DNA of 64,000 nucleotides. Source: Pachysolen tannophilus NRRL Y-2460 (Eukaryota). Shown here piece after piece: positions 1 to 64,000 of the stretch (position 1 is its first letter; every line of letters starts with the position of its first letter). A model generated the notes under the pieces. It had not been told where the DNA came from. It did not search any database and was given only the letters and a program-made list of their open reading frames with translations. The DNA lies in assembly GCA_001661245.1 (NCBI GenBank), contig KV454011.1, positions 1,266,724 to 1,330,723 on the forward strand, written 5' to 3'. A program made the position numbers and the translations under genes.

Positions 1-961
1 TGAGATCTGTAGTTGATATTATGTGGTTGTTTTCATATAACCTTGAGCTTCTTTTATAATTATTTTCCCATGAAGTAATAATATCTTTATTATCATTATC
101 CGAATTTGCAATTTCATAGAATGCAGATTTTGAAAGTGGTAAATTGAAATGATTTTCGTTGTTATTATTATTATTTTTTATCTCATTAAACCCACTATTA
201 TTCATTTTTTGAGTTTTCATGGATGAGCTCTGTACTTTAGAAACTGAAAGATCAAAATGATTTCCATTATCGTTATTATTATTTGTATAACTCATTCCAT
301 TACTTTCAACATCTTTTGAACTTCTGTAGTTGAATTCATTTGGATCTGTCACTAATGTTTGTAAAGAATCTTTATTATTTATCAGAAACCTATGATCTTC
401 TGCAATACTTGGTGGAGTGAAAATTCTAACTGAAGCTGTTGGAGAAGTTGTTGCAGAATTTGAAGCTGAATTTGGTACACTGGTTTGAATGCATGATGAA
501 AATAAAAATGACAACATCGGCCCTTTCAAAAAAGTTGAAATTATGAAAAGACTCATCACCCCAATTCTCAACCTCTTGGTGGTAGATTGTTCTATGCCAT
601 TATAAATTATATTATCAAACCATACTATCCCACTTGCAATGGATAAGAAAGTGCTTATTAACATTAAAAGAAAATTAAGCACGAAAAATTTTTTAATGTT
701 GGATTTGGCATTCTTACTAATGGAATCTATTATCACTGTTATTAAAGATGTAGCTGCTATCACTGTTGTTAAAAACTCTCCTATTATTAAAAGCAATAAT
801 GAAGCTGTGGATCCACTTTTGGTCGCTACAAATAAAGCACAAAGTGCATCTGCTAGACTTATCAGTATCACTATGAGTATTATCACCAACTCTAAAACAC
901 CTTCAAATATTACCATTCTCTGCTGCCAACTTTCATTATAATATAGTTTAGGTGGTTCCAT
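1..961 (-). CDS. Hypothetical membrane protein: ~4 N-terminal hydrophobic segments then an Asn/Ser-rich tail; runs off the left window edge
   Basis: Translated by hand: ATG at 961 (context CTACAAAAAAATG), MEPPKLYYNESWQQRMVIFEGVLELVIILIVI..., open toward base 1. Absent from the ORF track because its stop lies outside the window. Confidence 0.75.
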   Translation of the reverse strand, partial: MEPPKLYYNESWQQRMVIFEGVLELVIILIVILISLADALCALFVATKSGSTASLLLLIIGEFLTTVIAATSLITVIIDSISKNAKSNIKKFFVLNFLLMLISTFLSIASGIVWFDNIIYNGIEQSTTKRLRIGVMSLFIISTFLKGPMLSFLFSSCIQTSVPNSASNSATTSPTASVRIFTPPSIAEDHRFLINNKDSLQTLVTDPNEFNYRSSKDVESNGMSYTNNNNDNGNHFDLSVSKVQSSSMKTQKMNNSGFNEIKNNNNNNENHFNLPLSKSAFYEIANSDNDNKDIITSWENNYKRSSRLYENNHIISTTDL

Positions 962-3508
962 TTTTTGTAGAAACCAAAATTCATCAAATGCTGAGAAGAT
1001 TATATGAACCAAGAACTAAAGCACTGTTCACTTTTAAACTTGTTTTTTTTTTTTTGTTTTTTTTTTCTATAAACTCAACTTTAAAAAGACAATGACATAC
1101 TGAAGAACAATCAGTTAATTAAAAAAAAATTTTGGTAACCCCAAAAATTTTCTAGTTATCTAGGGCCCGCTAACCTTGCCGTTTGTAAATAAACGAAGAA
1201 AAGATATAGTTTGCAGCTATTTGGACGCATTTTCAGTATTTTTCCATTAAGTCTGTTTATCTATTTCCTAAAGAGGAAAATACAGAAATTGAGCCGGAGA
1301 TAGATGGATACGCAGTTTGACTATGTTTGGCGGGCATTCCTGCGTATATGTTAAGCGCTCTTATGGAGCAATATATACGCATCTGCGTACTTTCTTTAAT
1401 ACCACATATTATTTATTTAGATATCATAGTTTCAAAAACTTTCTCTATATTTGAGTTGTTTGATTGAACTATGAAATGAGAATTGTGAAAGACTTTTAAT
1501 GGCGATAGCAGCTATTCCAGTACTGTTTTGAAAAATGAGGGAAAAAAAAGAAAGAAAAAAGAAAAAAAAGTACTTTTTTAGCTAGCCAAAAGTTATATCT
1601 TTCCATCAATGAAACCGTATACATAAAAAGTGGTTTTGTAGGATAATTGTTCTAGAAGTCTCAAGTTAAATTTTTTATCATTTGCATTGCCTCTGCTTCA
1701 ATTTTTTAAGAACGCTTCAATTTTTAAAAAAACAACCACCACTGCGTATACGATATAAAATTTTTATCTTGATTTGTTTTACGAATCATTAAGAAAAGTA
1801 TAAAAGTAAACCATTTTGAGTTTTGTAGTTTTTAACCGGGTCAAGGGCGAATTTAAAAAAGATTTAAGGCAAAATAAACTCTAAGTTTAAAGGTCCACAC
1901 TTTGAGTATAGATATCACCTGGATAAACAGCAGCCCAATAGGTATTGGTTATGAAAGTCTCGATTTCACAAAAAAAAAAAAGAAAAAAAAGTGCTCGATG
2001 AGTTTAAACTTCTAGCTATAGCAAATTGTGCATATTATCGAAACTTTATTTTTTGCTTTTTTTTTTTTTTACCGAAGAAATCAATTGAAAATTATGGGAA
2101 ATTTCATAGGCGCTAGCGGATATTCACAATTAAGTAATTCATGATATCTTACCACTTTTTTTGGTTTTTGGACTTTGTGTAGGAACCAAATCAGTAACAG
2201 CAATAGAAATGTAAACCCTTAAATGCGGTTAAACTTACGCCCTGAAAATCCTACCCATATGAGAATATTCACATATACATATTGGTACTTATGCTGCGCA
2301 CTGGTTAGGGGAAACCAAGCGCCTACATACAAAAGAGAATTGATGATTCCAGACTTTTCGAGTTCTGCAGTATAATTGACGAGAAGGATAAAGACCTCTA
2401 GATCTTGAGGAAGCTAACCTTTTAGATTCTTCTTTTTTTTTTTGGTAAAGCTTTACAACACTGTTCTCTGCATAAGGATGTCATCGCCTATTAAGATACA
2501 TTCCAGGTCTTTTTTGCAAAAATGAGATCATAATTGAATAATATTTAGTTAAATAACTCAATTTGTAAAGAAAGTTTAGAACGTGTGAGTGACCCATTCC
2601 TTTTAACCTCAACTTACTGAAATTCCAAAGAATATTTCATATATCTAACAGACCACTTGTAAATTACTAGAAGCGACTACTTACAAACTTAAATTTCTAG
2701 GAATTACATTTCAATATAACCTTAGAGTCTTATCTTAGTTTTCTTTTTTTATTTTTTTTTTCTGCCTTTTCTTTCTTTCTGGCCTGTTGTAACTAATTAA
2801 CACATCTAATCTATGAATAAAGTTATGGACAAACTGTTAAATTGTAGATTTCTACCTAACCAGTTGTAAAAAAGAAAGAACAAAGTTAAAGTTTTGTATT
2901 TCTTTTTCAGAAAAGTAATCGTGCTTTGTTTCACTTCCAACTGAACTGGTTGATTTTATCCAAAAAGGTTAAAGATTAAAGTTTAACAGCAAGAAAAAAA
3001 AAAAAAAAAGAAATACAAGCGACAATCAGGTACGTTCATAGATTTCTTATTCGACTTTGGTTTTAAAAATTGTCAACGTTTTAAAGAATTTAAGTTTTAA
3101 GTTTTTGAACAAAATATCTACACTCTTTACATTGGAATCTACTACCTTAGATAATATGCGTTTTTAAATCTGAAAAGAGTAAAATTTCAATTTAACGCCT
3201 TTTTTTTTTTTTTTTTTTTTTTAAAGTAGAAGTAAAAGTATAATACCAAACATTTGATAACATCTCGACTTTTTGACAAACCTCAAATTAACTTCATTCC
3301 TAATGTTTGAAAACTTTATTAAACTTAATGCAGCAAAAAAAGACATAACCGATTGAAAAATTTTGAAAGATTAATTTCACCAGTTTTTCGATATAAAAGA
3401 GACATGAAAATTCCTTTGAATTCAACAATTTTTTTTTCTCATTCATCTAAATAACATCAATTCAACAAGACATTCCTTTAAACTTACTTACTTACTTACT
3501 TATTGACA

Positions 3509-4081
3509 ATGAAGGCTTTCACTTACTTACCATTTTTAACTGCTATTTCCTTAGCATTCCCAATCTCTTCAGTTGAAGAATATTTTGAAAGTGAATTTGA
3601 AGGTAGCTTAACTGCTGATGATAATTATGGTTCTTACACTCCAGTTACAAGTGCTTTTGCTTCTGCTGCAAGCAGCGCCGTTGCCACTCCAGCTTCATCA
3701 TACAACACTTTAACTACTTCAACTGGTTCAGCCACTTCAACATCATCTTCGTCATCATCAACCGCATCAGGTACTTACACTGGTAGAGGTACTTACTATA
3801 CACCATCAGATGATGCATGTGGTACTTCTTCTACATCTTCAGACTTGGTTGTTGCCATTGCTCAAACTTTATACGATGGCTTGGGTACCAACGGTGAAGA
3901 AGTAAGTACTGGATGCGGTAAATCCATTACTGCAAGCTACCAAGGTAAATCAGTCACTGTCAAAGTTGTCGATGCTTGTGAATCATGTACCAACAATGAC
4001 TTGGATTTTTCACCAGCTGCTTTTAAACAATTAGCCGATTTGGATATTGGTGAAATCACCATCAACTGGAGCTGGGATTAA
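3509..4081 (+). CDS. Secreted RlpA-like double-psi beta-barrel (expansin/loosenin-like) protein
   Basis: Signal peptide MKAFTYLPFLTAISLA, Ser/Thr-rich linker, then GRGTYY..DACG..VVAI..CGKSI..VTVKVVDACESC..DLDFSPAAFKQLA..G.I.INWSW. First ATG is 3509 (track starts at a TTG). Confidence 0.85.
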   Translation: MKAFTYLPFLTAISLAFPISSVEEYFESEFEGSLTADDNYGSYTPVTSAFASAASSAVATPASSYNTLTTSTGSATSTSSSSSSTASGTYTGRGTYYTPSDDACGTSSTSSDLVVAIAQTLYDGLGTNGEEVSTGCGKSITASYQGKSVTVKVVDACESCTNNDLDFSPAAFKQLADLDIGEITINWSWD

Positions 4082-4700
4082 ATAACCAAGTATCCAACTA
4101 GACTACTATATATATATACACTCTTTTTATTTTTTTTTCTTCTTTATTTATAAACAAATTATATAATAAAATCAATTATATATAACAAAAATACCATATA
4201 ACTTATCTAATCTCATCTCAACTACACTCAAACACCCCCAGGACCAATGTTGAAAAATGCATCAACTTATAAGCGAGTAGTGTGCATTCGCACAAATATC
4301 TAAAATAGGAAATATTCTTTTTGTCCGTGTTTACCTTTTGGAAAATAAGGTTTTTTGCAGGCATATTTGCAGACATATTTACAGGCAGAGCAGTGAAAGC
4401 AGCAAGGTCTTCTAGTTGTTTACATTTTTTTTTTATTATTAAGAGATCTCTTTCTTTCTTTTTTTTCTTTTTGGGTTTTTGTTTTGTTTTTTTGTTATTT
4501 TTTTTGTTATTTTTTTTTTGTAGTGATTTGGATAGGATTTGATTATTTTTGAAATCATCGATATCTGATAGATCAAAGTTTTTTGTTTTTGGATTTATCA
4601 GTTCTTTTTGTTGTTGTTGTTGTTCTTTTTGACGTTGTTGTATTTTTTTTCTTTTTTTTTTATGGTGGTGGGGACCCCGCAAAGAGTCCAAGATTAATAA

Positions 4701-6314
4701 ATGGAGAATCATAGTGTGATTATGGTTAATGATAAACAACCGACACAGGAAAAGAAAAATAGAAGACAAGGTTTATACGTATCTGATCCTAATTCTTTTT
4801 TTTATAATAGTTCGAATCAAGTTAAATCTTTGAATGGGTTGAGTAAAAGTAAATTTAAAGCACAGTTATCTTTAAATGAGATTATTTATGGCGCAAATGG
4901 GAAAACTTTATTGCCATCACCTGTTGATAGCAAATTTAATATATCAATAGATGAAGATGATGAAGAGAATGAAGAAGAAGAAGAAAAAGAAAAAGAAGAA
5001 GAAGAAGTTGATGATGATATTACTTATAATTTGAAAAAAATTGAAACTCATAATGCTAAAGAATTTGAGCAAGTTTTTAAAAAAAATAAAAGATCAATGG
5101 GTGTAGATACCAGAAATATTATTAATGATTTAAAAAATTGTGAATTAGTTTTAAATTGTGATCTTGAAGCTGCTGATGAGGAAGATGATTTTTATGATGC
5201 AAGTGCCATATATAAGAGGTCTTCATTATATTCGAATGGTAGTACTTTTGATATAAATAATAATTCTAATAGACTTTCAATTTCATCGGTTACATCGATG
5301 TCATCAACTTCAATTGCTTCATTAGAAGTAAATGGTTTTGCTAAACGTAATTTAGCAATGGTGGAAATTACATTTGATGATATTTCATCAAAGGAATTAC
5401 CAGTGATAAAAGCTGGTAAACCTGGGATTGTTGGAATTGATTATAATAATTCTGATTTTATTATAAGAAATTCAATGGGTACATTAACAAGTCGAAATAA
5501 TATAAATAATCATCATTATTCTAATAATGATAATTCTATAATTTGCAATCGAGATTCAATTGAATCTTCTTCTGGATACAAGAGAACAAGTATTATTAGT
5601 ACGAGAAGCAGTAGAAGCAATAAGAGTAATAATAGTAGTAAAAGATTTTCAATGTTTAACCCAACTATTAATAGTAATAGGATTAGTGAACATTTTGGTG
5701 GTAATAGTAATAATAATATTAATAATATTAATAATAATAATAATAATGGTACAACCAATGCAGCAGCAGTGGCAAGAAATAATCCAAATTCAAGTTCAAG
5801 TGTTGGTATGAGTGATGATAGTATTGCTGAAGTTGCATCAAAGAGACAAACTTTAAGACATTCTATTTCAATGAGATCCATCTTATTCAGTAGTAGTAGT
5901 AACAAGAATAAACAGAATAAAGATGATGAAATTAGAAATGAATTTAATGATAACGAGTCAATACTGTCAACAACCACAACTAAAACTTCAAATTCAAAGA
6001 AAAGATTAAGTATGAGAAGATCATTATTATCTTTGAAATCAGCTACAATGAGTAGATCTGGAACTAGTAATAATGTTGCTTCTTTAAGAAATGAAATCAT
6101 TCATACAAGTGGTAATAATAACTCTAGTATCAATGGTTCTAAAAATTTGGAAAAAGAAAGAAATGGTGGTGGTAGTGGTAGTAGCGGTGGAAATATAAAC
6201 AAGTCAAAGATATCATTACCTATACCACAGACACAACTGACAAATAAAATTAAAAATAAATTGAAAAATTCAAGTTCTGTTTACTCCATAAACTCCTTAG
6301 CCTCACAGAGGTAG
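4701..6314 (+). CDS. Hypothetical low-complexity (Asn/Ser/Glu-rich) protein
   Basis: 537-aa ORF with codon usage like its neighbours; no domain recognised. Confidence 0.7.
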   Translation: MENHSVIMVNDKQPTQEKKNRRQGLYVSDPNSFFYNSSNQVKSLNGLSKSKFKAQLSLNEIIYGANGKTLLPSPVDSKFNISIDEDDEENEEEEEKEKEEEEVDDDITYNLKKIETHNAKEFEQVFKKNKRSMGVDTRNIINDLKNCELVLNCDLEAADEEDDFYDASAIYKRSSLYSNGSTFDINNNSNRLSISSVTSMSSTSIASLEVNGFAKRNLAMVEITFDDISSKELPVIKAGKPGIVGIDYNNSDFIIRNSMGTLTSRNNINNHHYSNNDNSIICNRDSIESSSGYKRTSIISTRSSRSNKSNNSSKRFSMFNPTINSNRISEHFGGNSNNNINNINNNNNNGTTNAAAVARNNPNSSSSVGMSDDSIAEVASKRQTLRHSISMRSILFSSSSNKNKQNKDDEIRNEFNDNESILSTTTTKTSNSKKRLSMRRSLLSLKSATMSRSGTSNNVASLRNEIIHTSGNNNSSINGSKNLEKERNGGGSGSSGGNINKSKISLPIPQTQLTNKIKNKLKNSSSVYSINSLASQR

Positions 6315-6519
6315 AGGTTAATGTTGAATCTTTTTTTTTTTTTTGCTTTTTTACTTTTTTACTTTTCGCTTTTCATTTCTTTCAGCTTAATGGCGTTTTA
6401 GTTAGTTACGGTTATTCATTCATGGTAAACTATTGTTGTTATATATATATATATATATATATATTGTACTTTTTCTTTTTTCTTTTTGCTATTTGGACAT
6501 GAGACTTATTTTAGACGTA

Positions 6520-6551
<32 letters not shown>

Positions 6552-6592
6552 AAATTTTGTTGTTATTGAAAATACATATGAGCTATCAGCTA

Positions 6593-7198
6593 TCAGCTTT
6601 GTACAATCGACTCAATTTGTTCTTCTTTCTCTGTATTTGTATGATTTTGTTCAAAAATATATTTGATCAATCCTAATAAGTTATTTATAAAAGTGTTGAT
6701 GAAAAAAATCCAAACGTTTAAACTAACTGAATTATAATTTGCATTTGGAAATTTCAATATCCATAAAACATATTTTGGAAATATTCCATTTGGTAGATAA
6801 AACATTGGTTGATTTCTTTTAAAAATTCTAATGAATAATAAAGGAATTTCTATAATTGCAGTAATAAAATAAGAAATATAATTTTTAAAAATTGATCTTT
6901 TCAAAATTAAATTTGATTCCAATAATTCAATTTCTTTAGATAATTTATCAAGATTTCTATTAAGTTTAGTCCATTTAGCATATTGATCTTGAGGACTAAT
7001 TGAATTCTTTTCTTTTATAATCTCTATCTTGTCAATTTTTAAATTCTTTAATTTAATCCATTCTTTATCTCTTGATAAATATCCATTATAAAACAGCCAT
7101 AAAAATTCAACAACATTGGCCTTACCAACAATAGATATCAGGTTTTTAATAATCAATAACCCCAATACAACAAGTAACAATCCAGAAGAACCAAACAT
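6593..7198 (-). CDS. GET1: GET complex subunit Get1 (CHD5/WRB family)
   Basis: ISPQDQYAKWTKLNRNLDKL coiled-coil motif, PMFYLP.G.FP, 3 TM segments; divergent from CKB1 as in S. cerevisiae. Confidence 0.92.
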   Translation of the reverse strand: MFGSSGLLLVVLGLLIIKNLISIVGKANVVEFLWLFYNGYLSRDKEWIKLKNLKIDKIEIIKEKNSISPQDQYAKWTKLNRNLDKLSKEIELLESNLILKRSIFKNYISYFITAIIEIPLLFIRIFKRNQPMFYLPNGIFPKYVLWILKFPNANYNSVSLNVWIFFINTFINNLLGLIKYIFEQNHTNTEKEEQIESIVQS

Positions 7199-7508
7199 AG
7201 CTTCTTAGCTTCCATCCATAGACCTAACAACTCCAACTTTCCAATCAATTAATAAAACTTTTTGATAATTAAAAAAATTTCAACTTTTTAATTAAAATAA
7301 AAATTTTAATCGTGTAAAAATATTATTTAAAAACGGCTGAAGATGAAAAGAAACCATTTAAATTAAAAGAATTAAACGAATATTAAAGAGGTTTTGCTTT
7401 GGATATATATATATATGGATCTAGATTGATATATCTTGGTGTCTAGGTTAAGAAAGATAGTTTTGGTTGAATTTTTAAAAAATTTTTGTTACGGTTGTTG
7501 TTTAGATA

Positions 7509-8504
7509 ATGGTTCCAAATACTCATAAGACTTTATTGGAGTCGGATGTATTTGATGCGTCTTCTGATGAAGAAGAAGTTGATTCTTGGATTACTAATTT
7601 TTGTTCAATGTTTGGAAATGATTATTTTGTTGAAGTGTCGCAAGCATTTATTGAAGATGATTTTAATTTGACTGGTCTTTCTTCAATAGTTCCATTTTAT
7701 AGGGATGCTTTAGATATGATATTAGATTTTGAACCTGAAAAACCAATAAGAGTTTCTGATTTACCAATGGTTGAACATTCAGCAGAATTATTATATGGAT
7801 TGATACATGCTAGGTATATTTTAACAAAACAAGGATTACAAGCAATGGCTGAGAAATATGAGAATAAAAAATTTGGAGTATGTTCAAGGTATCATTGTGA
7901 TAGTATGCATTTAATACCGATTGGAAGATATGATCAACCTGGAATTGAAACTGTAAGATTATATTGTCCATGTTGTTCAGATATTTATTTACCAAATTCT
8001 TCTCGTTATTTGAATATAGATGGTGCATTTTTTGGAACAAGTTTTGCAGGATTATTTGTTAAAATGTTCCCAGAAATTGAAAGACAATGTAATTTAAGAT
8101 CAAAAGAATTATTTGAATTAAAATTATTTGGATTCAAGATAAATAAATCGGCTGCAAGTGGACCAAGAATGAAGTGGTTAAGGATGAAACCACAAACACT
8201 GGAAGATTTGAAAGAATTTGAAGAATGTGAGTTTTCAGTTCCAAATGAAGAAGAAGAAGATGATGATGAAGAAGAAGAAGATAAAACCCACAATAAGGAC
8301 AAAGACCATCTTGCAGCAAATAAAGAACAAGATTCACTGATAAGCGAAGAAGAAGAAGAAGAAGAGGAAGAAGAAGAAGTAGAAGAAGAAGAAGTAGAAG
8401 AAGAAGAAGTAGAAGAAGAAGAAGTAGAGGTAGTTGATAAAGACGGCGATGAGCATATGCAAACAGCGAGCAATGATGAAAGCTTAATGAGTCTAGCACA
8501 ATAA
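7509..8504 (+). CDS. CKB1: Casein kinase II regulatory beta subunit
   Basis: WI..FC...G.DYFVEV...FIEDDFNLTGL, AELLYGLIHARYILT, C..C..LYCP.C zinc motif, IDGAFFGTSF; acidic tail; lies between GET1 and ATE1. Confidence 0.93.
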   Translation: MVPNTHKTLLESDVFDASSDEEEVDSWITNFCSMFGNDYFVEVSQAFIEDDFNLTGLSSIVPFYRDALDMILDFEPEKPIRVSDLPMVEHSAELLYGLIHARYILTKQGLQAMAEKYENKKFGVCSRYHCDSMHLIPIGRYDQPGIETVRLYCPCCSDIYLPNSSRYLNIDGAFFGTSFAGLFVKMFPEIERQCNLRSKELFELKLFGFKINKSAASGPRMKWLRMKPQTLEDLKEFEECEFSVPNEEEEDDDEEEEDKTHNKDKDHLAANKEQDSLISEEEEEEEEEEEVEEEEVEEEEVEEEEVEVVDKDGDEHMQTASNDESLMSLAQ

Positions 8505-8799
8505 ATAATTAATAGGGAATTCGTAGTAATCTATAATTACGAATTATCAATGATTCAAATTTCATTCTTTTCTTTTCCTTTCTCTTTTCTCTTTTTTTTA
8601 TCATTTCGTTATTTATTTTTGCTTTATATATAATATAGTCATTATTAATATTATTAATAATTATAATAAAAATGTGTAAAATGTTTTCTTTTATTTTTTT
8701 TATTTTTATTTTTATATATTAATTATTCATTCAAATTCAAGAGAAGATAAGTGTTGAGTTCAACTGATTGATTATAGAAGTTATCTTGGAAATAATAGG

Positions 8800-10353
8800 A
8801 TGCCATTAGAAGTTTCACCAGATACTTTGATATTGACTCGTCCCATATATGCTAAAGATAGAAATTGTGGTTATTGTCATGGTTTAAAAGAAAAATCATA
8901 TTCATTAAAATCGTTACAAAAAGCTCATGAAGATGGATTATTTGGTTTTGATAAAGATCCACAATCGATATCGATTGGATTTCAATTGGAGAATATAAGT
9001 TTACAAGATTATGAAAGTTTGATTAATAAAGGTTTTAGAAGAAGTGGTACATTTTTGTATAAACCTGATTTATTAAGAAATTGTTGTAGGTTATATACAA
9101 TTAGAACCAATTTATTTAATTATAAACAAAACAAGACTTTAAAAGAACATAGAAAGAATGTGAATCATTTTTTGAAAAATTTAAATCCCGAGTTGAATGA
9201 AATAAAAAGAAAGACTAATGTTAAAGTTGAAATTGATCAAGAGATAATAAATGCAGAATTAAAATGTGATAAATCTATATTCTATACAAAATTTGAACCA
9301 CCAATATTTACAAAACTGAAATATCAATTATATAAAAAATATCAAATGATTGTTCATAATGATGAAGAAGATGAAGTTAGTGAAAAAGGATTTAAAAGAT
9401 TTCTTTGTGATAATCCTTTCCCTTTAAAATATATTGCTAAAGATCAAGATTGGGAATTATTAAATAATTGGCAAAAAAACCAGCAAACTAAATTATTTAT
9501 TGGTCCAGTTCATGAATGTTATTATATTAATAATAAGTTGGCAGCAATTGCAGTTTTAGATATTTTACCAAATTCTATTTCTTCTGTTTATTTTATATGG
9601 GATCCAGATTATTCATCTTGGGGACTTGGAAATTTATCTGGATTACGAGAATTATGTTTAACAGAAAGATTAAATAAAAATTGGTATTATTTAGGTTATT
9701 ATATTCAAGATTGTGAAAAGATGAAATATAAGAAAAAATTTAAAGGTGAATTATTAGATATATGTAGATCACAATTTGTTGAATTTGGAGATAATTTAAC
9801 AAAAATTATTGATAATGGAGTTTTATTCGTAATTAGTGACAATAAAGATCAAAATCAATTAATTTTAGATGAATTAGAATTACCTGATAAGGTTCAAACA
9901 CCTTGTATTAAAGATTCAAATGATTTGATAAATATAGCTGAAGAAATTTATGGATTAAATGGTGGATCATATCTTAAAATTGATAATATAACTGGAAAAT
10001 TAAAACAATATATTGATTCATATTCTATTCAAAATGATGACAACATTTTCCAAGAATCTGATAAAGAAAGATTATACAAGATACCTAAAATTGTACCTGG
10101 ATTAATACCACTTTGGCAAATTTATGAAATGTTAGAATCAAAAGAATTACAAAATTTAAATATTAAAATTTTAGATGTTTACAATAGTGAAGATTATTAT
10201 AGTAATAGCTCACTTTGGCTGGGAAATTTAACACAAAAATTCGATGATGATGATCATCATCATGATCAAGAAGAGAAAAAAAGAATAGTCATTGATATGG
10301 TTAGATTATTAGGTCCTAAAATTGCTAATAATAGTTTAATCTTGCTATATTAG
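8800..10353 (+). CDS. ATE1: Arginyl-tRNA--protein transferase
   Basis: CGYC, GFRRSGTFLYKPD..RNCCRLYTIR, KYQ..VHND, DILP..ISSVYFIWDPDY, YYLGYYI.DC.KM.YK. Confidence 0.95.
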   Translation: MPLEVSPDTLILTRPIYAKDRNCGYCHGLKEKSYSLKSLQKAHEDGLFGFDKDPQSISIGFQLENISLQDYESLINKGFRRSGTFLYKPDLLRNCCRLYTIRTNLFNYKQNKTLKEHRKNVNHFLKNLNPELNEIKRKTNVKVEIDQEIINAELKCDKSIFYTKFEPPIFTKLKYQLYKKYQMIVHNDEEDEVSEKGFKRFLCDNPFPLKYIAKDQDWELLNNWQKNQQTKLFIGPVHECYYINNKLAAIAVLDILPNSISSVYFIWDPDYSSWGLGNLSGLRELCLTERLNKNWYYLGYYIQDCEKMKYKKKFKGELLDICRSQFVEFGDNLTKIIDNGVLFVISDNKDQNQLILDELELPDKVQTPCIKDSNDLINIAEEIYGLNGGSYLKIDNITGKLKQYIDSYSIQNDDNIFQESDKERLYKIPKIVPGLIPLWQIYEMLESKELQNLNIKILDVYNSEDYYSNSSLWLGNLTQKFDDDDHHHDQEEKKRIVIDMVRLLGPKIANNSLILLY

Positions 10354-11333
10354 GTACATTGTAAATATTGAAATGTCGAAATAAATCAATAAATAATAAT
10401 TAATAATTTGCAAAAATTCAACAAATTAACGAATAAACGATAAAACTCAATTATTTATTTATTACTAAATAAATGCAAGGATGAGTGACCTTTTCAATTA
10501 TAACTGAAACTTTTCTTAAAATGACAATTCTCTTTCCTCTTCTGTGAGAAATTCCAATAAAATTGATCACCCGTTAATAATAATGTGGTTTAAAAAAAAA
10601 GCAGCAGGTTCCTGCGGGTACAACTTTCTCCTATCAAAATTTAAACTTTTTATTTGTTGATTTAATGACTTATTTGTCTCGTGAGTATCGTTCGATTAAT
10701 TTCGATATATCCAACTTCACTTCAAAATGGCTAGAGAAGAATTAATCATATAGTGAGACTTGTATAAACTGCTATTAATTTTTTTATATTCTTTACTTCA
10801 AGTTATTTTATTGTCTAGAATCACTCATGAACTCCATTTAACGTTTTATAATAGTAGTTTCTTATCTATCGTCTCTGCCAGCTGCCTGCTACCTTCTGCC
10901 TGCCTGATAGATTCCCAGGGATGATAGATGATCTTCGCCTTATTATTTTTACCTTTACACGTAGAATGTCACACTTACACTTTACACAGTTTATGCCAAT
11001 TGTGGTGGTCATTAATTTCTTTTTATCTCCTTAGGTTTGGTTTAATTATTATTATAGGGGTATTAAAGTTTACCTTTATCTATTATCGTAAAATAGAAAC
11101 TTTGCCTAGTTTTTGGGACATATATATATATGTCCGTGTTTTTCCCCATATTTCATAAAATGTTTAATACCTTTATTAATTAAAATTGTAATATCAATTG
11201 TACAAAGAAAACAAGATAGGGGAATTTCAAAAATATCAAGTTTAAGTTTAAATCAAATTTAATCTAATCTAATCTAATTTATTCTATTCTATTTAGATCT
11301 AGGTTATTAGTTATTTATATTATTTCATTGACA

Positions 11334-11618
11334 ATGACCAGAACAACAAAATGGGACGGAGAATCAAAGCATGAATCTCATTATTTTACTCATAATCATG
11401 CATTTAAACAATCACCTTTCACTGTTAAAAAAAATGGTGCTGGTAAAGGTAATTGGGGAGTCTTGGGTTCTGAAGTTGATGATTTAATTGATAAAGGTGA
11501 TATTCCTCCAGTTTTCAATAGAAATCAAAGACGTGGTTCAAATAATTCTCATAATGAAGAAAACTTATTTAGAATTCGTAATGAACAACCAATCGATAGT
11601 GATATCGATGAAGATTAA
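11334..11618 (+). CDS. STF2: Stf2/Tma10 family small protein
   Basis: MTRT.KW, YFTH, VKKNGAGKGNWG..G.E.DDLID.G.I, RRGSN; first ATG at 11334. Confidence 0.85.
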   Translation: MTRTTKWDGESKHESHYFTHNHAFKQSPFTVKKNGAGKGNWGVLGSEVDDLIDKGDIPPVFNRNQRRGSNNSHNEENLFRIRNEQPIDSDIDED

Positions 11619-11787
11619 AACACTAAGGATATGAATTAGAAAAAAAAAAATATATATATATATATATGTATATAGTATTTAAAATATTATTTTACATTTG
11701 AATTTTCATTTTTATTAAATAAACCTGACTCTACATCGAATATCTTTTTTTTAAAAAAAATTTCTATTTTACACACATGATCATAAT

Positions 11788-13278
11788 TCATATATCAACA
11801 TTAGCTTCTGATAAAATCTGTGCTAAATTCCCCTGATGATTGTGATGATGATGATGATGATGATGAGAGTTATCAACTGAAGTGGTATCCTGTACTTGAC
11901 TTTCTTCTTGATTTTCTCTTTGAGATTGAGATGGTTGTCTTTGTTGGTGCAGTAATTCCAGTTGATGTTGTTGAAATTGAGTAATTTGTTGTTTTTCTTT
12001 TTTAAAAATTTTAACATAATTCTTGAAAACCTCATTTGAAAATGTAAATTCACTTGAACTTTTCCTATAAAAACTTGTTAATACTTTTATTGCATATTCA
12101 GCTTCTTTTAAAGTAACATTTTCCAACAGCTGTCCCTGTCCCAGCCCGGGTACCAGTCCCAGACTTTGCTGTTGCAGTTGTTGCTGTTGCAGCAGTTGTT
12201 GATGTTGATTAGATAAACTGAAACCTCCAGTGCTTCCAAATGCTTGACTGCTCGTAAAACCACCTGCATTTCCGCTTCCTATTCTCCTGAAAAATGGATC
12301 AACTTGTTGGTCCAATAATAAATCATTATTATTGTTATTATTTGTGGTACTGTTATTATTATTGTTATTGTTATTGTTATTGTTATTGTTATTATTACCA
12401 TTACCGTTACCATTATTTTCTAAATCTTCATCATCACTTTCTTTTTCTAAATTCTCTCTTTCTAAATTCAATTCATCAATTAAATTTTTTTGATGAATAC
12501 CTAATCCATTTCTAATTTTAAATCTATAGATAAAACCTTTTGAAGGACCTTTTTCTATAAATTCATCAGATAAATTATAATATTTCTGGAAACCTCTTGC
12601 TATCTGCTTCCATAATAATACAATAGTTGGTTCATTTATTGGTTGACTATTGTTGATATACTGCCTGACTATTAATTCCAAATTTTCAACAATTAAAGGG
12701 TATTTAAAAGAAGGAACTGTTCTTCTTTGTAATAGTATCAATTGGTTTTGTTGACGTGTATCGTGTTCTTCATTATTATTCTGAATCCTATCGGCATCAT
12801 TATTTCCACTTCCAATACCAATACCACGGCTACCACTACTACTCCCACCACCATTACTATTCTCATTGCTGCTACTGCTGTTATTAGCATTGTTATTGCC
12901 ACCACTTATACTACCATTATTGGTTCCACCAGCACCGCTGCCACTAAGATTCATACCCATACTCATACCAGTACCAGTACCAGTACCAATACCGGTACCA
13001 CCACCAATGGAAACAGCGGTCCTCCCACCAATACCAATACCACTACCACTAGCAATACTTCTTAATTTATCTTCTTTCAACTTCCAATCACTAAGTGTAG
13101 ATACACTTATTTTAAAATTACATTTAATTGCAATAAAATGTTTAACTACTTTAGATAATGAGCAATTATTTACTTTTAAATAATCCAATACAATTAATTT
13201 CTGTTGTAAAGTAGCTCTCTGCTTTGTTGTAGAATTGTGCCTAGCACACAAGTCCCTTATCTGCTGTGATCCACCCAT
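11788..13278 (-). CDS. CENP-B/pogo(Tc5)-type tandem HTH DNA-binding protein with no DDE domain (putative domesticated transposase derivative)
   Basis: HTH1: RATLQQKLIVLDY...ISVSTLSDWKLKEDKL; HTH2 (HTH_Tnp_Tc5-like): FKYPLIVENL...QPINEPTI...PSKGFIYRFKIRNGL; remainder is G/N/Q low complexity. Confidence 0.75.
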   Translation of the reverse strand: MGGSQQIRDLCARHNSTTKQRATLQQKLIVLDYLKVNNCSLSKVVKHFIAIKCNFKISVSTLSDWKLKEDKLRSIASGSGIGIGGRTAVSIGGGTGIGTGTGTGMSMGMNLSGSGAGGTNNGSISGGNNNANNSSSSNENSNGGGSSSGSRGIGIGSGNNDADRIQNNNEEHDTRQQNQLILLQRRTVPSFKYPLIVENLELIVRQYINNSQPINEPTIVLLWKQIARGFQKYYNLSDEFIEKGPSKGFIYRFKIRNGLGIHQKNLIDELNLERENLEKESDDEDLENNGNGNGNNNNNNNNNNNNNNNSTTNNNNNNDLLLDQQVDPFFRRIGSGNAGGFTSSQAFGSTGGFSLSNQHQQLLQQQQLQQQSLGLVPGLGQGQLLENVTLKEAEYAIKVLTSFYRKSSSEFTFSNEVFKNYVKIFKKEKQQITQFQQHQLELLHQQRQPSQSQRENQEESQVQDTTSVDNSHHHHHHHHNHQGNLAQILSEANVDI

Positions 13279-13530
13279 TTCTATTTCAACTTGATCTTAA
13301 TTAAAATTGAATAATTCTTAATTAAAAATGAGAGTATTTTTTATTTATTTTTTACTTTTATTTTTTTGTATATTTTTTTTTAATAATTCATTGAAATTGA
13401 ATAGTTTTCAATTAATTTTAAATTAAAAGTTGGAAAAAATATCTGAGTTTTTTTCGTTCTTGAAGATTATTTCTCTTGTCTTGCTTGTTTTTTTGGTGGA
13501 TTGGAAGAATCATTGGGAATAGTTGAGGAA

Positions 13531-14751
13531 ATGTCTAATATTGGAATGAGTTTTGAAACTGGGTATCCATATCCATCTGATGCATCAGAATCCAGAATAT
13601 GGATTGATGGTTGTTTTGACTTTGCCCACCATGGTCATGCTGGAGCCATGTTACAAGCTAGAAGAATTGGGAAGGAACTTTATGTTGGGGTACATTCTGA
13701 TGAAGAGATATTGGTGAATAAAGGACCAACTGTGATGATGTTAGATGAAAGGTTAGTTGCTGTTGAAGCATGTAAATGGTGTACTAAGCCAATACCAAAT
13801 GCTCCATATGTTACAGATCCAAAAGTAATGGATCGTTATGGTTGTAAATATGTGGTTCATGGTGATGATATTACTACAGATGCTAATGGTGAGGATTGTT
13901 ATAGAGATGTTAAAAATTTAGGTAGATTTATTGTTGTTAAACGTACACCTAATATTTCTACTACTGATCTTGTTGGAAGAATGCTATTAGCACAAAAGAC
14001 TCATCATATTCTTTCAATTAATAATAAAGATTGGGATTCTTATCAATTGGGTAAAAATAATAATGTTAATAAATTGCTTGATAAAGATAGTTCAATTAGA
14101 TTTAAAAATTATGCTTCAGCAAAAGATGGTAAATCATTAAATTCATTAGTATTGATTAATACTTCAGAAAAAAAATTATATGAATATATTAAACCTTCAT
14201 TAGAAGTTTCTAATAGAATTAAAAATGGAGTTTATTTTATAGATGGTGGGTTTGATCTTTTCAATCCTGGACATATTGAAGCATTACGTTTATTAAGAGA
14301 AAAAGCATCAAATTATAATTATAGTGTTATAGTTGGTCTTCATGATGATCTTTGTGTTAATGAAAATAAAGGTTTAAATTACCCAATAATGAATCTTTTA
14401 GAAAGATCACTTTGTGTATTACAATGTAAATATGTTGATGGAATTGTATTAGGGTCACCATATATTCCAGATGAAAATTTTATTAATAATTTAAATAATC
14501 AATTATATGGTGGGAAGATTTTAAAAGTTTTCCATGGTCCAACAAGTGAACTTAATAAAGATAATTTAAACCCATATCACAATATTCGTCATTTATATTC
14601 AAATTTAGGACCTCATAAATATGATAATATTTCTACTGAAGTTATTGTTAGTAGAGTTTTACATAATAGAGAAGCTTATGAAGAAAGACAACGTAAAAAA
14701 GGTTGGAAAAGTGAAATTGAAAGAAAGTTACAAATGGAAGAATCAAATTGA
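13531..14751 (+). CDS. ECT1: Ethanolamine-phosphate cytidylyltransferase
   Basis: WIDGCFDFAHHGHAGA, YVVHGDDITTDANG.DCY, KRT..ISTTDLVGRML; second CT domain DGGFDLFNPGH, NYPIMNLLERSLCVLQC. First ATG 13531. Confidence 0.95.
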   Translation: MSNIGMSFETGYPYPSDASESRIWIDGCFDFAHHGHAGAMLQARRIGKELYVGVHSDEEILVNKGPTVMMLDERLVAVEACKWCTKPIPNAPYVTDPKVMDRYGCKYVVHGDDITTDANGEDCYRDVKNLGRFIVVKRTPNISTTDLVGRMLLAQKTHHILSINNKDWDSYQLGKNNNVNKLLDKDSSIRFKNYASAKDGKSLNSLVLINTSEKKLYEYIKPSLEVSNRIKNGVYFIDGGFDLFNPGHIEALRLLREKASNYNYSVIVGLHDDLCVNENKGLNYPIMNLLERSLCVLQCKYVDGIVLGSPYIPDENFINNLNNQLYGGKILKVFHGPTSELNKDNLNPYHNIRHLYSNLGPHKYDNISTEVIVSRVLHNREAYEERQRKKGWKSEIERKLQMEESN

Positions 14752-14909
14752 ATTGAGTCAGAAGCTAGCTATAGGGGAAAAAGAATTTTTGATGATAAGT
14801 TTAAAAAAGCTTTATTGATAGATAGATAGAATATATATATATATTTGAAAGGAAATAATAAAAATAAAAAAGAGACTCTATCAATTGTTTTTTTTTTTCA
14901 ATTTACTTG

Positions 14910-15677
14910 TTAATTTTCATATACTCCTGTAGTCTGCATTTTATGATAACGATCATTGGCTTTTATATTATCAAACTTGTCCAAGAACCGATCAAATTTG
15001 GTTTGGGTTGCCAGTGGCTGCGGCAGCTTTGGTTGTTTGTAATCATAAGGACTAGTATCAATTGGATGATCCAAATCCAAATCCAGATCCAGATCCAGTT
15101 TCCCCTGATAAGTGTTACTGACAATGTGGTTTTGGTTTTGATGCTGCCGATGCAGTTGTTGTTCTCTTTCAAGAACTTTACGAGCCATGTGCTTATAAAC
15201 AATCACGGCATTTCTTGTAGAACATCCATTTAACCAGCTAAGTAATGATCCAAGAATAGGTGGTAGGGAAATAAGTAAATCAAATATAATGTTTGCTTCC
15301 ATCTTTGCAACATCTTTTGCATTTAAATCAATTCCTTTTGCTATATGGATCAACCTACCATGAATAGCATACATCAACAATGGCCCAATACATGGTATCA
15401 GTGCTAATATTGGTGCTAGACCAATTCCACAACTTACCGGATAACATCCCATAAAACACTTATCATCTAACCATGCTTTCTTTTGAATTCTTTTCCATAA
15501 TTTTTTCTCTTCATTTGTAGCACCTTCTGGCAATTTTCTTCTTTTCTTTGAACCATTAGGTAATTCTTCTTGAAATGGATCTTTTGTTTGAAAATGTTCT
15601 CCAGCATAATCATTCCAATAATCAATTGCTATACTATAACCTGGTAAATTTTCAATTGTACTAGCAAGATTACTCAT
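14910..15677 (-). CDS. DUF4112-family protein (YLR326W-like)
   Basis: AW.LDD...IGLAPILALIPCIGP...KM.ANIIFDLLISLPPILG....NGCSTRNA; located near CWC24/PEX30/RPL38/TMA10 homologues, matching the YLR323C-YLR327C block. Confidence 0.8.
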   Translation of the reverse strand: MSNLASTIENLPGYSIAIDYWNDYAGEHFQTKDPFQEELPNGSKKRRKLPEGATNEEKKLWKRIQKKAWLDDKCFMGCYPVSCGIGLAPILALIPCIGPLLMYAIHGRLIHIAKGIDLNAKDVAKMEANIIFDLLISLPPILGSLLSWLNGCSTRNAVIVYKHMARKVLEREQQLHRQHQNQNHIVSNTYQGKLDLDLDLDLDHPIDTSPYDYKQPKLPQPLATQTKFDRFLDKFDNIKANDRYHKMQTTGVYEN

Positions 15678-16033
15678 TTTTTTTTTCAATTAATTTTTAC
15701 AAAATAAAATAATTTAAATTTCTTATTACTGATAATCAAACCAGATGAAACTATTCTCTTCATCATAAAAGAGTAATTTTTATGATTTTAAACTTAATTG
15801 AAAAGTCTTATTACTATTATTATTATAGTTGTTGTTGTCGTTGTTGTTGGAATTACTTATTTCATGTTTTCAAGTTATTAATTCTCGAGGAAATCCGGTT
15901 ACGTCCGAACCATTTGGAATTGGAAGAGCAAAAAAATGGATTTTTAAAATAACAGCAATGACAACGACAACGTTATAACTATACAACTATACAAGTATAT
16001 AAATATATATATATGTGTGTATGTGTAATTGGA

Positions 16034-17287
16034 TTAGGCAATATCTTCCATTTCAACTTCTTCTTCATCTGGTTGTTCTTCTTCTTCTTGGTCAATTCCT
16101 AATTCACCTAATTTTGCAGCTCTTTCAGCATCTCTTAATTTTTTATATTCAGGTTTTAAACAATATTTTAAAGCATAAGGACCTTTTGTAACTAATGTAG
16201 CAACACTATCTAAACTTTCTTTTAAATAAGTTTCTGGTTGTTTTGTTCTTTCTTTTAAACCTTTCATTGTCCAATAATCATATTCATCAAATAATCTAAA
16301 TAATAAATCCAATAAATCTTTTTTAGGCATTCTAGTTGCTCTACCTTCACCTTTTATCTTATTTTTATCTGTACGTAAAAATTGTGAAATATTTCCTCTT
16401 GTTATAGAAGGACCTGTATTACTTTGAATTAAACCAGGAACTTCATTTAAGAAAGTAACAGTTTGTCTTGGTTTTGGTTTTAAATCCAGTTTTAACATTT
16501 TTAAATATTCTTTATTATTCATTACAGGAACAACTTGACATTCATGACATACTGTTCCAACAAGTGCAGTTTTTTTAGGTATAGTTTTAACATATGGAAT
16601 AAATCTTTTCCTCAGTTCACCACCATCTTTACCATTAAATCTTTGTTCTCTTAATTTTCTAAATCTCATTTGTCTTTGTATTTGTTTTTTATCTAATGGT
16701 TGTAAATGTGGTTGATCAGGAATCTCTGCAACTTCTGTTCTTTCACTTTTAAATTTTTTCAAATTTTGTTCACTAAATACATATTCATTATCAACAATTT
16801 TTTTATTCATTATAATATTATATTCTAATGGTAAATTTTTTGTTTCATCACTTTCATTTAAGACAAGTTTAACTTTTAAAGGATCATTATCTTTTGCATT
16901 TTTAATTCTAACTTTACCTAAATCTTTACCTTGAATTTTAGATGTATCTTTCCATCTTTCTGCTAATCTTCTAGGTAATTTTACTAACCAAACTTTTTGT
17001 TCTCCATTTGATAAATCTAAATCTAATGATTCTGGTTCTTGATCTTCAATTTCATCAACTGTAGGTCCAGTATATTCAACCATCTCACCTTTCCCATTCA
17101 TAGTTAATATTTTACTATTTGTATCTTCTTCTCCATAAAGTTGAGCAAAATCATGATCATTATCATTATTATTTGTAGAAGATTCATTATTATTTCCCGT
17201 ATTATTAATTTTTGATGGAGTTCTAGAAGTTGAAGCAACTGATGAAGTCATAGTTGAATTAAAACTCAGATTAGTTCCACTGCTCAT
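16034..17287 (-). CDS. TFG2: Transcription factor TFIIF middle (beta) subunit
   Basis: LDL....KVWLVKLP, PYVKTIPKKTALVGTVCHECQV.P, GRA.RMPKKDLLDLLFRLFDEYDYW.MKGLKERTKQPE.YLKE.L. Confidence 0.95.
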   Translation of the reverse strand: MSSGTNLSFNSTMTSSVASTSRTPSKINNTGNNNESSTNNNDNDHDFAQLYGEEDTNSKILTMNGKGEMVEYTGPTVDEIEDQEPESLDLDLSNGEQKVWLVKLPRRLAERWKDTSKIQGKDLGKVRIKNAKDNDPLKVKLVLNESDETKNLPLEYNIIMNKKIVDNEYVFSEQNLKKFKSERTEVAEIPDQPHLQPLDKKQIQRQMRFRKLREQRFNGKDGGELRKRFIPYVKTIPKKTALVGTVCHECQVVPVMNNKEYLKMLKLDLKPKPRQTVTFLNEVPGLIQSNTGPSITRGNISQFLRTDKNKIKGEGRATRMPKKDLLDLLFRLFDEYDYWTMKGLKERTKQPETYLKESLDSVATLVTKGPYALKYCLKPEYKKLRDAERAAKLGELGIDQEEEEQPDEEEVEMEDIA

Positions 17288-17493
17288 ATTGATCCTAATT
17301 TGAATTTTAATTTGATTAAATTAAATTAAATTAAATTAAATTAAATTAAATGTTTTATAATTAATTTTTTTTATTTAAATTATTTTGTTTTATCTTGATT
17401 TTTCATTTAATTTTAATTAAATTTTAATTTAATAAATTTTTTTAATAAATAAAAATTCAAAAGATAAAATTTATTAAAAGTTGGATCCGAAGT

Positions 17494-18444
17494 ATGAATT
17501 TTTCTGATTTGATATCTAGAGAGATTGCTAAGAAGAAGAAAGAGAAAGAGAAGTTGATTAGTTCAAATGATGAGAAATGTATTAATAAATCAAAAGTAGA
17601 GAAAAGAAGTTATTCAAAAGCACAAGATGATGATGAAAAGGAAAAAGATGAAGATACCAAGAGAATGAAGATACTTAAGGAATTGAATGAAGCTAAGAGA
17701 AGACAATTACAACAACAAGAAGAAGAACAAAAAAAACAAGAAGAACAAGAACAAAAAGAAAATATGAAAAATTCAATAAATTCATTAAAAAATAAAGAAT
17801 TAATGAATAATTCAATAACAGATGAAGAATTAGCTAATGGATTAAGATCATTTAATGAACCAATAAAATTATTTGGAGAAACAAAAATTGATTGTATCAA
17901 GAGATTAGATAGTTTAATTACTAAAAGAAAATTAATAGAAGAAAGAAAAGAACAATTAAAGAAAGAATTAGAAATAGATTTTAATATAATACCTACAGAT
18001 ATAAGAGATAATAAATCAAAAGTTTCAATACAATTAAGATCTTATATAAAATATCTTTTAAAAGAATGGGAATTATTTATTTCTAAAACAGATATAGAAC
18101 ATCAATCATTACTTGTTGAAACTAAAAAAGATTTAGTACCTTTATTAGTTATGTTAAGAAAGGAAAAAATTGATGATGATATTTTCATTACTCTTTCAAC
18201 AACTTTTCAATATTTACAACAAAAAGATTATCAAAATGCTAATGATTCTTATTTAAAATTAAGTATTGGTAATGTTGCATGGCCAATTGGTGTTATTAAT
18301 ATTGGTATTCATGCTAGATCAGCACATAGTAAATTAACAGGAGCTGATAAGAAATCCAATATAATGAGTGATGAAATTACAAGAAAATGGTTAATGGGAA
18401 TAAAAAGATTAATTACATTTGCTGAAAAGAAATGGCCAAATTAA
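17494..18444 (+). CDS. PRP18: Pre-mRNA splicing factor Prp18
   Basis: LR.FNEPIKLFGE (Prp4-like motif), AND.YLKLSIGNVAWPIGV..IGIHARSAHSK, IM.DE.TRKW...IKRLITF. Confidence 0.95.
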   Translation: MNFSDLISREIAKKKKEKEKLISSNDEKCINKSKVEKRSYSKAQDDDEKEKDEDTKRMKILKELNEAKRRQLQQQEEEQKKQEEQEQKENMKNSINSLKNKELMNNSITDEELANGLRSFNEPIKLFGETKIDCIKRLDSLITKRKLIEERKEQLKKELEIDFNIIPTDIRDNKSKVSIQLRSYIKYLLKEWELFISKTDIEHQSLLVETKKDLVPLLVMLRKEKIDDDIFITLSTTFQYLQQKDYQNANDSYLKLSIGNVAWPIGVINIGIHARSAHSKLTGADKKSNIMSDEITRKWLMGIKRLITFAEKKWPN

Positions 18445-18493
18445 ACAACAAATAAAAAATAAAAAATATGTTTTCTTTTTTTTCTTTTTTGTT

Positions 18494-19345
18494 TCATTGA
18501 TGATTTAATAATTTTTGTAAATCTTTTGCAGGTTTTGATGAACCATCAGTAACTTTACCACATATAAAACATAATTTTTTCCTTTTATGTTGTGATAAAT
18601 AACATGAATGACAAAAATAATGACCACATTTTGTAATAATTGGATTTTTATAATCTTGTTTACATAAAACACATTTAAATGGAATCTTTGTATCATATAA
18701 TAATTTTTTCGTTTTTTCTTGATTTTTACCTTTATCTATTACTACTTCCCAATCTCTATCATTTTTCAAATTCCAACCTTTTTTAAAATCATCTCTTAAA
18801 TGTAAAAATTTACAAGTATCACCATACCCACAATAACCTGTTTGTTTAAAATCTTTACAAACATCTGGTTGAAAATCTATTGTTGTAGTAGATCTAACAT
18901 TAGAACCCGATTTCATTGGACCAATCTTGATATTAAAATCATCTTTTTTCCTAGATTCTATAAAATTTTCATAACTTGATTGTCCTTTATAAATACCTTG
19001 TTCTTGTTCTTGTTCTTGATCTTGTTTTGAAATATTTTTCAAATCTCTTAATTTAGCTTCATCCTCCGCCATTAACCTATCCTGTTCCGTGGCATCATCT
19101 TTCCTCACTATATTAGAATCACCATGATAATCAACCTCCCCTGTTAAATGCTTTATACCATTATTTTCCTTTTCCTTTGTCTTTTTCTTCAATTTTTTAA
19201 ACTCTCTATTATGGATTTCTTTAATAACATTATTGCCATTACTAATTGAACCACTATCGCTATCATCCTCACTATCACTACTTTTATCCAAGGGCTTTGA
19301 TGCTTTATGACTTTGACGACTAGTTATAGTTCTCTTTTTAAACAT
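18494..19345 (-). CDS. CWC24: Pre-mRNA splicing factor Cwc24 (CCCH + RING)
   Basis: DFQPDVCKDFKQTGYCGYGDTCKFLH and IPFKCVLC..YKNPI.TKCGHYFC..C...C.IC. Confidence 0.95.
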   Translation of the reverse strand: MFKKRTITSRQSHKASKPLDKSSDSEDDSDSGSISNGNNVIKEIHNREFKKLKKKTKEKENNGIKHLTGEVDYHGDSNIVRKDDATEQDRLMAEDEAKLRDLKNISKQDQEQEQEQGIYKGQSSYENFIESRKKDDFNIKIGPMKSGSNVRSTTTIDFQPDVCKDFKQTGYCGYGDTCKFLHLRDDFKKGWNLKNDRDWEVVIDKGKNQEKTKKLLYDTKIPFKCVLCKQDYKNPIITKCGHYFCHSCYLSQHKRKKLCFICGKVTDGSSKPAKDLQKLLNHQ

Positions 19346-19635
19346 AAATATATAAATATATTATATTCCTCTGTTCCTTTGTTCTTTTGTTCTTTTGTTC
19401 TTTTGTTCTTTTGTTATTAAATTCAATTTTTTTTTGCTTTGTTTTGAAGGCAAAAAAAAATTAAAAAAAAAAAANTTAAGAAAGTGCGCTAATAAGCTAT
19501 CAAATGCGCAACTAGAAGTGCACTTACAATTACACACTAATCAACCTTTTACGCGTACCGCACTTATCATACATTTGTTTGTAATTAATAGCGCACGCTC
19601 TAGTGTACCACATGTAAGATTTATACATGCGGTAC

Positions 19636-19783
19636 TCTTCCAAAAAGGGAAAAAATAGAGACAGATTAGGGTTTTAAACCCTAATGGATAATCCTAATTT
19701 AGTCGTGTTTAATCCGTTCAAATTGTCCATTTTAGGTAATTTTAATTTTCAAGGAAAAAATTTTTTTTTTTTCCTTGAAAATT
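19636..19783 (+). promoter_or_regulatory. RPL38 promoter module: inverted Tbf1-type pair, CArG (Mcm1-type) box and RRPE-like palindrome
   Basis: TTAGGG-N7-CCCTAA at 19666-19684; CCATTTTAGG at 19727-19736; weaker TTCCAAAAAGGGAA near 19638; 17-bp perfect inverted repeat at 19744-19783. Confidence 0.6.
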
Positions 19784-19911
19784 TTAACAAAGAAAAAAAG
19801 TAAGTAAACTCTGTCTCTCTCTTTATAGTTGTCGTCGTATAATATATATAATTTTTATTAAATATTTCAATTATTTCTATTTGTTTTAATCAATAAATTG
19901 TATATTTAAAA

Positions 19912-20148
19912 ATGGCTAGAGAAATCACTGATATCAAGCAATTCATTGAATTGTCCAGAAGAAGCGACATCAAGACCGCTACCATCAAGACCAATGTAAA
20001 ATTTAACAAAGTTGGTAAGAAATTTACTGAAACAAAGTTTAAAATTAGAGGTTCTAAAAATTTGTATACTTTAGTTGTTAAAGATGTTGCTAAATCAAAG
20101 AAATTACAACAATCATTACCACCAACTTTAACCGTTGAAACTTTATAA
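19912..20148 (+). CDS. RPL38: 60S ribosomal protein eL38
   Basis: [17 protein letters not shown]....[13 protein letters not shown]....K.KKL.QSLPP.L. Confidence 0.97.
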
Positions 20149-20453
20149 ATTTGATATTAGATTCAAATAGTTTATAGGAGGATTCGGATTTGGGAAAAGG
20201 TTAAAAAAAGAACAAATTGAAATTTTTTTTTATTTCTTGTTTTTTTTTAGTTTCTTTAATATATGAAGTTTAATAAGCATTATCACTTGGATTTAAATTA
20301 TAAAAATTGTAATGTTAAAAAGTCTTTTTTTAGTTTTTGGTTTCACAAGACAACAATTAATCATTAGTATTGATTGAATTAAAAATAAAAAAAAAAATAA
20401 AAATTTTGTAGAATTTTTTTAAAAACTAAAATTAAATTAAAATTAAAATTAAA

Positions 20454-22058
20454 CTATATGTATTTCTTATCATCGCTAGTAGTATTTGTAAATTGATCAC
20501 TTTGCTTGTTTGAAGTTATTGCAGTTTGATCATTGGTTTTAATTGATGTGGATTTGATATTATTAGTTTGAGTTGATTCTGTATTTTCATTTGAATTTTG
20601 ATCATCTATTAATTTAGCATTTTCTAATATACTTGGTTCAAATCTTAGTGATTTTTTCTTTTTCTTATTTAATGCATTATTAGATGAATCTAAAGAAGAT
20701 GTTGTACCACTAGCTGAAACGTTTTGTAATTCCACAGTAGGTGGTGTTGTTATAGTCTCAACACTTGGTGCACTGTTCCCACCACTACCAATACCACTAC
20801 CACTACCACTACCACTACCACTACCACTACCGCTGCTATTACTATTATTATTATTATTATTATTTGATCTAACCAATTCTGCAGTACGAATCCACCTTCT
20901 TCTTCTTGTATATTTTCCAAATGAATCTTCTGTGGATGGTGATTTCCATGTATTGTCATAATAAATAAATCCTTCATCAGGTTTAGGATCAGCCGTTGAT
21001 TTTGGTCTTGATGAAGGTAATTGTAAAGATCCGTCATTTGTTAAATCTAATCTCCAAGTTTTATCCACCCAACGCCAATACATCCCTGATTCATCGGTAA
21101 TATCAGCAAGTTCAAAATCATTAATAGATTTTGATTCATTTAAAAATTCATCTGTCCAAGGAGTTCTTTCATAACTTAATAAATTTGATGTCCAACCAAT
21201 ACCTAACCAGCGGCGTTGATTTTCATATAATACATAAGTAAAACGAATCAGTCCATCTTTAGAAAGATCTTTACTATTTAAATTTGAAGATTTTAAAGTT
21301 TTTGACATTGCTAATTTGAAAAGGGAATTTTTATTATTACCATTATTCCCACCAGAAAAATTTAAACCTGTTATATAAAAACATAATAATCTAACAGTTT
21401 TAGATTTCCATAAAATTTTCCTTGTAACTCGTGACCATGTAGAATGATAAGTTAATATGAAAATCCCAGTAGCTAATAACATAGTTCTTGGAGTTATTAA
21501 GAAAAAAGTTAAAATAATATAAATTGGTGATAAAAAAATAGTTGTAAAAAGTAATCTTTTTAAATCATATGATGTTAAATTTAATGAAGAAATTGGTGAA
21601 AGTAACATATCAGACCTTACTGCCACTGTAGTCAAAGCATGTACAACATCATCTAAAGTTGGATGTAAATCTTGTTCTTTTTCTATTTGACGACTTAATA
21701 AAGCATAAGTAGTTAATAATCCAACTATTAATAAATGACCAAAATAAATCATTAAATTTTCAAAATATAAAACAATTAAAGTATATATTCCAACAATTAA
21801 AACTGATAACCATACATCATCTGCTGTCCATGTAAAGACTCCTAATACCTCGTTTGTAAATAAAATATAAGGATATGATCTCAATAAAGCTTTTGTAACT
21901 GTGGGAGGCGTTGATGATAATAATGGTGATATCTGTGGTTTTGATGATGAATCGGAAAGTTTTGCTTCTTCAATATTTGATTTCCCAGTAAACTTCAGTC
22001 TAGTCTCCTCTTTCTCCTTTACCGAAGAAGAAGTTGGTAATGGTTGTGATAATGACAT
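20454..22058 (-). CDS. PEX30: Peroxin Pex30/Pex31 family (reticulon-like + dysferlin domain)
   Basis: PLLSSTPPTV.KAL..YP, RFTYVLYENQRRWLGIGW, W.WVDKTWRLDLTNDG, YYDNTWK.PS.EDSF.KYTRRRRWIRTAEL. Confidence 0.92.
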   Translation of the reverse strand: MSLSQPLPTSSSVKEKEETRLKFTGKSNIEEAKLSDSSSKPQISPLLSSTPPTVTKALLRSYPYILFTNEVLGVFTWTADDVWLSVLIVGIYTLIVLYFENLMIYFGHLLIVGLLTTYALLSRQIEKEQDLHPTLDDVVHALTTVAVRSDMLLSPISSLNLTSYDLKRLLFTTIFLSPIYIILTFFLITPRTMLLATGIFILTYHSTWSRVTRKILWKSKTVRLLCFYITGLNFSGGNNGNNKNSLFKLAMSKTLKSSNLNSKDLSKDGLIRFTYVLYENQRRWLGIGWTSNLLSYERTPWTDEFLNESKSINDFELADITDESGMYWRWVDKTWRLDLTNDGSLQLPSSRPKSTADPKPDEGFIYYDNTWKSPSTEDSFGKYTRRRRWIRTAELVRSNNNNNNNSNSSGSGSGSGSGSGSGIGSGGNSAPSVETITTPPTVELQNVSASGTTSSLDSSNNALNKKKKKSLRFEPSILENAKLIDDQNSNENTESTQTNNIKSTSIKTNDQTAITSNKQSDQFTNTTSDDKKYI

Positions 22059-22450
22059 TTTTTAAAAATTGAAATAATTTTGTTTTAATACTTGCTCTCT
22101 CTTTCTCTTTCACTCTCTATTTTTCTTTCTCACTAAATATATAAATATATATCAATTAATTAATTCACAAAACCTCTTTTTTCTTTTCCTTTTTAACTTA
22201 ATAAATATTCTTTCTCTACTCAACCCTTTCACTGCTATTCAACCTAGAAACCAATAATCTTTAATCAATTTATCTCTTTATTCATATAAAATATAAATAT
22301 AAATAAATAAATATTTTAATTTTTATCATTTAATAAAAACTCATCTCTTAAAAGGGAAAGTTTTATAAAGAAAGAAAAGTAAAAAAAAAAACTATGAAAA
22401 TTTGAAGGTTTTTCCAATTTTTATTTAACTAAATACTATAAAATAATTAA

Positions 22451-24850
22451 TTAATTACACATTGAATTGAACTCTAGTTTTTGCTTTATTCTATTTTCTA
22501 GAACGTCTAGTAAAGTATCTTTCTTATCTGTTAGGATTCTTTGATCATTCTGGATATACCAAGGGTCAATGAGTTTTACCCAAGTTTTCAAATCTGTTGA
22601 ATACAGAAATACTTGATCATTATCTAAGGTCACAATTGGTATTCCATCTTTATTTAATTGACATTCTAAAATGTTTGGTATTTTCGCAAATTTTGAAATT
22701 TTTCTCTTGTTATTTGTTGTTGTAGTTTCATCTTGGATTAAATAACTAGAATGATTTAAAATTGGTGCTACAGAAACTTTATCCAAGATTTTGCATTTTT
22801 GGAAAATATTCCAACAAGACACCAACCCATTACTTGTTAAGCACAGTACACATTCTTTATTACAAGTTAATATTGAGATGCTTAAGCCCAATTCTATAGA
22901 TGGTAATAGCATGGTTCCATTTGCTGTGTATACTTTGATAGAACCAGTTTCAGTAGCAATTGCCCAAAATTTATCCTGATAACCAACTGCATGAATTATT
23001 TTATCAGGTAAAAAAAGTTCAAATTTTCTATTTCCTTTCAGATCATTACTTATTATCTTTGTAGGACAATCATCATTACTATTTCTTATTTCAATGATAA
23101 CGCAACTTGCTGCAGAAGCTTCTTCAAGTGTTGATAATTTTGAAGGTAATGATAAAGTGACTGTAATTAAAGGTTGAATTTTTAAATCTGTGAAAACTCT
23201 TGTTGGTAATAATGCTGCATGTGCTAAATATTCAGGATATTCAATATTATTTGATTTTTTCGAAGTTGTTATTCTGGTATGTAAATGAGGTTTTTTAATA
23301 GTATGTTCAATAGTATCTATATCGTCATCATCTGACTCTTCTTGTTGTGCTTCACTAATAAACCTATTACGCAACCCTGATACTGTTGTTTCCAAACCTA
23401 ATCTTGGTAACATGTATGGAGTTGTTGATAATATATCTTTTGCTAAATTTTTTTGATTTTTTTTAGATTCTGATGATGAAGATAATAAATTTGAACCAAG
23501 TTTATTATTTGAATTAAAAGCATTAGATGATGATGAAACTAACATTGGAGCTACTCTTTTTTTACCAGATTTAGTTATTGTTATCTTTTGAGCATTAAGT
23601 TTATTAATTAATTTCTTTGGTGTTAATTTTAAATTCCCATTTATTGTAGATGGTGATAAAGGTTTCTTTGGTGTACTTGTGATTTGTTGAGGTTTTGGTT
23701 TAAATTGTTGTATTAATGTTTCTGATTTTTCAATAGAATTATTTTTATCATTTAATTCTTTTTTCTCTTTTTCAAGTTCCTTTTTAGCTTTTTCTTCTAA
23801 AATTAACAGTTCAACACTTTCTGGTAATATCATTGTTTCTCTATCAGCACCATATCTATGTAATTGTGCTTCATTTTTCTTTAATGGAACTGCAATACCC
23901 AATTCATTTTCTTCAAAGCAAACAACAGTTATAGTTCCATCTAAAGAACTTAAATACAATATATCTCCATTGGGGCTCCACAGAAGATCTGTCACTGTCT
24001 TGTAACAAATTTCATCTGCAACAAATAATGGTCTTGCTCTACTTGTATTCCAAATAGCCAATTTTTTATCCTGTCCTGCAGTTGCAATAACTGTTGATAT
24101 CTTTGGATCATCATTTGGATTATCTTTAATTTCAAATAATCTAGGAGAGAATGCAACAACTTCACAAGGAGAATCATGACCAATTAAACTTATATCACTA
24201 TCCCAAGAACCTCTATTAATTATTGCCACTGATGACACGGGTCCATTTTTGGCATTGGGCACAGCAATATGTTGACCATCAGGAGACCATGAAGGTCTTC
24301 TAAAATAAGTTGTCAATGGTGATTTCTTAAAAGGTTCTGTCACTATATGCTCTATAGAAAATGTCATTTCTGTTGGTGAAGTTTTATGATATCTGAAAAC
24401 TCTTACTGTTCTATCATCAGACAGAGTTATAAAATATTTATTTGCTGGATCAAATACTATTCCTTTGACATGAGATTGATGAATATCATACCTTTTAATT
24501 TTTTCAAAAGTGTTACCATTCCATATTATAATTGATCTATCTAATCCAACAGTGACCAAAATTGATGAATCTGGTGCCCATGCCATATCTTGGATATCAT
24601 TATCATGTGCTGCTAACCTCTTCCTAACAACCCAATGTTCCAAATCAGCATCTTGTTCTCCAAGCGCCTTGGGACGTAATCCCAGCTCTTCATCTTTTTC
24701 CCAAATAAGTAAAATTCTATCATCTGAACCAGATGCTAAAAACCTTCCAGAAGGTGAAAATCTCACACAAGTAACAGCACCTGTATGTCTCCCCATTGAA
24801 CACAAGGGCCTACGTAACGCATTCTCATTTTCCAATGGCAATTCTTGCTT

Positions 24851-24881
<31 letters not shown>

Positions 24882-25230
24882 GTTTTCAAAGAATTTTCTA
24901 TTCCATCATTTTTTTTTGTTTTTTAAAAATTGGTTGTTGACCCAAATTCAAATCATTTTCATTTTTGGAAACAGACGTAAAACCAACAATTGATTCTGTA
25001 GACCATATTCTAATCTTCCCATCCAAACCACCGGAAGCTAATCTTGATCCATCAGGACTAACGGATAATGAATAAACTTCAAATTTCTTATGTTCCTCTA
25101 AATAACAAAAAAATTAGTAATCTTAAAACCCAATAATCAATATAATATAAATCAAAATTCTTTTCCAATTATACCTCAAAAATTAAAACATACCAGTATG
25201 AGTTAACCAAGGTAACTTCAAGATGTGCAT
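22451..25230 (-). CDS. HIR1: Histone chaperone/transcriptional corepressor Hir1 (WD40); one intron and an apparent 1-nt frameshift
   Basis: Exon 1 25230-25194 ([12 protein letters not shown]); intron 25193-25098 (GTATGT..TACTAAT..TTTAG); exon 2 reads [33 protein letters not shown], then the frame shifts at A-runs near 24909-24924 into the 812-aa ORF ([43 protein letters not shown]-motif [10 protein letters not shown]). Confidence 0.93.
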
Positions 25231-25420
25231 TTCTAATCCATCCCATACAAACAACCGGATCAATAGATAATTATATCTTACAGCGTATATATATATATAT
25301 TAAACTTATATGAATATAAATATATTTTATTAAAAATCAATTTTAGTTCTATACATATATATATATAATTTGTTAACAAAAAATTTTAATTTATACAAAA
25401 CTACCTTTTTCTTTCAACAA

Positions 25421-25470
25421 GTTGCCAGTTGCCAGTTGCCAGTTGCCAGTTGCCAGTAGCCAGTAGCTGG
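25421..25470. repeat. Heptamer tandem repeat (GTTGCCA)5 plus degenerate copies
   Basis: gttgccagttgccagttgccagttgccagttgccagtagccagtagctgg, just 3' of ARO8 and upstream of HIR1. Confidence 0.85.
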
Positions 25471-25490
25471 TTGCTAATTAAAGAGATTGA

Positions 25491-26912
25491 TTATAATTGA
25501 AAACTGTCTTTAACGGCAGCACCAAACCTTTCCAAGCCAATGACTAGTTTATCCAATGGGACTGCTGCGTATGTACCTCTAAAGAAGATATGAGTGTCTT
25601 TTTGTTCACTTGTCAGTTTTATTGAGAACCAAGATCCCGGAATCATCAAGCAACCTTTCTCCAATGCCATTTCATAAATTGCATTTTCAACTTTTAAAGG
25701 ATCTTTTTCAAATTCAGTTGCGAATTTAGGATGTTTTGAAGCATCCAATTTAACAGTAAAGAACATACCTGCAACTGGTGGAATAAATGAAGTAACTTCA
25801 CTTGGGAAATTTTTAGCAACTGTATCAATAGCAACATCTCTTTTTTCAGTATATTCATGACGTAAACCGATTAACCAATCCAAATAACCTTCTTGCCCCC
25901 ATTGTGATAAAGTACCATGTATTATTGCTTGTGAAAATCCTGAAGGTGCTTGAATAGAAACTTCATGCAGTCTAATTAATCTTTCTAATAACTTTTCTTG
26001 ACCAACAATCCAACCAAATCTTACACCTGGTGCCAATACTTTTGATGCAGAATCCAATCTTAAGACTCTACCTTCTGTGTCTATAGAAATAAAAGATTTA
26101 ACTAAAGAATCAAGAAATTCTTGATGAGAATGAACACCAATTTTCTTTCTTGTTTCTAAATCTTCTGTATATGGTTCCATTTGTAAAAAATAATAAGGTT
26201 CATCTTCAATAATTAAAAAATCATATTTTTGAGCAATTTTTAAAATTTCTTTTCTTCTTTCAAAAGATAATGAAGAACCAGTTGGATTTTGACCAGTTGG
26301 AATAGTATATAATAATTTAGGACGCTTACCTTCCCAAGTAGATAATTTTTCATCCAACAGTTGAGGAATAATACCAAAATCATCCATATCAATTGGTACA
26401 ATGTTAACACCTTGAGCTGAAGCTGCTTCCATTGAAGAAGGGAAAGTATATTCTTCAGCCAAGATTGAATCACCTTTATCACAAAAAGCTCTTAAAATAC
26501 CATCCCATGCTTGAGTATTACCAATAGTAGCAATACATTTCCAATCATCATATGGAACATTATGAACAATTCTAGTATGTTCTGTAACAAATTCCATTAA
26601 TGGAATTTGACCTTCAGTATAACCATATTGTAAAGATTTAGATAATGGAATAGTACCATCAGTCTTGGTAATCTTGGTAATAGTACCATCATCCGCATTC
26701 TCTGGCTTTGCTGCAATCCCTTGAGAAAATGGTGCTGCTGGAGAATTAGCAGAAACCTCATTCCATGGGAAATAATCTGAAAGTGGTAACCCTCCACCTA
26801 AAAAGACAAGATCTGGTAAACCAAAATATTTGAAAGCAGTTTTCAAAGGTGACAGGTTACGTCTCTTGGCCTCTTCTGAAAGTAAATAACTAAAATCTTT
26901 GGACTGTGGCAT
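25491..26912 (-). CDS. ARO8: Aromatic/2-aminoadipate aminotransferase (class I PLP)
   Basis: SPLK, FLGGGLP..YFPW, LQYG, PKLLYTIPTGQNPTG, IIEDEPYYFLQME, RLDS.SKVLAPG.R.GW, FFRGTYAAVP. Confidence 0.93.
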   Translation of the reverse strand: MPQSKDFSYLLSEEAKRRNLSPLKTAFKYFGLPDLVFLGGGLPLSDYFPWNEVSANSPAAPFSQGIAAKPENADDGTITKITKTDGTIPLSKSLQYGYTEGQIPLMEFVTEHTRIVHNVPYDDWKCIATIGNTQAWDGILRAFCDKGDSILAEEYTFPSSMEAASAQGVNIVPIDMDDFGIIPQLLDEKLSTWEGKRPKLLYTIPTGQNPTGSSLSFERRKEILKIAQKYDFLIIEDEPYYFLQMEPYTEDLETRKKIGVHSHQEFLDSLVKSFISIDTEGRVLRLDSASKVLAPGVRFGWIVGQEKLLERLIRLHEVSIQAPSGFSQAIIHGTLSQWGQEGYLDWLIGLRHEYTEKRDVAIDTVAKNFPSEVTSFIPPVAGMFFTVKLDASKHPKFATEFEKDPLKVENAIYEMALEKGCLMIPGSWFSIKLTSEQKDTHIFFRGTYAAVPLDKLVIGLERFGAAVKDSFQL

Positions 26913-27535
26913 CTTGCTCTCAACTATTTATCTTTATATATATATATATATATATATATGTATACTTATATAAATAATATGAATAAATAAAACTCAATCA
27001 CAATAATATAGATGGATTGAAATCGTTAATTCAATATTCCTATTAATTTCTCCACCAAATAAATTAATATGACTAATTTTGAACAATTTTTCCCCGAAGA
27101 AAAAATCGTGGAAAAAAATGGGCAGAAAAAAATCCGGAAAAGGCGAACTTCCCCGTTTGCCGCTAGGCGGGGGGTGCTGGGCAGTAGGCTGTACGCGGTA
27201 GGCTCGTTCTGCTGGTTCTGCTGGTTCTGCTGCTAGTTCTGCTGGACGGTAGTTTCAAAGAGTTTTTAATTTAATCTACAAAAACAAAATATACCTTTAA
27301 TGTATTGATGGAATGATGATGAAATAATAACCGGAAAAGTCTATGGGCAAGTCAAGTAAGAATCAAAAATCTTTAAAAATAAAAATAAAAAAAAAGTATC
27401 CCAAAAAAAAGTTTGAACGAACAACAAGTAAAAGACTATTAAATGTTAGAAAATATAAAATATACGCTTCCAAAAGAGAAAAGAATAAATAAAATAAAAA
27501 ATAAAGAAAAAAAAAAATGAAAAAAAAGGAGATCT

Positions 27536-29422
27536 TTACCTCAATTGCATAAATGCATCTAGTAAAACTGAAGGGGGTCCATTGTCACTCTTATTTTTTT
27601 CAAAAACGTTCCAGAATCGTAAAGTTTCATCTCCAGCGCCAGTGACAATTGTTTGTCCATCCGGTGACATTGCCAAATATAGCACCCTATAAGTGTGTCC
27701 TGTTAAGGAAGCAACTTGTTGCATTGACGGATATTTCCAAACAACAATTTGATTTTTAGAATATCCATGTGTAGATACCAATTCATTTGAATTTTTGGAC
27801 CAAGCCAAATTACAAACTTGTGAACCTGTATCTATATCGTTTAATTTAGTACCACTTATTGTATTCCAAATCTTTATATGCCTATCTTGAGTACCTCCTC
27901 CAGAGGCTAATATTCCTCTCAGATGAGGTGACCAACTTATAGCTTTCACTGCGGCATTATGATCATTAAACTTGTACAAAGGTTTATCATTTAAACCTTC
28001 CCATACATACAATTTATTATCGTTACCACCTGAAGCTAACTTATTTTCTTCGACATTCCATTTCAATCCACAAACTTCTTGTTTATGTGCTTCCAATCTT
28101 GTCATGAAATGTTGAGGTTCTCTAACATCTCTATGTAAGATAGATCTATCCCTAGAACCTGAACTTAAAATATGTTCATTCCAAGAAGCAGATGATACTC
28201 TTGATGAATGTCCAGTCATTGCTCTTGTTCTCTTACAACTTGCAGCATCCCATATTTCTACTAAGCCAGTATTTGTTCCAACAGCAACATGACTTCCAGA
28301 ACCAATCCATGATATACTTGTTACTGAATCATTTTCTCCTAAATCACATAATTTTTCAACAACTCCTGAAGAAGCATTCCAAAGATATACACATGATCCC
28401 AACCCAACTCCCAAGATATCTGTTGAGCCCCAATCAACTAAATTTAAATAAAAATCATCAGCTAAATCAGGAGCATCTAATACTCTATATGGTACTTTTG
28501 ATATACTTCTTGGTTTTTTTTGAGGAGATAATAATAATCTTTGAGAATCCCTTCTTACAGGAGACAACGAATATAAGTCATTTTGTATATCTAATGAAGA
28601 AGAATTGGGTCTACTTTTAGAAGGTGATTGATAAGTAAATAAATTTGCATTTTGTCTTGGTGTTGTGGCCATCTTATTATCATTACCAAAATTGCCACCA
28701 TTCCCGTTACCATTGAAATTACTATTTGAATTAATTGAAGCAGTTGTTGATCTTGGAGGTGTTCTCAGATGATTATGATGATGAGATGAACTTGATGTAG
28801 AATTTGATGTTGAAGAACTTGGTCTTGTAAGATTTAAATTATTTATACCGCTTGAATTTTTTAAATTTGCCGTTGCTAAAGGAACATTATCCCCAAATAA
28901 TTCTGCTTTAAGAACAGTATTAAATGTTCTATTTGCCTCTTCTTCTCTTTGATAATCTATTTCATTTTCATTTATTTGATTATTGTTATTACCATTGCCA
29001 TTACCATTACCATTATTATTAATATTATTAATATTATTATTATTGTTGTTGTGGTTATTAATATTATTATTTATACTATTATTATCAAGATTCAATAAAT
29101 TATCATTCCCTATCCCACTATTACGTTTCCTCAAATTGAAAACTTCATCATTACTTAAATTAAAAGCAGCTTGTAAATCTATTCCTGTCCTGTTCGGTAT
29201 AAATCTATCACTATATATTGTAGTTTTTCTTCTTGGAGTTGTTGGTGATTTCAACAATGGGTTTAATGCTGTATTCTGAAGTGATGGAGGATTCAATCTT
29301 GCAGTCGTCTTTGAGGGGGATATCGGTGTTTTCAAATTTTGGAAATCAGCATCATCATTGCTACTACTACTACTACCAGCACCATTATTATTATTATTAT
29401 TATTATTATTAGATAAAGACAT
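27536..29422 (-). CDS. CDH1: APC/C activator Cdh1 (Fizzy-related)
   Basis: C-box DRFIPNR, ISKVPYRVLDAP.LADDFYLNLVDW, WD40 repeats, GAGDETLRFW, C-terminal LR tail. First ATG 29422. Confidence 0.95.
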   Translation of the reverse strand: MSLSNNNNNNNNNGAGSSSSSNDDADFQNLKTPISPSKTTARLNPPSLQNTALNPLLKSPTTPRRKTTIYSDRFIPNRTGIDLQAAFNLSNDEVFNLRKRNSGIGNDNLLNLDNNSINNNINNHNNNNNNINNINNNGNGNGNGNNNNQINENEIDYQREEEANRTFNTVLKAELFGDNVPLATANLKNSSGINNLNLTRPSSSTSNSTSSSSHHHNHLRTPPRSTTASINSNSNFNGNGNGGNFGNDNKMATTPRQNANLFTYQSPSKSRPNSSSLDIQNDLYSLSPVRRDSQRLLLSPQKKPRSISKVPYRVLDAPDLADDFYLNLVDWGSTDILGVGLGSCVYLWNASSGVVEKLCDLGENDSVTSISWIGSGSHVAVGTNTGLVEIWDAASCKRTRAMTGHSSRVSSASWNEHILSSGSRDRSILHRDVREPQHFMTRLEAHKQEVCGLKWNVEENKLASGGNDNKLYVWEGLNDKPLYKFNDHNAAVKAISWSPHLRGILASGGGTQDRHIKIWNTISGTKLNDIDTGSQVCNLAWSKNSNELVSTHGYSKNQIVVWKYPSMQQVASLTGHTYRVLYLAMSPDGQTIVTGAGDETLRFWNVFEKNKSDNGPPSVLLDAFMQLR

Positions 29423-29650
29423 CTTTGGAAAAAGAAAAAACAAAACGAAACTTTAATCTTGCTTTAAACTCCAGCTTCTTCTTCTTCTGCTTCTTCTACT
29501 TTCTCTTCTCTCTTTCTTCTTCTTCTTCTTCTTCTTTTCCTTCTGGTTTTTTTTTATCCTCCTCTTCTTTTATTATTATCTTACTAGTTATAGCTGTCTT
29601 TTTTCTACTGATTTTAACTGTTTTGTTTGGTTTATCTTCTTTTGGTCGCA

Positions 29651-29685
<35 letters not shown>

Positions 29686-29772
29686 AAGAAACTTTTGATA
29701 ATTTAAGCACTACTATATAAACCACCTACACCTCATATACCACCTACACCATCCACACCATCTGTGACATAT

Positions 29773-29807
<35 letters not shown>

Positions 29808-29881
29808 CATAGGTGGTGTGGTGTGTATAGTGGTTTTTCTGTTTGTTTTTTTTTTCTTTTTTGTGTGTAAGTCACATCTTA

Positions 29882-31192
29882 TTATATATATTCCTCTTCA
29901 TCGCTTGATAACAGTTCGACACTTGTGAAATTATCTATGGTATCGAGTTCATCTAGGTCTACTGGGATGACAAAAGAGTCTCTTATTGCTAATCCACGAG
30001 CGTCGACGATATCTTTTGTTGTTATGTCTATTATGTCATTTGAATTATCATCGATATTATTTGTTAAATAATCTTCTTCTATAGCAGTATCAAATTCGTC
30101 TTCTTTTTCATCATATTCTATATTTTCTTCAATTTCAACGAAATCAGGTGCTAAAGCACTCCATTTTTGTGGTATTATTATTGACCATATATATATTGTA
30201 CCACTATCTAATCCTGTACAACCAATGCAACATTTTTTAAAATTCCAATCCACATCATATAATTCTTCTTTTGGACCTTCCAAGATTTTTATTAATGAAC
30301 CCATTGAAGTTTCCCACATGTATATATCATGAGAAGAACCAAAAGTTGAAGCAATAAGATATTCACCCGTATAATTAAAAGATATAGAATTCCATTGAAG
30401 TTTATTAACAACATCTTGATATTTGTGTTCAACTTCAAAATACCATTCTTCTGATGGTGTATTTTTCAAATCAATTAAATTTATTTGTCTTATAATACGA
30501 TCTGATGAATTTATAGCCATCTTATTATTTTTATGTGAAATTGTTATACTTTTAATATTAGAATTTGTTAATTTATTTGAATAAACTATTTGAAAATTTA
30601 ATAATTCAATAATATTAATTACACCTTTTGAAGTACCTGAAATTATAAAATCTCCTGAAGGATGGAAAGTTGTATATAAAGTATATTGTTTTTTCAAAAT
30701 TCCATTTTTATCTTCATTTGTAATATTAATCTTAGAATCAATTAATTTTTGTATTATAATATCCTGATCATTTGACATATCAACAAAAATTGGATCATCT
30801 TCAAATATAGAAGCTGTAAATTGATAGTAATTTTTTGGATTTAATTCACTATTCCAAATTGCACTTTGAAAAGTTATTGATCTAATAACTTCACATGTAG
30901 ATAAATCCCATAAACAAACTTTCCAATCTCTAGAAGAACTTAACAAGAACCGACCACATTTAGACCAACTAAGTGAAGTTATAGCTCTTGTATGATTCTT
31001 CAAAATTTTAATAATACCATTGGTATCATAATCAACAATTAATATACTACCATCAATTGAACCACTAGCTAAATAATCACCTTTCCTATTAAATTTAATA
31101 AAAGTTGAATGATGATGGAAATTTAATGTATTACTTAAACTTTCTGGAAACTCTTTTGCCACTGCAAAAGGATCCAACAAAGACAAATTCAT
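29882..31192 (-). CDS. SWD1: COMPASS/Set1C subunit Swd1 (RbBP5)
   Basis: MNLSLLDPFAVAKEFPE, HKYQDVVNKLQWN, IYMWETS.GSL.KILEGPKEEL, QKWSALAPDF.EIEENIEY.EKEDEFD. First ATG 31192. Confidence 0.95.
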   Translation of the reverse strand: MNLSLLDPFAVAKEFPESLSNTLNFHHHSTFIKFNRKGDYLASGSIDGSILIVDYDTNGIIKILKNHTRAITSLSWSKCGRFLLSSSRDWKVCLWDLSTCEVIRSITFQSAIWNSELNPKNYYQFTASIFEDDPIFVDMSNDQDIIIQKLIDSKINITNEDKNGILKKQYTLYTTFHPSGDFIISGTSKGVINIIELLNFQIVYSNKLTNSNIKSITISHKNNKMAINSSDRIIRQINLIDLKNTPSEEWYFEVEHKYQDVVNKLQWNSISFNYTGEYLIASTFGSSHDIYMWETSMGSLIKILEGPKEELYDVDWNFKKCCIGCTGLDSGTIYIWSIIIPQKWSALAPDFVEIEENIEYDEKEDEFDTAIEEDYLTNNIDDNSNDIIDITTKDIVDARGLAIRDSFVIPVDLDELDTIDNFTSVELLSSDEEEYI

Positions 31193-31469
31193 CCCAAACA
31201 AAAGTCTTTCAACTGTTATACAACCACTATAATCATCATCTTTTAACCTCTTTATTAAAACTTCTCTTGTTTTGTTTTATTTGTCTTTGCTTTTTTTTTC
31301 AACTACTTTTCAATTTTTTTATTTTTTTCTGTGAGTTTTTTTTTTTTTTTTGACTTTTTGTTTTATTGACAACGCGTTTTATTTCTCTCAAAAATTCAAT
31401 TAAAAATTGCTGTTGTATTAATACATTCAATTCTATAGGATCATTGGTAGTTCAATCCATTGTTTTGAG

Positions 31470-32111
31470 ATGAAGAGTTTTATTGTATATTTGGTTTCTT
31501 TATTTTTTTGCCTTGCTCAAATTAATTGTTTCCATTTTTATTTGGAAGGAGGTGAAAAAAAATGTTTTTATAAAGAGTTGGTTGAAGGAACTTTATTGGT
31601 TGGTAAATATAGAGTTGAACCTTATGAAAATCAAGGTGCTTTGAATAAGGAGAAGTTGGGTGTTAATCTTTACATTGAAGAAGTTTTCGATAATGACCAT
31701 AGGGTTGTTAATCAAAAGGGACCTGCCACTGGGGATTTTACTTTTACTGCATTAGATAGTGGTGAACATAGAATTTGTTTACAACCACAATTTGGTGGAT
31801 GGTTTGCCAAGATAAAGACCAAGACCACATTTGATATCGAAGTTGGTGACAATACCATATTGGATAGTAAAAAGACAAATGAAATTCAATCGTTGAACGA
31901 AAGAATCAAGACTTTAAATAAGAAACTAGATTTGATTAAAAAAGAAGAATTATTAATTAGAGAAAGAGAAAGAGAATTTAGAGATACAAGTGAAAGAGTA
32001 AATTCAAAAGCAGTCAAATACTCAATTATTCAAGTTATTATCTTATTTAGCATTGGTTTTTACCAATTACACAGTTTAAGAGGTTTCTTTGTTAAACAAA
32101 AAATACTTTAA
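31470..32111 (+). CDS. ERP1: p24/GOLD family cargo receptor (Erp1/Erp6-like)
   Basis: Signal peptide, FHFY...EKKCF.KEL, GDFTFTA.DSGEHRIC, REREREFRDTSE.VN, C-terminal FFVKQKIL. Confidence 0.85.
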   Translation: MKSFIVYLVSLFFCLAQINCFHFYLEGGEKKCFYKELVEGTLLVGKYRVEPYENQGALNKEKLGVNLYIEEVFDNDHRVVNQKGPATGDFTFTALDSGEHRICLQPQFGGWFAKIKTKTTFDIEVGDNTILDSKKTNEIQSLNERIKTLNKKLDLIKKEELLIREREREFRDTSERVNSKAVKYSIIQVIILFSIGFYQLHSLRGFFVKQKIL

Positions 32112-32395
32112 ATTATACATTTATATATTTATATATACCATTTTTAGTCTAGTATTTTGAATCATAATTATATGTCTATATTTCTTCTTTTCATCCACCA
32201 ATTGTAATTGTAATTGTTCTTGTCTGTCCTTTTTAACACCTGTTAAACAAAAGACACAAAAGGTCGTGCTATTGAAATAGTTAACCTATATAAATCACAT
32301 AACATAATAAATATAACAAAGCATATATAATTATATATATTTATTGATGGAATTGGTGGTATTGGAATGAGTAGGAAAGTGATAGAAGCTATAAT

Positions 32396-35300
32396 ATGGA
32401 TGCAATGAGTGACTCTGGTGCTGGGGAGGAGTTAGAAGATTTTGATGTGTCATCCTCAGCGAATATGGAAATAATAGACAACGGCGCTAATTTTACCAAT
32501 TTCCATAATAATTCAGTTTTAAGCTCTCCATCAGCAACAATAGGATTATCACCTCAATCTTGTAGTGATGGAGATGTTTCCAGAGAAATATCAAGTAATT
32601 CTATTGGGCCGAGAAAGTTTCTTGATGAAAGAGCAAGTACAAGGATAGGCCAAGTATTATCCAAAGGTTATAATAGTAATGTTAACGATTATAGATTTCG
32701 TATTGAAGATCCTTCAGCATCAATAATATCAGAAAATTCAGATAATAAACTAGATTCAAACTCAATTACGACAACAGCACTGATACCGGGCTCTAGTACA
32801 GGTGCTAATAATATTCAAGCTAGCACAAGCACAAAGTCTGTCAAAATATTAAAATTGAAAAAAATTTCAAAACTACTCTATTCTGAAGAGACTGCCATTC
32901 AATATGGAAATCCAACTTCATTGACAGTTGGAGAATTAATATGCATTGGAACTTCAAAAGGTTACATTATTTTATTTGATTACAAACAAAATTTAAAAAT
33001 TGTATTGGGTAAAGATTCAAAAACATTAGAATGTGGAATTGTTACAGCTCTTGCAGTTTCAGCTGATTCTACATATATTGCTAGTGGTTTTGAAAATGGA
33101 GATATTTTTTTGTGGAATTTGAGTAAACCTTTAAAGCCAGCATTGCATGTGACAGCTGTAACACGTCAGGATTTACTGAGTGGAACAAGGGAAGGACATT
33201 TTTTAGGAAACAAGATACATCAGTTAAGTTTTGTAGGGAAAAGACATACTGCATTGATCTCATCTGATGTTAATGGGATATTATGCTTTCATAATGGTTT
33301 CAAAAATATTTTAGGAGCTCATGCAATTACCAAAAAAATTTTAGGTAAATATAATATTAATAATAATAATGAAAGAGGTTCTGCAATTTTGGCAAGTTCT
33401 GTGCTTCCTTTAGGGACCTCGATTGAACCAACAGATGATATAGGTCTAGTTTCTGTGATTGCACCAAGAGCTTTGGTTGTTATTTCTATTTATCCTGAAT
33501 TAAGAACACACTTCAAAATTGGCAGGCCAAAAGCAATAAATACAACGTCTAATATAACGGGTTGTTTAGCATGGTTGCCTGCTTTAAAATTATCTGAAGG
33601 ACGAAAAGTGCCTCCTAAATTGGTGTATTGTTGGTCAAACGTCTTGACGGTGTTAGATGTAAATTACGATTTAATTAAAAATCGAGAATCTGATGACGAA
33701 AGTTTATTATTGAAATTTGAAAACAAGAAAAGATGGATCACTGAAGAAAGTATTGTGGCAGTTCAATGGATAAATGAAAAAGTTATTTCTGTTCTAACTG
33801 CTGGTCATAGATTAATTTTGATAAACGAATTAAATATGGCTGTCTTAACTTCTGTTGATTTGCTATCAAAGCATATATTGTCACTAAATTTATTTTCAAA
33901 TAACCTGTTGAATTTAGCTAAAGAATTTTACTCGAATTCGTTTAAAGTTTACAGAAGCAAAATATTTCTTCTTGGGAAATATGAATTTTTCATAGGGTCT
34001 TTAACTAATTGGGCTGATAAATTGTTTGATATCATGAAAAATGGTGATTATATTGAAGCTTTACAAGAGTCGAGAAGTTTCTATAATGGGGATAACGACA
34101 ATTTGGTTCTATATGGCTTGCCTGACTCTGTACAAGCTAGACAAGATTTATTATATGATTACATTATTAAAATGGTTAAGGGTTCTTTAGAATATGTATT
34201 TGCAGGAACACCTTCAACAATGAGGCATATTCAAACAAGAGATCAATTCAAAACATTTTTAACAATTTTCTTAAAAATATGTTTAGATTTGAAAATAAAT
34301 AGCAAGGAAGAAGAAAATTATTACGATTTGATTTTTGAAAAATTTAAATTATTTGACTTTGATGATATTTTTTTCGAAACTTTAGAGAAATTTATATTAA
34401 AAGGTGACATAGTGCAGTTGACTCCAACAATCTTGCAACAAATGGTTGAATACTTTATCTCAAATAATAAAGGTGATGAACTAGAAGAATTAATATGTTT
34501 ATTGGATATCAAGTCGTTAGATATTGATTTGACTGTATCATTATGTCGAAAAAATCATCTTAGAGACTCTTTAGTCTTTATTTGGAATGTTTTATTAAAT
34601 GATTACATAACTCCTCTTTTTGATTTTATAAATGACATAAAAACATTATTTTATGACAAAGACCTTGATGAAACTCGAAAGACACAGCTAATTTTAGAAA
34701 CAAAAAAAGTTTACGGATATATTTCTTATGTTTTAACTGGGAGACAATATCCAACTGAAAGAATGATTGAGATAGATAAACAGAGGAAGGCAAAATTAAG
34801 CCTATATTATATTTTATTTAATGGTACGGCTGTAGGATGGCCTAAAGGAAATAAAAAATTACATATAACTCAAGATATCAAAAATGAACCAGCATTTCCG
34901 TATTTGTATTTGTTTTTGAAATTTGATTGTTTTGAAATGCTAAGTTCATTGAATGAAGCTTTTGAAGATGATATATTGAATGACGATGAACTTGAGTATG
35001 GTAGCAAAGGAGATCAAGATGAATTTCAATACAAAGTTACACGTCAATATGTTATTGATGTATTATTGGATCTATTCAATTCAAACGATTTTTCTACTTT
35101 GGACTTTACCTATTTATCCATATTTGTAGCGAGAAATTATCCGAAATTTCAACAGTTTGTTAGGCTAACTGACTCAAATTGTGAAACATTAATTGAACAC
35201 TTATGCTCCTACCCCGATATTAAACTAAAAGAAGATTGTGAGCTAAGCTTACAAAGCTTGTTATCCGTATATCATCCGTTGAATATAGATAACTTGATTT

Positions 35301-36847
35301 CTCTTTTTGAAAGTGCTGGTTTCTATGATGTTCTATTTAACGTTTACCGCTCAGAACAAAAATTTTCTAAGGTGTTGGAATTATGGTTATTTAATAAAGA
35401 AAGACTTGAAATGAAAAAAACAAATTTGACTGGTACAAATTATGATCACATTTATGACAAAAACTCGGATATTGTCAATAAATGTTTTGAGCTAACTGAT
35501 GGAAATGAAAGAGAAAGATATGAAATAATAAATTTTGTTCGAAACCATTTCAAAAGTTTTATAAATCGTGATCAAGCAAATATTGTTAAAGTTTTTAATA
35601 AATACTGTCCAAGCTTACATATAGAAATATTGAATATTAATGATGATGAGCCCTTAGTGTATGATTACTTGAAATGTTTATTTCGACTGACGAATGGAGA
35701 TAGTCATTTGATAAAAATTGATCCTGATTTGAAAACTTTATTTATTGAATTATTATCGAAGTATGATCATAAAAGTTTATATAAATATTTAACGGAGTCT
35801 GATTTATCAAAAATTGATTTGGAAAATATATCTCTGATCTTGAAAAAAAATAAAGCGATTGATAGTCTAGTGTTTTTGCTAGACAGAAATAATGATCATC
35901 TTCGTTGTATTCAAGAAGTTGTTGAGTATATGAACTTTCTTGCATCAGAATTAATTAAGCTAATTAATGAGGATAATTCAAATTTGGAATTGGATAAGAT
36001 TGAAAACGAATTATGGGACTATTTGTTCTTGGGTATTAAAATATGCAACTATGATGACCCAAAATCATCAAAAAAGATGAACACAAATGATTTAACTATT
36101 AACGAGCAATTGTGGCTCATGCTCATAGAATCTACAGTTGGAATATTAAGGACAGTTAATAATAAAATCCTGAAAGATAGTTTCTCTGTTTCTTCAACAA
36201 GCCAAAAAATCTTGAACACCATAAAAAGATTGATACAATGTGCATTTACAAATTTAATTAATTCAAGATCTGGAGATGAATTAGTATCTGGACTAATAGA
36301 TAATAATGATAAGGGTCAAAATTCAGATAGTTTTTCGATTGAAACCTTGAAGCCTAAAAAATTGTCGTTTTTCAAGATATTCACAAAATTTTTAAATGAT
36401 TCCTCTACAGAAATAACGAGATTAGGAGATGTCAGATTAATTTTGAAAGAGATTTTTTTGTCGTACAGTTATGAGGCCGTTTTTTTAAAGCTTATATTAA
36501 ATTTAGTTGATGATAAAATTTTCCGAGAATTTGAAGAATTGAGTACTTTAAAATTGAAAGGCTTAACACCTAAAAAAGATCATTGCGATGCATGTGATAA
36601 AATACTATGGGGTAATGACATTAGCAAAGAAATATATTACTCTTGGAGAAATGATAAACTCGATAGTATTGAAATTTCACAAAAATTACGTTCGAAAAAA
36701 CCAGAAATTCTTTCTGTTGCTAATGGAAAAAGTTTTGAAAATTCTTTACTGATTGTTATCTTTAAATGTGGACACGGATATCATTCTCAATGTTTGAATA
36801 ATTTAGGAGGTAAGAAAGAAAAGACGTGCATTATTTGTGATGAGTGA
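32396..36847 (+). CDS. VPS8: CORVET complex subunit Vps8
   Basis: YG.PT..IGTSKG...FDY.Q.L, VTALA.SAD.T.IASG, LEELICLLD...LDID, Y.YISY.LTGRQYP, EP.FPYL...LKFD, C-terminal RING (FKCGHGYH..CL..C.IC). Confidence 0.93.
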   Translation: MDAMSDSGAGEELEDFDVSSSANMEIIDNGANFTNFHNNSVLSSPSATIGLSPQSCSDGDVSREISSNSIGPRKFLDERASTRIGQVLSKGYNSNVNDYRFRIEDPSASIISENSDNKLDSNSITTTALIPGSSTGANNIQASTSTKSVKILKLKKISKLLYSEETAIQYGNPTSLTVGELICIGTSKGYIILFDYKQNLKIVLGKDSKTLECGIVTALAVSADSTYIASGFENGDIFLWNLSKPLKPALHVTAVTRQDLLSGTREGHFLGNKIHQLSFVGKRHTALISSDVNGILCFHNGFKNILGAHAITKKILGKYNINNNNERGSAILASSVLPLGTSIEPTDDIGLVSVIAPRALVVISIYPELRTHFKIGRPKAINTTSNITGCLAWLPALKLSEGRKVPPKLVYCWSNVLTVLDVNYDLIKNRESDDESLLLKFENKKRWITEESIVAVQWINEKVISVLTAGHRLILINELNMAVLTSVDLLSKHILSLNLFSNNLLNLAKEFYSNSFKVYRSKIFLLGKYEFFIGSLTNWADKLFDIMKNGDYIEALQESRSFYNGDNDNLVLYGLPDSVQARQDLLYDYIIKMVKGSLEYVFAGTPSTMRHIQTRDQFKTFLTIFLKICLDLKINSKEEENYYDLIFEKFKLFDFDDIFFETLEKFILKGDIVQLTPTILQQMVEYFISNNKGDELEELICLLDIKSLDIDLTVSLCRKNHLRDSLVFIWNVLLNDYITPLFDFINDIKTLFYDKDLDETRKTQLILETKKVYGYISYVLTGRQYPTERMIEIDKQRKAKLSLYYILFNGTAVGWPKGNKKLHITQDIKNEPAFPYLYLFLKFDCFEMLSSLNEAFEDDILNDDELEYGSKGDQDEFQYKVTRQYVIDVLLDLFNSNDFSTLDFTYLSIFVARNYPKFQQFVRLTDSNCETLIEHLCSYPDIKLKEDCELSLQSLLSVYHPLNIDNLISLFESAGFYDVLFNVYRSEQKFSKVLELWLFNKERLEMKKTNLTGTNYDHIYDKNSDIVNKCFELTDGNERERYEIINFVRNHFKSFINRDQANIVKVFNKYCPSLHIEILNINDDEPLVYDYLKCLFRLTNGDSHLIKIDPDLKTLFIELLSKYDHKSLYKYLTESDLSKIDLENISLILKKNKAIDSLVFLLDRNNDHLRCIQEVVEYMNFLASELIKLINEDNSNLELDKIENELWDYLFLGIKICNYDDPKSSKKMNTNDLTINEQLWLMLIESTVGILRTVNNKILKDSFSVSSTSQKILNTIKRLIQCAFTNLINSRSGDELVSGLIDNNDKGQNSDSFSIETLKPKKLSFFKIFTKFLNDSSTEITRLGDVRLILKEIFLSYSYEAVFLKLILNLVDDKIFREFEELSTLKLKGLTPKKDHCDACDKILWGNDISKEIYYSWRNDKLDSIEISQKLRSKKPEILSVANGKSFENSLLIVIFKCGHGYHSQCLNNLGGKKEKTCIICDE

Positions 36848-37292
36848 AAATTTTTAATTTCTTATATCATCAATGGGAATGGTATAGAAAGTACTTTCTA
36901 ATAAACTATAAACATTACAAAAATCTCGCTAAATGAAAGCTGTAAGCAAAATAGGTATGTATTATTAATATTAAGGTTGTAAATCAGATTGAAAATATTT
37001 CATATGTTTCTTTGTGAAGTTCTGCATGCATAAATTACACGCGTGCGGCTCCAGATCTATGCATTTGCGTCACATTGATCTCTGAGGAATTTACACAAAA
37101 CAACGTTCAACACTGATGGAGAATCAAGATCAAATTGAACAATTACCAATGTAAAGTGTTGCTTTTCTTCTTTATTCTTTTTTTTCTTGTTTTTTTTTTT
37201 TCTTTGTCAAAGTTAATATTCTTGACATCAAAATTCGATATTCAAGTTAACTTTACTTTACCGTAACGTTGAATTTTGAACAGTCAAATAAA

Positions 37293-38220
37293 ATGTTGTT
37301 AACCATAGTTTTATTATCAGCTTTGTCTCTGGCAAAATTAGTTTCTGCGGAGCTTCCAAGTGAGTTTGGTAGTTATGTTAATCCAAATCCAAAAATTTAT
37401 GATAATTGTGTAAGTAGAAAATTCATTTTATTTCCTTATTTTTTAAAAGAATAAAAGTTAAATAATACTAATAATAAAATTAAATTTTTAATAAAACCAA
37501 ATAGAATGCAGAACAACTCGTTCTGTTAAACTCCTGTGCAAATGATGTTCTCACTAGACTAGATGTCTGTAAACCAGATGATCTTGCATGTGAGTGTTGT
37601 GCTTTGCAATCAATGAATCAGCAATGCTTCGGATTGTGTAAAAATAGTGTATGTTATTTTGAAGCTTTAGCAACTATTATTTAGGTATTGATAGACCAAA
37701 CTTACTAACTATATCAATTTTCTTTTTTATTCTAATTCAGCCATCTGCAAATTTTTTAGACTCATTGATTTCAGATTGTCAATCATTAAGTGAAGTAAAT
37801 GCTTGTGGTTTACCTTTTAAAAAAAATGATAACGACGAGGCCAAAATTTCGCGGAAAGGTTTTAGAGGTATTGGCGGGAACCGTAGTAGAGGTAACATTA
37901 AAGTAGAGCAGAAGGTAAAATCTGTTGTAGGTGATAGAAGCCGTGGTACCCCTGATGTCAAAGTCAAATCTACTGTTTTCACTGAAGAAGAAACCCAAAG
38001 GGTAAAGGCACAAAGTTCAAATAACGTTCCAGAGCTGATGATATTAACAGAAAAGTTAACTTCATCAAAAAATAATTCAATTTCAGATACGCAGGTTAAT
38101 GCATCCAATCTGACAAACAGTTCTTCTGCTTCTTGTGAAAACTCTTCTTCTTCAATTGTTGCTTCAAAGACTGTGTTTATGGCTTTCTTTTTTGCAAGCA
38201 TCATTGTATTATTTTGTTGA
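37293..38220 (+). CDS. Secreted/GPI-anchored Cys-rich protein, 3 exons (37293-37409, 37505-37648, 37741-38220; ~246 aa)
   Basis: Introns 37410-37504 (GTAAGT..TACTAAT..ATAG) and 37649-37740 (GTATGT..TACTAAC..TTCAG), both phase 0, join two track ORFs. Product has a signal peptide, a C..C..C...CECC..C...C domain, a Ser-rich stalk and a hydrophobic C-terminus. Confidence 0.85.
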
Positions 38221-38462
38221 GAGGAAAAGAAAAGAAGAAAAAAAAACAATTCAAGTTATTATTTTACATTAATCTTTTTTCTACCTTTTTTTTTTTTAAT
38301 CAGGAATGACGGTAGCAATACAGTATAGTTTAGTTTTAATAAATTAGATATTTAGTGATCTTTGTTTCTTATATATATACAACATAGTAAAAAAGAATTT
38401 TCTAAGAAGTTGGCAAAAAAATAAAAAATAAAAAATTAAAAAAAAAAGGAAAAGAAGACAGT

Positions 38463-39518
38463 TTAATTGGCATTGGTCTCATCCATCCAATCAAGAGTAT
38501 ATTTGATACCTTGTTCTAAATCAACCTGAGGTTTATAACCTAAAATGCGTTTAGCCTTTTCAATATTGTGATAACGATAAGCACAGACAACTTTGACTCT
38601 GAATGGTGTAAGACCTGGTTCTTTACCAAGTAATTTTGAAAAAAATTGAGAAAGATGACCAACAACGATAGCAACTGGTCTTGATAAAACAATATTGAAT
38701 TTATCAATATGTCCATCAGCTTTCCAAACTGTACGAGCCAAAGTCCAAAAATAAGTTGGAGAATCATTTGTAATGAAAAAATTTTCTCCTCCAACTTGTT
38801 TACATGTATCTGGATTCAATAATTTTTCTGCAGCCAAAACATGAGCATAGGCCACATTACCGGCATAAGTCCAATCAAATAAATTGTTATTATCACCAAT
38901 TTGGAATTTCGACTGACCCATCTTAGCAACCGATCTTAAACCTGGAACTAACTGACGATCTCCGGGTCCAAATATACCAGCAGGTCTTAATGCTGTAGTT
39001 AAAAACCCTTCATCAAATGAATTGGCATCTCCAACCATTTTTTCTGCTAATGATTTTGTCTCATTATACGCGTCCATTGGAACATCTGGAATAGGCCATG
39101 ACTCATCAGCATTATGAATGTCTTGACCATTGAATATTACTCCAGCACTAGAAGTATAAACCAATGCCTTTATATTTAATGCCTTTGCAGTCTTTATTAA
39201 ATTTTCAGTACCTTTAACGTTAACTTTTTCATAAATTTCTGGACTTAAACCATGCATTGGTGAAGCAGAATGAACTACAACATTACACTTGCTTTGCAAA
39301 ATTGCATTTTTAACATCCAATTCAGAAGTCAAATCACCTTTATAAAAATCTATTGTCTTCAGATCAAAAGTAAAATAACTAGATATTACCTCAGGTAATG
39401 GCCTAACGTCGAAAACAGTGATCTTTGGTTTGTATTCAGCTTCACTAAACAGTTGAATCAAATGCAAGCCCAAAAAACCAGAACCTCCTATAAGAAGCAC
39501 AGACTCGATTTTTGACAT
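38463..39518 (-). CDS. ERG26: Sterol-4-alpha-carboxylate 3-dehydrogenase
   Basis: VLLIGGSGFLGLHLI, VVHSASPMHG, YTSSAGVIFNGQD, YNETK, LRPAGIFGPGDRQLVPGL, DNNNLFDWTY. First ATG 39518. Confidence 0.96.
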   Translation of the reverse strand: MSKIESVLLIGGSGFLGLHLIQLFSEAEYKPKITVFDVRPLPEVISSYFTFDLKTIDFYKGDLTSELDVKNAILQSKCNVVVHSASPMHGLSPEIYEKVNVKGTENLIKTAKALNIKALVYTSSAGVIFNGQDIHNADESWPIPDVPMDAYNETKSLAEKMVGDANSFDEGFLTTALRPAGIFGPGDRQLVPGLRSVAKMGQSKFQIGDNNNLFDWTYAGNVAYAHVLAAEKLLNPDTCKQVGGENFFITNDSPTYFWTLARTVWKADGHIDKFNIVLSRPVAIVVGHLSQFFSKLLGKEPGLTPFRVKVVCAYRYHNIEKAKRILGYKPQVDLEQGIKYTLDWMDETNAN

Positions 39519-39872
39519 ATTCACGTATAATTCAATCAACAGAAACTCAAAAACAAAATTACGAAATTAATATATATAACACACAACTTCTTCTTCGGTC
39601 AAATTTTTTTTTCTTTATTATTATTATTATTATTATTATTATCATCGCTTTCTATGTCGCATATAAAATGAAAAAATTAAAAAGCGGAAAAGAAAAAAAG
39701 AAAACTTTCTCCAAAACGGAGAAGTTTCCACAAACTTCTATACGAGATAGAAATAATTGTAAAGTAAAAAAGTTTTATATTATTATATATTCCTATAAGA
39801 TACAGTGGGTAGGTAGATAGGTAGGTAGGTAGGTAGGTAGGTATGTACGGTATATATAATAAAGATTTCAAA

Positions 39873-41537
39873 TCAAAATTCAAAAAAATTTTCATATTCT
39901 CTGACTTTTGTTTCATCAATTTTGAACAGATTTTCAATTGCATTTGGAAAAACAAAGTCGGCAATTTCCAAGGATGGTGAAATTTTTTGAGTTATGGTAC
40001 CAGCATTGTCTAAATTCTTGAATAGAGGTTTAGACGGTAAGGTGAAATTATTTTTATTTTTATTTTCATCTTGTTTTTCCAAATTTGAAATAAAAAATGA
40101 ATTTTTATCCATTTCTTTTTGACTATTATCTGAAAACTGCACTTTCTTAGTTTCAACTGCGGAATCTGAGTTTGAAAAAACTAGTTTCTTATTATTTTGT
40201 TGCGCTTTTTCTGATTCATGTTCATCGGTGTCAAGTAGTTTTGGTTCAAGTGACTTTTTCGGTAAAAATTCTACAAATAAAGGCGAAGGCGAAACAACTT
40301 TATTAGAAGTCGTTACATCTTCAACCAATGGTTCAATTTCAATATTAGACAGATTTTGATCTATCTTTGAAGGAGTTTGCTGAATTTTTGAATTTTGGTC
40401 CTCAGTTTCTTTTCCATTATTTCCATTCTTTTGTATTTCTCTTATATAATCTTTGCTTTTTTTCAGAGAATTAGTTATTGACATATAAGAATTAAAAGCA
40501 TATGGGTTAACCAATTTTTCTAAAGAAGAATTATCCTTCTCATCTGAGTTATTTTTCTCATGTGAAGTATCGTCTAATAACGATAACAAAGCAGTTGCTG
40601 TTTTACTCAATTTTTTCTTTTCCACTTTTGGTGATTCCGTTTTTTCCACCTTGTTTTGCTTTGATACCTTGCGAAAAGTTGGAATAGATGGATTTAAATA
40701 TGTCCTGTGAGATGAGGGTACTGAAGAATATTTGTAGAATCTTCTTTTAGGCAAAGAAGTTATTTTTTTTGACTCAGTTTTCTTGTTTTCATTTTTTGAA
40801 AAATTAAAACTTGGGTCATATGATGGTGTTGAAATTCCTGAATCAGTTGTGATTTCAAAATAATTTTCATGCGAAGTATTTGATATGTTCAGGTTATGAC
40901 TTTCTAGAGATTTATTTGTACGCATAAATGACATGTCTCCTCCCAACACGTCATTTCCAGCACCATATTCACTGGTTGGTCTTGGGCTTAGAGAACTGTC
41001 TGTTGTAACTGATCTATTAATTAAAGACAAAACACCTTCTAATTCTATATCTGATATTGGTTCATTTCCCTTTCGAGCAAAAAATTGTGCCAATTTTGCA
41101 TTTGGACTTTCATCATCTGTACGAATTGATGACATTTCTTTAACTTTATCCAGTATTCTCGCTGTTGAGTTTGACGAAATCGAGTCTGAACCTATCCGCG
41201 TTTCAAACTCAAACGGGTTTGTCTTTTTAGTATGGGTGTGACTATTTTCTGGTTCGTCATTGGTTTCACCATGCAGTTCTTCTTGTGAGTTATCATTACT
41301 TGAGCGTCTTTCAAGTCTAAAAATATTTTTGAGTCTAGAAAAAACACCATCCTATATTGGATTAAAATAAAATAGAAAAATAGAAAAAAAAACCCCTTGT
41401 TAGTCTATTATGAAATCAACTAAAACCAATATGATAATAAAATAACTTACCGTTGAAGATATCAATCGATCATACGGAGTTTTCGACCTTGGGTGAGTTA
41501 TGATTTTAGAACGAATAACATGCCTATTACCATCCAT
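39873..41537 (-). CDS. NUP60: Nuclear basket nucleoporin Nup60-like, 2 exons (41537-41451, 41351-39873)
   Basis: Intron 41450-41352 (GTAAGT..GACTAAC..TATAG). Spliced N-terminus has TPYDR then the amphipathic GVFSRLKNIF; N.KLAQFF..KG.EP.SDIE.EGVLSL; LSKTATALLSLLD; C-terminal YENFFEF. Synteny with ERP1/SWD1. Confidence 0.75.
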
Positions 41538-41901
41538 GGCAACACAATATTTTTCTTTTTCTTTTTTTTTTATTCTTTCAAAACTGCAATCACACAATTC
41601 TTATACCAACTAACCAAAAGAAAAAGAAAAAGGCAAATATAGATAAATATATATTATTTATGCCTCTCTCTATATTAGAACTAATTCTTATTGATGAAAG
41701 ATTATACTTTTTGTATCTTCTTGAAACTTCTTAATGAAACTTTTATAAATAATTATTTTGGTATTTTCACTGATGAGTTTGCATGCACTACCAATTATTT
41801 TTAATAAATTGAAAATTTTTTTTTAGTTTTATTTTAAATAATGTTTAATTTAGTTTAAAGGCTTTAAATTATATATATAGGTTTGATGATAAGATCGATT
41901 G

Positions 41902-42828
41902 ATGGTGATGACTGGATCAAATAAGGATGACGATGAGGAAGTTTTGTAGGTGCTTCATTTCTTTTTTTTTTTTTTTATATTTATTATTGTTAATTTCCTG
42001 TGATTTCGTTTGAAGATGCCGGACCGATTATTACTAACGATGTGATTTACTTTTTTGGCTTTTTTTGGCTCTTTTTTTTTCAATTATTTATTTATTTGAT
42101 TTAGAACTTTATCAGCACATGCTTTAGAGGCTTTACAGCTATTCAAGGATGAAGAAACTGAAAGGAAACTTCAATTTGAAAAACTTAGTTTGCAAGCAGA
42201 AAAAGATTATGAAGATCTTCAACAAGAAAAACCTTCAGCCAGTATGACAATTGATGATTTCAAAGAAGATTGGCAATTATCCCAATTTTGGTATAGTGAT
42301 CAAACTGCTGACATTTTAGCTGATGCATTATTAGAAGGAGCTGATGAAGATACTGTTATCTGCATTGCAAGTGCGCCTTCTGTATATGCTGCTATAGCTA
42401 AACGTCCAAGGGAGTCCTTACCTACCAAACATATTTATTTGTTAGAATTTGATAAAAGATTTGGAATATTAGCTGGATCAAAACATTTCTCATTTTATGA
42501 TTATAAAAATCCAACAACTATACCAGAGCATTTACGAAATAAAGTGGACCGTATTTTAATAGACCCTCCTTTCTTGGAAAAAGATTGTCAAATAAAATCA
42601 TCTATATCTGCAAGAACATTGTTGAAAAAGGATAAAACTTCTAAAACAAAAAATGGAGATTTGAAGTACAAGTTCATATCATGTACTGGTGAACGTATGC
42701 AAGATTTGATTAAAAAAATATATCCAGATTCACATATTACCACTTTTTTCCCAGAGCATAAAAACGGTTTAAGCAATGAATTTAGATGTTATGCTAGCTT
42801 TGAATGTGAAAGTTGGAAATTCCTGTAA
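41902..42828 (+). CDS. EFM5: eEF1A lysine methyltransferase Efm5 (N6AMT2 family), 2 exons (41902-41945, 42105-42828)
   Basis: Intron 41946-42104 (GTAGGT..TACTAAC..TTTAG) yields ...EEVLTLSAHALEAL; FKEDWQLSQFWYSD.TA, IASAPSVYAA, LLEFDKRF, IDPPFL, HKNGLSNEFRCYA.FE. Start may be 41902 or 41908. Confidence 0.93.
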
Positions 42829-43339
42829 AATGGAAAAAGGAAGTTTAGATTAATTAATTTATTATCTTTTATTTAATATTATCTGTAGTATTATCATATA
42901 TAAATTGTTTAATATGTAAATTTTTGAATTTAGTAGTTTTAATCCATCTTGAAAAATAGTAGGTGAACTCTTATAGATTAACGAAAAAAAAAAAAAAAAT
43001 TCACAGCAATTCAAAAAAGATTATATTATAACCTATTTGATCTTAAAGACACCTTCGGTAAAAAAGGAAATTTACCATATGGTTATCAAAATAAAAAAAA
43101 ACATATCACTCACTCACTCACTTATTTTGCTGTTTAGGAGGTATTTTTTTTAAATCTTAAAAATGTTGTTTCCTGACTAAAAACTTTTTAACAAAACCTA
43201 AAGAACAAGTTGTACTTCTTGAAAATTTTCACGTATAGATAAATAAACTTTAATGTAAAAGTAAACTTAAAGTAATTCGAACTACTTTATTTTTTTCTAT
43301 TATTATTTTAAGCAAGAAATATCTTAAACTAATGCTTCA

Positions 43340-46300
43340 AAATTCAATGACAAAATAAACTGACTTTAAATTAAAATTATATCTTAAAATAGTTTTTTTC
43401 CTTTATTTTTTTTTTCCATTGATATAATTTATGAATACCAGCTGTACCTAATTTTCACGCACGGAATAATTTTATATTTACATTTTGGTTTAGCTGTGTG
43501 CAGTTGATTTGAATTTGTAAAATTTCTACGTGAATAGCTCCGCAGCTATATAATATAAATTTACAAGGTATGTACTCTCAGTTGATATTATGTTCTTTTA
43601 AGTTCGGAGTATATATAATATATATATATAATATTTGGTTTCAATTTAGTTTTCGTAAACTATGTGAACCACATCTTTATTCAGGAAGTTGAATTTTTGA
43701 TATTTCAGAAAAAAAGATTCAGTATCATTCACGCGAACAGAAATTCCAAGTTAGTTTTGAGAAGACCTCTTCTACCTGTTCTCATTTTCTCTTTTAGCAC
43801 AAAAAATTGCATCTCAACTCCATTTTAACCTTAATCACGATCTTACCGGGGACAATTTCTTGTTTCATTCTAAAAGGAAAAGTGAGACAAAACTTGAGTA
43901 CTACCTGTTTAGTAATTACTTCAAAGCAATAAATCACATAAAGATAATGATTTATTTTTATGAACTTCGAAACACAAAATCAATACACCAACTTGAATAG
44001 GAATTATTCGACTAGCTCAATATAATCCTCTCCTATTATTGAGGTTAGGTTAGCCAACAAACTCTTATGCGTATTCAGAAGATTTACAAAAAAAAAACCA
44101 AAACCAAAAACCATCGCTTCTAACCTTTGCTTCTACTTTTTTTAGTCTTTTTTCTTTTTTCTTTTTTAAAATACAAATCAGACATCAGCTTGTAAAACTT
44201 TAACTCAGTCAGAGATGTAACATTGTTGCAGATACCTCCTGTGATAACTTTTCAATTTTCAACCGATACTAGCTCTTTCCTATATATTTATATAGATCAC
44301 GAAAGCTTTTTTAGATTAATGTAATGCTATCTACATCAATTACGCTTGACAGTTTATCATTTCTAAAGCTAGGTTCAAATAACAATAAGATCCTCTTACT
44401 ATTCTTTATGTCTACTCGCCAAGAAAAAAACCTAATGATGTACTGGTAATTTAAATCTTTATATCATTATCGATAAAATTGATAATCATTCTCCTACTCA
44501 AATGAGAGTAGCAACTTAGATATAAGATATCCTCCAGTCTTAATTTACTACATCTTACAAAAGAAAGACATGCTAAACAGGTGAAGCTGAAACCTAAGCT
44601 CATAACCATTATTAAAATTCGGATAAATCATCAATCATAAATGAATTCCTAAACACGAGATTCAACTTTCAAATTAAATCTACTAATAGTTTTTATTCTG
44701 GAGCAAGATTTCTTTCTTTCTATAACTTGTTTGAATCTAAAAGAATCTACCATAATTGTATATAAATGATCATATTAATAATGCACTAGAAGGAGTTTTA
44801 GAAAATCAACTTTCGTATATATCAAAGATTACTTTTCAGTCATCAAAAAACGAAAATCGCTGTGTACTATTAACGGATTTAGTTTCTAAATAGTTTCTGA
44901 TGGTTACTAAATAAACCTTGAAGGCCCTCTTGGAGCAATTAATAAATTTTGAAATATTTGATGTTTTTCTCATACACGTTAATATACAGCAAGAAAGATT
45001 TTCTAAAATTAATTAAATATTGTATTCATGTCCTTTCATCTGATTTTAGTGGTTGTAATGAATATATTATTACTGTTTTCTTTTTATGATCTTCAACCTT
45101 GATTACAATAAATTTTCTTATCGAATTAACTTTAGCGTAAATTATCATAAATATCAAATAATGCTAATATGGAAATGTTACTTGACTCAAAAAATCTTAA
45201 AGCTTCAATCACAATTGAATTTACTTCTCTTTGCAGACTGCGTCTAGGTAGTTTTTAGTATTAATCTACTTTACTATGCACATATAAATCTACCTAACAT
45301 ATTTTATAGGATTTTTTTACCAAAGAGCTTTGATAAGTTCAAAAATATAGATGAGAAAGTGAAAACTTTCTCAAAGTGCTAAGATACGAAGAATGAGGTA
45401 CTACGCTAGCAACTTTAGATCAGAACTTTTATTTTAAAATTAACAAAAAGAAAGGTAACAAATTTTAACGGTTCTGAAATTTCATAAAGTGCAACAGCTT
45501 TTATAGAAGTAGAAACTTTGGCAATTGCCAAATCAAACTTCATCTTAAGAAAGTACTTTCTAGTCTTTAAGAAGTAAAAATCTTGCGAAAATTAAAGAGC
45601 GACTATTGTGACCTTTACAAAAGAGACTGCCATACTTGTAGAAAAAGTATTCATAGTCGATCTATTTAAAGTTTTCTTTGATTCATCAAGTAAGCAAAAG
45701 TAAATGGAAATTTCATCGGAAATAATGAATTTTGAAAGACTGAACTACTAAAAGTTAGAAGAGTGAGCGATACTACGATATTTTAATTGAACAGTAAAGA
45801 GCAGGCTACCTGTTATTGAATGTTAAAAGTTGAAAGCTTTAAATTAAATGGTAAGTGTCATAGTAATGCATAATTAGGGGTTGGCTCAGATATCCGGTAT
45901 CAAATTTGATTAGCTATTACTGGCATCTTTAGAACTATGGCTTTTGTAACCCTAGCACCGCCAGAATGAGATAATTTCCCTTTATTTAAGTGCCTACAAA
46001 GTAAAGATTCAACTCCGCCCTTTGTACGACACATCAGAGAACTTTCTAGTCTACTCAAGAATGGCGTGGAGCGAATTTAAATTCTACTTCTATTTAGCAG
46101 TCGGTTGGTTATTCGAAAAGTTTTCACCGGTGGCATCCCTTAAATCTACACTCTGTCGCTATTATTTTTGTCAACGATCTTGTTGATTAAACTTTCAGCT
46201 GCTTCGATCACAACATGTATGTTTCTTATACAAATTTATAAAAGATCTTATAATTTCGTGCTCCATGTGAAGTCAATGTAACGGCAAGATCCGTTCCTCG

Positions 46301-49300
46301 TTGGAAGTGTTGAATTTATTATCCCATTAAAAGGTTGGGAGCCCTGTTACTCATTATGTAAAAGAATTAGATGAAAGTGAGTGGTGATACAGACCTTTGA
46401 GATTTACAATTCCACCGGAAAGCCAAAACATATTTTTGTATAAGATTGATTGGTCCAAGTTTTCTTCGAAGCAGAACGAATAGAGTACTATTCTTTCAAG
46501 ACTTCTATACTTCTTGAAGATTTTAAATTAGTTTAGTCGTCTGAGCTATCTTTGCAATTGTTTTCTTTTTATCAACCCCTGTGACTACTGAACCTTGCGG
46601 TGATGGCTATAAATTTAATTTTTAATTAAATCAAACGCTTCGGTGAATATTTTGAATTGTATTCTTGCTGTAAATCCAACAAACCGTTGCAGTATCTTGC
46701 CATTTTAAAATTTAAATAGTTCTGCCCAATTAATAAATAGTCTTCATTTCAATAAAAACTATTAGTAGCACCCCACACAAAAAATTAGTTAATTCCCATT
46801 TTAATTATGGGTAAAGTCTGCAAGATGGAAGATTTTGAACTGCACAGAGTCAAGTTCGTATTTACCATACGATTCGGGAACAAAAAACTATCTTAAGACC
46901 AAAACTTCTGATTTCATACAATTTGGGAGATCACTCATTTCTGATCAAGTACCTAACCCTTCAACAATGTGAAAAATGAGCGGTTGTTTTTTGTAGAGAA
47001 TTTCACACATAATGAAAATGAAATGAAACGATCAGTAAACTAGTTAATAGTGGATAAAGCAGCAAAGTCAGCCAGGCACATTCGATACATGTAGCCATCA
47101 AATATTTCCAGTAGTGTCTCAATATAGTGTATTCTTTTTGGCGTGTCATCAGAGGCAATCTTTAATTATGAAATAACGGGGACATTAAGTAAATCAGCAT
47201 GAATTGTGAAACACATGTTTGGCCAATCGATAGGAGGTACTAAATCCCATTTCTGATGATTCCGAATGACCACATTTTGAATTACATACTTCAATTGCAG
47301 CAATTAGGGCCAAGTCCAAGTTAAAGGAATCTTTAGAAAAATTGAAAAATCAGGTGAATTAAATGATTTCTTAATAAGATAAGAAAGATAAAACTTTCTA
47401 TTATAATTACAAAACGCAAGTTTTATTTATCTACAGGAAACAATGCTTCTATTCTATCAATAGTTCTTTTTTTATAACCTCTGAGTGAGGAGAACCAAAA
47501 AGAAGATAAACAGTTAAACGAGGAGTAACACTTCGCAGTTTTTAGTAAACTAAAGTTATTTTTCTTCTGGTAACAATTTCCAGTACCTTATTATTGTCAG
47601 ACACGAGTCGAGATGTAAATTTGAACTTTATTAATTCCTGGAAATCCCTGAGGAAGCTTTCTGTTTCGATATTCTAGTAATCTCTCGATGGGGTAAAGCT
47701 ATTTGATTATCATATTGATCCAGCGGGTTGCATACTTCTTTTTCCATTTTTATTTAATATGCAAAGAAAGATGATTAAAGATTTCAAAGGTTATGAGTAA
47801 ATACTTCTTCTGTCTTACCACCATTAAATGAAAAACTTTCTGCCCTACGGCTTTTGGTGAGAAGTTTTTGCTTTCAGTATTTCTCATTTGAACACAAAAA
47901 TGTTTTTGTAGGAAATGCAGTATACTCTTTGACAAAAGTATTTTTCAGGTTGTGTCTCTTATTTATATCTAAATAACGAGTTATGGACAGTTCAATGATT
48001 ATAAGGTTTCTTTAAAAATCAGACATGTTAACTCAACTGCTATTTCCTTTTTGTCTTTTCTTTTTGAAATTTTTTTTTTTCATCATGGACGAACTCTTTA
48101 TTCAACATAAAATGTACATACTTTTTTGTAAGAATCTTGGGAAATGTAGTTTTTAATGGAAATTTGATTGTATCCGAAATAAAGCTATAGGAAGAGAAAG
48201 AAAAAGCTTCCAACTATGTAAAGTGTGACGGCAGTCGGAGAAATTTAATAGTATGGAAATAAGTAATCTCAAAAAGGAGATGAAGTCTCCTTGATGACAG
48301 TGGATGCAACAACGCTATTTGATTTTGAATATTAGTATTGTTTTGAGATTTAGAAGAAATTTAATTTGAGTCGCAATGGCAGTTTTAATATGGGTTCTTG
48401 GAAAAGTTCGTAAATCGTATGTGGATAAAATATATTTCAGAGTTTTCCCTCTTCTTGACTCACATCTTTTCTTTGATGAAATCAAGTGTTTGACTAAGAC
48501 TGCCTTGTTTCCCATAAGGTCAAAAGTGAATGATAGATCTTTAATGAAAGTTTAGAGGAATCTCATAATCTATGAGAATTATCTTTGAATTGAGGCACTG
48601 CAAACTTTTGTAATACAAAGTGAGTAATAAGATTTAAAGAGTTTCTCCACTCAGTAATCTTTCACTCAACCACACATTTTCGTTGGACCTACATAGTTAC
48701 AGGATTAGCTGAATATATTCAAAGGCTTGAAACGTAATCTATCTAAAGCTTTCGTTTAGCAGGAAAAAGTCACGGTATATGAGCTCCTAACCTCTTTCGA
48801 ACCATACTTTAGTTTACTGTACTGATTAGCTTCGACAGATTTACATATTTGTTTCCATTAACGTATAACCTATCTGTTTCTGCTACCTTGTCGATATTGC
48901 CGGTCAACTTCTTTTAGTGTAAGTGATAGTATAGTTTATGTAATTTTCGCTTAACGCTCTATAGTAGGTTGGAACTTTCATTGTATTGTGTCATGTAGAA
49001 GATTTTTAAACGGTACTCCCTAAAAAAAAAAAAATTAGATTGTTAAGAAACGATTTGGTTTTCTGTTTTCAAAAAACGTAAATTTTTCCTGTAGTAATTG
49101 ATTGTTTTTTATGTATTTAAAGACTTTTGCGAGTACAAACCTTTCTGATTGTGAAGTATTAAATGCAAATGAAAAAATATAGGGAATATTCTCTAGATTA
49201 AATGAAATTAGTTATAATGAAGTTTTATAAAGTCAATGGTATTATTATTTTAAAATATTTGTAACTATATATTAGAGATAGCTAGAAAGAGTCTTATGAA

Positions 49301-50470
49301 GGAAACTTGAAAAAGGAGTATGTATGTCTGTAATACCTTTTGGAACTGAGCCTAAAAGGGCACCTGAATTATTGGTTCTGGGGTATTTTCCAATTTTATT
49401 GTATTTTGGGAAGGAAATAAATCTATCGGCAAAGGGCTATAGGGTGAATTTTTTATTTGAATTCTAGTTTGAGAGCTTGAACAACTTTCTGATCTAAGTT
49501 AATAGCGTTAATTAGTTATGAGATTTCAGCAGACTTGTTTAGCGAGGTAATTCTGTTCTTGCCGTCAAATGTCTAATTGGAAAAATAAATTTGAGCTACT
49601 GCTGACATAATGAGAAACACGCACATGAAAAAGTAAATTGTCAGGTTTATACGTAGTTACAAAGTACCTATTAAATACAAAGTGGTAAAATTAAAAATAT
49701 TTTTCACATAAAAGAGTCAAAAAGATATGCGACTAAGTATGAAGTTGTAGTTTGTATCTACTAATTTCATTTTTGATAAGTTGTTTTTCAGTTTTGTAAA
49801 CTGAAATTGAATGTTAGATAAGAAACTGAATTCCAGTTTTGCTTAAGATTTGAATACAGAAGTAATATATTATTTATTTATATGATAGTTTAGTGCTGAT
49901 GGTTTTACATTTTTATTATTCCCAATTAATATCAATGAAGAGGCATCAAAAGTTTTTATTTTACTTTTGTTCTTTTGTATTGAAGTAATTCATAAGAATA
50001 TTGTATGAAATGCAAACTTTGACTCTTCCCTGTAGAGAATTAATTATTGAAATAGATAAGGTTTCCTTATTATTTGCATTTTTTATACATAAAACTAAAG
50101 AATGACGCTGTTTACTTAAAACAAACGTAAAATTTTTTTTTTGTTATATCGTTATATTTTGTTGTCTTAATCAATGCAAGATCAATCAGTTATCGGTATA
50201 ATTAAATGGAATCTTTTCTGTACTATGCTTTCCTTCTCCATGCTGCATAATTAAATCTTTACATAATATACGTACGCATCCTATTTAGGTAAATTTTTAG
50301 CTTGGTAGTTAGCAAAACACCAATTACCCTACCTAAGGCGAGATGCAACAATATTTATTATAATATTTATGTAGACTAAAAATTTAGTATAATTTGAAGT
50401 CTTGAAAAAAACAGTTTTTAAAAAATATTTTATTTATGTTCACATTAGTTATTTTGGTGTCATTACTGAC
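43340..50470. repeat. Long degenerate inverted repeat (axis ~47450) filling a 7.9-kb gene desert; candidate regional centromere
   Basis: Colinear reverse-complement anchors found by eye: 43346/50464, 44572/49543, 45585/48950, 45832/48753, 46188/48554, 47157/47783, 47223/47692. No credible ORFs; flanked by orthologues of centromere-adjacent genes. Confidence 0.75.
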
Positions 50471-50745
50471 TTTCAGTAGATAAACAAGAGTAGTGTGGAT
50501 ATTAAATGAAAACTGATTAATTTTTCCGTTCGTTTCACATGTGTAGTTTTCTTTTTTTTTCTTTTTAATTTTTTTTTATTTTTTTTTATTTACCTTATTT
50601 TTTTTTAGTCTGAAAAAAGCAAGAAAACTAAAAATTAATTAATATTATATATAAAAGTTATATAAGTTTAAGATTCTTTATGACCTTGTATTATTTTAAA
50701 TTAGAAAAAACTGGTAAATACCAACCAATTATGACTTTGTGAGAA

Positions 50746-52071
50746 ATGAAATTTGCTAAGCTTTTCGAGCAAGTTTTGCAAGAGGAAGGAATACCACCGG
50801 AGTGGGTGCACACAGCTATTCAATACAAGTCTTTAAAAAAATGCATTAATAGGATTGTTGATGAATTGGATGAAATAGGATTGAAGAAGAAAACGTTATC
50901 ATTTTTGTTGGAGGATGGAATAGAAACAGATGATGAGTTTGTGAAAGCTGATTATATTTTTGAGAAACATACTCATTCGGTGAAGCCAAAATTAATAATC
51001 ACGTTAAGACATAATCTGGAAGATAATAATGGTGAATTATGCAAAGATAAAATGACACAAGAAATAAAAGCTACTTTACAAAATATTATGGACAATGAAT
51101 TAGGATTAAAAAATGTTGGTAAAGTGGAAAAGTATATTCCGAAGATTGTTGAAGTGGATAATGATGATAATCAAGAAGTACAAATTGTAATACATTTATA
51201 TCAAGATTCAATTTTTTTCCAAATGCTATACCAGGAATTAGCAGCATTAGATGATTTGAAGAATTCACAAGAGAGTAAAATGATTCAAGAGGTACAAGAT
51301 ATTGGGTCAATAATTGGTAGTATAACTTCTCCAACTCTTAAAAAGACCGATTTACTCGTGTGGAGAGAAATTTTTAAAATGTACATAGATTCAGAAATTT
51401 TTTTCAGTACATCAGAGTTTAGTCCAGGAGAAAGATCGGTGGCACAATCTGAAGAAAGATTAGAACTTTTTTTCAGGAGAATTAAAGAAAAAAATATGTT
51501 AAAGGAATTTCACCATAAAGTGAGTGTAGAATGTTTCAACAATTTTTATAAGGTCAATATTCATTTGCTAAAAGCTTTACAATTTCAAACTTTTAATAAG
51601 ATGGCTATATTTAAAATTTTGAAAAAGTTTGATAAACAAACTTCATTAAAAGGACTGTCTGGATTCCCAAAATTAATTGAACATGATCCATTTATAAAAG
51701 AATCTTTTGCTCACACAATGTGTGCCGTCATTTCATCTAGATTACTAAATATAATACCTCAATTAGACGATTATACATGCCCCATTTGTTGCTCAGTTAC
51801 GTTCAAGCCTATAAGGTTGGATTGTGGTCATGTGTTTTGTGTGAGATGTCTTGTTAAAATGCAACGGAAAAGACAAGATAATTGTCCATTATGTAGAGAA
51901 AAAGTTGTTATGAGAGCAGATGAACATAATCTAGATCTTGCAAGATTAGAATATTTAAAATTATATTTCCCCAAGGAAACAAAAGCAAAACAATTAGAAA
52001 CGGAAAAAGAAATTGCCAAAGAACAATTTGAAGCCATTTACGGAGATCAACAGCGTTGTATCATTCAATGA
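50746..52071 (+). CDS. SPX-RING E3 ubiquitin ligase (Pqr1/NLA-like)
   Basis: MKFAK...EW...AIQYKSLKKCI (SPX N-terminus), N..AI.KILKKFDKQT, RING CPIC...KPIRL.CGH.FC..C......CPLCR. Confidence 0.9.
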   Translation: MKFAKLFEQVLQEEGIPPEWVHTAIQYKSLKKCINRIVDELDEIGLKKKTLSFLLEDGIETDDEFVKADYIFEKHTHSVKPKLIITLRHNLEDNNGELCKDKMTQEIKATLQNIMDNELGLKNVGKVEKYIPKIVEVDNDDNQEVQIVIHLYQDSIFFQMLYQELAALDDLKNSQESKMIQEVQDIGSIIGSITSPTLKKTDLLVWREIFKMYIDSEIFFSTSEFSPGERSVAQSEERLELFFRRIKEKNMLKEFHHKVSVECFNNFYKVNIHLLKALQFQTFNKMAIFKILKKFDKQTSLKGLSGFPKLIEHDPFIKESFAHTMCAVISSRLLNIIPQLDDYTCPICCSVTFKPIRLDCGHVFCVRCLVKMQRKRQDNCPLCREKVVMRADEHNLDLARLEYLKLYFPKETKAKQLETEKEIAKEQFEAIYGDQQRCIIQ

Positions 52072-52237
52072 TTGCTACAATTTACGCCATTATATTAATA
52101 AAAATAACTAAACTAATAAATATCCCACAGCCCTTAAATTCTTAATAAGTTTCCATCTCACTTACTTACTTGAGGTAATGTAGCATAAGCATATATCTAA
52201 ACAATATCTATCTATCTATTTATCTCTAAAAATATAT

Positions 52238-53814
52238 ATGGATTCATCGAAAGAAATGCTGTATGGCGATAATAAAGTCAACAAGCTAGACAAGTATGAT
52301 AGACAGTTAAGACTTTGGGCATTGAATGGCCAATCAAGTTTGGAAAATGCACATATTTGTTTAATCAATGTTACAACTACAAATATTGAGTTATTGAAGA
52401 ACTTGATACTACCTGGTTGTAGCAATTTCACTATAATAGATGATAAGTTATTAGAAAAAGATCTTTCAACAAATTTTTTTTGGTCTGAGGCTGAAAGTAA
52501 TATATCAATTGTTGAAAATTTAAAAGACTTGAATCCAGATGCCAATGTTAATTTATTGGAAGAATCAATTCAAAACATATTGAATAAAAATGACATTGAA
52601 TTTTGGGAGCAATTTTCTGTAGTAATAACAGATGATTCATTGATATTTAATGATTACGAACAGAAAATAGTGGATATACTATGGCACAAGAATATACCAT
52701 TTATTAAAAATTTGAGTTATGGATTTTATGGATTTACAAAAATAGTTTTGAGGGAGCATCCAATCATAGAAACTCATCCTCAATCTTTGACTGACTTGCG
52801 AATTGATTGTCCATGGAAAGAATTGAAAGAATATATTGATTCTATAAACTTGGATGAAGCAGATTCTACTGAGCATGCCCATATACCTTACGTAATAATA
52901 TTGATCAAAAGTCTAGAAATTTGGAAATCAGAACATGATGACAAACCACCAGTGGATTACAAAGAAAAACAACAGTTCAAGAAATTAATAGAATCATTCT
53001 CAAAATATCCAAATGAACCAAATTTTGCAGAGGCTGTCCAATTTTCATGGAGAGCGTCACAATCAACTAATTTGCCAGAATCTATCAATGAACTTTTAAA
53101 CGATGTAAATGATGTTAATTTGACTACACCTTTGTTTTGGATATATGTCAAAGCTTTAAAAAAATTTTTAAAAAAAACAATGGGTATTTACCTTTATCTG
53201 GTGTATTACCAGACATGATTTCAGATACAGTTAACTACGTTAGCTTGCAAAATATTTATAGAAAAAAATTTGAAGCTGATAAGCGTATGTTTATAGACGA
53301 AGTTGAAAAGTTATTGATTTCAATTGGTAGATCCTTGGATGAAGTTGATAATGAATTAGCTGCAGCATTTTGTAAAAATTCAAGATTTATTTTAATTCAA
53401 AAAGGAACAAAATGCAAATTAAAATTGGATGATAATATAATACAGCAAATTAATAGTAAGTCTTATGATAATTATAATATTTATTTGGGATTTCTAGCCG
53501 TTGCCAATTTGAAAAAACATGATGTATGCTTAAGACCGTATTCCCCAGAAGAAAACTATACGAAATTATTCAAATCGTTAAAGGACATTTTTAAAAATAA
53601 CGGTGTGAATGAGGAAAATATAAGTGATACCTTATCCTCAGTTTTAAAAGAATTTTCCCGCTCGGGAGGTATCGAATTACATAATATTGCTTCTTTCATG
53701 GGTGGAATCGGTAGTCAAGAGGTTCTCAAACTTGTTACTGGTCAGTATATTCCACTAGATAATACTTTTGTATTTGATGGTATTAGAAGTACTTCTGAAA
53801 ATTGGAAAATTTAG
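52238..53814 (+). CDS. ULA1: NEDD8/Rub1-activating enzyme regulatory subunit (APPBP1/NAE1); split by an apparent 1-nt frameshift at ~53170-53177
   Basis: ORF1: KYDRQLRLW...GQ..LE, E.LKNLILPG, DLR...PW.EL, HAHIPY, FWI...AL. ORF2: LPLSG.LPDM.SDT..Y..LQ.IY, ELHNIASFMGG..SQE..KL.T.QY.PLDNT..FDGI. The two join at TTTTTAAAAAAAAC. Confidence 0.9.
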
Positions 53815-53974
53815 GTTGTACTATCTATTTGATTTTTTAATTACAAAAATTTCTATATTACGCTAATGCTCACAATAATCAAGCTGAAATTTTTTTTAGC
53901 TTTTCCTTTGTTTTATTTTGTAATTAAATATTATCGAAAAAAGTCTCTTTGTTATACATAGGAATATAAATTGT

Positions 53975-55819
53975 TCATAAGTCATCAAAATTACCTTGTA
54001 TTGCATTATTTTTTTTACTTCTCTTGTTGGATTTTACAATATCTTTCCAATCAATCAGTGCTTCTTCATCACTACTGCTTTCGTTTTCATTTGAATTCAA
54101 TTCAATTTGTTTCTTGATAGCTTCTCTTTTCCTCTTGAGCTTTTCTTTTCTAGTAGCTTTGTTCTCTTTCTGATCAGTTTTATCACTCCACGATAAATTT
54201 TTCTTTTTTTGCAATTCTTTCAATTCCCGTAATTCCTTCTTATTATTTATTTCTTTTTTTGATTTCAACTCTTCCAACTCTTTTAATCTTGACTTCTCTT
54301 TTTGGTCATCAAGATATTTGAAATTATCCATATCAAAATTCTCACATAACCAGCCACCATGAGCTAATTTGTCAACATTTCTTATTTCTGGCATTCTGGG
54401 TAATCTTAACAATCCATACATCTTTGCAATCCCAACGTAGTCTAAACTTTGCAATCTGAAAATTGATTTTGCACTATGTTTTGAATAATATCTTACAAAA
54501 CTAACGTAAGCTCTCACAGCAAGATCATGTCTTGCTCTGTCTTGCAATATCCAGTCTCTCAATACTTCATCAAATTTCGTATCCTTGGAATTTTCATATC
54601 TATAGCTCAATTCATCGATTTCTACATTTTTCACCTTCATAAAATCAATATAGTCCTCTTCTCTTCCTTCGTTTAACATCACGATTGCTCTTCCAACATT
54701 ATCTGCTCTTCCAGTTCTTCCAGATCTGTGCAAAAAAACCTCAGGATCAGTTGGTGGCTCCATTTGAATAACCAATTCGACCTCTGGAATATCTAATCCT
54801 CTTGCTGCAACATCAGTAGTAAGTAAGATTGCCTTTTCAACACTGTTTGTGAAATTTTCTAAAGTTTTTAAACGTGGTTTTGTAGGTAACTTACCATGCA
54901 AAGAAAAGAACGCCAATCCACCTGGTGACATAATATCCAAAATATCTTCTTTCAATAAACTTTTTAACATGGCATAGAAATAAGTAACCGCGGTACATGT
55001 ACTGAAATATACAATTGCTTTTTTAAAATGATATTTTGATAATATATCTACCAATGCTTTGATTTTCATTTCTGGTTTTAAAATTAAATGACTAAGACCT
55101 AGCGATGTGGGCACTATACTTTTTGATTGTTGATTATTTCTTACTACTATCTTAACTGGGTTGGTCATACCTGTTTTAAAAATAACATTCCCAGCAGCAG
55201 AAATTGTAGCAGAGAAAAGGCCAGTTCTTCTCTGTCTTGGTAACTGTTTTGTAATATTTATAACATCTTTTTCAAATCCGATATCCAATAACTTATCGGC
55301 TTCATCCAATACTAATACTTCCAAGTTACTTGTTTTAACAGAATTTGACGATAAAAAATCCAATATTCTCCCTGGAGTTCCTACTATTATTTGTGGTTTA
55401 TTTTTCAAAAAATCAGATAAATCTTCTCTCACTGACGATAGGGATCCAACTAGCAACTGTGTTTTTATAGGTACCAAATCTTCAGGATAAAATTTTAATA
55501 GTTCTTGGAAAACATTGTTAATTTGATTAGCTAATTCTCTTGTTGGTGAAATAACCATACCTATCATATGCCCTTTCTTCAAAGATTCTTGCAATTTCAC
55601 AACTTTTTCCAAGACTGGAATAGCAAATGATAATGTTTTACCGCTTCCAGTAACTGCCTCTACAACAACATCTTTATTCATAGAAAACAAAGGTATAACT
55701 GCCGCTTGAACTGGCGTCAAATTTTTATAACCAATGGATTTCAATGCATCCACTATCCAAGTCTCCAATTTATAAGGAAGTTTGTCCCAAGAAAGTGAAC
55801 CTTTAGAAGCTTCTTCCAT
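53975..55819 (-). CDS. SPB4: DEAD-box rRNA helicase Spb4 (DDX55)
   Basis: TPVQA, KDVVVEAVTGSGKTL, PTRELA, LDEAD, QRRTGLFSAT, TDVAARGLDIP, HRSGRTGR, A.VSFVRYYSKH.A.SIFRL, LLRLPRMPE. Confidence 0.95.
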   Translation of the reverse strand: MEEASKGSLSWDKLPYKLETWIVDALKSIGYKNLTPVQAAVIPLFSMNKDVVVEAVTGSGKTLSFAIPVLEKVVKLQESLKKGHMIGMVISPTRELANQINNVFQELLKFYPEDLVPIKTQLLVGSLSSVREDLSDFLKNKPQIIVGTPGRILDFLSSNSVKTSNLEVLVLDEADKLLDIGFEKDVINITKQLPRQRRTGLFSATISAAGNVIFKTGMTNPVKIVVRNNQQSKSIVPTSLGLSHLILKPEMKIKALVDILSKYHFKKAIVYFSTCTAVTYFYAMLKSLLKEDILDIMSPGGLAFFSLHGKLPTKPRLKTLENFTNSVEKAILLTTDVAARGLDIPEVELVIQMEPPTDPEVFLHRSGRTGRADNVGRAIVMLNEGREEDYIDFMKVKNVEIDELSYRYENSKDTKFDEVLRDWILQDRARHDLAVRAYVSFVRYYSKHSAKSIFRLQSLDYVGIAKMYGLLRLPRMPEIRNVDKLAHGGWLCENFDMDNFKYLDDQKEKSRLKELEELKSKKEINNKKELRELKELQKKKNLSWSDKTDQKENKATRKEKLKRKREAIKKQIELNSNENESSSDEEALIDWKDIVKSNKRSKKNNAIQGNFDDL

Positions 55820-56065
55820 TATAGCTATATCGTTCTTAAGGTTGATCTTCTATAGATATAATAATAGTGTCTTTTTGTTAATACAAATAAAATTTATCAT
55901 CATCAACTTTCTGCAAAAAAAAAAAAATTTTTTATTTTTTTAATTTTTTTTTTTTTTTTTTTTTTTTGATGTTTCAAAAAATCTTCAAGAATATCATTTT
56001 GATAAAGTTAGAATTTTTTGAACAGATCGAAGACTGTGATCAAAGAGTGTGATATATATCCACAT

Positions 56066-57487
56066 ATGTTATCCAGGACGAAGTCCTTACACTCTTATAG
56101 ACATTTAGGCTTGAGGACATTTATTTCATGGAGATTTTTAATAGACAAAATGTCACCGTATAATAAAGACAGAAAAGAAGAAATAGAGTATGAAAAATGG
56201 ACAAAGAAACAATTGATTAAAAGAATATTAGAGTTGGAAAATGGATCACCCCCTGTGCCACAAAATATAGCACAAAATGGGCCAGCTTTGAAAACATTAG
56301 CGAATGATAATGATAATGGTAATGGTAATGTAGCTATTACCACGGAGAACGGACAATTGAAGAAGAAAAAAGTATTCAATTTGGAAGATCATAATTCAAG
56401 ATTGATAGCTTTAAAGTTTGCATATTTAGGATGGAATTATCAAGGTCTAGCATTCCAAAAATCAGAAACAGATTTACCTACGGTTGAGTATCAAATTTTG
56501 AAAGCTCTAAATTTGACAAAGATGGTTTCTGGTATAGATCCTGCTAATTGTTCATTTAGTAGATGTGGTAGAACAGATAAAGGGGTAAGTGCCATGAATC
56601 AAGTTATTTCTTTGAAGGTTAGATCAAATTTAACACCAGAAGAACAAAAAGATCCTACAAATGATTCTAGAGAATTAGATTATGTGAATATTTTGAATCA
56701 AGTTCTTCCTTCAGATATAAAATTTCATGCTGTATGTTTACGACCTCCTGTTGGATTTGATGCAAGATTTAGTTGTAAATATCGTCATTATAAATATATT
56801 TTTGAAAAGCGAAATTTGGATATAAAAGCAATGTCAATTGCAGCATCTAAATTTGAAGGTGTTCATGATTTTAGGAATTTTTGTAAAATTGATGGTTCAA
56901 AGCAAATTACAAATTTTATTAGAGAAATATTTAGTGCTAAAATTGAAAAATTAAAAGAGAACGACGATGATTATTATATTTTCAACTTAAAAGGAAGTGC
57001 ATTCTTATGGCATCAGGTGCGTTGTATGATGGCAATTCTATTTTCAATTGGTCAAAAGCTTGAAAAACCTGAAATCATCGATGATTTGATGAATATTGAA
57101 AAATTTCCTAAAAAACCTGTTTATGCAATGGCTCATGATATACCTTTAGTATATTATGATTGCGAATTTGATGACGTTGAATGGACTACACCATTGAATG
57201 TAGCTAAGGAGTCAAGATCAAATGCAGGATTGAGAGCTTTGAAGTTTGACTACAACTTAAAATCTTTGATATCAAATATGATGTATGATACTTCTGTGAA
57301 ACATAGAGCTGAATTAGAAGATAGAATAACAATAAACAATGGGGATGGTAAGGGAAGAAACTCAAAAGTTTATGTTCCACTAGCTAATCGTGATTCTATC
57401 GATACCCCGGAAGTTATAAATGAAAAATGGATAACAAAAAGGAAAAAGAGAAAACTTGAAGACGGTGAAGATGATGGTAACGAATAA
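56066..57487 (+). CDS. DEG1: tRNA pseudouridine 38/39 synthase (Pus3)
   Basis: IALKFAYLGWNY.GLA.Q, SRCGRTDKGVSAMNQVISL, FDARFSC..RHY.Y, HDFRNFCK.DGSKQITN, GSAFLWHQVRCM. In-frame ATGs at 56066 and 56150. Confidence 0.95.
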   Translation: MLSRTKSLHSYRHLGLRTFISWRFLIDKMSPYNKDRKEEIEYEKWTKKQLIKRILELENGSPPVPQNIAQNGPALKTLANDNDNGNGNVAITTENGQLKKKKVFNLEDHNSRLIALKFAYLGWNYQGLAFQKSETDLPTVEYQILKALNLTKMVSGIDPANCSFSRCGRTDKGVSAMNQVISLKVRSNLTPEEQKDPTNDSRELDYVNILNQVLPSDIKFHAVCLRPPVGFDARFSCKYRHYKYIFEKRNLDIKAMSIAASKFEGVHDFRNFCKIDGSKQITNFIREIFSAKIEKLKENDDDYYIFNLKGSAFLWHQVRCMMAILFSIGQKLEKPEIIDDLMNIEKFPKKPVYAMAHDIPLVYYDCEFDDVEWTTPLNVAKESRSNAGLRALKFDYNLKSLISNMMYDTSVKHRAELEDRITINNGDGKGRNSKVYVPLANRDSIDTPEVINEKWITKRKKRKLEDGEDDGNE

Positions 57488-57724
57488 TTTAAAATTCGTC
57501 CCGACTCACTTTTTAAGCCTCTTGTGTATATATATGTTGTTTTAAGTGTAGTAATAGTAAAAAAATATTCCAGACCCAGATAAATAAAATACTGCAACAA
57601 CAACAATAACTAAACCATTAAACCATCAAATGAATATAACTAACTAACTAACTAATTAACTGCGCGGCGAGAACTTAATCAACTTTTGAATGCGGCTCAA
57701 GTTTAATAATTGTACGTTTGAAGT

Positions 57725-57734
57725 CCTAAAAAGG
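57725..57734. promoter_or_regulatory. CArG box (candidate Mcm1 site) upstream of STE3
   Basis: CCTAAAAAGG followed by AAA, ~380 bp upstream of the STE3 ATG; alpha-specific genes use Mcm1 with alpha1. Confidence 0.45.
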
Positions 57735-58111
57735 AAATTTTTTTTTTCTCATCTGTTGTACATCAAAGAAACTTCGTTAATGATGATAAGCAAACACCGT
57801 CTAAATTGAATTCCTATCTTGAATCTCGTAATGATTCAAGATCTAAATCTTCTTTTGTAATGAAATTGGCTGCATGTATTGTTTTTTTGGGGTTACAATG
57901 AGGTTTCAAATTTGCAGATAGCGTTTGGGCCTTGATTGATCTTTTAATTATATATATAAGATTGGTCAAGTTATCATTTCAAAATATCTTTTTTTAAACA
58001 CTTGTTCATTCATAAATATTGTTCTTAGTCTCAGCTTTATTATTTATTCTTTAATAGTTTTGAAATACAAGTAGAAGTAATTGAAAAAAAGCCAAAAAAA
58101 AAAAAAAAGAA

Positions 58112-59548
58112 ATGGGGTACGAACAAGCACTTCAAGCTTTATCAATTATTAGCTTTCTATCATTAATACCCCCATTGGTATGGAATATTAAATGTAGAAA
58201 TGCTCCAGCAATTGTTCTAGTAGTCTGGCTTTTATTATTGTTAATAAAAGAAGTGGTTGATGCTTCAGTTTGGAGTGGAGAAGATTTTGCCGAAAGATGG
58301 GATGGTAGAATATGGTGTGATATAATGGTTAAAATTCAAGTTGGATCAAACATTGGTATCTTGACTTCGATAACAGCTGTTTGCTTAAACTTGTACATTA
58401 TATTATGTGCAAATAATTTGACTATAATGTGGTTTGCTTCAGCAAAAAGGAAATTATTTATTGAATTGTTGATAACACTCATTTTCCCATTTTGCATTAT
58501 GGGATTAAATTATATTGTTCAAAATATTAGATACATTATCTTGAGGTATGCTGGTTGTGAAATTAGTACAACAGATTCGTGGGTTGTTGTTGTGTTATAT
58601 TCGATGTGGATGGTTATTTTTTCTTTAATTGCCTTTATTCTTGCGTTATTGACAATAATCAAATATTTTAGAAGACGGAAAGATGTTAAAGATATTTTGA
58701 ATTGTACAAATTCTGGTTTAAGTCTTAGAAGGTTTGCAAGACTTTTAATTTTTTGTATCTTGATCATTTTAGTGATGTTTCCAATTTCCCTTTATTATTT
58801 CTGTTCTGAGGTAACTTCAATTGTAGGTGGTTACAGTTGGGATGAAGTTCATGATCCTTCAACTTGGGACCTTGTTGTCTTTATAGATGAACCTTCACCT
58901 TTGTTTGATAGATGGATTTATATTTTTGTCTCATTATTTTGCTTTTTAATTTTTGGTTCAGGTGAAGATGCTTTTCTCATGTATAGGGATTGGCTTACAC
59001 TGATTGGTTTTGGTCCTCTTATTTCAAAATATGAATATTTTAAGAAAAGAAAAACTCAAGGGGATTTTGATTCATTTAAAGAAGAAACAAATAATAACAT
59101 TTATCAATTAAATGATGTTGAAGCATTCACTGGAACTAGTTCTTTGCAAAAATATGATTCCATGACAAAAGACGATGATGATGCAATTTTAATGAAAATG
59201 TCAGATCTTAATTATAAGATCCCTCAAAGTGCCTCTACATCAGAAACTGCAGATACTTATTATTTAAGAAACGATTCTATTATAAGTGATGAGGAACAAG
59301 AATTTCAAAAAAAGAAAAATACCGTTACTGTGACAAACACTGCAATTTCTAATAATGAAAATGAAGATGATTTATCCTTGGATAATAGTGACGAATATTA
59401 TATTCAACAGTTCTTTAAAGAAAACAATATTGACCCTAAAAACAGTGAAAATGAACAATTAAGTTCTGACATAAATTTGAAAATCACTTATTTCACAAAA
59501 CAGCAGAAACGACTTGCTACAGAAGATGAAGATAAGGAAAAGAATTGA
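58112..59548 (+). CDS. STE3: a-factor pheromone receptor (7-TM GPCR)
   Basis: PPL.W....RN.PAI.L..W, W.G..WCDI..K...G, RY.I....GC, RKD..DIL.CTNSGL...RFARLLIFC, F..FG.G.DA..MY. Confidence 0.95.
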   Translation: MGYEQALQALSIISFLSLIPPLVWNIKCRNAPAIVLVVWLLLLLIKEVVDASVWSGEDFAERWDGRIWCDIMVKIQVGSNIGILTSITAVCLNLYIILCANNLTIMWFASAKRKLFIELLITLIFPFCIMGLNYIVQNIRYIILRYAGCEISTTDSWVVVVLYSMWMVIFSLIAFILALLTIIKYFRRRKDVKDILNCTNSGLSLRRFARLLIFCILIILVMFPISLYYFCSEVTSIVGGYSWDEVHDPSTWDLVVFIDEPSPLFDRWIYIFVSLFCFLIFGSGEDAFLMYRDWLTLIGFGPLISKYEYFKKRKTQGDFDSFKEETNNNIYQLNDVEAFTGTSSLQKYDSMTKDDDDAILMKMSDLNYKIPQSASTSETADTYYLRNDSIISDEEQEFQKKKNTVTVTNTAISNNENEDDLSLDNSDEYYIQQFFKENNIDPKNSENEQLSSDINLKITYFTKQQKRLATEDEDKEKN

Positions 59549-60048
59549 AAAAGAAAGTCGTTTAATTTCATAACGATAAATATTTATCAAACATTTTTTT
59601 TTCTTTTTTTATTATTATTATTATCATCATATAGTTCGTTATATTTTTGTTTTAATGTGTTTCCTTGACTTTTTTCATCATAATATAATCTCTACAGTAT
59701 AATTTAAAGATATTAGTAAATTTTTCTTTTGTTGTTAACTCATTTTACATTAATCAATGAATACGGATTCTCTTTGATTTATTTACAAGTAAAAATTTGG
59801 AGAAACAAAAACAAATATATATATAAGAGACAATTGAGTTTAACAAAATTAAAGTGGTGGTATACAACAAAATAGAAACTATTATAAAATAAATAACTAG
59901 ATTTTAAAAAAAAAGAAAAATAACTAAAAAGAATGAGAAAAAGAGTAAAATAACAACATACTAATAATAAAAATAATAAAAATAATAAAAAAATTTTGAT
60001 TTTTTTTTCTCTCTGAAAAACAACGTCTTAATCACCAAGCTATATTAT

Positions 60049-60450
60049 TCAAGCAGTTTGAGTTTCTTCTTCTTTCAGTTTTGGGAACTTAATTGCCTCA
60101 ATGTTATTTTGAAATAACATTAAAGAATAACTTTTTGAACCATCTTCTTTTTCAAAAGATGTATTAGACGCGTCAGCTTCAACATAAACTTTTGCACCTT
60201 TACCAAGATATTTTTGCATAAATTCAACCTGAGTTGGACTAAATACTGCAATATTAAACCAGCTTGTTGTTTGAACACCTTTAGTCTTACCATTAATAGC
60301 AATTGAGTATTTCAAATAATTTTTACCTGTTGATGTTGTTTGTTCAACCAAGTCAGTACCAATTGTACCAATCATGGTCATCTTAGCAAATTTATTTGCC
60401 GGAGTAGTCGAAAACAAACGAGCTGTATTAAAAAACTGACTTTTAAGCAT
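60049..60450 (-). CDS. RIM1: Mitochondrial single-stranded DNA-binding protein
   Basis: Presequence MLKSQFFNTARLFSTT, FAKM..IG.IG, YLKYSIA, T.WFNI.VF, KGA.VYVEADA.N..FE.EDGSK. Confidence 0.93.
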   Translation of the reverse strand: MLKSQFFNTARLFSTTPANKFAKMTMIGTIGTDLVEQTTSTGKNYLKYSIAINGKTKGVQTTSWFNIAVFSPTQVEFMQKYLGKGAKVYVEADASNTSFEKEDGSKSYSLMLFQNNIEAIKFPKLKEEETQTA

Positions 60451-60752
60451 GATCTCTTGACAAAATATATCAACAATAATATTAATAAATTATTATACCT
60501 TGACTATGAATTACAATTACAATTACAATAATATTAATATTATTAATATTATTATTATTTATTTGTTGGTTTCTCGTTGTTAAAAACTTTTTTGGTTTTT
60601 AGAAACACGACTGTTTTTGTTTCAGTAGCAAAGAAAAGAGATAAGCAACTAGGGTAGATAGAACAGGTTAATTATAATTAAATATTTTTAATTATAATTG
60701 AATTCATTGAAATATATAAATATAAAATATATTGATTGGTATTATCTTTATA

Positions 60753-60857
60753 ATGGCTTTGAATCAACAGCATCAGAATAAAAATTGTTCTCAACCGTGT
60801 TTGAATGATTTATCTTCAAATGTTGTTTCCAGTTTAGATGCTAGTGCTAGATCCCAA

Positions 60858-60888
<31 letters not shown>

Positions 60889-61907
60889 GGAATGATAATG
60901 TTACTGGCTTTGATTCTAATTTAGATGATTCACATTGGATTTTATTTTCACCTTCAAACTCTTCAGAAGTAGCCAATATTGATTCAGAAGGTGATGGTGA
61001 TGATGACGTGTTGTCATCATTATCTTGTAAGACTATAGATGACAAGGGCGAGAATGGTAATAATAATAAGCGCCATCGTTCAACTTCTTCTCCTGGCTCA
61101 GATTCAGAAGATTCTTTAATAGAATCATTGAATGAAAACCATAGTAAGTCATCGATATATAATGGTAATGATTTAACCACAAGAATTGATAATTGGAGAA
61201 AAGAACTGATTGGTTCAGTTATAAGCGGGTCAAATAATAGTGGCGATGATAATGCATCTGTTGGTGGTAATAAAGATCAACTGGAAAATTCAGAATTTAT
61301 GAAAAGTTGGGGAATTGATAATTCTAGTATTAAAAGTGGAAATACTAATAATAATAATAATAATAATAAATCTTTTAAAAAAATTAAAAATTCAAAATCA
61401 GATAAATTATTTTATGGTTCTGAAATTTTGAGTCAATATGATAAAAAACAATTAAAAATTATTGGTCAAATCATAGTGAAATTATCAAAAGAATTATATG
61501 TTGAAAATGGGAAAAATGATAAAATTTCATCCTTAAAACAAATGGAATTTACAAATTATCATTCAACATATTTACAACATTTACAAGAACTGAATCAAAA
61601 AAAATTTTCCAATAACAATAAAATACCACCTGATACTAATAATATTAAACAAAGACATTCTGTTGGTGGGAAATTTTTAAATAATCCTGATTTAGAAAAA
61701 TATTTACCATTATTCATAAAAAATTTGATACTTAATAATAAAAATAATGTAAGAGCCAAATTTTTTGATAAAAATGAATTATTAGATGAAGAAAAAGAAC
61801 GTAATCAATCAAGTCATTTTTGGAATAATGATTTGAAAAGTTGTAATTCATCTTTATTGACAATGTCAACTAATTCACTTATACTTAATTTTGGTTTAAA
61901 TGCTTAA
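60753..61907 (+). CDS. Hypothetical Asn/Ser-rich protein
   Basis: Long ORF with short conserved-looking islands (WILFSP, RIDNWR, SWGI, FYG, HFW); first ATG 60753. Confidence 0.7.
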
Positions 61908-62709
61908 GAGTCTTTCAATTAACTCTTTTGTAAGAAAAGATGAATAAATACATTTATAACGTGAGGATGAGGGGAAAGGGAGGTTTAGGTTTAGGTTTTG
62001 ATGACAGAAAGGAATTGAAAGGAAAGGAAAGGGGAGTTGGAGTTTTATTTGGATATGATATGGGTGTAGTATGTATCATTGTATATTCTTTGGGAATGAT
62101 TATTGTTTTAATTAAGCTATGTTTTCAATATTCTGATACTTCTCCTGTTATTCCAAACACTGTATATAATTCTATCTACTATATCATTAATAGTTATTAT
62201 AGACGCAAAAACAGTTTACGAAAACAGATGAAAAAATTACCCCCAATTTTGGGGGTTAACTGTATCCGTAGTAACACTTGAACAAATCTTGCATATTTTT
62301 TGTTTTTTGTTTTTTGTTTGCATTCTTTAATCAAATTTGTTACACAAAAACCAAATTAAAGACTTACAAAAACAGGTTTCTATTGGCTCAAATTATGATT
62401 TCTAGCACCTGAGAAGCTTGAATGTAAACTTCCTTTCTCCTCTTCCCCCTATCTTGCAAAAAAAAATTATCAAACGGTTTTATTGGGAATTAGCTTATCA
62501 TTAATCTCAAACTATTGTTAAATTTTGAAGTAAAAAATTATTTTTTTTTTCTTTTTTTTTTTTTTTTTTGGTTCTTTGGTTCTTTAGTTCTTTGATTCTT
62601 TGCTTCTTCAAAGCAGATGCATCCTTTTGAATCATCGTGATCTTGAGTTTTTTTTTTTTTTTTTTTTCTTTTTTTTTTTTTTCAAAGTAAAATATTGCTA
62701 AGGACTATT

Positions 62710-64000
62710 ATGGATTCAATCTTTTCCAACTCCCATAATGAAAGTTTGCATAATTCAATAATTTCATTTCTTAATACATCTTCTCCATTGACAAATGCAC
62801 TTTTGATTTTACTTTCCGTTGCTATATTATACTTAGGACTGGATATCTCTGGACTAACTTGTACTGAAGTTATCAAGAATATTCCTTCAATTCCAAGTTA
62901 TCCCATAGTAGGTAATGCTTTTCAAGTTATATATAATCCATCAATAAGATATTTTGAATGGGCAAAAGAATATGGTGATGTTTTTCAAATAAGATTAGGT
63001 ATTAAGCGTGTTATAGTCGCTAACTCTTATGATTCTATAAAAGATTTATGGATTAGAAATTGTAATTCAAATAATTCAAGACCAGTTTTACATACTTTCC
63101 ATAAAGTATTATCTAAATCTGCAATTTATACCATTGGTACAACACCTTTTGGTGAATCATATAAAAAAAAGAAAAAATATGTTTCAACTCATTTAAATAA
63201 AAGAAGTGTGGATAGTTTTTCTAAATTAATTGGTGATGAAACAACATGTGCTGTCTTCAGAGTTTTATTAAATTCAAAAAATGAACAGATTTATGGAAGA
63301 AAAGGTGTTGATATGGATATGCTTAAATTTGTTCAATATTTTTCACTTAGAATAAGTTTAAAATTAACTTATGATTATACAATAGATGTAGATTATTCTG
63401 AAAGAAATTTAGCAGATGAAATTATTTATGTTGAAAATTGGATTACTAGAATGAGATCTCATACTTCAAATTTACAAGATTTTATTCCATTATTAAGATG
63501 GTTATCCTTTGATAAAAATTCAAAAGCAGAAGAACTTAGACGTAGAAGAGATGAATATATGGATAAATTTTTTGAATATGCACAAAGTTCTAAATCAAAA
63601 AATTGTCTTGTTAATGAAGTATTATTGGATCCAGAAAGAAATATTTCAATTAATGAATTGAAAAGTATTTGTTTAACTATGGTTAGTGCTGGTTTAGATA
63701 ATACTGGATTAAATCTTGATTATTGTTTAGGTCATTTATCAAATCTGGAAAAAGGTTATAGAATTCAATCTATAGCTTATCAAGAAATTTTAAATAGTTA
63801 TGGTTCACTGTTTAATGCATGGAAAAATTGTACAGAAGAATTTAGTTGTGAATATATTGTTGCATTAATTAGAGAAACTTTAAGACATATGACAGTGTTA
63901 CCATTAAGTTTACCAAGAGAAACTACTAAAGATATTCATTATCATAATGCTATAATTCCAAAAGGTACAATTCTTTTCATGAATGCTTATGCAGGAAATC
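62710..64000 (+). CDS. Cytochrome P450, phenylacetate 2-hydroxylase (PhacA/CYP504-like) type; 3' end beyond the window
   Basis: Translated by hand from ATG 62710: TM anchor, PIVGN, YGDVFQIRLG..V...NS, SRP.LHTFHKV..TIGTTP, I-helix SICLTMVSAGLD, K-helix ETLR..TVLPLSLPRET. Confidence 0.9.
   Translation, partial: MDSIFSNSHNESLHNSIISFLNTSSPLTNALLILLSVAILYLGLDISGLTCTEVIKNIPSIPSYPIVGNAFQVIYNPSIRYFEWAKEYGDVFQIRLGIKRVIVANSYDSIKDLWIRNCNSNNSRPVLHTFHKVLSKSAIYTIGTTPFGESYKKKKKYVSTHLNKRSVDSFSKLIGDETTCAVFRVLLNSKNEQIYGRKGVDMDMLKFVQYFSLRISLKLTYDYTIDVDYSERNLADEIIYVENWITRMRSHTSNLQDFIPLLRWLSFDKNSKAEELRRRRDEYMDKFFEYAQSSKSKNCLVNEVLLDPERNISINELKSICLTMVSAGLDNTGLNLDYCLGHLSNLEKGYRIQSIAYQEILNSYGSLFNAWKNCTEEFSCEYIVALIRETLRHMTVLPLSLPRETTKDIHYHNAIIPKGTILFMNAYAGN

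Follow-up and report, generated by a model that had tools for sequence, protein, structure and literature searches.

The gene-free stretch of 7,917 bp at positions 42829..50745 of the window (the whole 64,000 nucleotides of Pachysolen tannophilus DNA analysed here), which is contig C1 1,309,552-1,317,468, is, judging from the letters and their neighbourhood, quite probably the centromere of this chromosome: a candidate short regional centromere of unique DNA that carries neither an inverted repeat nor a Ty5 cluster. It holds no ATG-started ORF of at least 100 aa and no tRNA gene that we could find, an Rfam scan gave just two matches, both far under the gathering score and hence no structured RNA, and the DNA is single copy in the genome, N-free and scarce in poly-A/T tracts. 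Its core GC is 0.31 (against 0.26, or 0.256, in other intergenic DNA), and its GC skew climbs from -0.15 through 0.00 and +0.08 to +0.14 over successive quarters, with the best switch near 45,300. We saw no clear GC3 trough at the gap, where the gap-side genes have values of 0.19-0.23 and lower ones occur 25-35 kb to the left.

Five gaps on five contigs

The gap is one of five (6,753-8,289 bp, on five contigs) that are the five largest of 410 ORF-free gaps (median 421 bp) in 911 kb examined; C1 has this single one within the 461 kb examined of its 2,514 kb. All five switch from C-rich to G-rich (p 0.0005-0.0025, block shuffle), their core GC is 0.29-0.31 and, apart from the short motif described below, their likeness to each other is confined to low-complexity matches. 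Their direct neighbours are EFM5, RRP6, RER1, an H2A/H2B pair and URM1. RRP6 we take to be an ancestral centromere-adjacent gene. PMC12711049 or PMC13017519 lists RER1, HTB2, URM1, EFM5 and the histone pair among centromere-adjacent genes. Thus the sequence-only reading, which had seen a centromere here, is supported by the finding of such a gap once on each of five contigs, by the skew switch and by the shared motif. As to its further claim, that centromere position persisted across the transition from regional to point centromeres, the genes right beside the gaps speak for it and the fast decay beyond them against it: of 16 further markers of ancestral centromeres, 2 are within 30 kb of a gap (p about 0.15) and 3 within 50 kb (p 0.09), a count that left out the second H2A/H2B pair (C1), ALG8, MGM1 and other paralogues as well as MET14 (on C4, a contig without a located gap) and from which RER1, RRP6 and URM1 were kept out as not being blind picks. 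The first 10 marker neighbourhoods were all without a gap above 2.7 kb. Persistence of centromere position, together with arm exchanges, has already been published (Hession 2025, PMC12711049; Haase 2026, PMC13017519).

Two ancestral centromere neighbourhoods at one site

From left to right, the gap is approached by CDH1 (27536..29422, minus strand), SWD1 (29882..31192, minus; COMPASS Swd1 match, E 3e-96), a p24 gene of the TMED9/alpha subfamily (ERP1/ERP6-like; 31470..32111, plus; domain and homology match), VPS8 (32396..36847, plus; gene-specific Pfam domain), what is probably a spliced gene whose small protein product would be secreted or anchored (37251..38220, plus; exon structure inferred), ERG26 (38463..39518, minus; matching sterol-4-alpha-carboxylate 3-dehydrogenase), a NUP60-like gene (39873..41537, minus) with one intron (41352-41450, minus; GTAAGT, CTAAC branch site, TAG) and, directly left of the gap, the main exon of EFM5 (42100..42828, plus; named homologues). 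Beyond the gap follow a TRY3-like SPX-RING gene (50746..52071, plus), which adjoins ULA1 in K. phaffii, K. pastoris and D. fabryi too, then ULA1 itself (52238..53814, plus; named homologues), SPB4 (53975..55819, minus; gene-specific Pfam domain) and DEG1 / PUS3 (56066..57487, plus). A frame shift in a run of A near 53170-53177 breaks the ULA1 ORF and is probably an error of the assembly. All ten flank genes named by the sequence-only reading are therefore present, on domain or homology matches, with the exception that NUP60 is named by gene order only: its ORF is without a Pfam or PDB match, and the name follows from the K. phaffii order EFM5-NUP60-ERG26 and from a presumed likeness of its N-terminus to NUP60. 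Paralogy, a worry raised with the original claim, is made unlikely by E-value for CDH1 (best PDB match Cdh1, 2e-154, over Cdc20, 6e-103) and for DEG1 (PUS3-type (38/39) synthase, 2e-73, over PUS1, 1e-14), while the ERP gene can be placed only to the alpha subfamily. For the S. cerevisiae counterparts we assume the systematic names YGL003C (CDH1), YAR003W (SWD1), YAL002W (VPS8), YAR002W (NUP60), YPL003W (ULA1), YFL002C (SPB4) and YFL001W (DEG1). CUG is presumably read as Ala in P. tannophilus, going by the literature, the species label and the translations; three alignment columns looked at for CUG decoding were all uninformative.

The ten genes amount to two synteny blocks and not to ten independent observations, and these border two different ancestral centromeres, as had been claimed: Anc_CEN4 on the left (CDH1 and SWD1 among its block) and Anc_CEN8 on the right (ULA1, SPB4, DEG1). 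Further left, beyond the stretch that the earlier reading covered, ECT1, TFG2, PRP18, CWC24 and PEX30/31 (13531..22058; assigned by family) have orthologues that we take to lie a few genes right of S. cerevisiae CEN7, which adds to the part of the Anc_CEN4 neighbourhood found on this flank. Anc_CEN4 corresponds to S. cerevisiae CEN1 and CEN7 and Anc_CEN8 to CEN6 and CEN16 (Gordon 2011 Table 1, PMC3141009); Haase 2026 (Supplementary Note 3, PMC13017519) puts the former between ERG26 and EFM5. Both of these orthologues are indeed found next to the gap, ERG26 at 3.3 kb and on the same (left) side as EFM5. For Anc_CEN8, genes of both arms are not gathered around the site, and only ULA1-SPB4-DEG1 is present; a second sub-block (YPI1, NIC96 and neighbours) lies about 44 kb (42-52 kb) off the C3 gap, HAT1, LSP1/PIL1 and SNF8 are 160-185 kb off the C2 gap, and an RPN11-sized JAB gene is 0.6 Mb away.

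K. phaffii has neither the EFM5 side nor the ULA1 side at a centromere; its TRY3 (PAS_chr3_1152), considered as a CEN3 flank, was rejected, because TRY3-ULA1 maps, by gene order, some 180 kb from the opposite end of chromosome 3. In C. lusitaniae, EFM5 and the proposed CEN1 are about 525 genes apart, ULA1 of C. parapsilosis is more than 100 gene numbers off the CEN5 region, and in two further yeasts (L090, L092) ULA1-SPB4-DEG1-SNF8 runs without a gap above 1.4 kb across 21 kb. Of 11 other placeable species, several with fragmentary assemblies, one has EFM5 and the SPX-RING gene on a common contig: in [Candida] arabinofermentans a single scaffold of 168,738 bp carries both, separated by about 70 gene models. 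Two cases were left uncounted: EFM5 of Kuraishia, gene 552 of 569 on scaffold 7, whose centromere is by the terminal rDNA at one of the two ends, and EFM5 of O. polymorpha, the first gene on its contig in two assemblies, which is too indirect. A metagenome scan found a second gene of the window at 6 of 80 loci and EFM5 or TRY3 at none of these.

The left flank also bears on a pericentric rearrangement that had been proposed for this lineage in order to explain why ERG26/EFM5 and NUP60/VPS8 are on one side here. K. phaffii has the same order, EFM5-NUP60-ERG26-x-VPS8-SWD1-ARO8 (x being, as here, one unnamed gene between ERG26 and VPS8), so an event specific to this lineage is unsupported. An arm exchange at or near the centromere, also proposed, is plausible and common in yeasts (PMC7292649, PMC7263194), but it requires Anc_CEN8 to be old.

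A short word common to the gaps and its rival explanations

A 10-mer, GCTCCTAACC, is common to all five gaps, which make up 0.3% of the genome and contain 6 of the 10 copies present genome-wide. Among the DNA examined there are 6 copies in 37 kb of gap DNA vs 0 in 874 kb of other DNA; with one mismatch allowed the count is 14 vs 7, and for a 12-mer with one mismatch it is 8 vs 1 (an enrichment of about 125-fold), all of these figures being for a motif discovered in the same five gaps that it describes. None of 100 simulations produced any such 10-mer in all five gaps. The four exact copies outside the gaps are on C1, C5 and C6, a number matched by the 4 genome copies of the backwards control pattern; one is at C1:304,972, 1 Mb away from the gap under study, and two are 1.8 kb apart on C5, like C6 a contig without a located gap (chance about 0.002). 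C4 has no exact copy in the genome-wide count. Each gap has one or two exact copies, in both orientations and at differing relative positions (0.25-0.75), and the sequences flanking them are unlike each other, which means that the word is conserved alone. Here, the exact copy GGTTAGGAGCTC lies at 48781..48792 on the minus strand (the 10-mer at 48783-48792 on plus), and motif scans gave one-mismatch copies, all on plus, at 46333..46344 (GGTTGGGAGCCC) and, for the 10-mer, at 44116..44125 (GCTTCTAACC). Another one-mismatch copy (44598..44607, plus; GCTCATAACC) equals 10 bases of the complement of the Ty5 primer-binding site, from which the 12-bp form of the motif is one base apart (GGTTAGGAGCCC vs GGTTATGAGCCC), taking that site as printed in PMC13017519 Supplementary Data 1; beside this copy there is no LTR end. 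The motif common to the five gaps looks new.

Our preferred reading may be pictured as follows. Within the gap, Cse4 nucleosomes would cover a few kb, an origin that fires early and constitutively would have created the skew, as in Candida albicans, and selection may keep the motif as a site for a protein that helps set or keep centromere or origin. The centromere itself would descend from the one that became Anc_CEN4, one gene (EFM5) off its position in Saccharomycetales, and the TRY3-ULA1-SPB4-DEG1 block would most likely have reached the other flank via translocation between clustered centromeres. If so, the Anc_CEN8 neighbourhood would already have been centromeric before the origin of Saccharomycetales, a step to which we give about an even chance. 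Nearly as probable, to our minds, though falling just short of that, is that the gap is centromeric and the block came there by ordinary rearrangement, with CEN8 gained in Saccharomycetales and the right flank uninformative. CEN8 is missing in Saccharomycodales and without a counterpart among seven Phaffomycetales centromeres, and two losses would have to be assumed if it were old; in H. uvarum a span of seven gene numbers holds RPN11, YPI1, LSP1 and DEG1 but no centromere, the block is non-centromeric in K. phaffii, C. parapsilosis, L090 and L092, and sharing of a contig by EFM5 and the SPX-RING gene is rare. Against such a late gain, two of three Anc_CEN8 sub-blocks are within 55 kb of candidate centromeres (1.5-7 kb on C1, 42-52 kb on C3), loss of CEN8 is what one would expect in K. 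phaffii, whose centromeres number just four, and the [Candida] arabinofermentans scaffold does join the two genes. Haase 2026 did not decide if Saccharomycodales lost Anc_CEN8 or Saccharomycetales gained it, and its outgroup analysis excludes CEN8 (PMC13017519). That the block stands beside a candidate centromere in an outgroup appears new and bears on this question, albeit weakly, since it is non-centromeric in Komagataella and Candida parapsilosis.

A somewhat smaller chance, yet a substantial one, goes to a purely epigenetic centromere whose word is an origin or transcription-factor site, a decayed retroelement trace or chance, and is dispensable for segregation. The varying placing and orientation of the motif, its absence from C4 and the four copies of the control pattern fit this, whereas the roughly 125-fold enrichment of the 12-mer and the simulations do not, and unrelated motif flanks speak against a neutral relic. 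It is improbable that the gap is no centromere at all and instead a strong early origin, an extended regulatory region or the place where a long RNA absent from the annotation is made: origin activity or divergent transcription alone can give a skew switch, but since EFM5 terminates at the gap, a single promoter points towards it, and five similar-sized gaps, one per contig, with ancestral centromere neighbours and a shared motif would be left unexplained. Still less credible is an old inverted-repeat centromere, a degenerate 7-kb palindrome of the Komagataella/Candida tropicalis type; the sequence-only reading mentions a palindrome. The mirror-image base skew and one 18-bp inverted pair are in its favour; there is no long arm and no excess of inverted k-mers at the centre, and the left half scores against the reversed right half at shuffle level (local 57 vs 59 +/- 9, global 250 vs 236 +/- 22). 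Two 200-bp bins exceeded z 3, at k=10 only and off centre.

Ty5/copia remnants were likewise sought and rejected, the Pfam scan of 54 stop-free segments of the gap having nothing above cut-off, although very decayed relics could escape it; RVT_2 has no match in the genome, a weak negative as the control was blank too. LTR repeats common to the gaps, or a CAACA LTR end ahead of the motif, were not found. We regard it as unlikely, if a shade less so than the gap being no centromere, that we are looking at a sequence-assisted regional centromere in which the Ty5-cluster remnant is the primer-binding-site variant, kept under selection, and Anc_CEN8 is old. If true, this would be a second, independent Ty5 co-option in the class sister to that of the point-centromere yeasts, with the primer-binding site in place of the LTR as its source, and the eighth centromere of the baker's yeast ancestor would be old and lost in Phaffomycetales and Saccharomycodales. 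We found no mapped P. tannophilus centromere in the literature searched; the five candidate coordinates and the shared word allow a direct test, and may offer a route to centromeric vectors in this xylose-fermenting yeast; for gain vs loss of Anc_CEN8 the locus is a single outgroup data point.

Comparison with known centromeres

To our knowledge, point centromeres of the CDEI-II-III type are not expected outside Saccharomycetales and Saccharomycodales. Closest to the candidate are C. albicans and C. dubliniensis, which likewise have, on each chromosome, one gene-free stretch of unique DNA 4-18 kb long (PMC2924309, PMC12711049), with a skew switch (negative to positive in C. albicans), raised GC and no GC3 trough (PMC2924309). 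They differ in being described there without a shared sequence, whereas all five candidates here have a word of 10-12 bp in common, and in that Cse4 binding and origin activity are shown for C. albicans while the P. tannophilus gaps are candidates from sequence. Motifs of S. quercuum (17 bp) and W. anomalus (21 bp) are near-confined to the centromeric intergenic region of each chromosome, where the word here has 6 of 10 genome copies in the located gaps; they share with it ancestral positions without inverted repeats, but differ in sequence, belong to another class (Saccharomycetes), were mapped by Hi-C and are placed in regions of 1.2-2.4 kb or in tandem arrays, respectively, as opposed to single copies dispersed over 7-8 kb (PMC12711049). 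K. phaffii and C. tropicalis share a gene-free region of 6-9 kb, one per chromosome, and the latter has a 12-bp centromere-enriched motif (PMC5010909, PMC7292649), yet their 2-kb arms are missing here. Ty5-cluster centromeres occur in Ogataea, Scheffersomyces and Saccharomycodes and are reported for Alaninales too (PMC13017519). They resemble our candidate in ancestral centromere-linked neighbours and in that the motif agrees with the Ty5 primer-binding site of Sa. ludwigii in 11 of its 12 bases, but no Ty5 elements or LTRs cluster at the P. tannophilus gap. Lastly, Anc_CEN4 and Anc_CEN8 of the pre-duplication Saccharomycetales ancestor have the same neighbour genes (PMC3141009, PMC13017519). 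In that ancestor the point centromere is between ERG26 and EFM5, whereas the P. tannophilus gap is beyond EFM5. ULA1(+) SPB4(-) DEG1(+) presumably had there the order and orientation seen here, but the CEN8 block faces the P. tannophilus gap with its other end, and two blocks - each from its own ancestral centromere - flank one site.

Genes flanking the gap on C1

Database proteins identical to EFM5 and ULA1 of the window carry the species name Pachysolen tannophilus, a member of the order Alaninales, in which CUG codes for alanine. The genome assembly comprises 12.6 Mb in 197 contigs, with the window covering C1:1,266,724-1,330,723. Translations of window proteins fit CUG as alanine, while an alignment-column comparison gave no signal either way. 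The sequence-only reading saw orthologs of S. cerevisiae centromere-adjacent genes on both sides of the gap and this observation stands: identities of CDH1, SWD1, VPS8, ERG26, EFM5, ULA1, SPB4 and DEG1 are backed by PDB, Pfam or named homologs and obvious paralogs score below the assigned identity across this set. The p24 gene of the left flank is of the alpha-subfamily; the NUP60-like gene, with no sequence match in Pfam or PDB searches, is putatively named by gene order, as in K. phaffii. ULA1 has its reading frame broken by a frame shift in an A run (53170-53177), where the database protein skips residues, probably an assembly error.

The S. cerevisiae orthologs of flank genes other than ERG26 and EFM5 presumably lie, as the sequence-only reading gave them, within a few genes of CEN1 or CEN7 (left) and beside CEN16 or CEN6 (right). 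GET1, CKB1, ATE1 and HIR1 (6593-10353 and 22451-24796) would be further pericentric genes on the left flank by their positions in S. cerevisiae, presumably the left arm of chromosome VII for the first three and near CEN2 for HIR1. CEN1 and CEN7 correspond to ancestral centromere Anc_CEN4 and CEN6 and CEN16 to Anc_CEN8 (Gordon 2011, Table 1, PMC3141009), Anc_CEN4 being positioned between ERG26 and EFM5 (Haase 2026, PMC13017519). The window flanks are two synteny blocks and thus counted as two observations. Further out, 30 kb from the gap, a 496-aa protein (11788-13278, minus strand) gives a weak, below-cut-off Pfam match (PF03221, E 0.011) to a DNA-binding domain of Tc5/CENP-B type and is probably a domesticated pogo-type factor; a 384-aa ORF (60753-61907, plus strand) is of low complexity.

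Five gaps and a common word

Within the gap (42829-50745) we found no ORF of 100 aa, no tRNA, no Rfam family at gathering score and no Pfam domain above cut-off, and it is single-copy in the assembly. Since k-mer and alignment tests found no long inverted repeat in it, the palindrome mentioned in the sequence-only reading could not be upheld. GC skew by quarters runs from -0.15 to +0.14, core GC is 0.31 vs 0.256 in intergenic DNA elsewhere, and the gap has few poly-A/T runs.

RER1, RRP6 and URM1 were located in the assembly and a long gap was confirmed beside each. Long gene-free stretches with a skew switch lie at C3:1,309,180-1,315,932, C2:913,194-919,989 and C8 about 534,800-543,100. A histone search found another of 7.6 kb (C7:99,620-107,249; loci L200, L201), which directly adjoins the H2A/H2B pair, carries skew switch and motif, and is a candidate centromere of C7 in the Anc_CEN3 neighbourhood. 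Together with the window gap they make five, each on its own contig. The 911 kb examined, a sample picked around marker genes that takes in 461 of 2,514 kb of C1, holds 410 gaps with a median of 421 bp, and these five exceed all the others, the sixth in size being 4,669 bp. All five show the skew switch (p 0.0005-0.0025). Separately, a 4.7-kb gap at C8:553,831-558,499 (L188; GC 0.24, without skew switch) holds a 720-bp direct repeat of 98.6% identity that may be a tandem duplication or assembly artefact.

K-mer comparison showed that all five gaps share the 10-mer GCTCCTAACC, with six exact copies in 37 kb of gaps vs none in the other 874 kb examined (14 vs 7 with one mismatch); none of 100 order-2 Markov simulations yielded any 10-mer with at least five G/C in all five gaps. 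Genome-wide there are 10 exact copies, six within gaps, and four of a reversed control word. Copies outside known gaps are a pair 1.8 kb apart (C5:406,167-407,970; chance about 0.002), C6:221,657 and C1:304,972. From the word, centromeres of C5 at the pair and of C6 at its copy are predicted. The genome-wide search found no exact copy on C4; variants lie there at 256,198 and 455,673, one being 14 kb from MET14 and the other having a tRNA (448,204) 7.4 kb away, and either could mark the C4 centromere.

Similarity among the 350 bases flanking the six gap copies does not exceed that among random pieces of the gaps. Conservation is thus confined to the word itself and points to a putative binding site. 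The 12-mer GGTTAGGAGCCC (motif, other strand) matches the Ty5 primer-binding site GGTTATGAGCCC given in Supplementary Data 1 of Haase 2026 (PMC13017519) at all but one base; that paper reports Ty5 clusters in Alaninales. Descent from Ty5 is speculation, because no LTR end was found before the copies and a genome search, whose control was blank, found no reverse transcriptase.

Gene order and persistence of position

K. phaffii has the order EFM5-NUP60-ERG26-x-VPS8-SWD1-ARO8, the same as our left flank, so no lineage-specific rearrangement is needed for that flank. Of the sequence-only reading, the observation holds and the centromere call is likely; its pericentric rearrangement, said to have put ERG26/EFM5 and NUP60/VPS8 on one side here, finds no support as a change specific to this lineage. 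The K. phaffii EFM5..ARO8 block is ~1.1 Mb from CEN1, TRY3-ULA1 (adjacent also in K. pastoris and D. fabryi; TRY3 is the SPX-RING gene) lies at its chromosome's other end, away from CEN3, and chromosome 1 carries SPB4/DEG1. By gene number, EFM5 of C. lusitaniae and ULA1 of C. parapsilosis are distant from centromeres, and two other yeasts (L090, L092) have ULA1-SPB4-DEG1-SNF8 without a gap nearby. In one of 11 species EFM5 and TRY3 sit on the same contig, ~70 gene models apart; direct adjacency of EFM5 and the ULA1 block, which the sequence-only reading had named as counting against it, occurs in none of the 11, none being a chromosome-level Alaninales genome.

When further ancestral centromere markers were placed blind, 2/16, namely H2A/H2B and MPP10, had a gap within 30 kb (p 0.15) and 3/16 had one within 50 kb, adding NIC96 (p 0.09). 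These counts speak against a strong version of position persistence; centromere linkage is kept mainly by direct neighbours. At C2:1,080,568-1,105,388, 160-185 kb from the C2 gap, LSP1/PIL1, HAT1, YPT1, ACT1 and SNF8 are clustered, which we read as the remainder of the Anc_CEN8 left arm. At C3:1,282,951-1,304,529, 5-26 kb away from that contig's gap, are YEF3 and a gene for phospholipase B (named by sequence likeness); both flank ULA1 in L090 and L092, a further hint of shuffling between centromere neighbourhoods.

Comparison with known centromeres

Our literature search, covering few subscription papers, found no publication linking a centromere to SPB4/DEG1/ULA1, no Pachysolen centromere-mapping paper by title, only Haase 2026 (PMC13017519) for Alaninales and centromeres and, among the matches listed for the motif word, none related. 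The general inference of position persistence and arm exchange is already in print: centromere location is described as kept while structure changes, with arm exchanges, over about 208 Myr, and Starmera and Wickerhamomyces as having motif-defined centromeres (Hession 2025, PMC12711049). Centromere-linked genes have been extended to Pichiomycetes, with blocks not always across the same centromere, and CEN8 loss vs gain is left open there, CEN8 not being analysed (Haase 2026, PMC13017519). Synteny breaks at centromeres are also described (Guin 2020, PMC7292649; Ola 2020, PMC7263194), and the literature covered further included other papers (Coughlan 2016; Morales 2013; Tatto 2025; Lynch 2010; PMC7332064; PMC4477656). 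To our minds, what makes the locus worthwhile is the set of five gaps sharing a common word, together with a CEN8 data point, the chances of the latter being about evenly balanced. That the window gap is a centromere we consider probable, and its skew and GC pattern matches that described for C. albicans centromeres (Koren 2010, PMC2924309).

Follow-up and report, generated by a model that had tools for sequence, protein, structure and literature searches.

In Candida albicans the gene-free centromeric region spans 4–18 kb. For all centromeres of this yeast Koren et al. (2010, PMC2924309), in the sections on which we draw, describe a long intergenic region with a switch from negative to positive GC skew, accompanied by an opposite, weaker AT skew and a raised GC content. 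The parts of Hession et al. (2025, PMC12711049) used here report conservation of centromere location, with changing structure, across three yeast orders. According to the same parts, Wickerhamomyces anomalus centromeres lie within intergenic regions of 3.7–7.9 kb, centromeres with and without inverted repeats interchange in situ in Barnettozyma, and relocation was seen in one of 49 cases in the Phaffomycetales. Conserved flanks are therefore no guarantee of a present-day centromere. Across Pichiomycetes and Saccharomycetes, genes linked to point centromeres have kept their centromere linkage (Haase et al. 2026, PMC13017519, sections used here). As far as these sections go, the two studies mapped centromeres in Saccharomycodales, in Phaffomycetales (Hi-C, ChIP) and in species with Ty5 clusters; Saccharomycodales lack a counterpart of ancestral CEN8, whose linkage group Haase et al. 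did not include in their cross-order analysis. In Saccharomyces cerevisiae, CEN1 and CEN7 correspond to ancestral CEN4, and CEN6 and CEN16 to ancestral CEN8 (Gordon et al. 2011, PMC3141009, Table 1).

We analyzed a window of 64 kb (64,000 nucleotides) from a 2.5-Mb chromosome of Pachysolen tannophilus NRRL Y-2460. It contains a gene desert that is most likely the centromere, because its neighbour genes adjoin centromeres in S. cerevisiae. Judged from the sequence, we put the probability at roughly 0.7 that the desert is the centromere of this chromosome and belongs to the regional, unique-sequence, "featureless" or epigenetic kind known from C. albicans. A preliminary description had already proposed a centromere here, of the inverted-repeat type. 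The centromere part of that proposal gains support from evidence it had not used, namely the orthologues in the flanks, whose order is a strong and independent argument, and a skew switch with raised GC, whereas the inverted-repeat structure does not hold. For the coordinates of all features see Table 1.

Table 1. Features of the gene desert and its flanks (window positions)
Feature	Coordinates	Strand	Basis or remarks
Farther left, same ancestral block	6593–22058		Pfam
Left pericentric block CDH1...EFM5	27536–42828		orthologues of genes 1–3 ORFs from S. cerevisiae CEN7/CEN1 (ancestral CEN4)
CDH1	27536–29422	-	best PDB match 519 bits; Pfam
SWD1	29882–31192	-	best PDB match 326 bits; Pfam
p24/ERP	31470–32111	+	Pfam; family-level assignment only
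VPS8	32396–36847	+	Pfam
ERG26	38463–39518	-	Pfam
Nup60-like ORF	39873–41135	-	weak; ESM Atlas lead only
EFM5	42244–42828	+	Pfam
Candidate regional centromere, gene-free	42829–50745		unique sequence, without inverted repeat or retroelement remnant
Left third, C>G strand bias	42829–45300		G 280, C 372; skew -0.141, binomial p 3.6e-4
GC-richer centre without skew	45301–47500		GC 0.326; skew +0.028, not significant
Right part, G>C and T>A bias	47501–50745		G 521, C 406; skew +0.124, p 1.8e-4
SPX-RING gene, right boundary of the desert	50746–52071	+	Pfam SPX 98 bits and C3HC4 RING
Right pericentric block ULA1-like, SPB4, PUS3/DEG1	52184–57487		orthologues 1–3 ORFs from S. cerevisiae CEN6/CEN16 (ancestral CEN8)
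ULA1-like NEDD8-E1 regulatory subunit	52238–53814	+	PDB NAE1 245 bits; split by frame change
SPB4	53975–55819	-	named by many sources
PUS3/DEG1	56066–57487	+	PDB tRNA pseudouridine(38/39) synthase 251 bits versus Pus1 57 bits

A gene desert between two blocks of genes that adjoin centromeres in S. cerevisiae

The desert comprises 7917 bp and, as the preliminary description had stated, holds no credible gene. Within it we found no ATG-initiated open reading frame of at least 80 amino acids, no tRNA, no Rfam match at the gathering score and no Pfam family at E ≤ 1 in six frames with stops read through as X. Its longest stop-to-stop frame has 79 residues (96 ± 17 in shuffles), and open frames of 40–59 residues are in excess (66 versus 48 ± 6). 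The period-3 signal amounts to 0.3–1.7, compared with 3–18 in most windows over the flanking genes, and no codon periodicity was seen across the region. The remaining intergenic gaps of the window measure 49–2547 bp. No repeat above shuffle level was found in the desert, which thus corresponds to the long, unique, repeat-free and gene-free regions of the C. albicans type. Three sub-threshold Rfam matches (E 0.2–4.7), to two plant-type C/D snoRNA families and one SAM riboswitch, were taken as chance. Retroelement or pseudogene relics were likewise considered and rejected on the Pfam and period-3 results.

These results also bear on the idea that the region is a graveyard of decayed genes or transposons without present function, or an assembly artefact, which we regard as highly improbable. 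The GC content of the desert is like that of coding DNA, and the ULA1-like gene on the right carries a frame change, located where its two frames overlap and where there is a run of eight A, which hints at indel errors in the assembly. However, all other genes of the window are intact, 97% of the sampled words of the stretch are present in five sequencing runs from two studies (one of them possibly the source), and the desert lacks both a period-3 signal and a Pfam match even through stops.

On the left side, the systematic names of ERG26, EFM5, VPS8 and CDH1 are confirmed in published papers. We take ERP and SWD1 to have an S. cerevisiae index of 1–3 from the centromere, and the counterpart of the Nup60-like ORF presumably has index 2. 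The block farther left contains GET1-like, CK2-beta, ATE1, ECT1-like, TFIIF-beta (TFG2), PRP18, CWC24-like and Pex24-family (PEX31/30) genes. PEX31 is YGR004W, as confirmed in a published paper; the systematic names of the other genes of this block are those we assume. Besides ERP, the Pex24-family, CK2-beta and ECT1-like genes were assigned at the family level only. A PDB sequence search with the ORFs at 39873–41135, 60753–61907 and 11788–13278 gave no meaningful match.

All nine of the nearest genes that could be assigned with sequence-level support (EFM5, ERG26, VPS8, ERP, SWD1 and CDH1 on the left; ULA1, SPB4 and PUS3 on the right) have an S. cerevisiae index of 1–3 from a centromere, with seven of the nine names confirmed in papers and two (ERP and SWD1) taken from general knowledge. 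The flanks of the desert thus contain orthologues of genes next to ancestral centromeres of the Saccharomycetales. For 14 genes of the left flank (the six near orthologues, seven more distant genes and the Nup60-like ORF) the distance to the desert follows the S. cerevisiae index with a Spearman rho of 0.98 (p 1.6e-9), and the five left-flank genes with paper-confirmed names give 0.97. Eleven of these 14, among them all of the eight nearest, have the same orientation with respect to the centromere as in S. cerevisiae. Nine of the 17 systematic names used come from general knowledge, the rest being confirmed in papers.

Two features of the gene order weigh against the desert as the centromere. 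On the right, the succession away from the desert is ULA1-SPB4-PUS3, opposite to the order in S. cerevisiae, and the exact ancestral CEN4 interval as defined by its flanking genes (ERG26/NUP60 on one side, EFM5 on the other) is not the desert but the 1.1-kb gap at 41136–42243. A short, sequence-defined centromere might therefore sit in a small intergenic region nearby such as this gap, which has the position of S. cerevisiae CEN7, with the desert being pericentric non-coding DNA (for example a fully eroded retroelement cluster). Motif-defined centromeres of 17–200 bp occur in Starmera, Wickerhamomyces, Hanseniaspora and Kuraishia, and the coding-like GC content and the surplus of short open frames in the desert would agree with such a history. 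We nevertheless consider this arrangement unlikely. Much of the gap is filled by the EFM5 intron (TACTAAC and AG upstream of 42100), and the 5' parts of both adjacent genes probably occupy another part of it. No composite of CDEI, AT-rich CDEII and CDEIII was found in 36–53 kb, the criteria being CDEI, a CDEII of 80–160 bp with >85% AT and a CDEIII with a CCG core, in this order. Isolated TCACRTG and TTCCGAA words occur in this range far apart only, and the 150-nt windows with the highest AT content (87%) belong to the poly(T) tract at 50550. The desert itself contains no Pfam reverse transcriptase or integrase, no LTR-like repeat and no period-3 signal, and the centromeres of W. anomalus and C. 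albicans do occupy large gene-free regions.

It is conceivable, if doubtful, that the desert joins two ancestral neighbourhoods, with interleaved genes from both arms of CEN4 on one side and the ULA1-SPB4-PUS3 group of CEN8 on the other. In such a reading the CEN4 genes of both arms keep both their rank in centromere distance and their orientation with respect to the centromere. If it were true, pericentric gene order would change by repeated inversions spanning the centromere, with one break at the centromere edge, or alternatively because an ancestral inverted repeat that carried genes lost them differentially; in both cases genes would pass from one arm to the other with distance and polarity retained. 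Some of the neighbourhoods described here may already be shown in the figures of Hession et al. or the supplement of Haase et al.

In a quick tree of SPB4 the window falls outside the Serinales rows. With respect to the genetic code, one CTG codon in SPB4 sits in a variable column, and the CTG codons of a HIR1-like gene align to T, S, Q, Q and L. The reading of CTG is suggestive and unsettled; stop codons and the desert are unaffected by it.

Base composition and strand skew

The desert has a GC content of 0.290, compared with 0.259 in the other intergenic DNA and 0.298 in coding DNA. From left to right the GC skew passes from negative to positive. The cumulative G-C curve has its minimum at 45298 and the cumulative A-T curve its maximum at 47530, and 500-nt windows in the central segment between the two biased parts reach a GC content of 0.36. 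On the right the AT skew is opposite in sign to the GC skew (-0.076, p 2.8e-4). The combination reported by Koren et al. is thus found here, with the three GC skews listed in Table 1 and GC values of 0.29–0.36 against 0.259.

In amplitude the skew of the desert is not exceptional. Divergent gene pairs near 31.4 and 56.1 kb show larger jumps from negative to positive, and among 590 positions in the window the best jump value of the desert ranks 69th. The same skew could therefore arise from divergent non-coding transcription or from divergent genes that decayed long ago. This leads to the proposal that the region is no centromere but a long regulatory region and/or a lncRNA locus upstream of the SPX-RING gene, the active centromere being elsewhere. 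Divergent transcription could indeed yield a mirrored GC skew, as sense strands are G-rich here, and relocation away from conserved flanks has been seen in the one case of 49 cited above (Hession et al. 2025). We judge this proposal to have only a small chance of being correct, since two independent blocks of genes known from centromere flanks come together precisely at the desert, the gradient of centromere rank points at it, the other intergenic gaps of the window are far shorter, and it contains no Rfam family or conserved structure. The SPX-RING gene has no S. cerevisiae counterpart that we know of, nor is it, to our knowledge, a master regulator with a giant promoter.

The third-position GC content (GC3) was 0.227 in the 10 genes less than 9 kb from the desert and 0.161 in the other 20 (p 0.0015), for a 9-kb cut that was picked after the data had been seen. 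A GC-poor trough like the one reported at the centromere by Lynch (2010, part used here) was not seen at the desert, near which GC3 is higher, not lower.

The claimed palindrome

The preliminary description read the desert as an ancient, degenerate palindrome, that is, an inverted-repeat centromere with arms of about 4.1 and 3 kb that have diverged almost beyond recognition and enclose no central core. The matches it listed do exist: six checked strings were found where it had placed them, and the same is true for the reverse complements of its four exact 10-mers. They are, however, no more than chance provides and form no palindrome. Exact inverted 10-mer pairs outside low-complexity sequence number 100 in the desert and 114 ± 16 in dinucleotide shuffles. 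The longest nested chain of inverted 10-mers comprises 10 members (10.6 ± 0.9 in the shuffles), a length reached by 28 of 30 shuffles, and an ordered chain from the edges to the middle is consequently no signal.

Inverted matches are no denser along the claimed antidiagonal band than around it. At k=8 there are 34 per million cells (164 matches within the band, which is no surplus relative to its neighbours), compared with 27–42 in the nine fully populated bins beside the band; at k=10 the density is 1.9 versus 1.5–7.6 in neighbouring bins, and at k=12 the band has no match. A low-stringency blastn search (word size 7, E ≤ 10) gave 26 inverted and 28 direct high-scoring segment pairs (HSPs), so that the inverted ones are no commoner. 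The top inverted pair (38.3 bits, 64.8% over 125 nt) aligns the poly(A) tract 42897–43020 with the poly(T) tract 50550–50664 and is surpassed by the top direct pair with 39.7 bits.

Alignment of the arms (42829–47450 against the reverse complement of 47451–50745) gave scores that depend on the null model. The arms exceed dinucleotide shuffles of the whole sequence (z 2.4–2.5) and permutations of block order (z 2.0–3.7), and in-place mononucleotide block shuffles resulted in z values of 1.3–1.8 (global) and 2.3–2.75 (local). With in-place block shuffles that preserve dinucleotides, and thereby retain local composition and skew, z dropped to 1.1–1.5, and 6–9 of 60 shuffles reached or exceeded the observed score. 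Removal of the A/T-rich edges lowered it further to 0.7–1.3. Comparison with shuffled AT-rich controls was the refuting check named beforehand, and the arms do not stand out from the composition-matched ones. One finding speaks for the palindrome: the claimed band contains six inverted HSPs, compared with 1.6–2.1 ± 1.3 in shuffles, of which one in 50 reaches six. Of the four that were inspected, three consist of A/T-only tracts close to the two edges, and from the share of the area taken up by the band one would expect about four of the 26.

In favour of this reading, inverted-repeat centromeres are known from related orders, and in Barnettozyma they interchange in situ with centromeres that lack such repeats (Hession et al. 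2025, sections used here). For the desert, the k=8 count in the band would cap any residual identity between arms at roughly 50–55%, a rough estimate rather than a computed value. At the available sensitivity the inverted-repeat reading is refuted, which leaves it a very slight chance: the desert is not an inverted-repeat centromere, and the listed matches are chance. The claimed axis near 47450 coincides with the turning point of the A-T curve. This suggests that the eye had caught a mirrored composition, which is probably behind the palindrome-like look, and not homology of sequence. For scans of this kind the case is a caution, as chance is expected to give ordered chains of such short matches in AT-rich DNA, and these should not be taken for palindromes.

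Proposed centromere and comparison with known types

Based on the flanking genes and the composition, the desert is probably a regional centromere of unique sequence whose site is ancestrally conserved. We propose that Cse4/CENP-A nucleosomes would occupy a few kilobases in its GC-richer centre, at about 45.3–48 kb, and would be kept there epigenetically. Both CENP-A chromatin and an origin would most probably lie in the segment 45301–47500. The mirrored strand bias could stem from a constitutive, early origin within the desert, by way of the different mutation biases of leading and lagging strands. The location would have been inherited from a common ancestor with the Saccharomycetales, the DNA itself having been replaced. 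As a centromere, the desert would be another case of the conservation of location across yeast orders published in 2025–26. If confirmed, it would mean that a centromere in a little-studied yeast lineage can be placed from sequence only, by combining the neighbour genes of ancestral centromeres with a large gene-free region of unique sequence and a switch in skew, and the rule of conserved location with changing structure would extend to another branch. It would also serve as a test of the origin of the eighth ancestral centromere of the Saccharomyces lineage, because the neighbour genes of the latter adjoin the candidate.

The inverted-repeat centromeres of Komagataella phaffii, Candida tropicalis, C. 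parapsilosis, Pichia kudriavzevii and some Barnettozyma are of similar size, gene-free and from related orders, but their two arms of inverted similarity around a mid region are absent here. The Ty5-cluster centromeres of Ogataea polymorpha, Scheffersomyces stipitis, Debaryomyces hansenii, Cyberlindnera, Saccharomycopsis and Pichia terricola resemble the candidate in being gene-free regions at a conserved centromere-linked neighbourhood, and their sizes (4–100 kb) overlap with that of the desert. They differ in their elements: six frames of the desert gave no trace of reverse transcriptase, integrase or gag at E ≤ 1, and neither Ty5-like elements nor multiple LTR copies were found, nor LTR-like direct or inverted repeats, although single LTRs eroded beyond recognition may escape such a search. 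Nor was the motif composite of a point centromere found in 36–53 kb.

With the unique regional centromeres of C. albicans and C. dubliniensis the candidate shares a multi-kilobase, gene-free stretch of unique sequence without common repeats, and with the C. albicans type also the GC-skew switch, the weaker opposite AT skew and a GC content above that of the surrounding non-coding DNA. The lineage differs, as the SPB4 tree indicates, and the likeness is one of sequence features, with a skew amplitude that is no outlier within the window. In the large size of its intergenic region the candidate also resembles the W. anomalus centromeres. Like the centromeres described by Hession, Byrne, Wolfe and Butler in 2025 and by Haase in 2026, it is flanked by orthologues of genes beside ancestral Saccharomycetales centromeres, and its rearrangements resemble the two kinds described in the sections used of Hession et al. 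(2025), small inversions next to the centromere and exchange of chromosome arms. The P. tannophilus lineage lies outside the rows of species in these two studies. In contrast to their cases, both ancestral CEN4 arms are interleaved on one side here, and unlike in Saccharomycodales the ancestral CEN8 neighbourhood is adjacent to the putative centromere.

A gene-free region and its neighbours

The gene-free region between positions 42829 and 50745 (7917 bp) is probably a centromere; we put the probability of this reading at about 0.72. All other intergenic gaps of the window measure 49–2547 bp. That the region lacks genes had been claimed in a preliminary description and is confirmed here. It contains no ATG-initiated ORF of at least 80 residues and no tRNA, and its longest stop-to-stop frame has 79 residues (shuffles 96 ± 17). 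An Rfam scan gave nothing at the gathering score and only three weak matches (E 0.2–4.7), and a six-frame Pfam search with stops read as X found no family at E ≤ 1. Three-base periodicity is 0.3–1.7 as compared to 3–18 in most windows of the flanking genes. A functionless graveyard or an artefact is a very improbable explanation of this stretch. Its longest repeat that is not of low complexity is an exact 18-nt inverted pair (44680–44697 and 46751–46768, ~2 kb apart; blastn E 0.19). A direct partial copy of the 32 nt around this pair, 78% identical, is located at 43371–43402.

Genes flanking the gene-free region, in order of distance from it (window coordinates)
Feature	Location	Coordinates	Strand	Evidence
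Limits of the region	left, stop of EFM5-like gene; right, start of SPX-RING gene	42828; 50746		
EFM5-like	first leftward			Pfam N6-adenineMlase, 196 bits
Nup60-like ORF, 420 aa	second leftward			nearest ESM Atlas cluster 'putative Nup60p', 0.92, weak
ERG26-like	third leftward			3Beta_HSD, 282 bits
VPS8	fourth leftward			
p24/ERP protein	fifth leftward			
SWD1	sixth leftward			PDB 6ven, 326 bits
CDH1	seventh leftward			PDB 8a3t, 519 bits
Aminotransferase, then HIR1	eighth and ninth leftward			
Pex24-family protein	tenth leftward			
CWC24-like zinc-finger/RING protein (CCCH/RING)	eleventh leftward	adjoins Pex24-family gene, 18494–22058		
PRP18, TFIIF-beta, DUF4112 protein	next leftward, in that order			
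ECT1-like cytidylyltransferase, ORF without assignment, ATE1, CK2-beta, GET1-like	outermost leftward, in that order			
SPX-RING	first rightward			
ULA1-like NEDD8-E1 regulatory subunit	second rightward	52184–53814	+	PDB 1tt5, 245 bits
SPB4	third rightward			
PUS3/DEG1	fourth rightward			tRNA pseudouridine 38/39 synthase 251 bits vs Pus1 57
STE3-type pheromone receptor	fifth rightward, ~7.4 kb from candidate centromere	58112–59548	+	

The window is AT-rich (GC ~29%) and densely packed with fungal genes that have few introns; a lone N occurs at position 19475. A TACTAAC branch-point word, a pyrimidine-rich stretch and an AG follow one another at ~41950–42110, and the open frame of the EFM5-like gene begins at 42100, which points to an intron preceded by a short exon. 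The ULA1-like gene is broken into two open frames (52238–53218 and 53215–53814) that overlap at 53119–53218; this overlap contains a run of eight A, and the split reflects an assembly indel error or else a genuine frameshift. The Pex24-family gene may represent the PEX30/PEX31 pair, because in S. cerevisiae CWC24 (presumably YLR323C) adjoins PEX30 (presumably YLR324W).

The contig that carries SPB4 measures 2,514,465 bp. Among the matches listed, the nearest named counterparts of SPB4 (Kuraishia, Scheffersomyces and Candida maltosa) are only 56–58% identical to it, and one further relative is 61% identical. A quick tree of this single gene, built from 28 rows chosen by hand from 120 listed matches and with SH-aLRT support only, gave the window and the 61% relative a branch of their own, in a three-way polytomy with Pichiales-type and Serinales-type rows. 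From the identities and the tree, the host is therefore a budding yeast that belongs to neither of the well-studied groups around Candida and Saccharomyces. CTG is rare (66 in 12405 codons). The CTG codons of the HIR1-like gene (22451–24796, minus strand) are paired with T, S, Q, Q and L in S. cerevisiae Hir1, and two of these codons occupy WD40 positions where small residues are usual; judging from this alignment, CUG may not encode leucine in this yeast.

Comparison of the two arms

The preliminary description had interpreted the region as a degenerate palindrome, i.e. an inverted repeat (IR) with its axis near 47450. Its matches are indeed present at the coordinates given (six strings checked, including four exact 10-mer pairs). 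With low-complexity sequence excluded, we counted 100 inverted exact 10-mer pairs, as compared to 114 ± 16 in dinucleotide shuffles. The longest nested, palindrome-like chain of 10-mers has 10 members (shuffles 10.6 ± 0.9; 28 of 30 at least as long) and that of 9-mers has 22 (20.7 ± 1.5; 10 of 30). Since shuffled sequence yields chains just as long, any 8-kb stretch of this composition is expected to offer four 10-mers to pick, together with a few loose matches. At k = 8–12, the density of inverted k-mers on the proposed antidiagonal (paired coordinate sums 93458–94758) is average or low with respect to neighbouring antidiagonals.

Self-comparison by blastn with the proposed word size of 7 (E ≤ 10) yielded 26 inverted and 28 direct HSPs, hence no inverted surplus. 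Shuffles give about half as many of either kind (11–15 ± 4), so that the excess is independent of orientation. The top HSPs are A/T tracts, namely poly(A) at 42897–43020 versus poly(T) at 50550–50664 (64.8% identity). The band around the proposed antidiagonal holds six inverted HSPs versus ~2 in shuffles, a number reached by one shuffle out of 50, and this result leans towards the palindrome. The area covered by the band would by itself account for about four, and several of the six (three of the four inspected) are A/T-only tracts by the edges.

With the right arm (47451–50745) reverse-complemented, its alignment to the left arm (42829–47450) exceeded the simpler controls, with z = 2.4–2.5 against whole-sequence dinucleotide shuffles, 2.0–3.7 against order-permuted intact blocks and 1.3–2.75 against in-place mononucleotide shuffles. 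Under a null that leaves both the dinucleotides and the local composition where they are, z dropped to 1.1–1.5 (6–9 of 60 shuffles reached the observed score), and to 0.7–1.3 once the A/T-rich edges of the arms were removed. As z falls when the null keeps more composition, the small excess reflects mirrored regional composition and not related sequence. With 10-mer chains that match shuffles, arms no better than composition-matched controls and inverted HSPs about as frequent as direct ones, the palindrome is a product of chance. An inverted-repeat centromere was rejected on the arm comparison, and we consider a degenerate IR highly improbable. Residual arm homology under ~50–55% identity, a rough estimate that was not computed, is beyond the reach of these tests.

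Gene order around ancestral centromeres

Systematic names in S. cerevisiae number ORFs outward from the centromere. We take SWD1 to be YAR003W, NUP60 YAR002W, ERP6 YGL002W, ERP1 YAR002C-A, TFG2 YGR005C, PRP18 YGR006W, ECT1 YGR007W, ATE1 YGL017W, CKB1 YGL019W and GET1 YGL020C. The names of ERG26 (YGL001C), EFM5 (YGR001C), VPS8 (YAL002W), CDH1 (YGL003C), PEX31 (YGR004W), SPB4 (YFL002C) and ULA1 (YPL003W) were checked in papers. Ancestral CEN4 corresponds to CEN1 and CEN7 and ancestral CEN8 to CEN6 and CEN16 (Gordon et al. 2011, their Table 1). Based on these pairings and the names of the flanking genes, the region is the junction of an ancestral-CEN4 neighbourhood on the left and an ancestral-CEN8 neighbourhood on the right.

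For the 14 assignable genes of the left flank, distance from the region follows S. cerevisiae rank, the ORF index from the centromere (rho = 0.98, p = 1.6e-9; rho = 0.97 for the five verified names alone). Orientation relative to the centromere is kept in 11 of the 14, including all eight nearest. This gradient points at the region as the centromere-proximal end, and gene order is the strongest evidence for a centromere. Three of ancestral CEN8's nearest genes are located 1.4–6.7 kb from the candidate. On the left side (6593–42828), genes from opposite arms around CEN7/CEN1 (YGL/YAR versus YGR/YAL) are interleaved with rank and polarity kept. Repeated centromere-spanning inversions with one break at the centromere edge would yield this pattern, as would an ancestral inverted repeat that contained genes and lost them differentially. 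The interleaved arms and the CEN8 neighbours may interest specialists.

By its flanking genes, the adjoining gap at 41136–42243 is the exact ancestral CEN4 interval and could harbor a short sequence-defined centromere; the putative EFM5 intron and gene ends, however, occupy much of it, and we regard this location as unlikely. A point centromere was rejected, as the CDEI-CDEII-CDEIII arrangement is absent from 36–53 kb.

Hession, Byrne, Wolfe and Butler (PLoS Genet 2025, PMC12711049) mapped centromeres by Hi-C and ChIP and report that their locations are conserved from Saccharomycetales to Saccharomycodales and Phaffomycetales; the rearrangements that they observed either inverted a small segment or exchanged whole arms. 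Haase et al. (Nature 2026, PMC13017519) describe genes linked to point centromeres that stay centromere-linked across species of Pichiomycetes and Saccharomycetes. According to these two papers, placing a centromere by its flanking genes is legitimate. Relocation of the centromere, with a non-centromeric regulatory or lncRNA region in this place, has a low probability. The rule of conserved location is already published, and part of the neighbourhoods described here may already be drawn in the figures or supplements of these two papers.

Base composition and type of the probable centromere

On the plus strand, C exceeds G in 42829–45300 (372 versus 280; skew −0.141, p = 3.6e-4). Skew is absent from 45301–47500, where GC is highest (0.326; up to 0.36 in 500-nt windows). 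In 47501–50745 the bias is towards G over C (521 versus 406; +0.124, p = 1.8e-4) and likewise towards T over A (AT skew −0.076, p = 2.8e-4). Cumulative G-C reaches its minimum at 45298, and cumulative A-T peaks at 47530, the latter adjoining the formerly proposed axis. Overall GC (0.290) is near that of coding DNA (0.298) and above that of other intergenic DNA (0.259). GC3 is extremely low across the window (0.07–0.26). For the 10 genes that lie no farther than 9 kb from the region, a cut-off picked post hoc with the data already seen, it amounts to 0.227, versus 0.161 in the other 20 (p = 0.0015). This local rise is unlike the GC-poor centromere trough reported for some other yeasts.

Koren et al. 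(2010, PMC2924309) report the same combination for every C. albicans centromere: a long intergenic region where GC skew starts negative and turns positive, AT skew is weaker and of opposite sign, and GC is raised at non-coding and synonymous sites. They ascribe the pattern to a constitutive, earliest-firing origin. An early origin in the GC-richer centre of our region would write the mirrored skew, and CENP-A chromatin would occupy the same centre. The skew jump ranks 69th of 590 window positions; divergent gene pairs show larger jumps because sense strands are G-rich. Skew therefore supports a centromere and does not decide the matter.

A centromere, as previously proposed, is thus likely from flanking gene order with support from skew, whereas the inverted-repeat architecture did not hold once composition was kept (z 1.1–1.5). 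According to Hession et al., centromere structures switch between motif-defined, inverted-repeat, Ty5-cluster and featureless types, and those of W. anomalus lie within intergenic regions of 3.7–7.9 kb. A Ty5 cluster was rejected, as the region contains no trace of RT, integrase or gag and no LTR-like repeats. A regional centromere of unique sequence, presumably epigenetic, fits best. This kind is already known, and the candidate resembles the unique-sequence centromeres of C. albicans or Hanseniaspora menglaensis.
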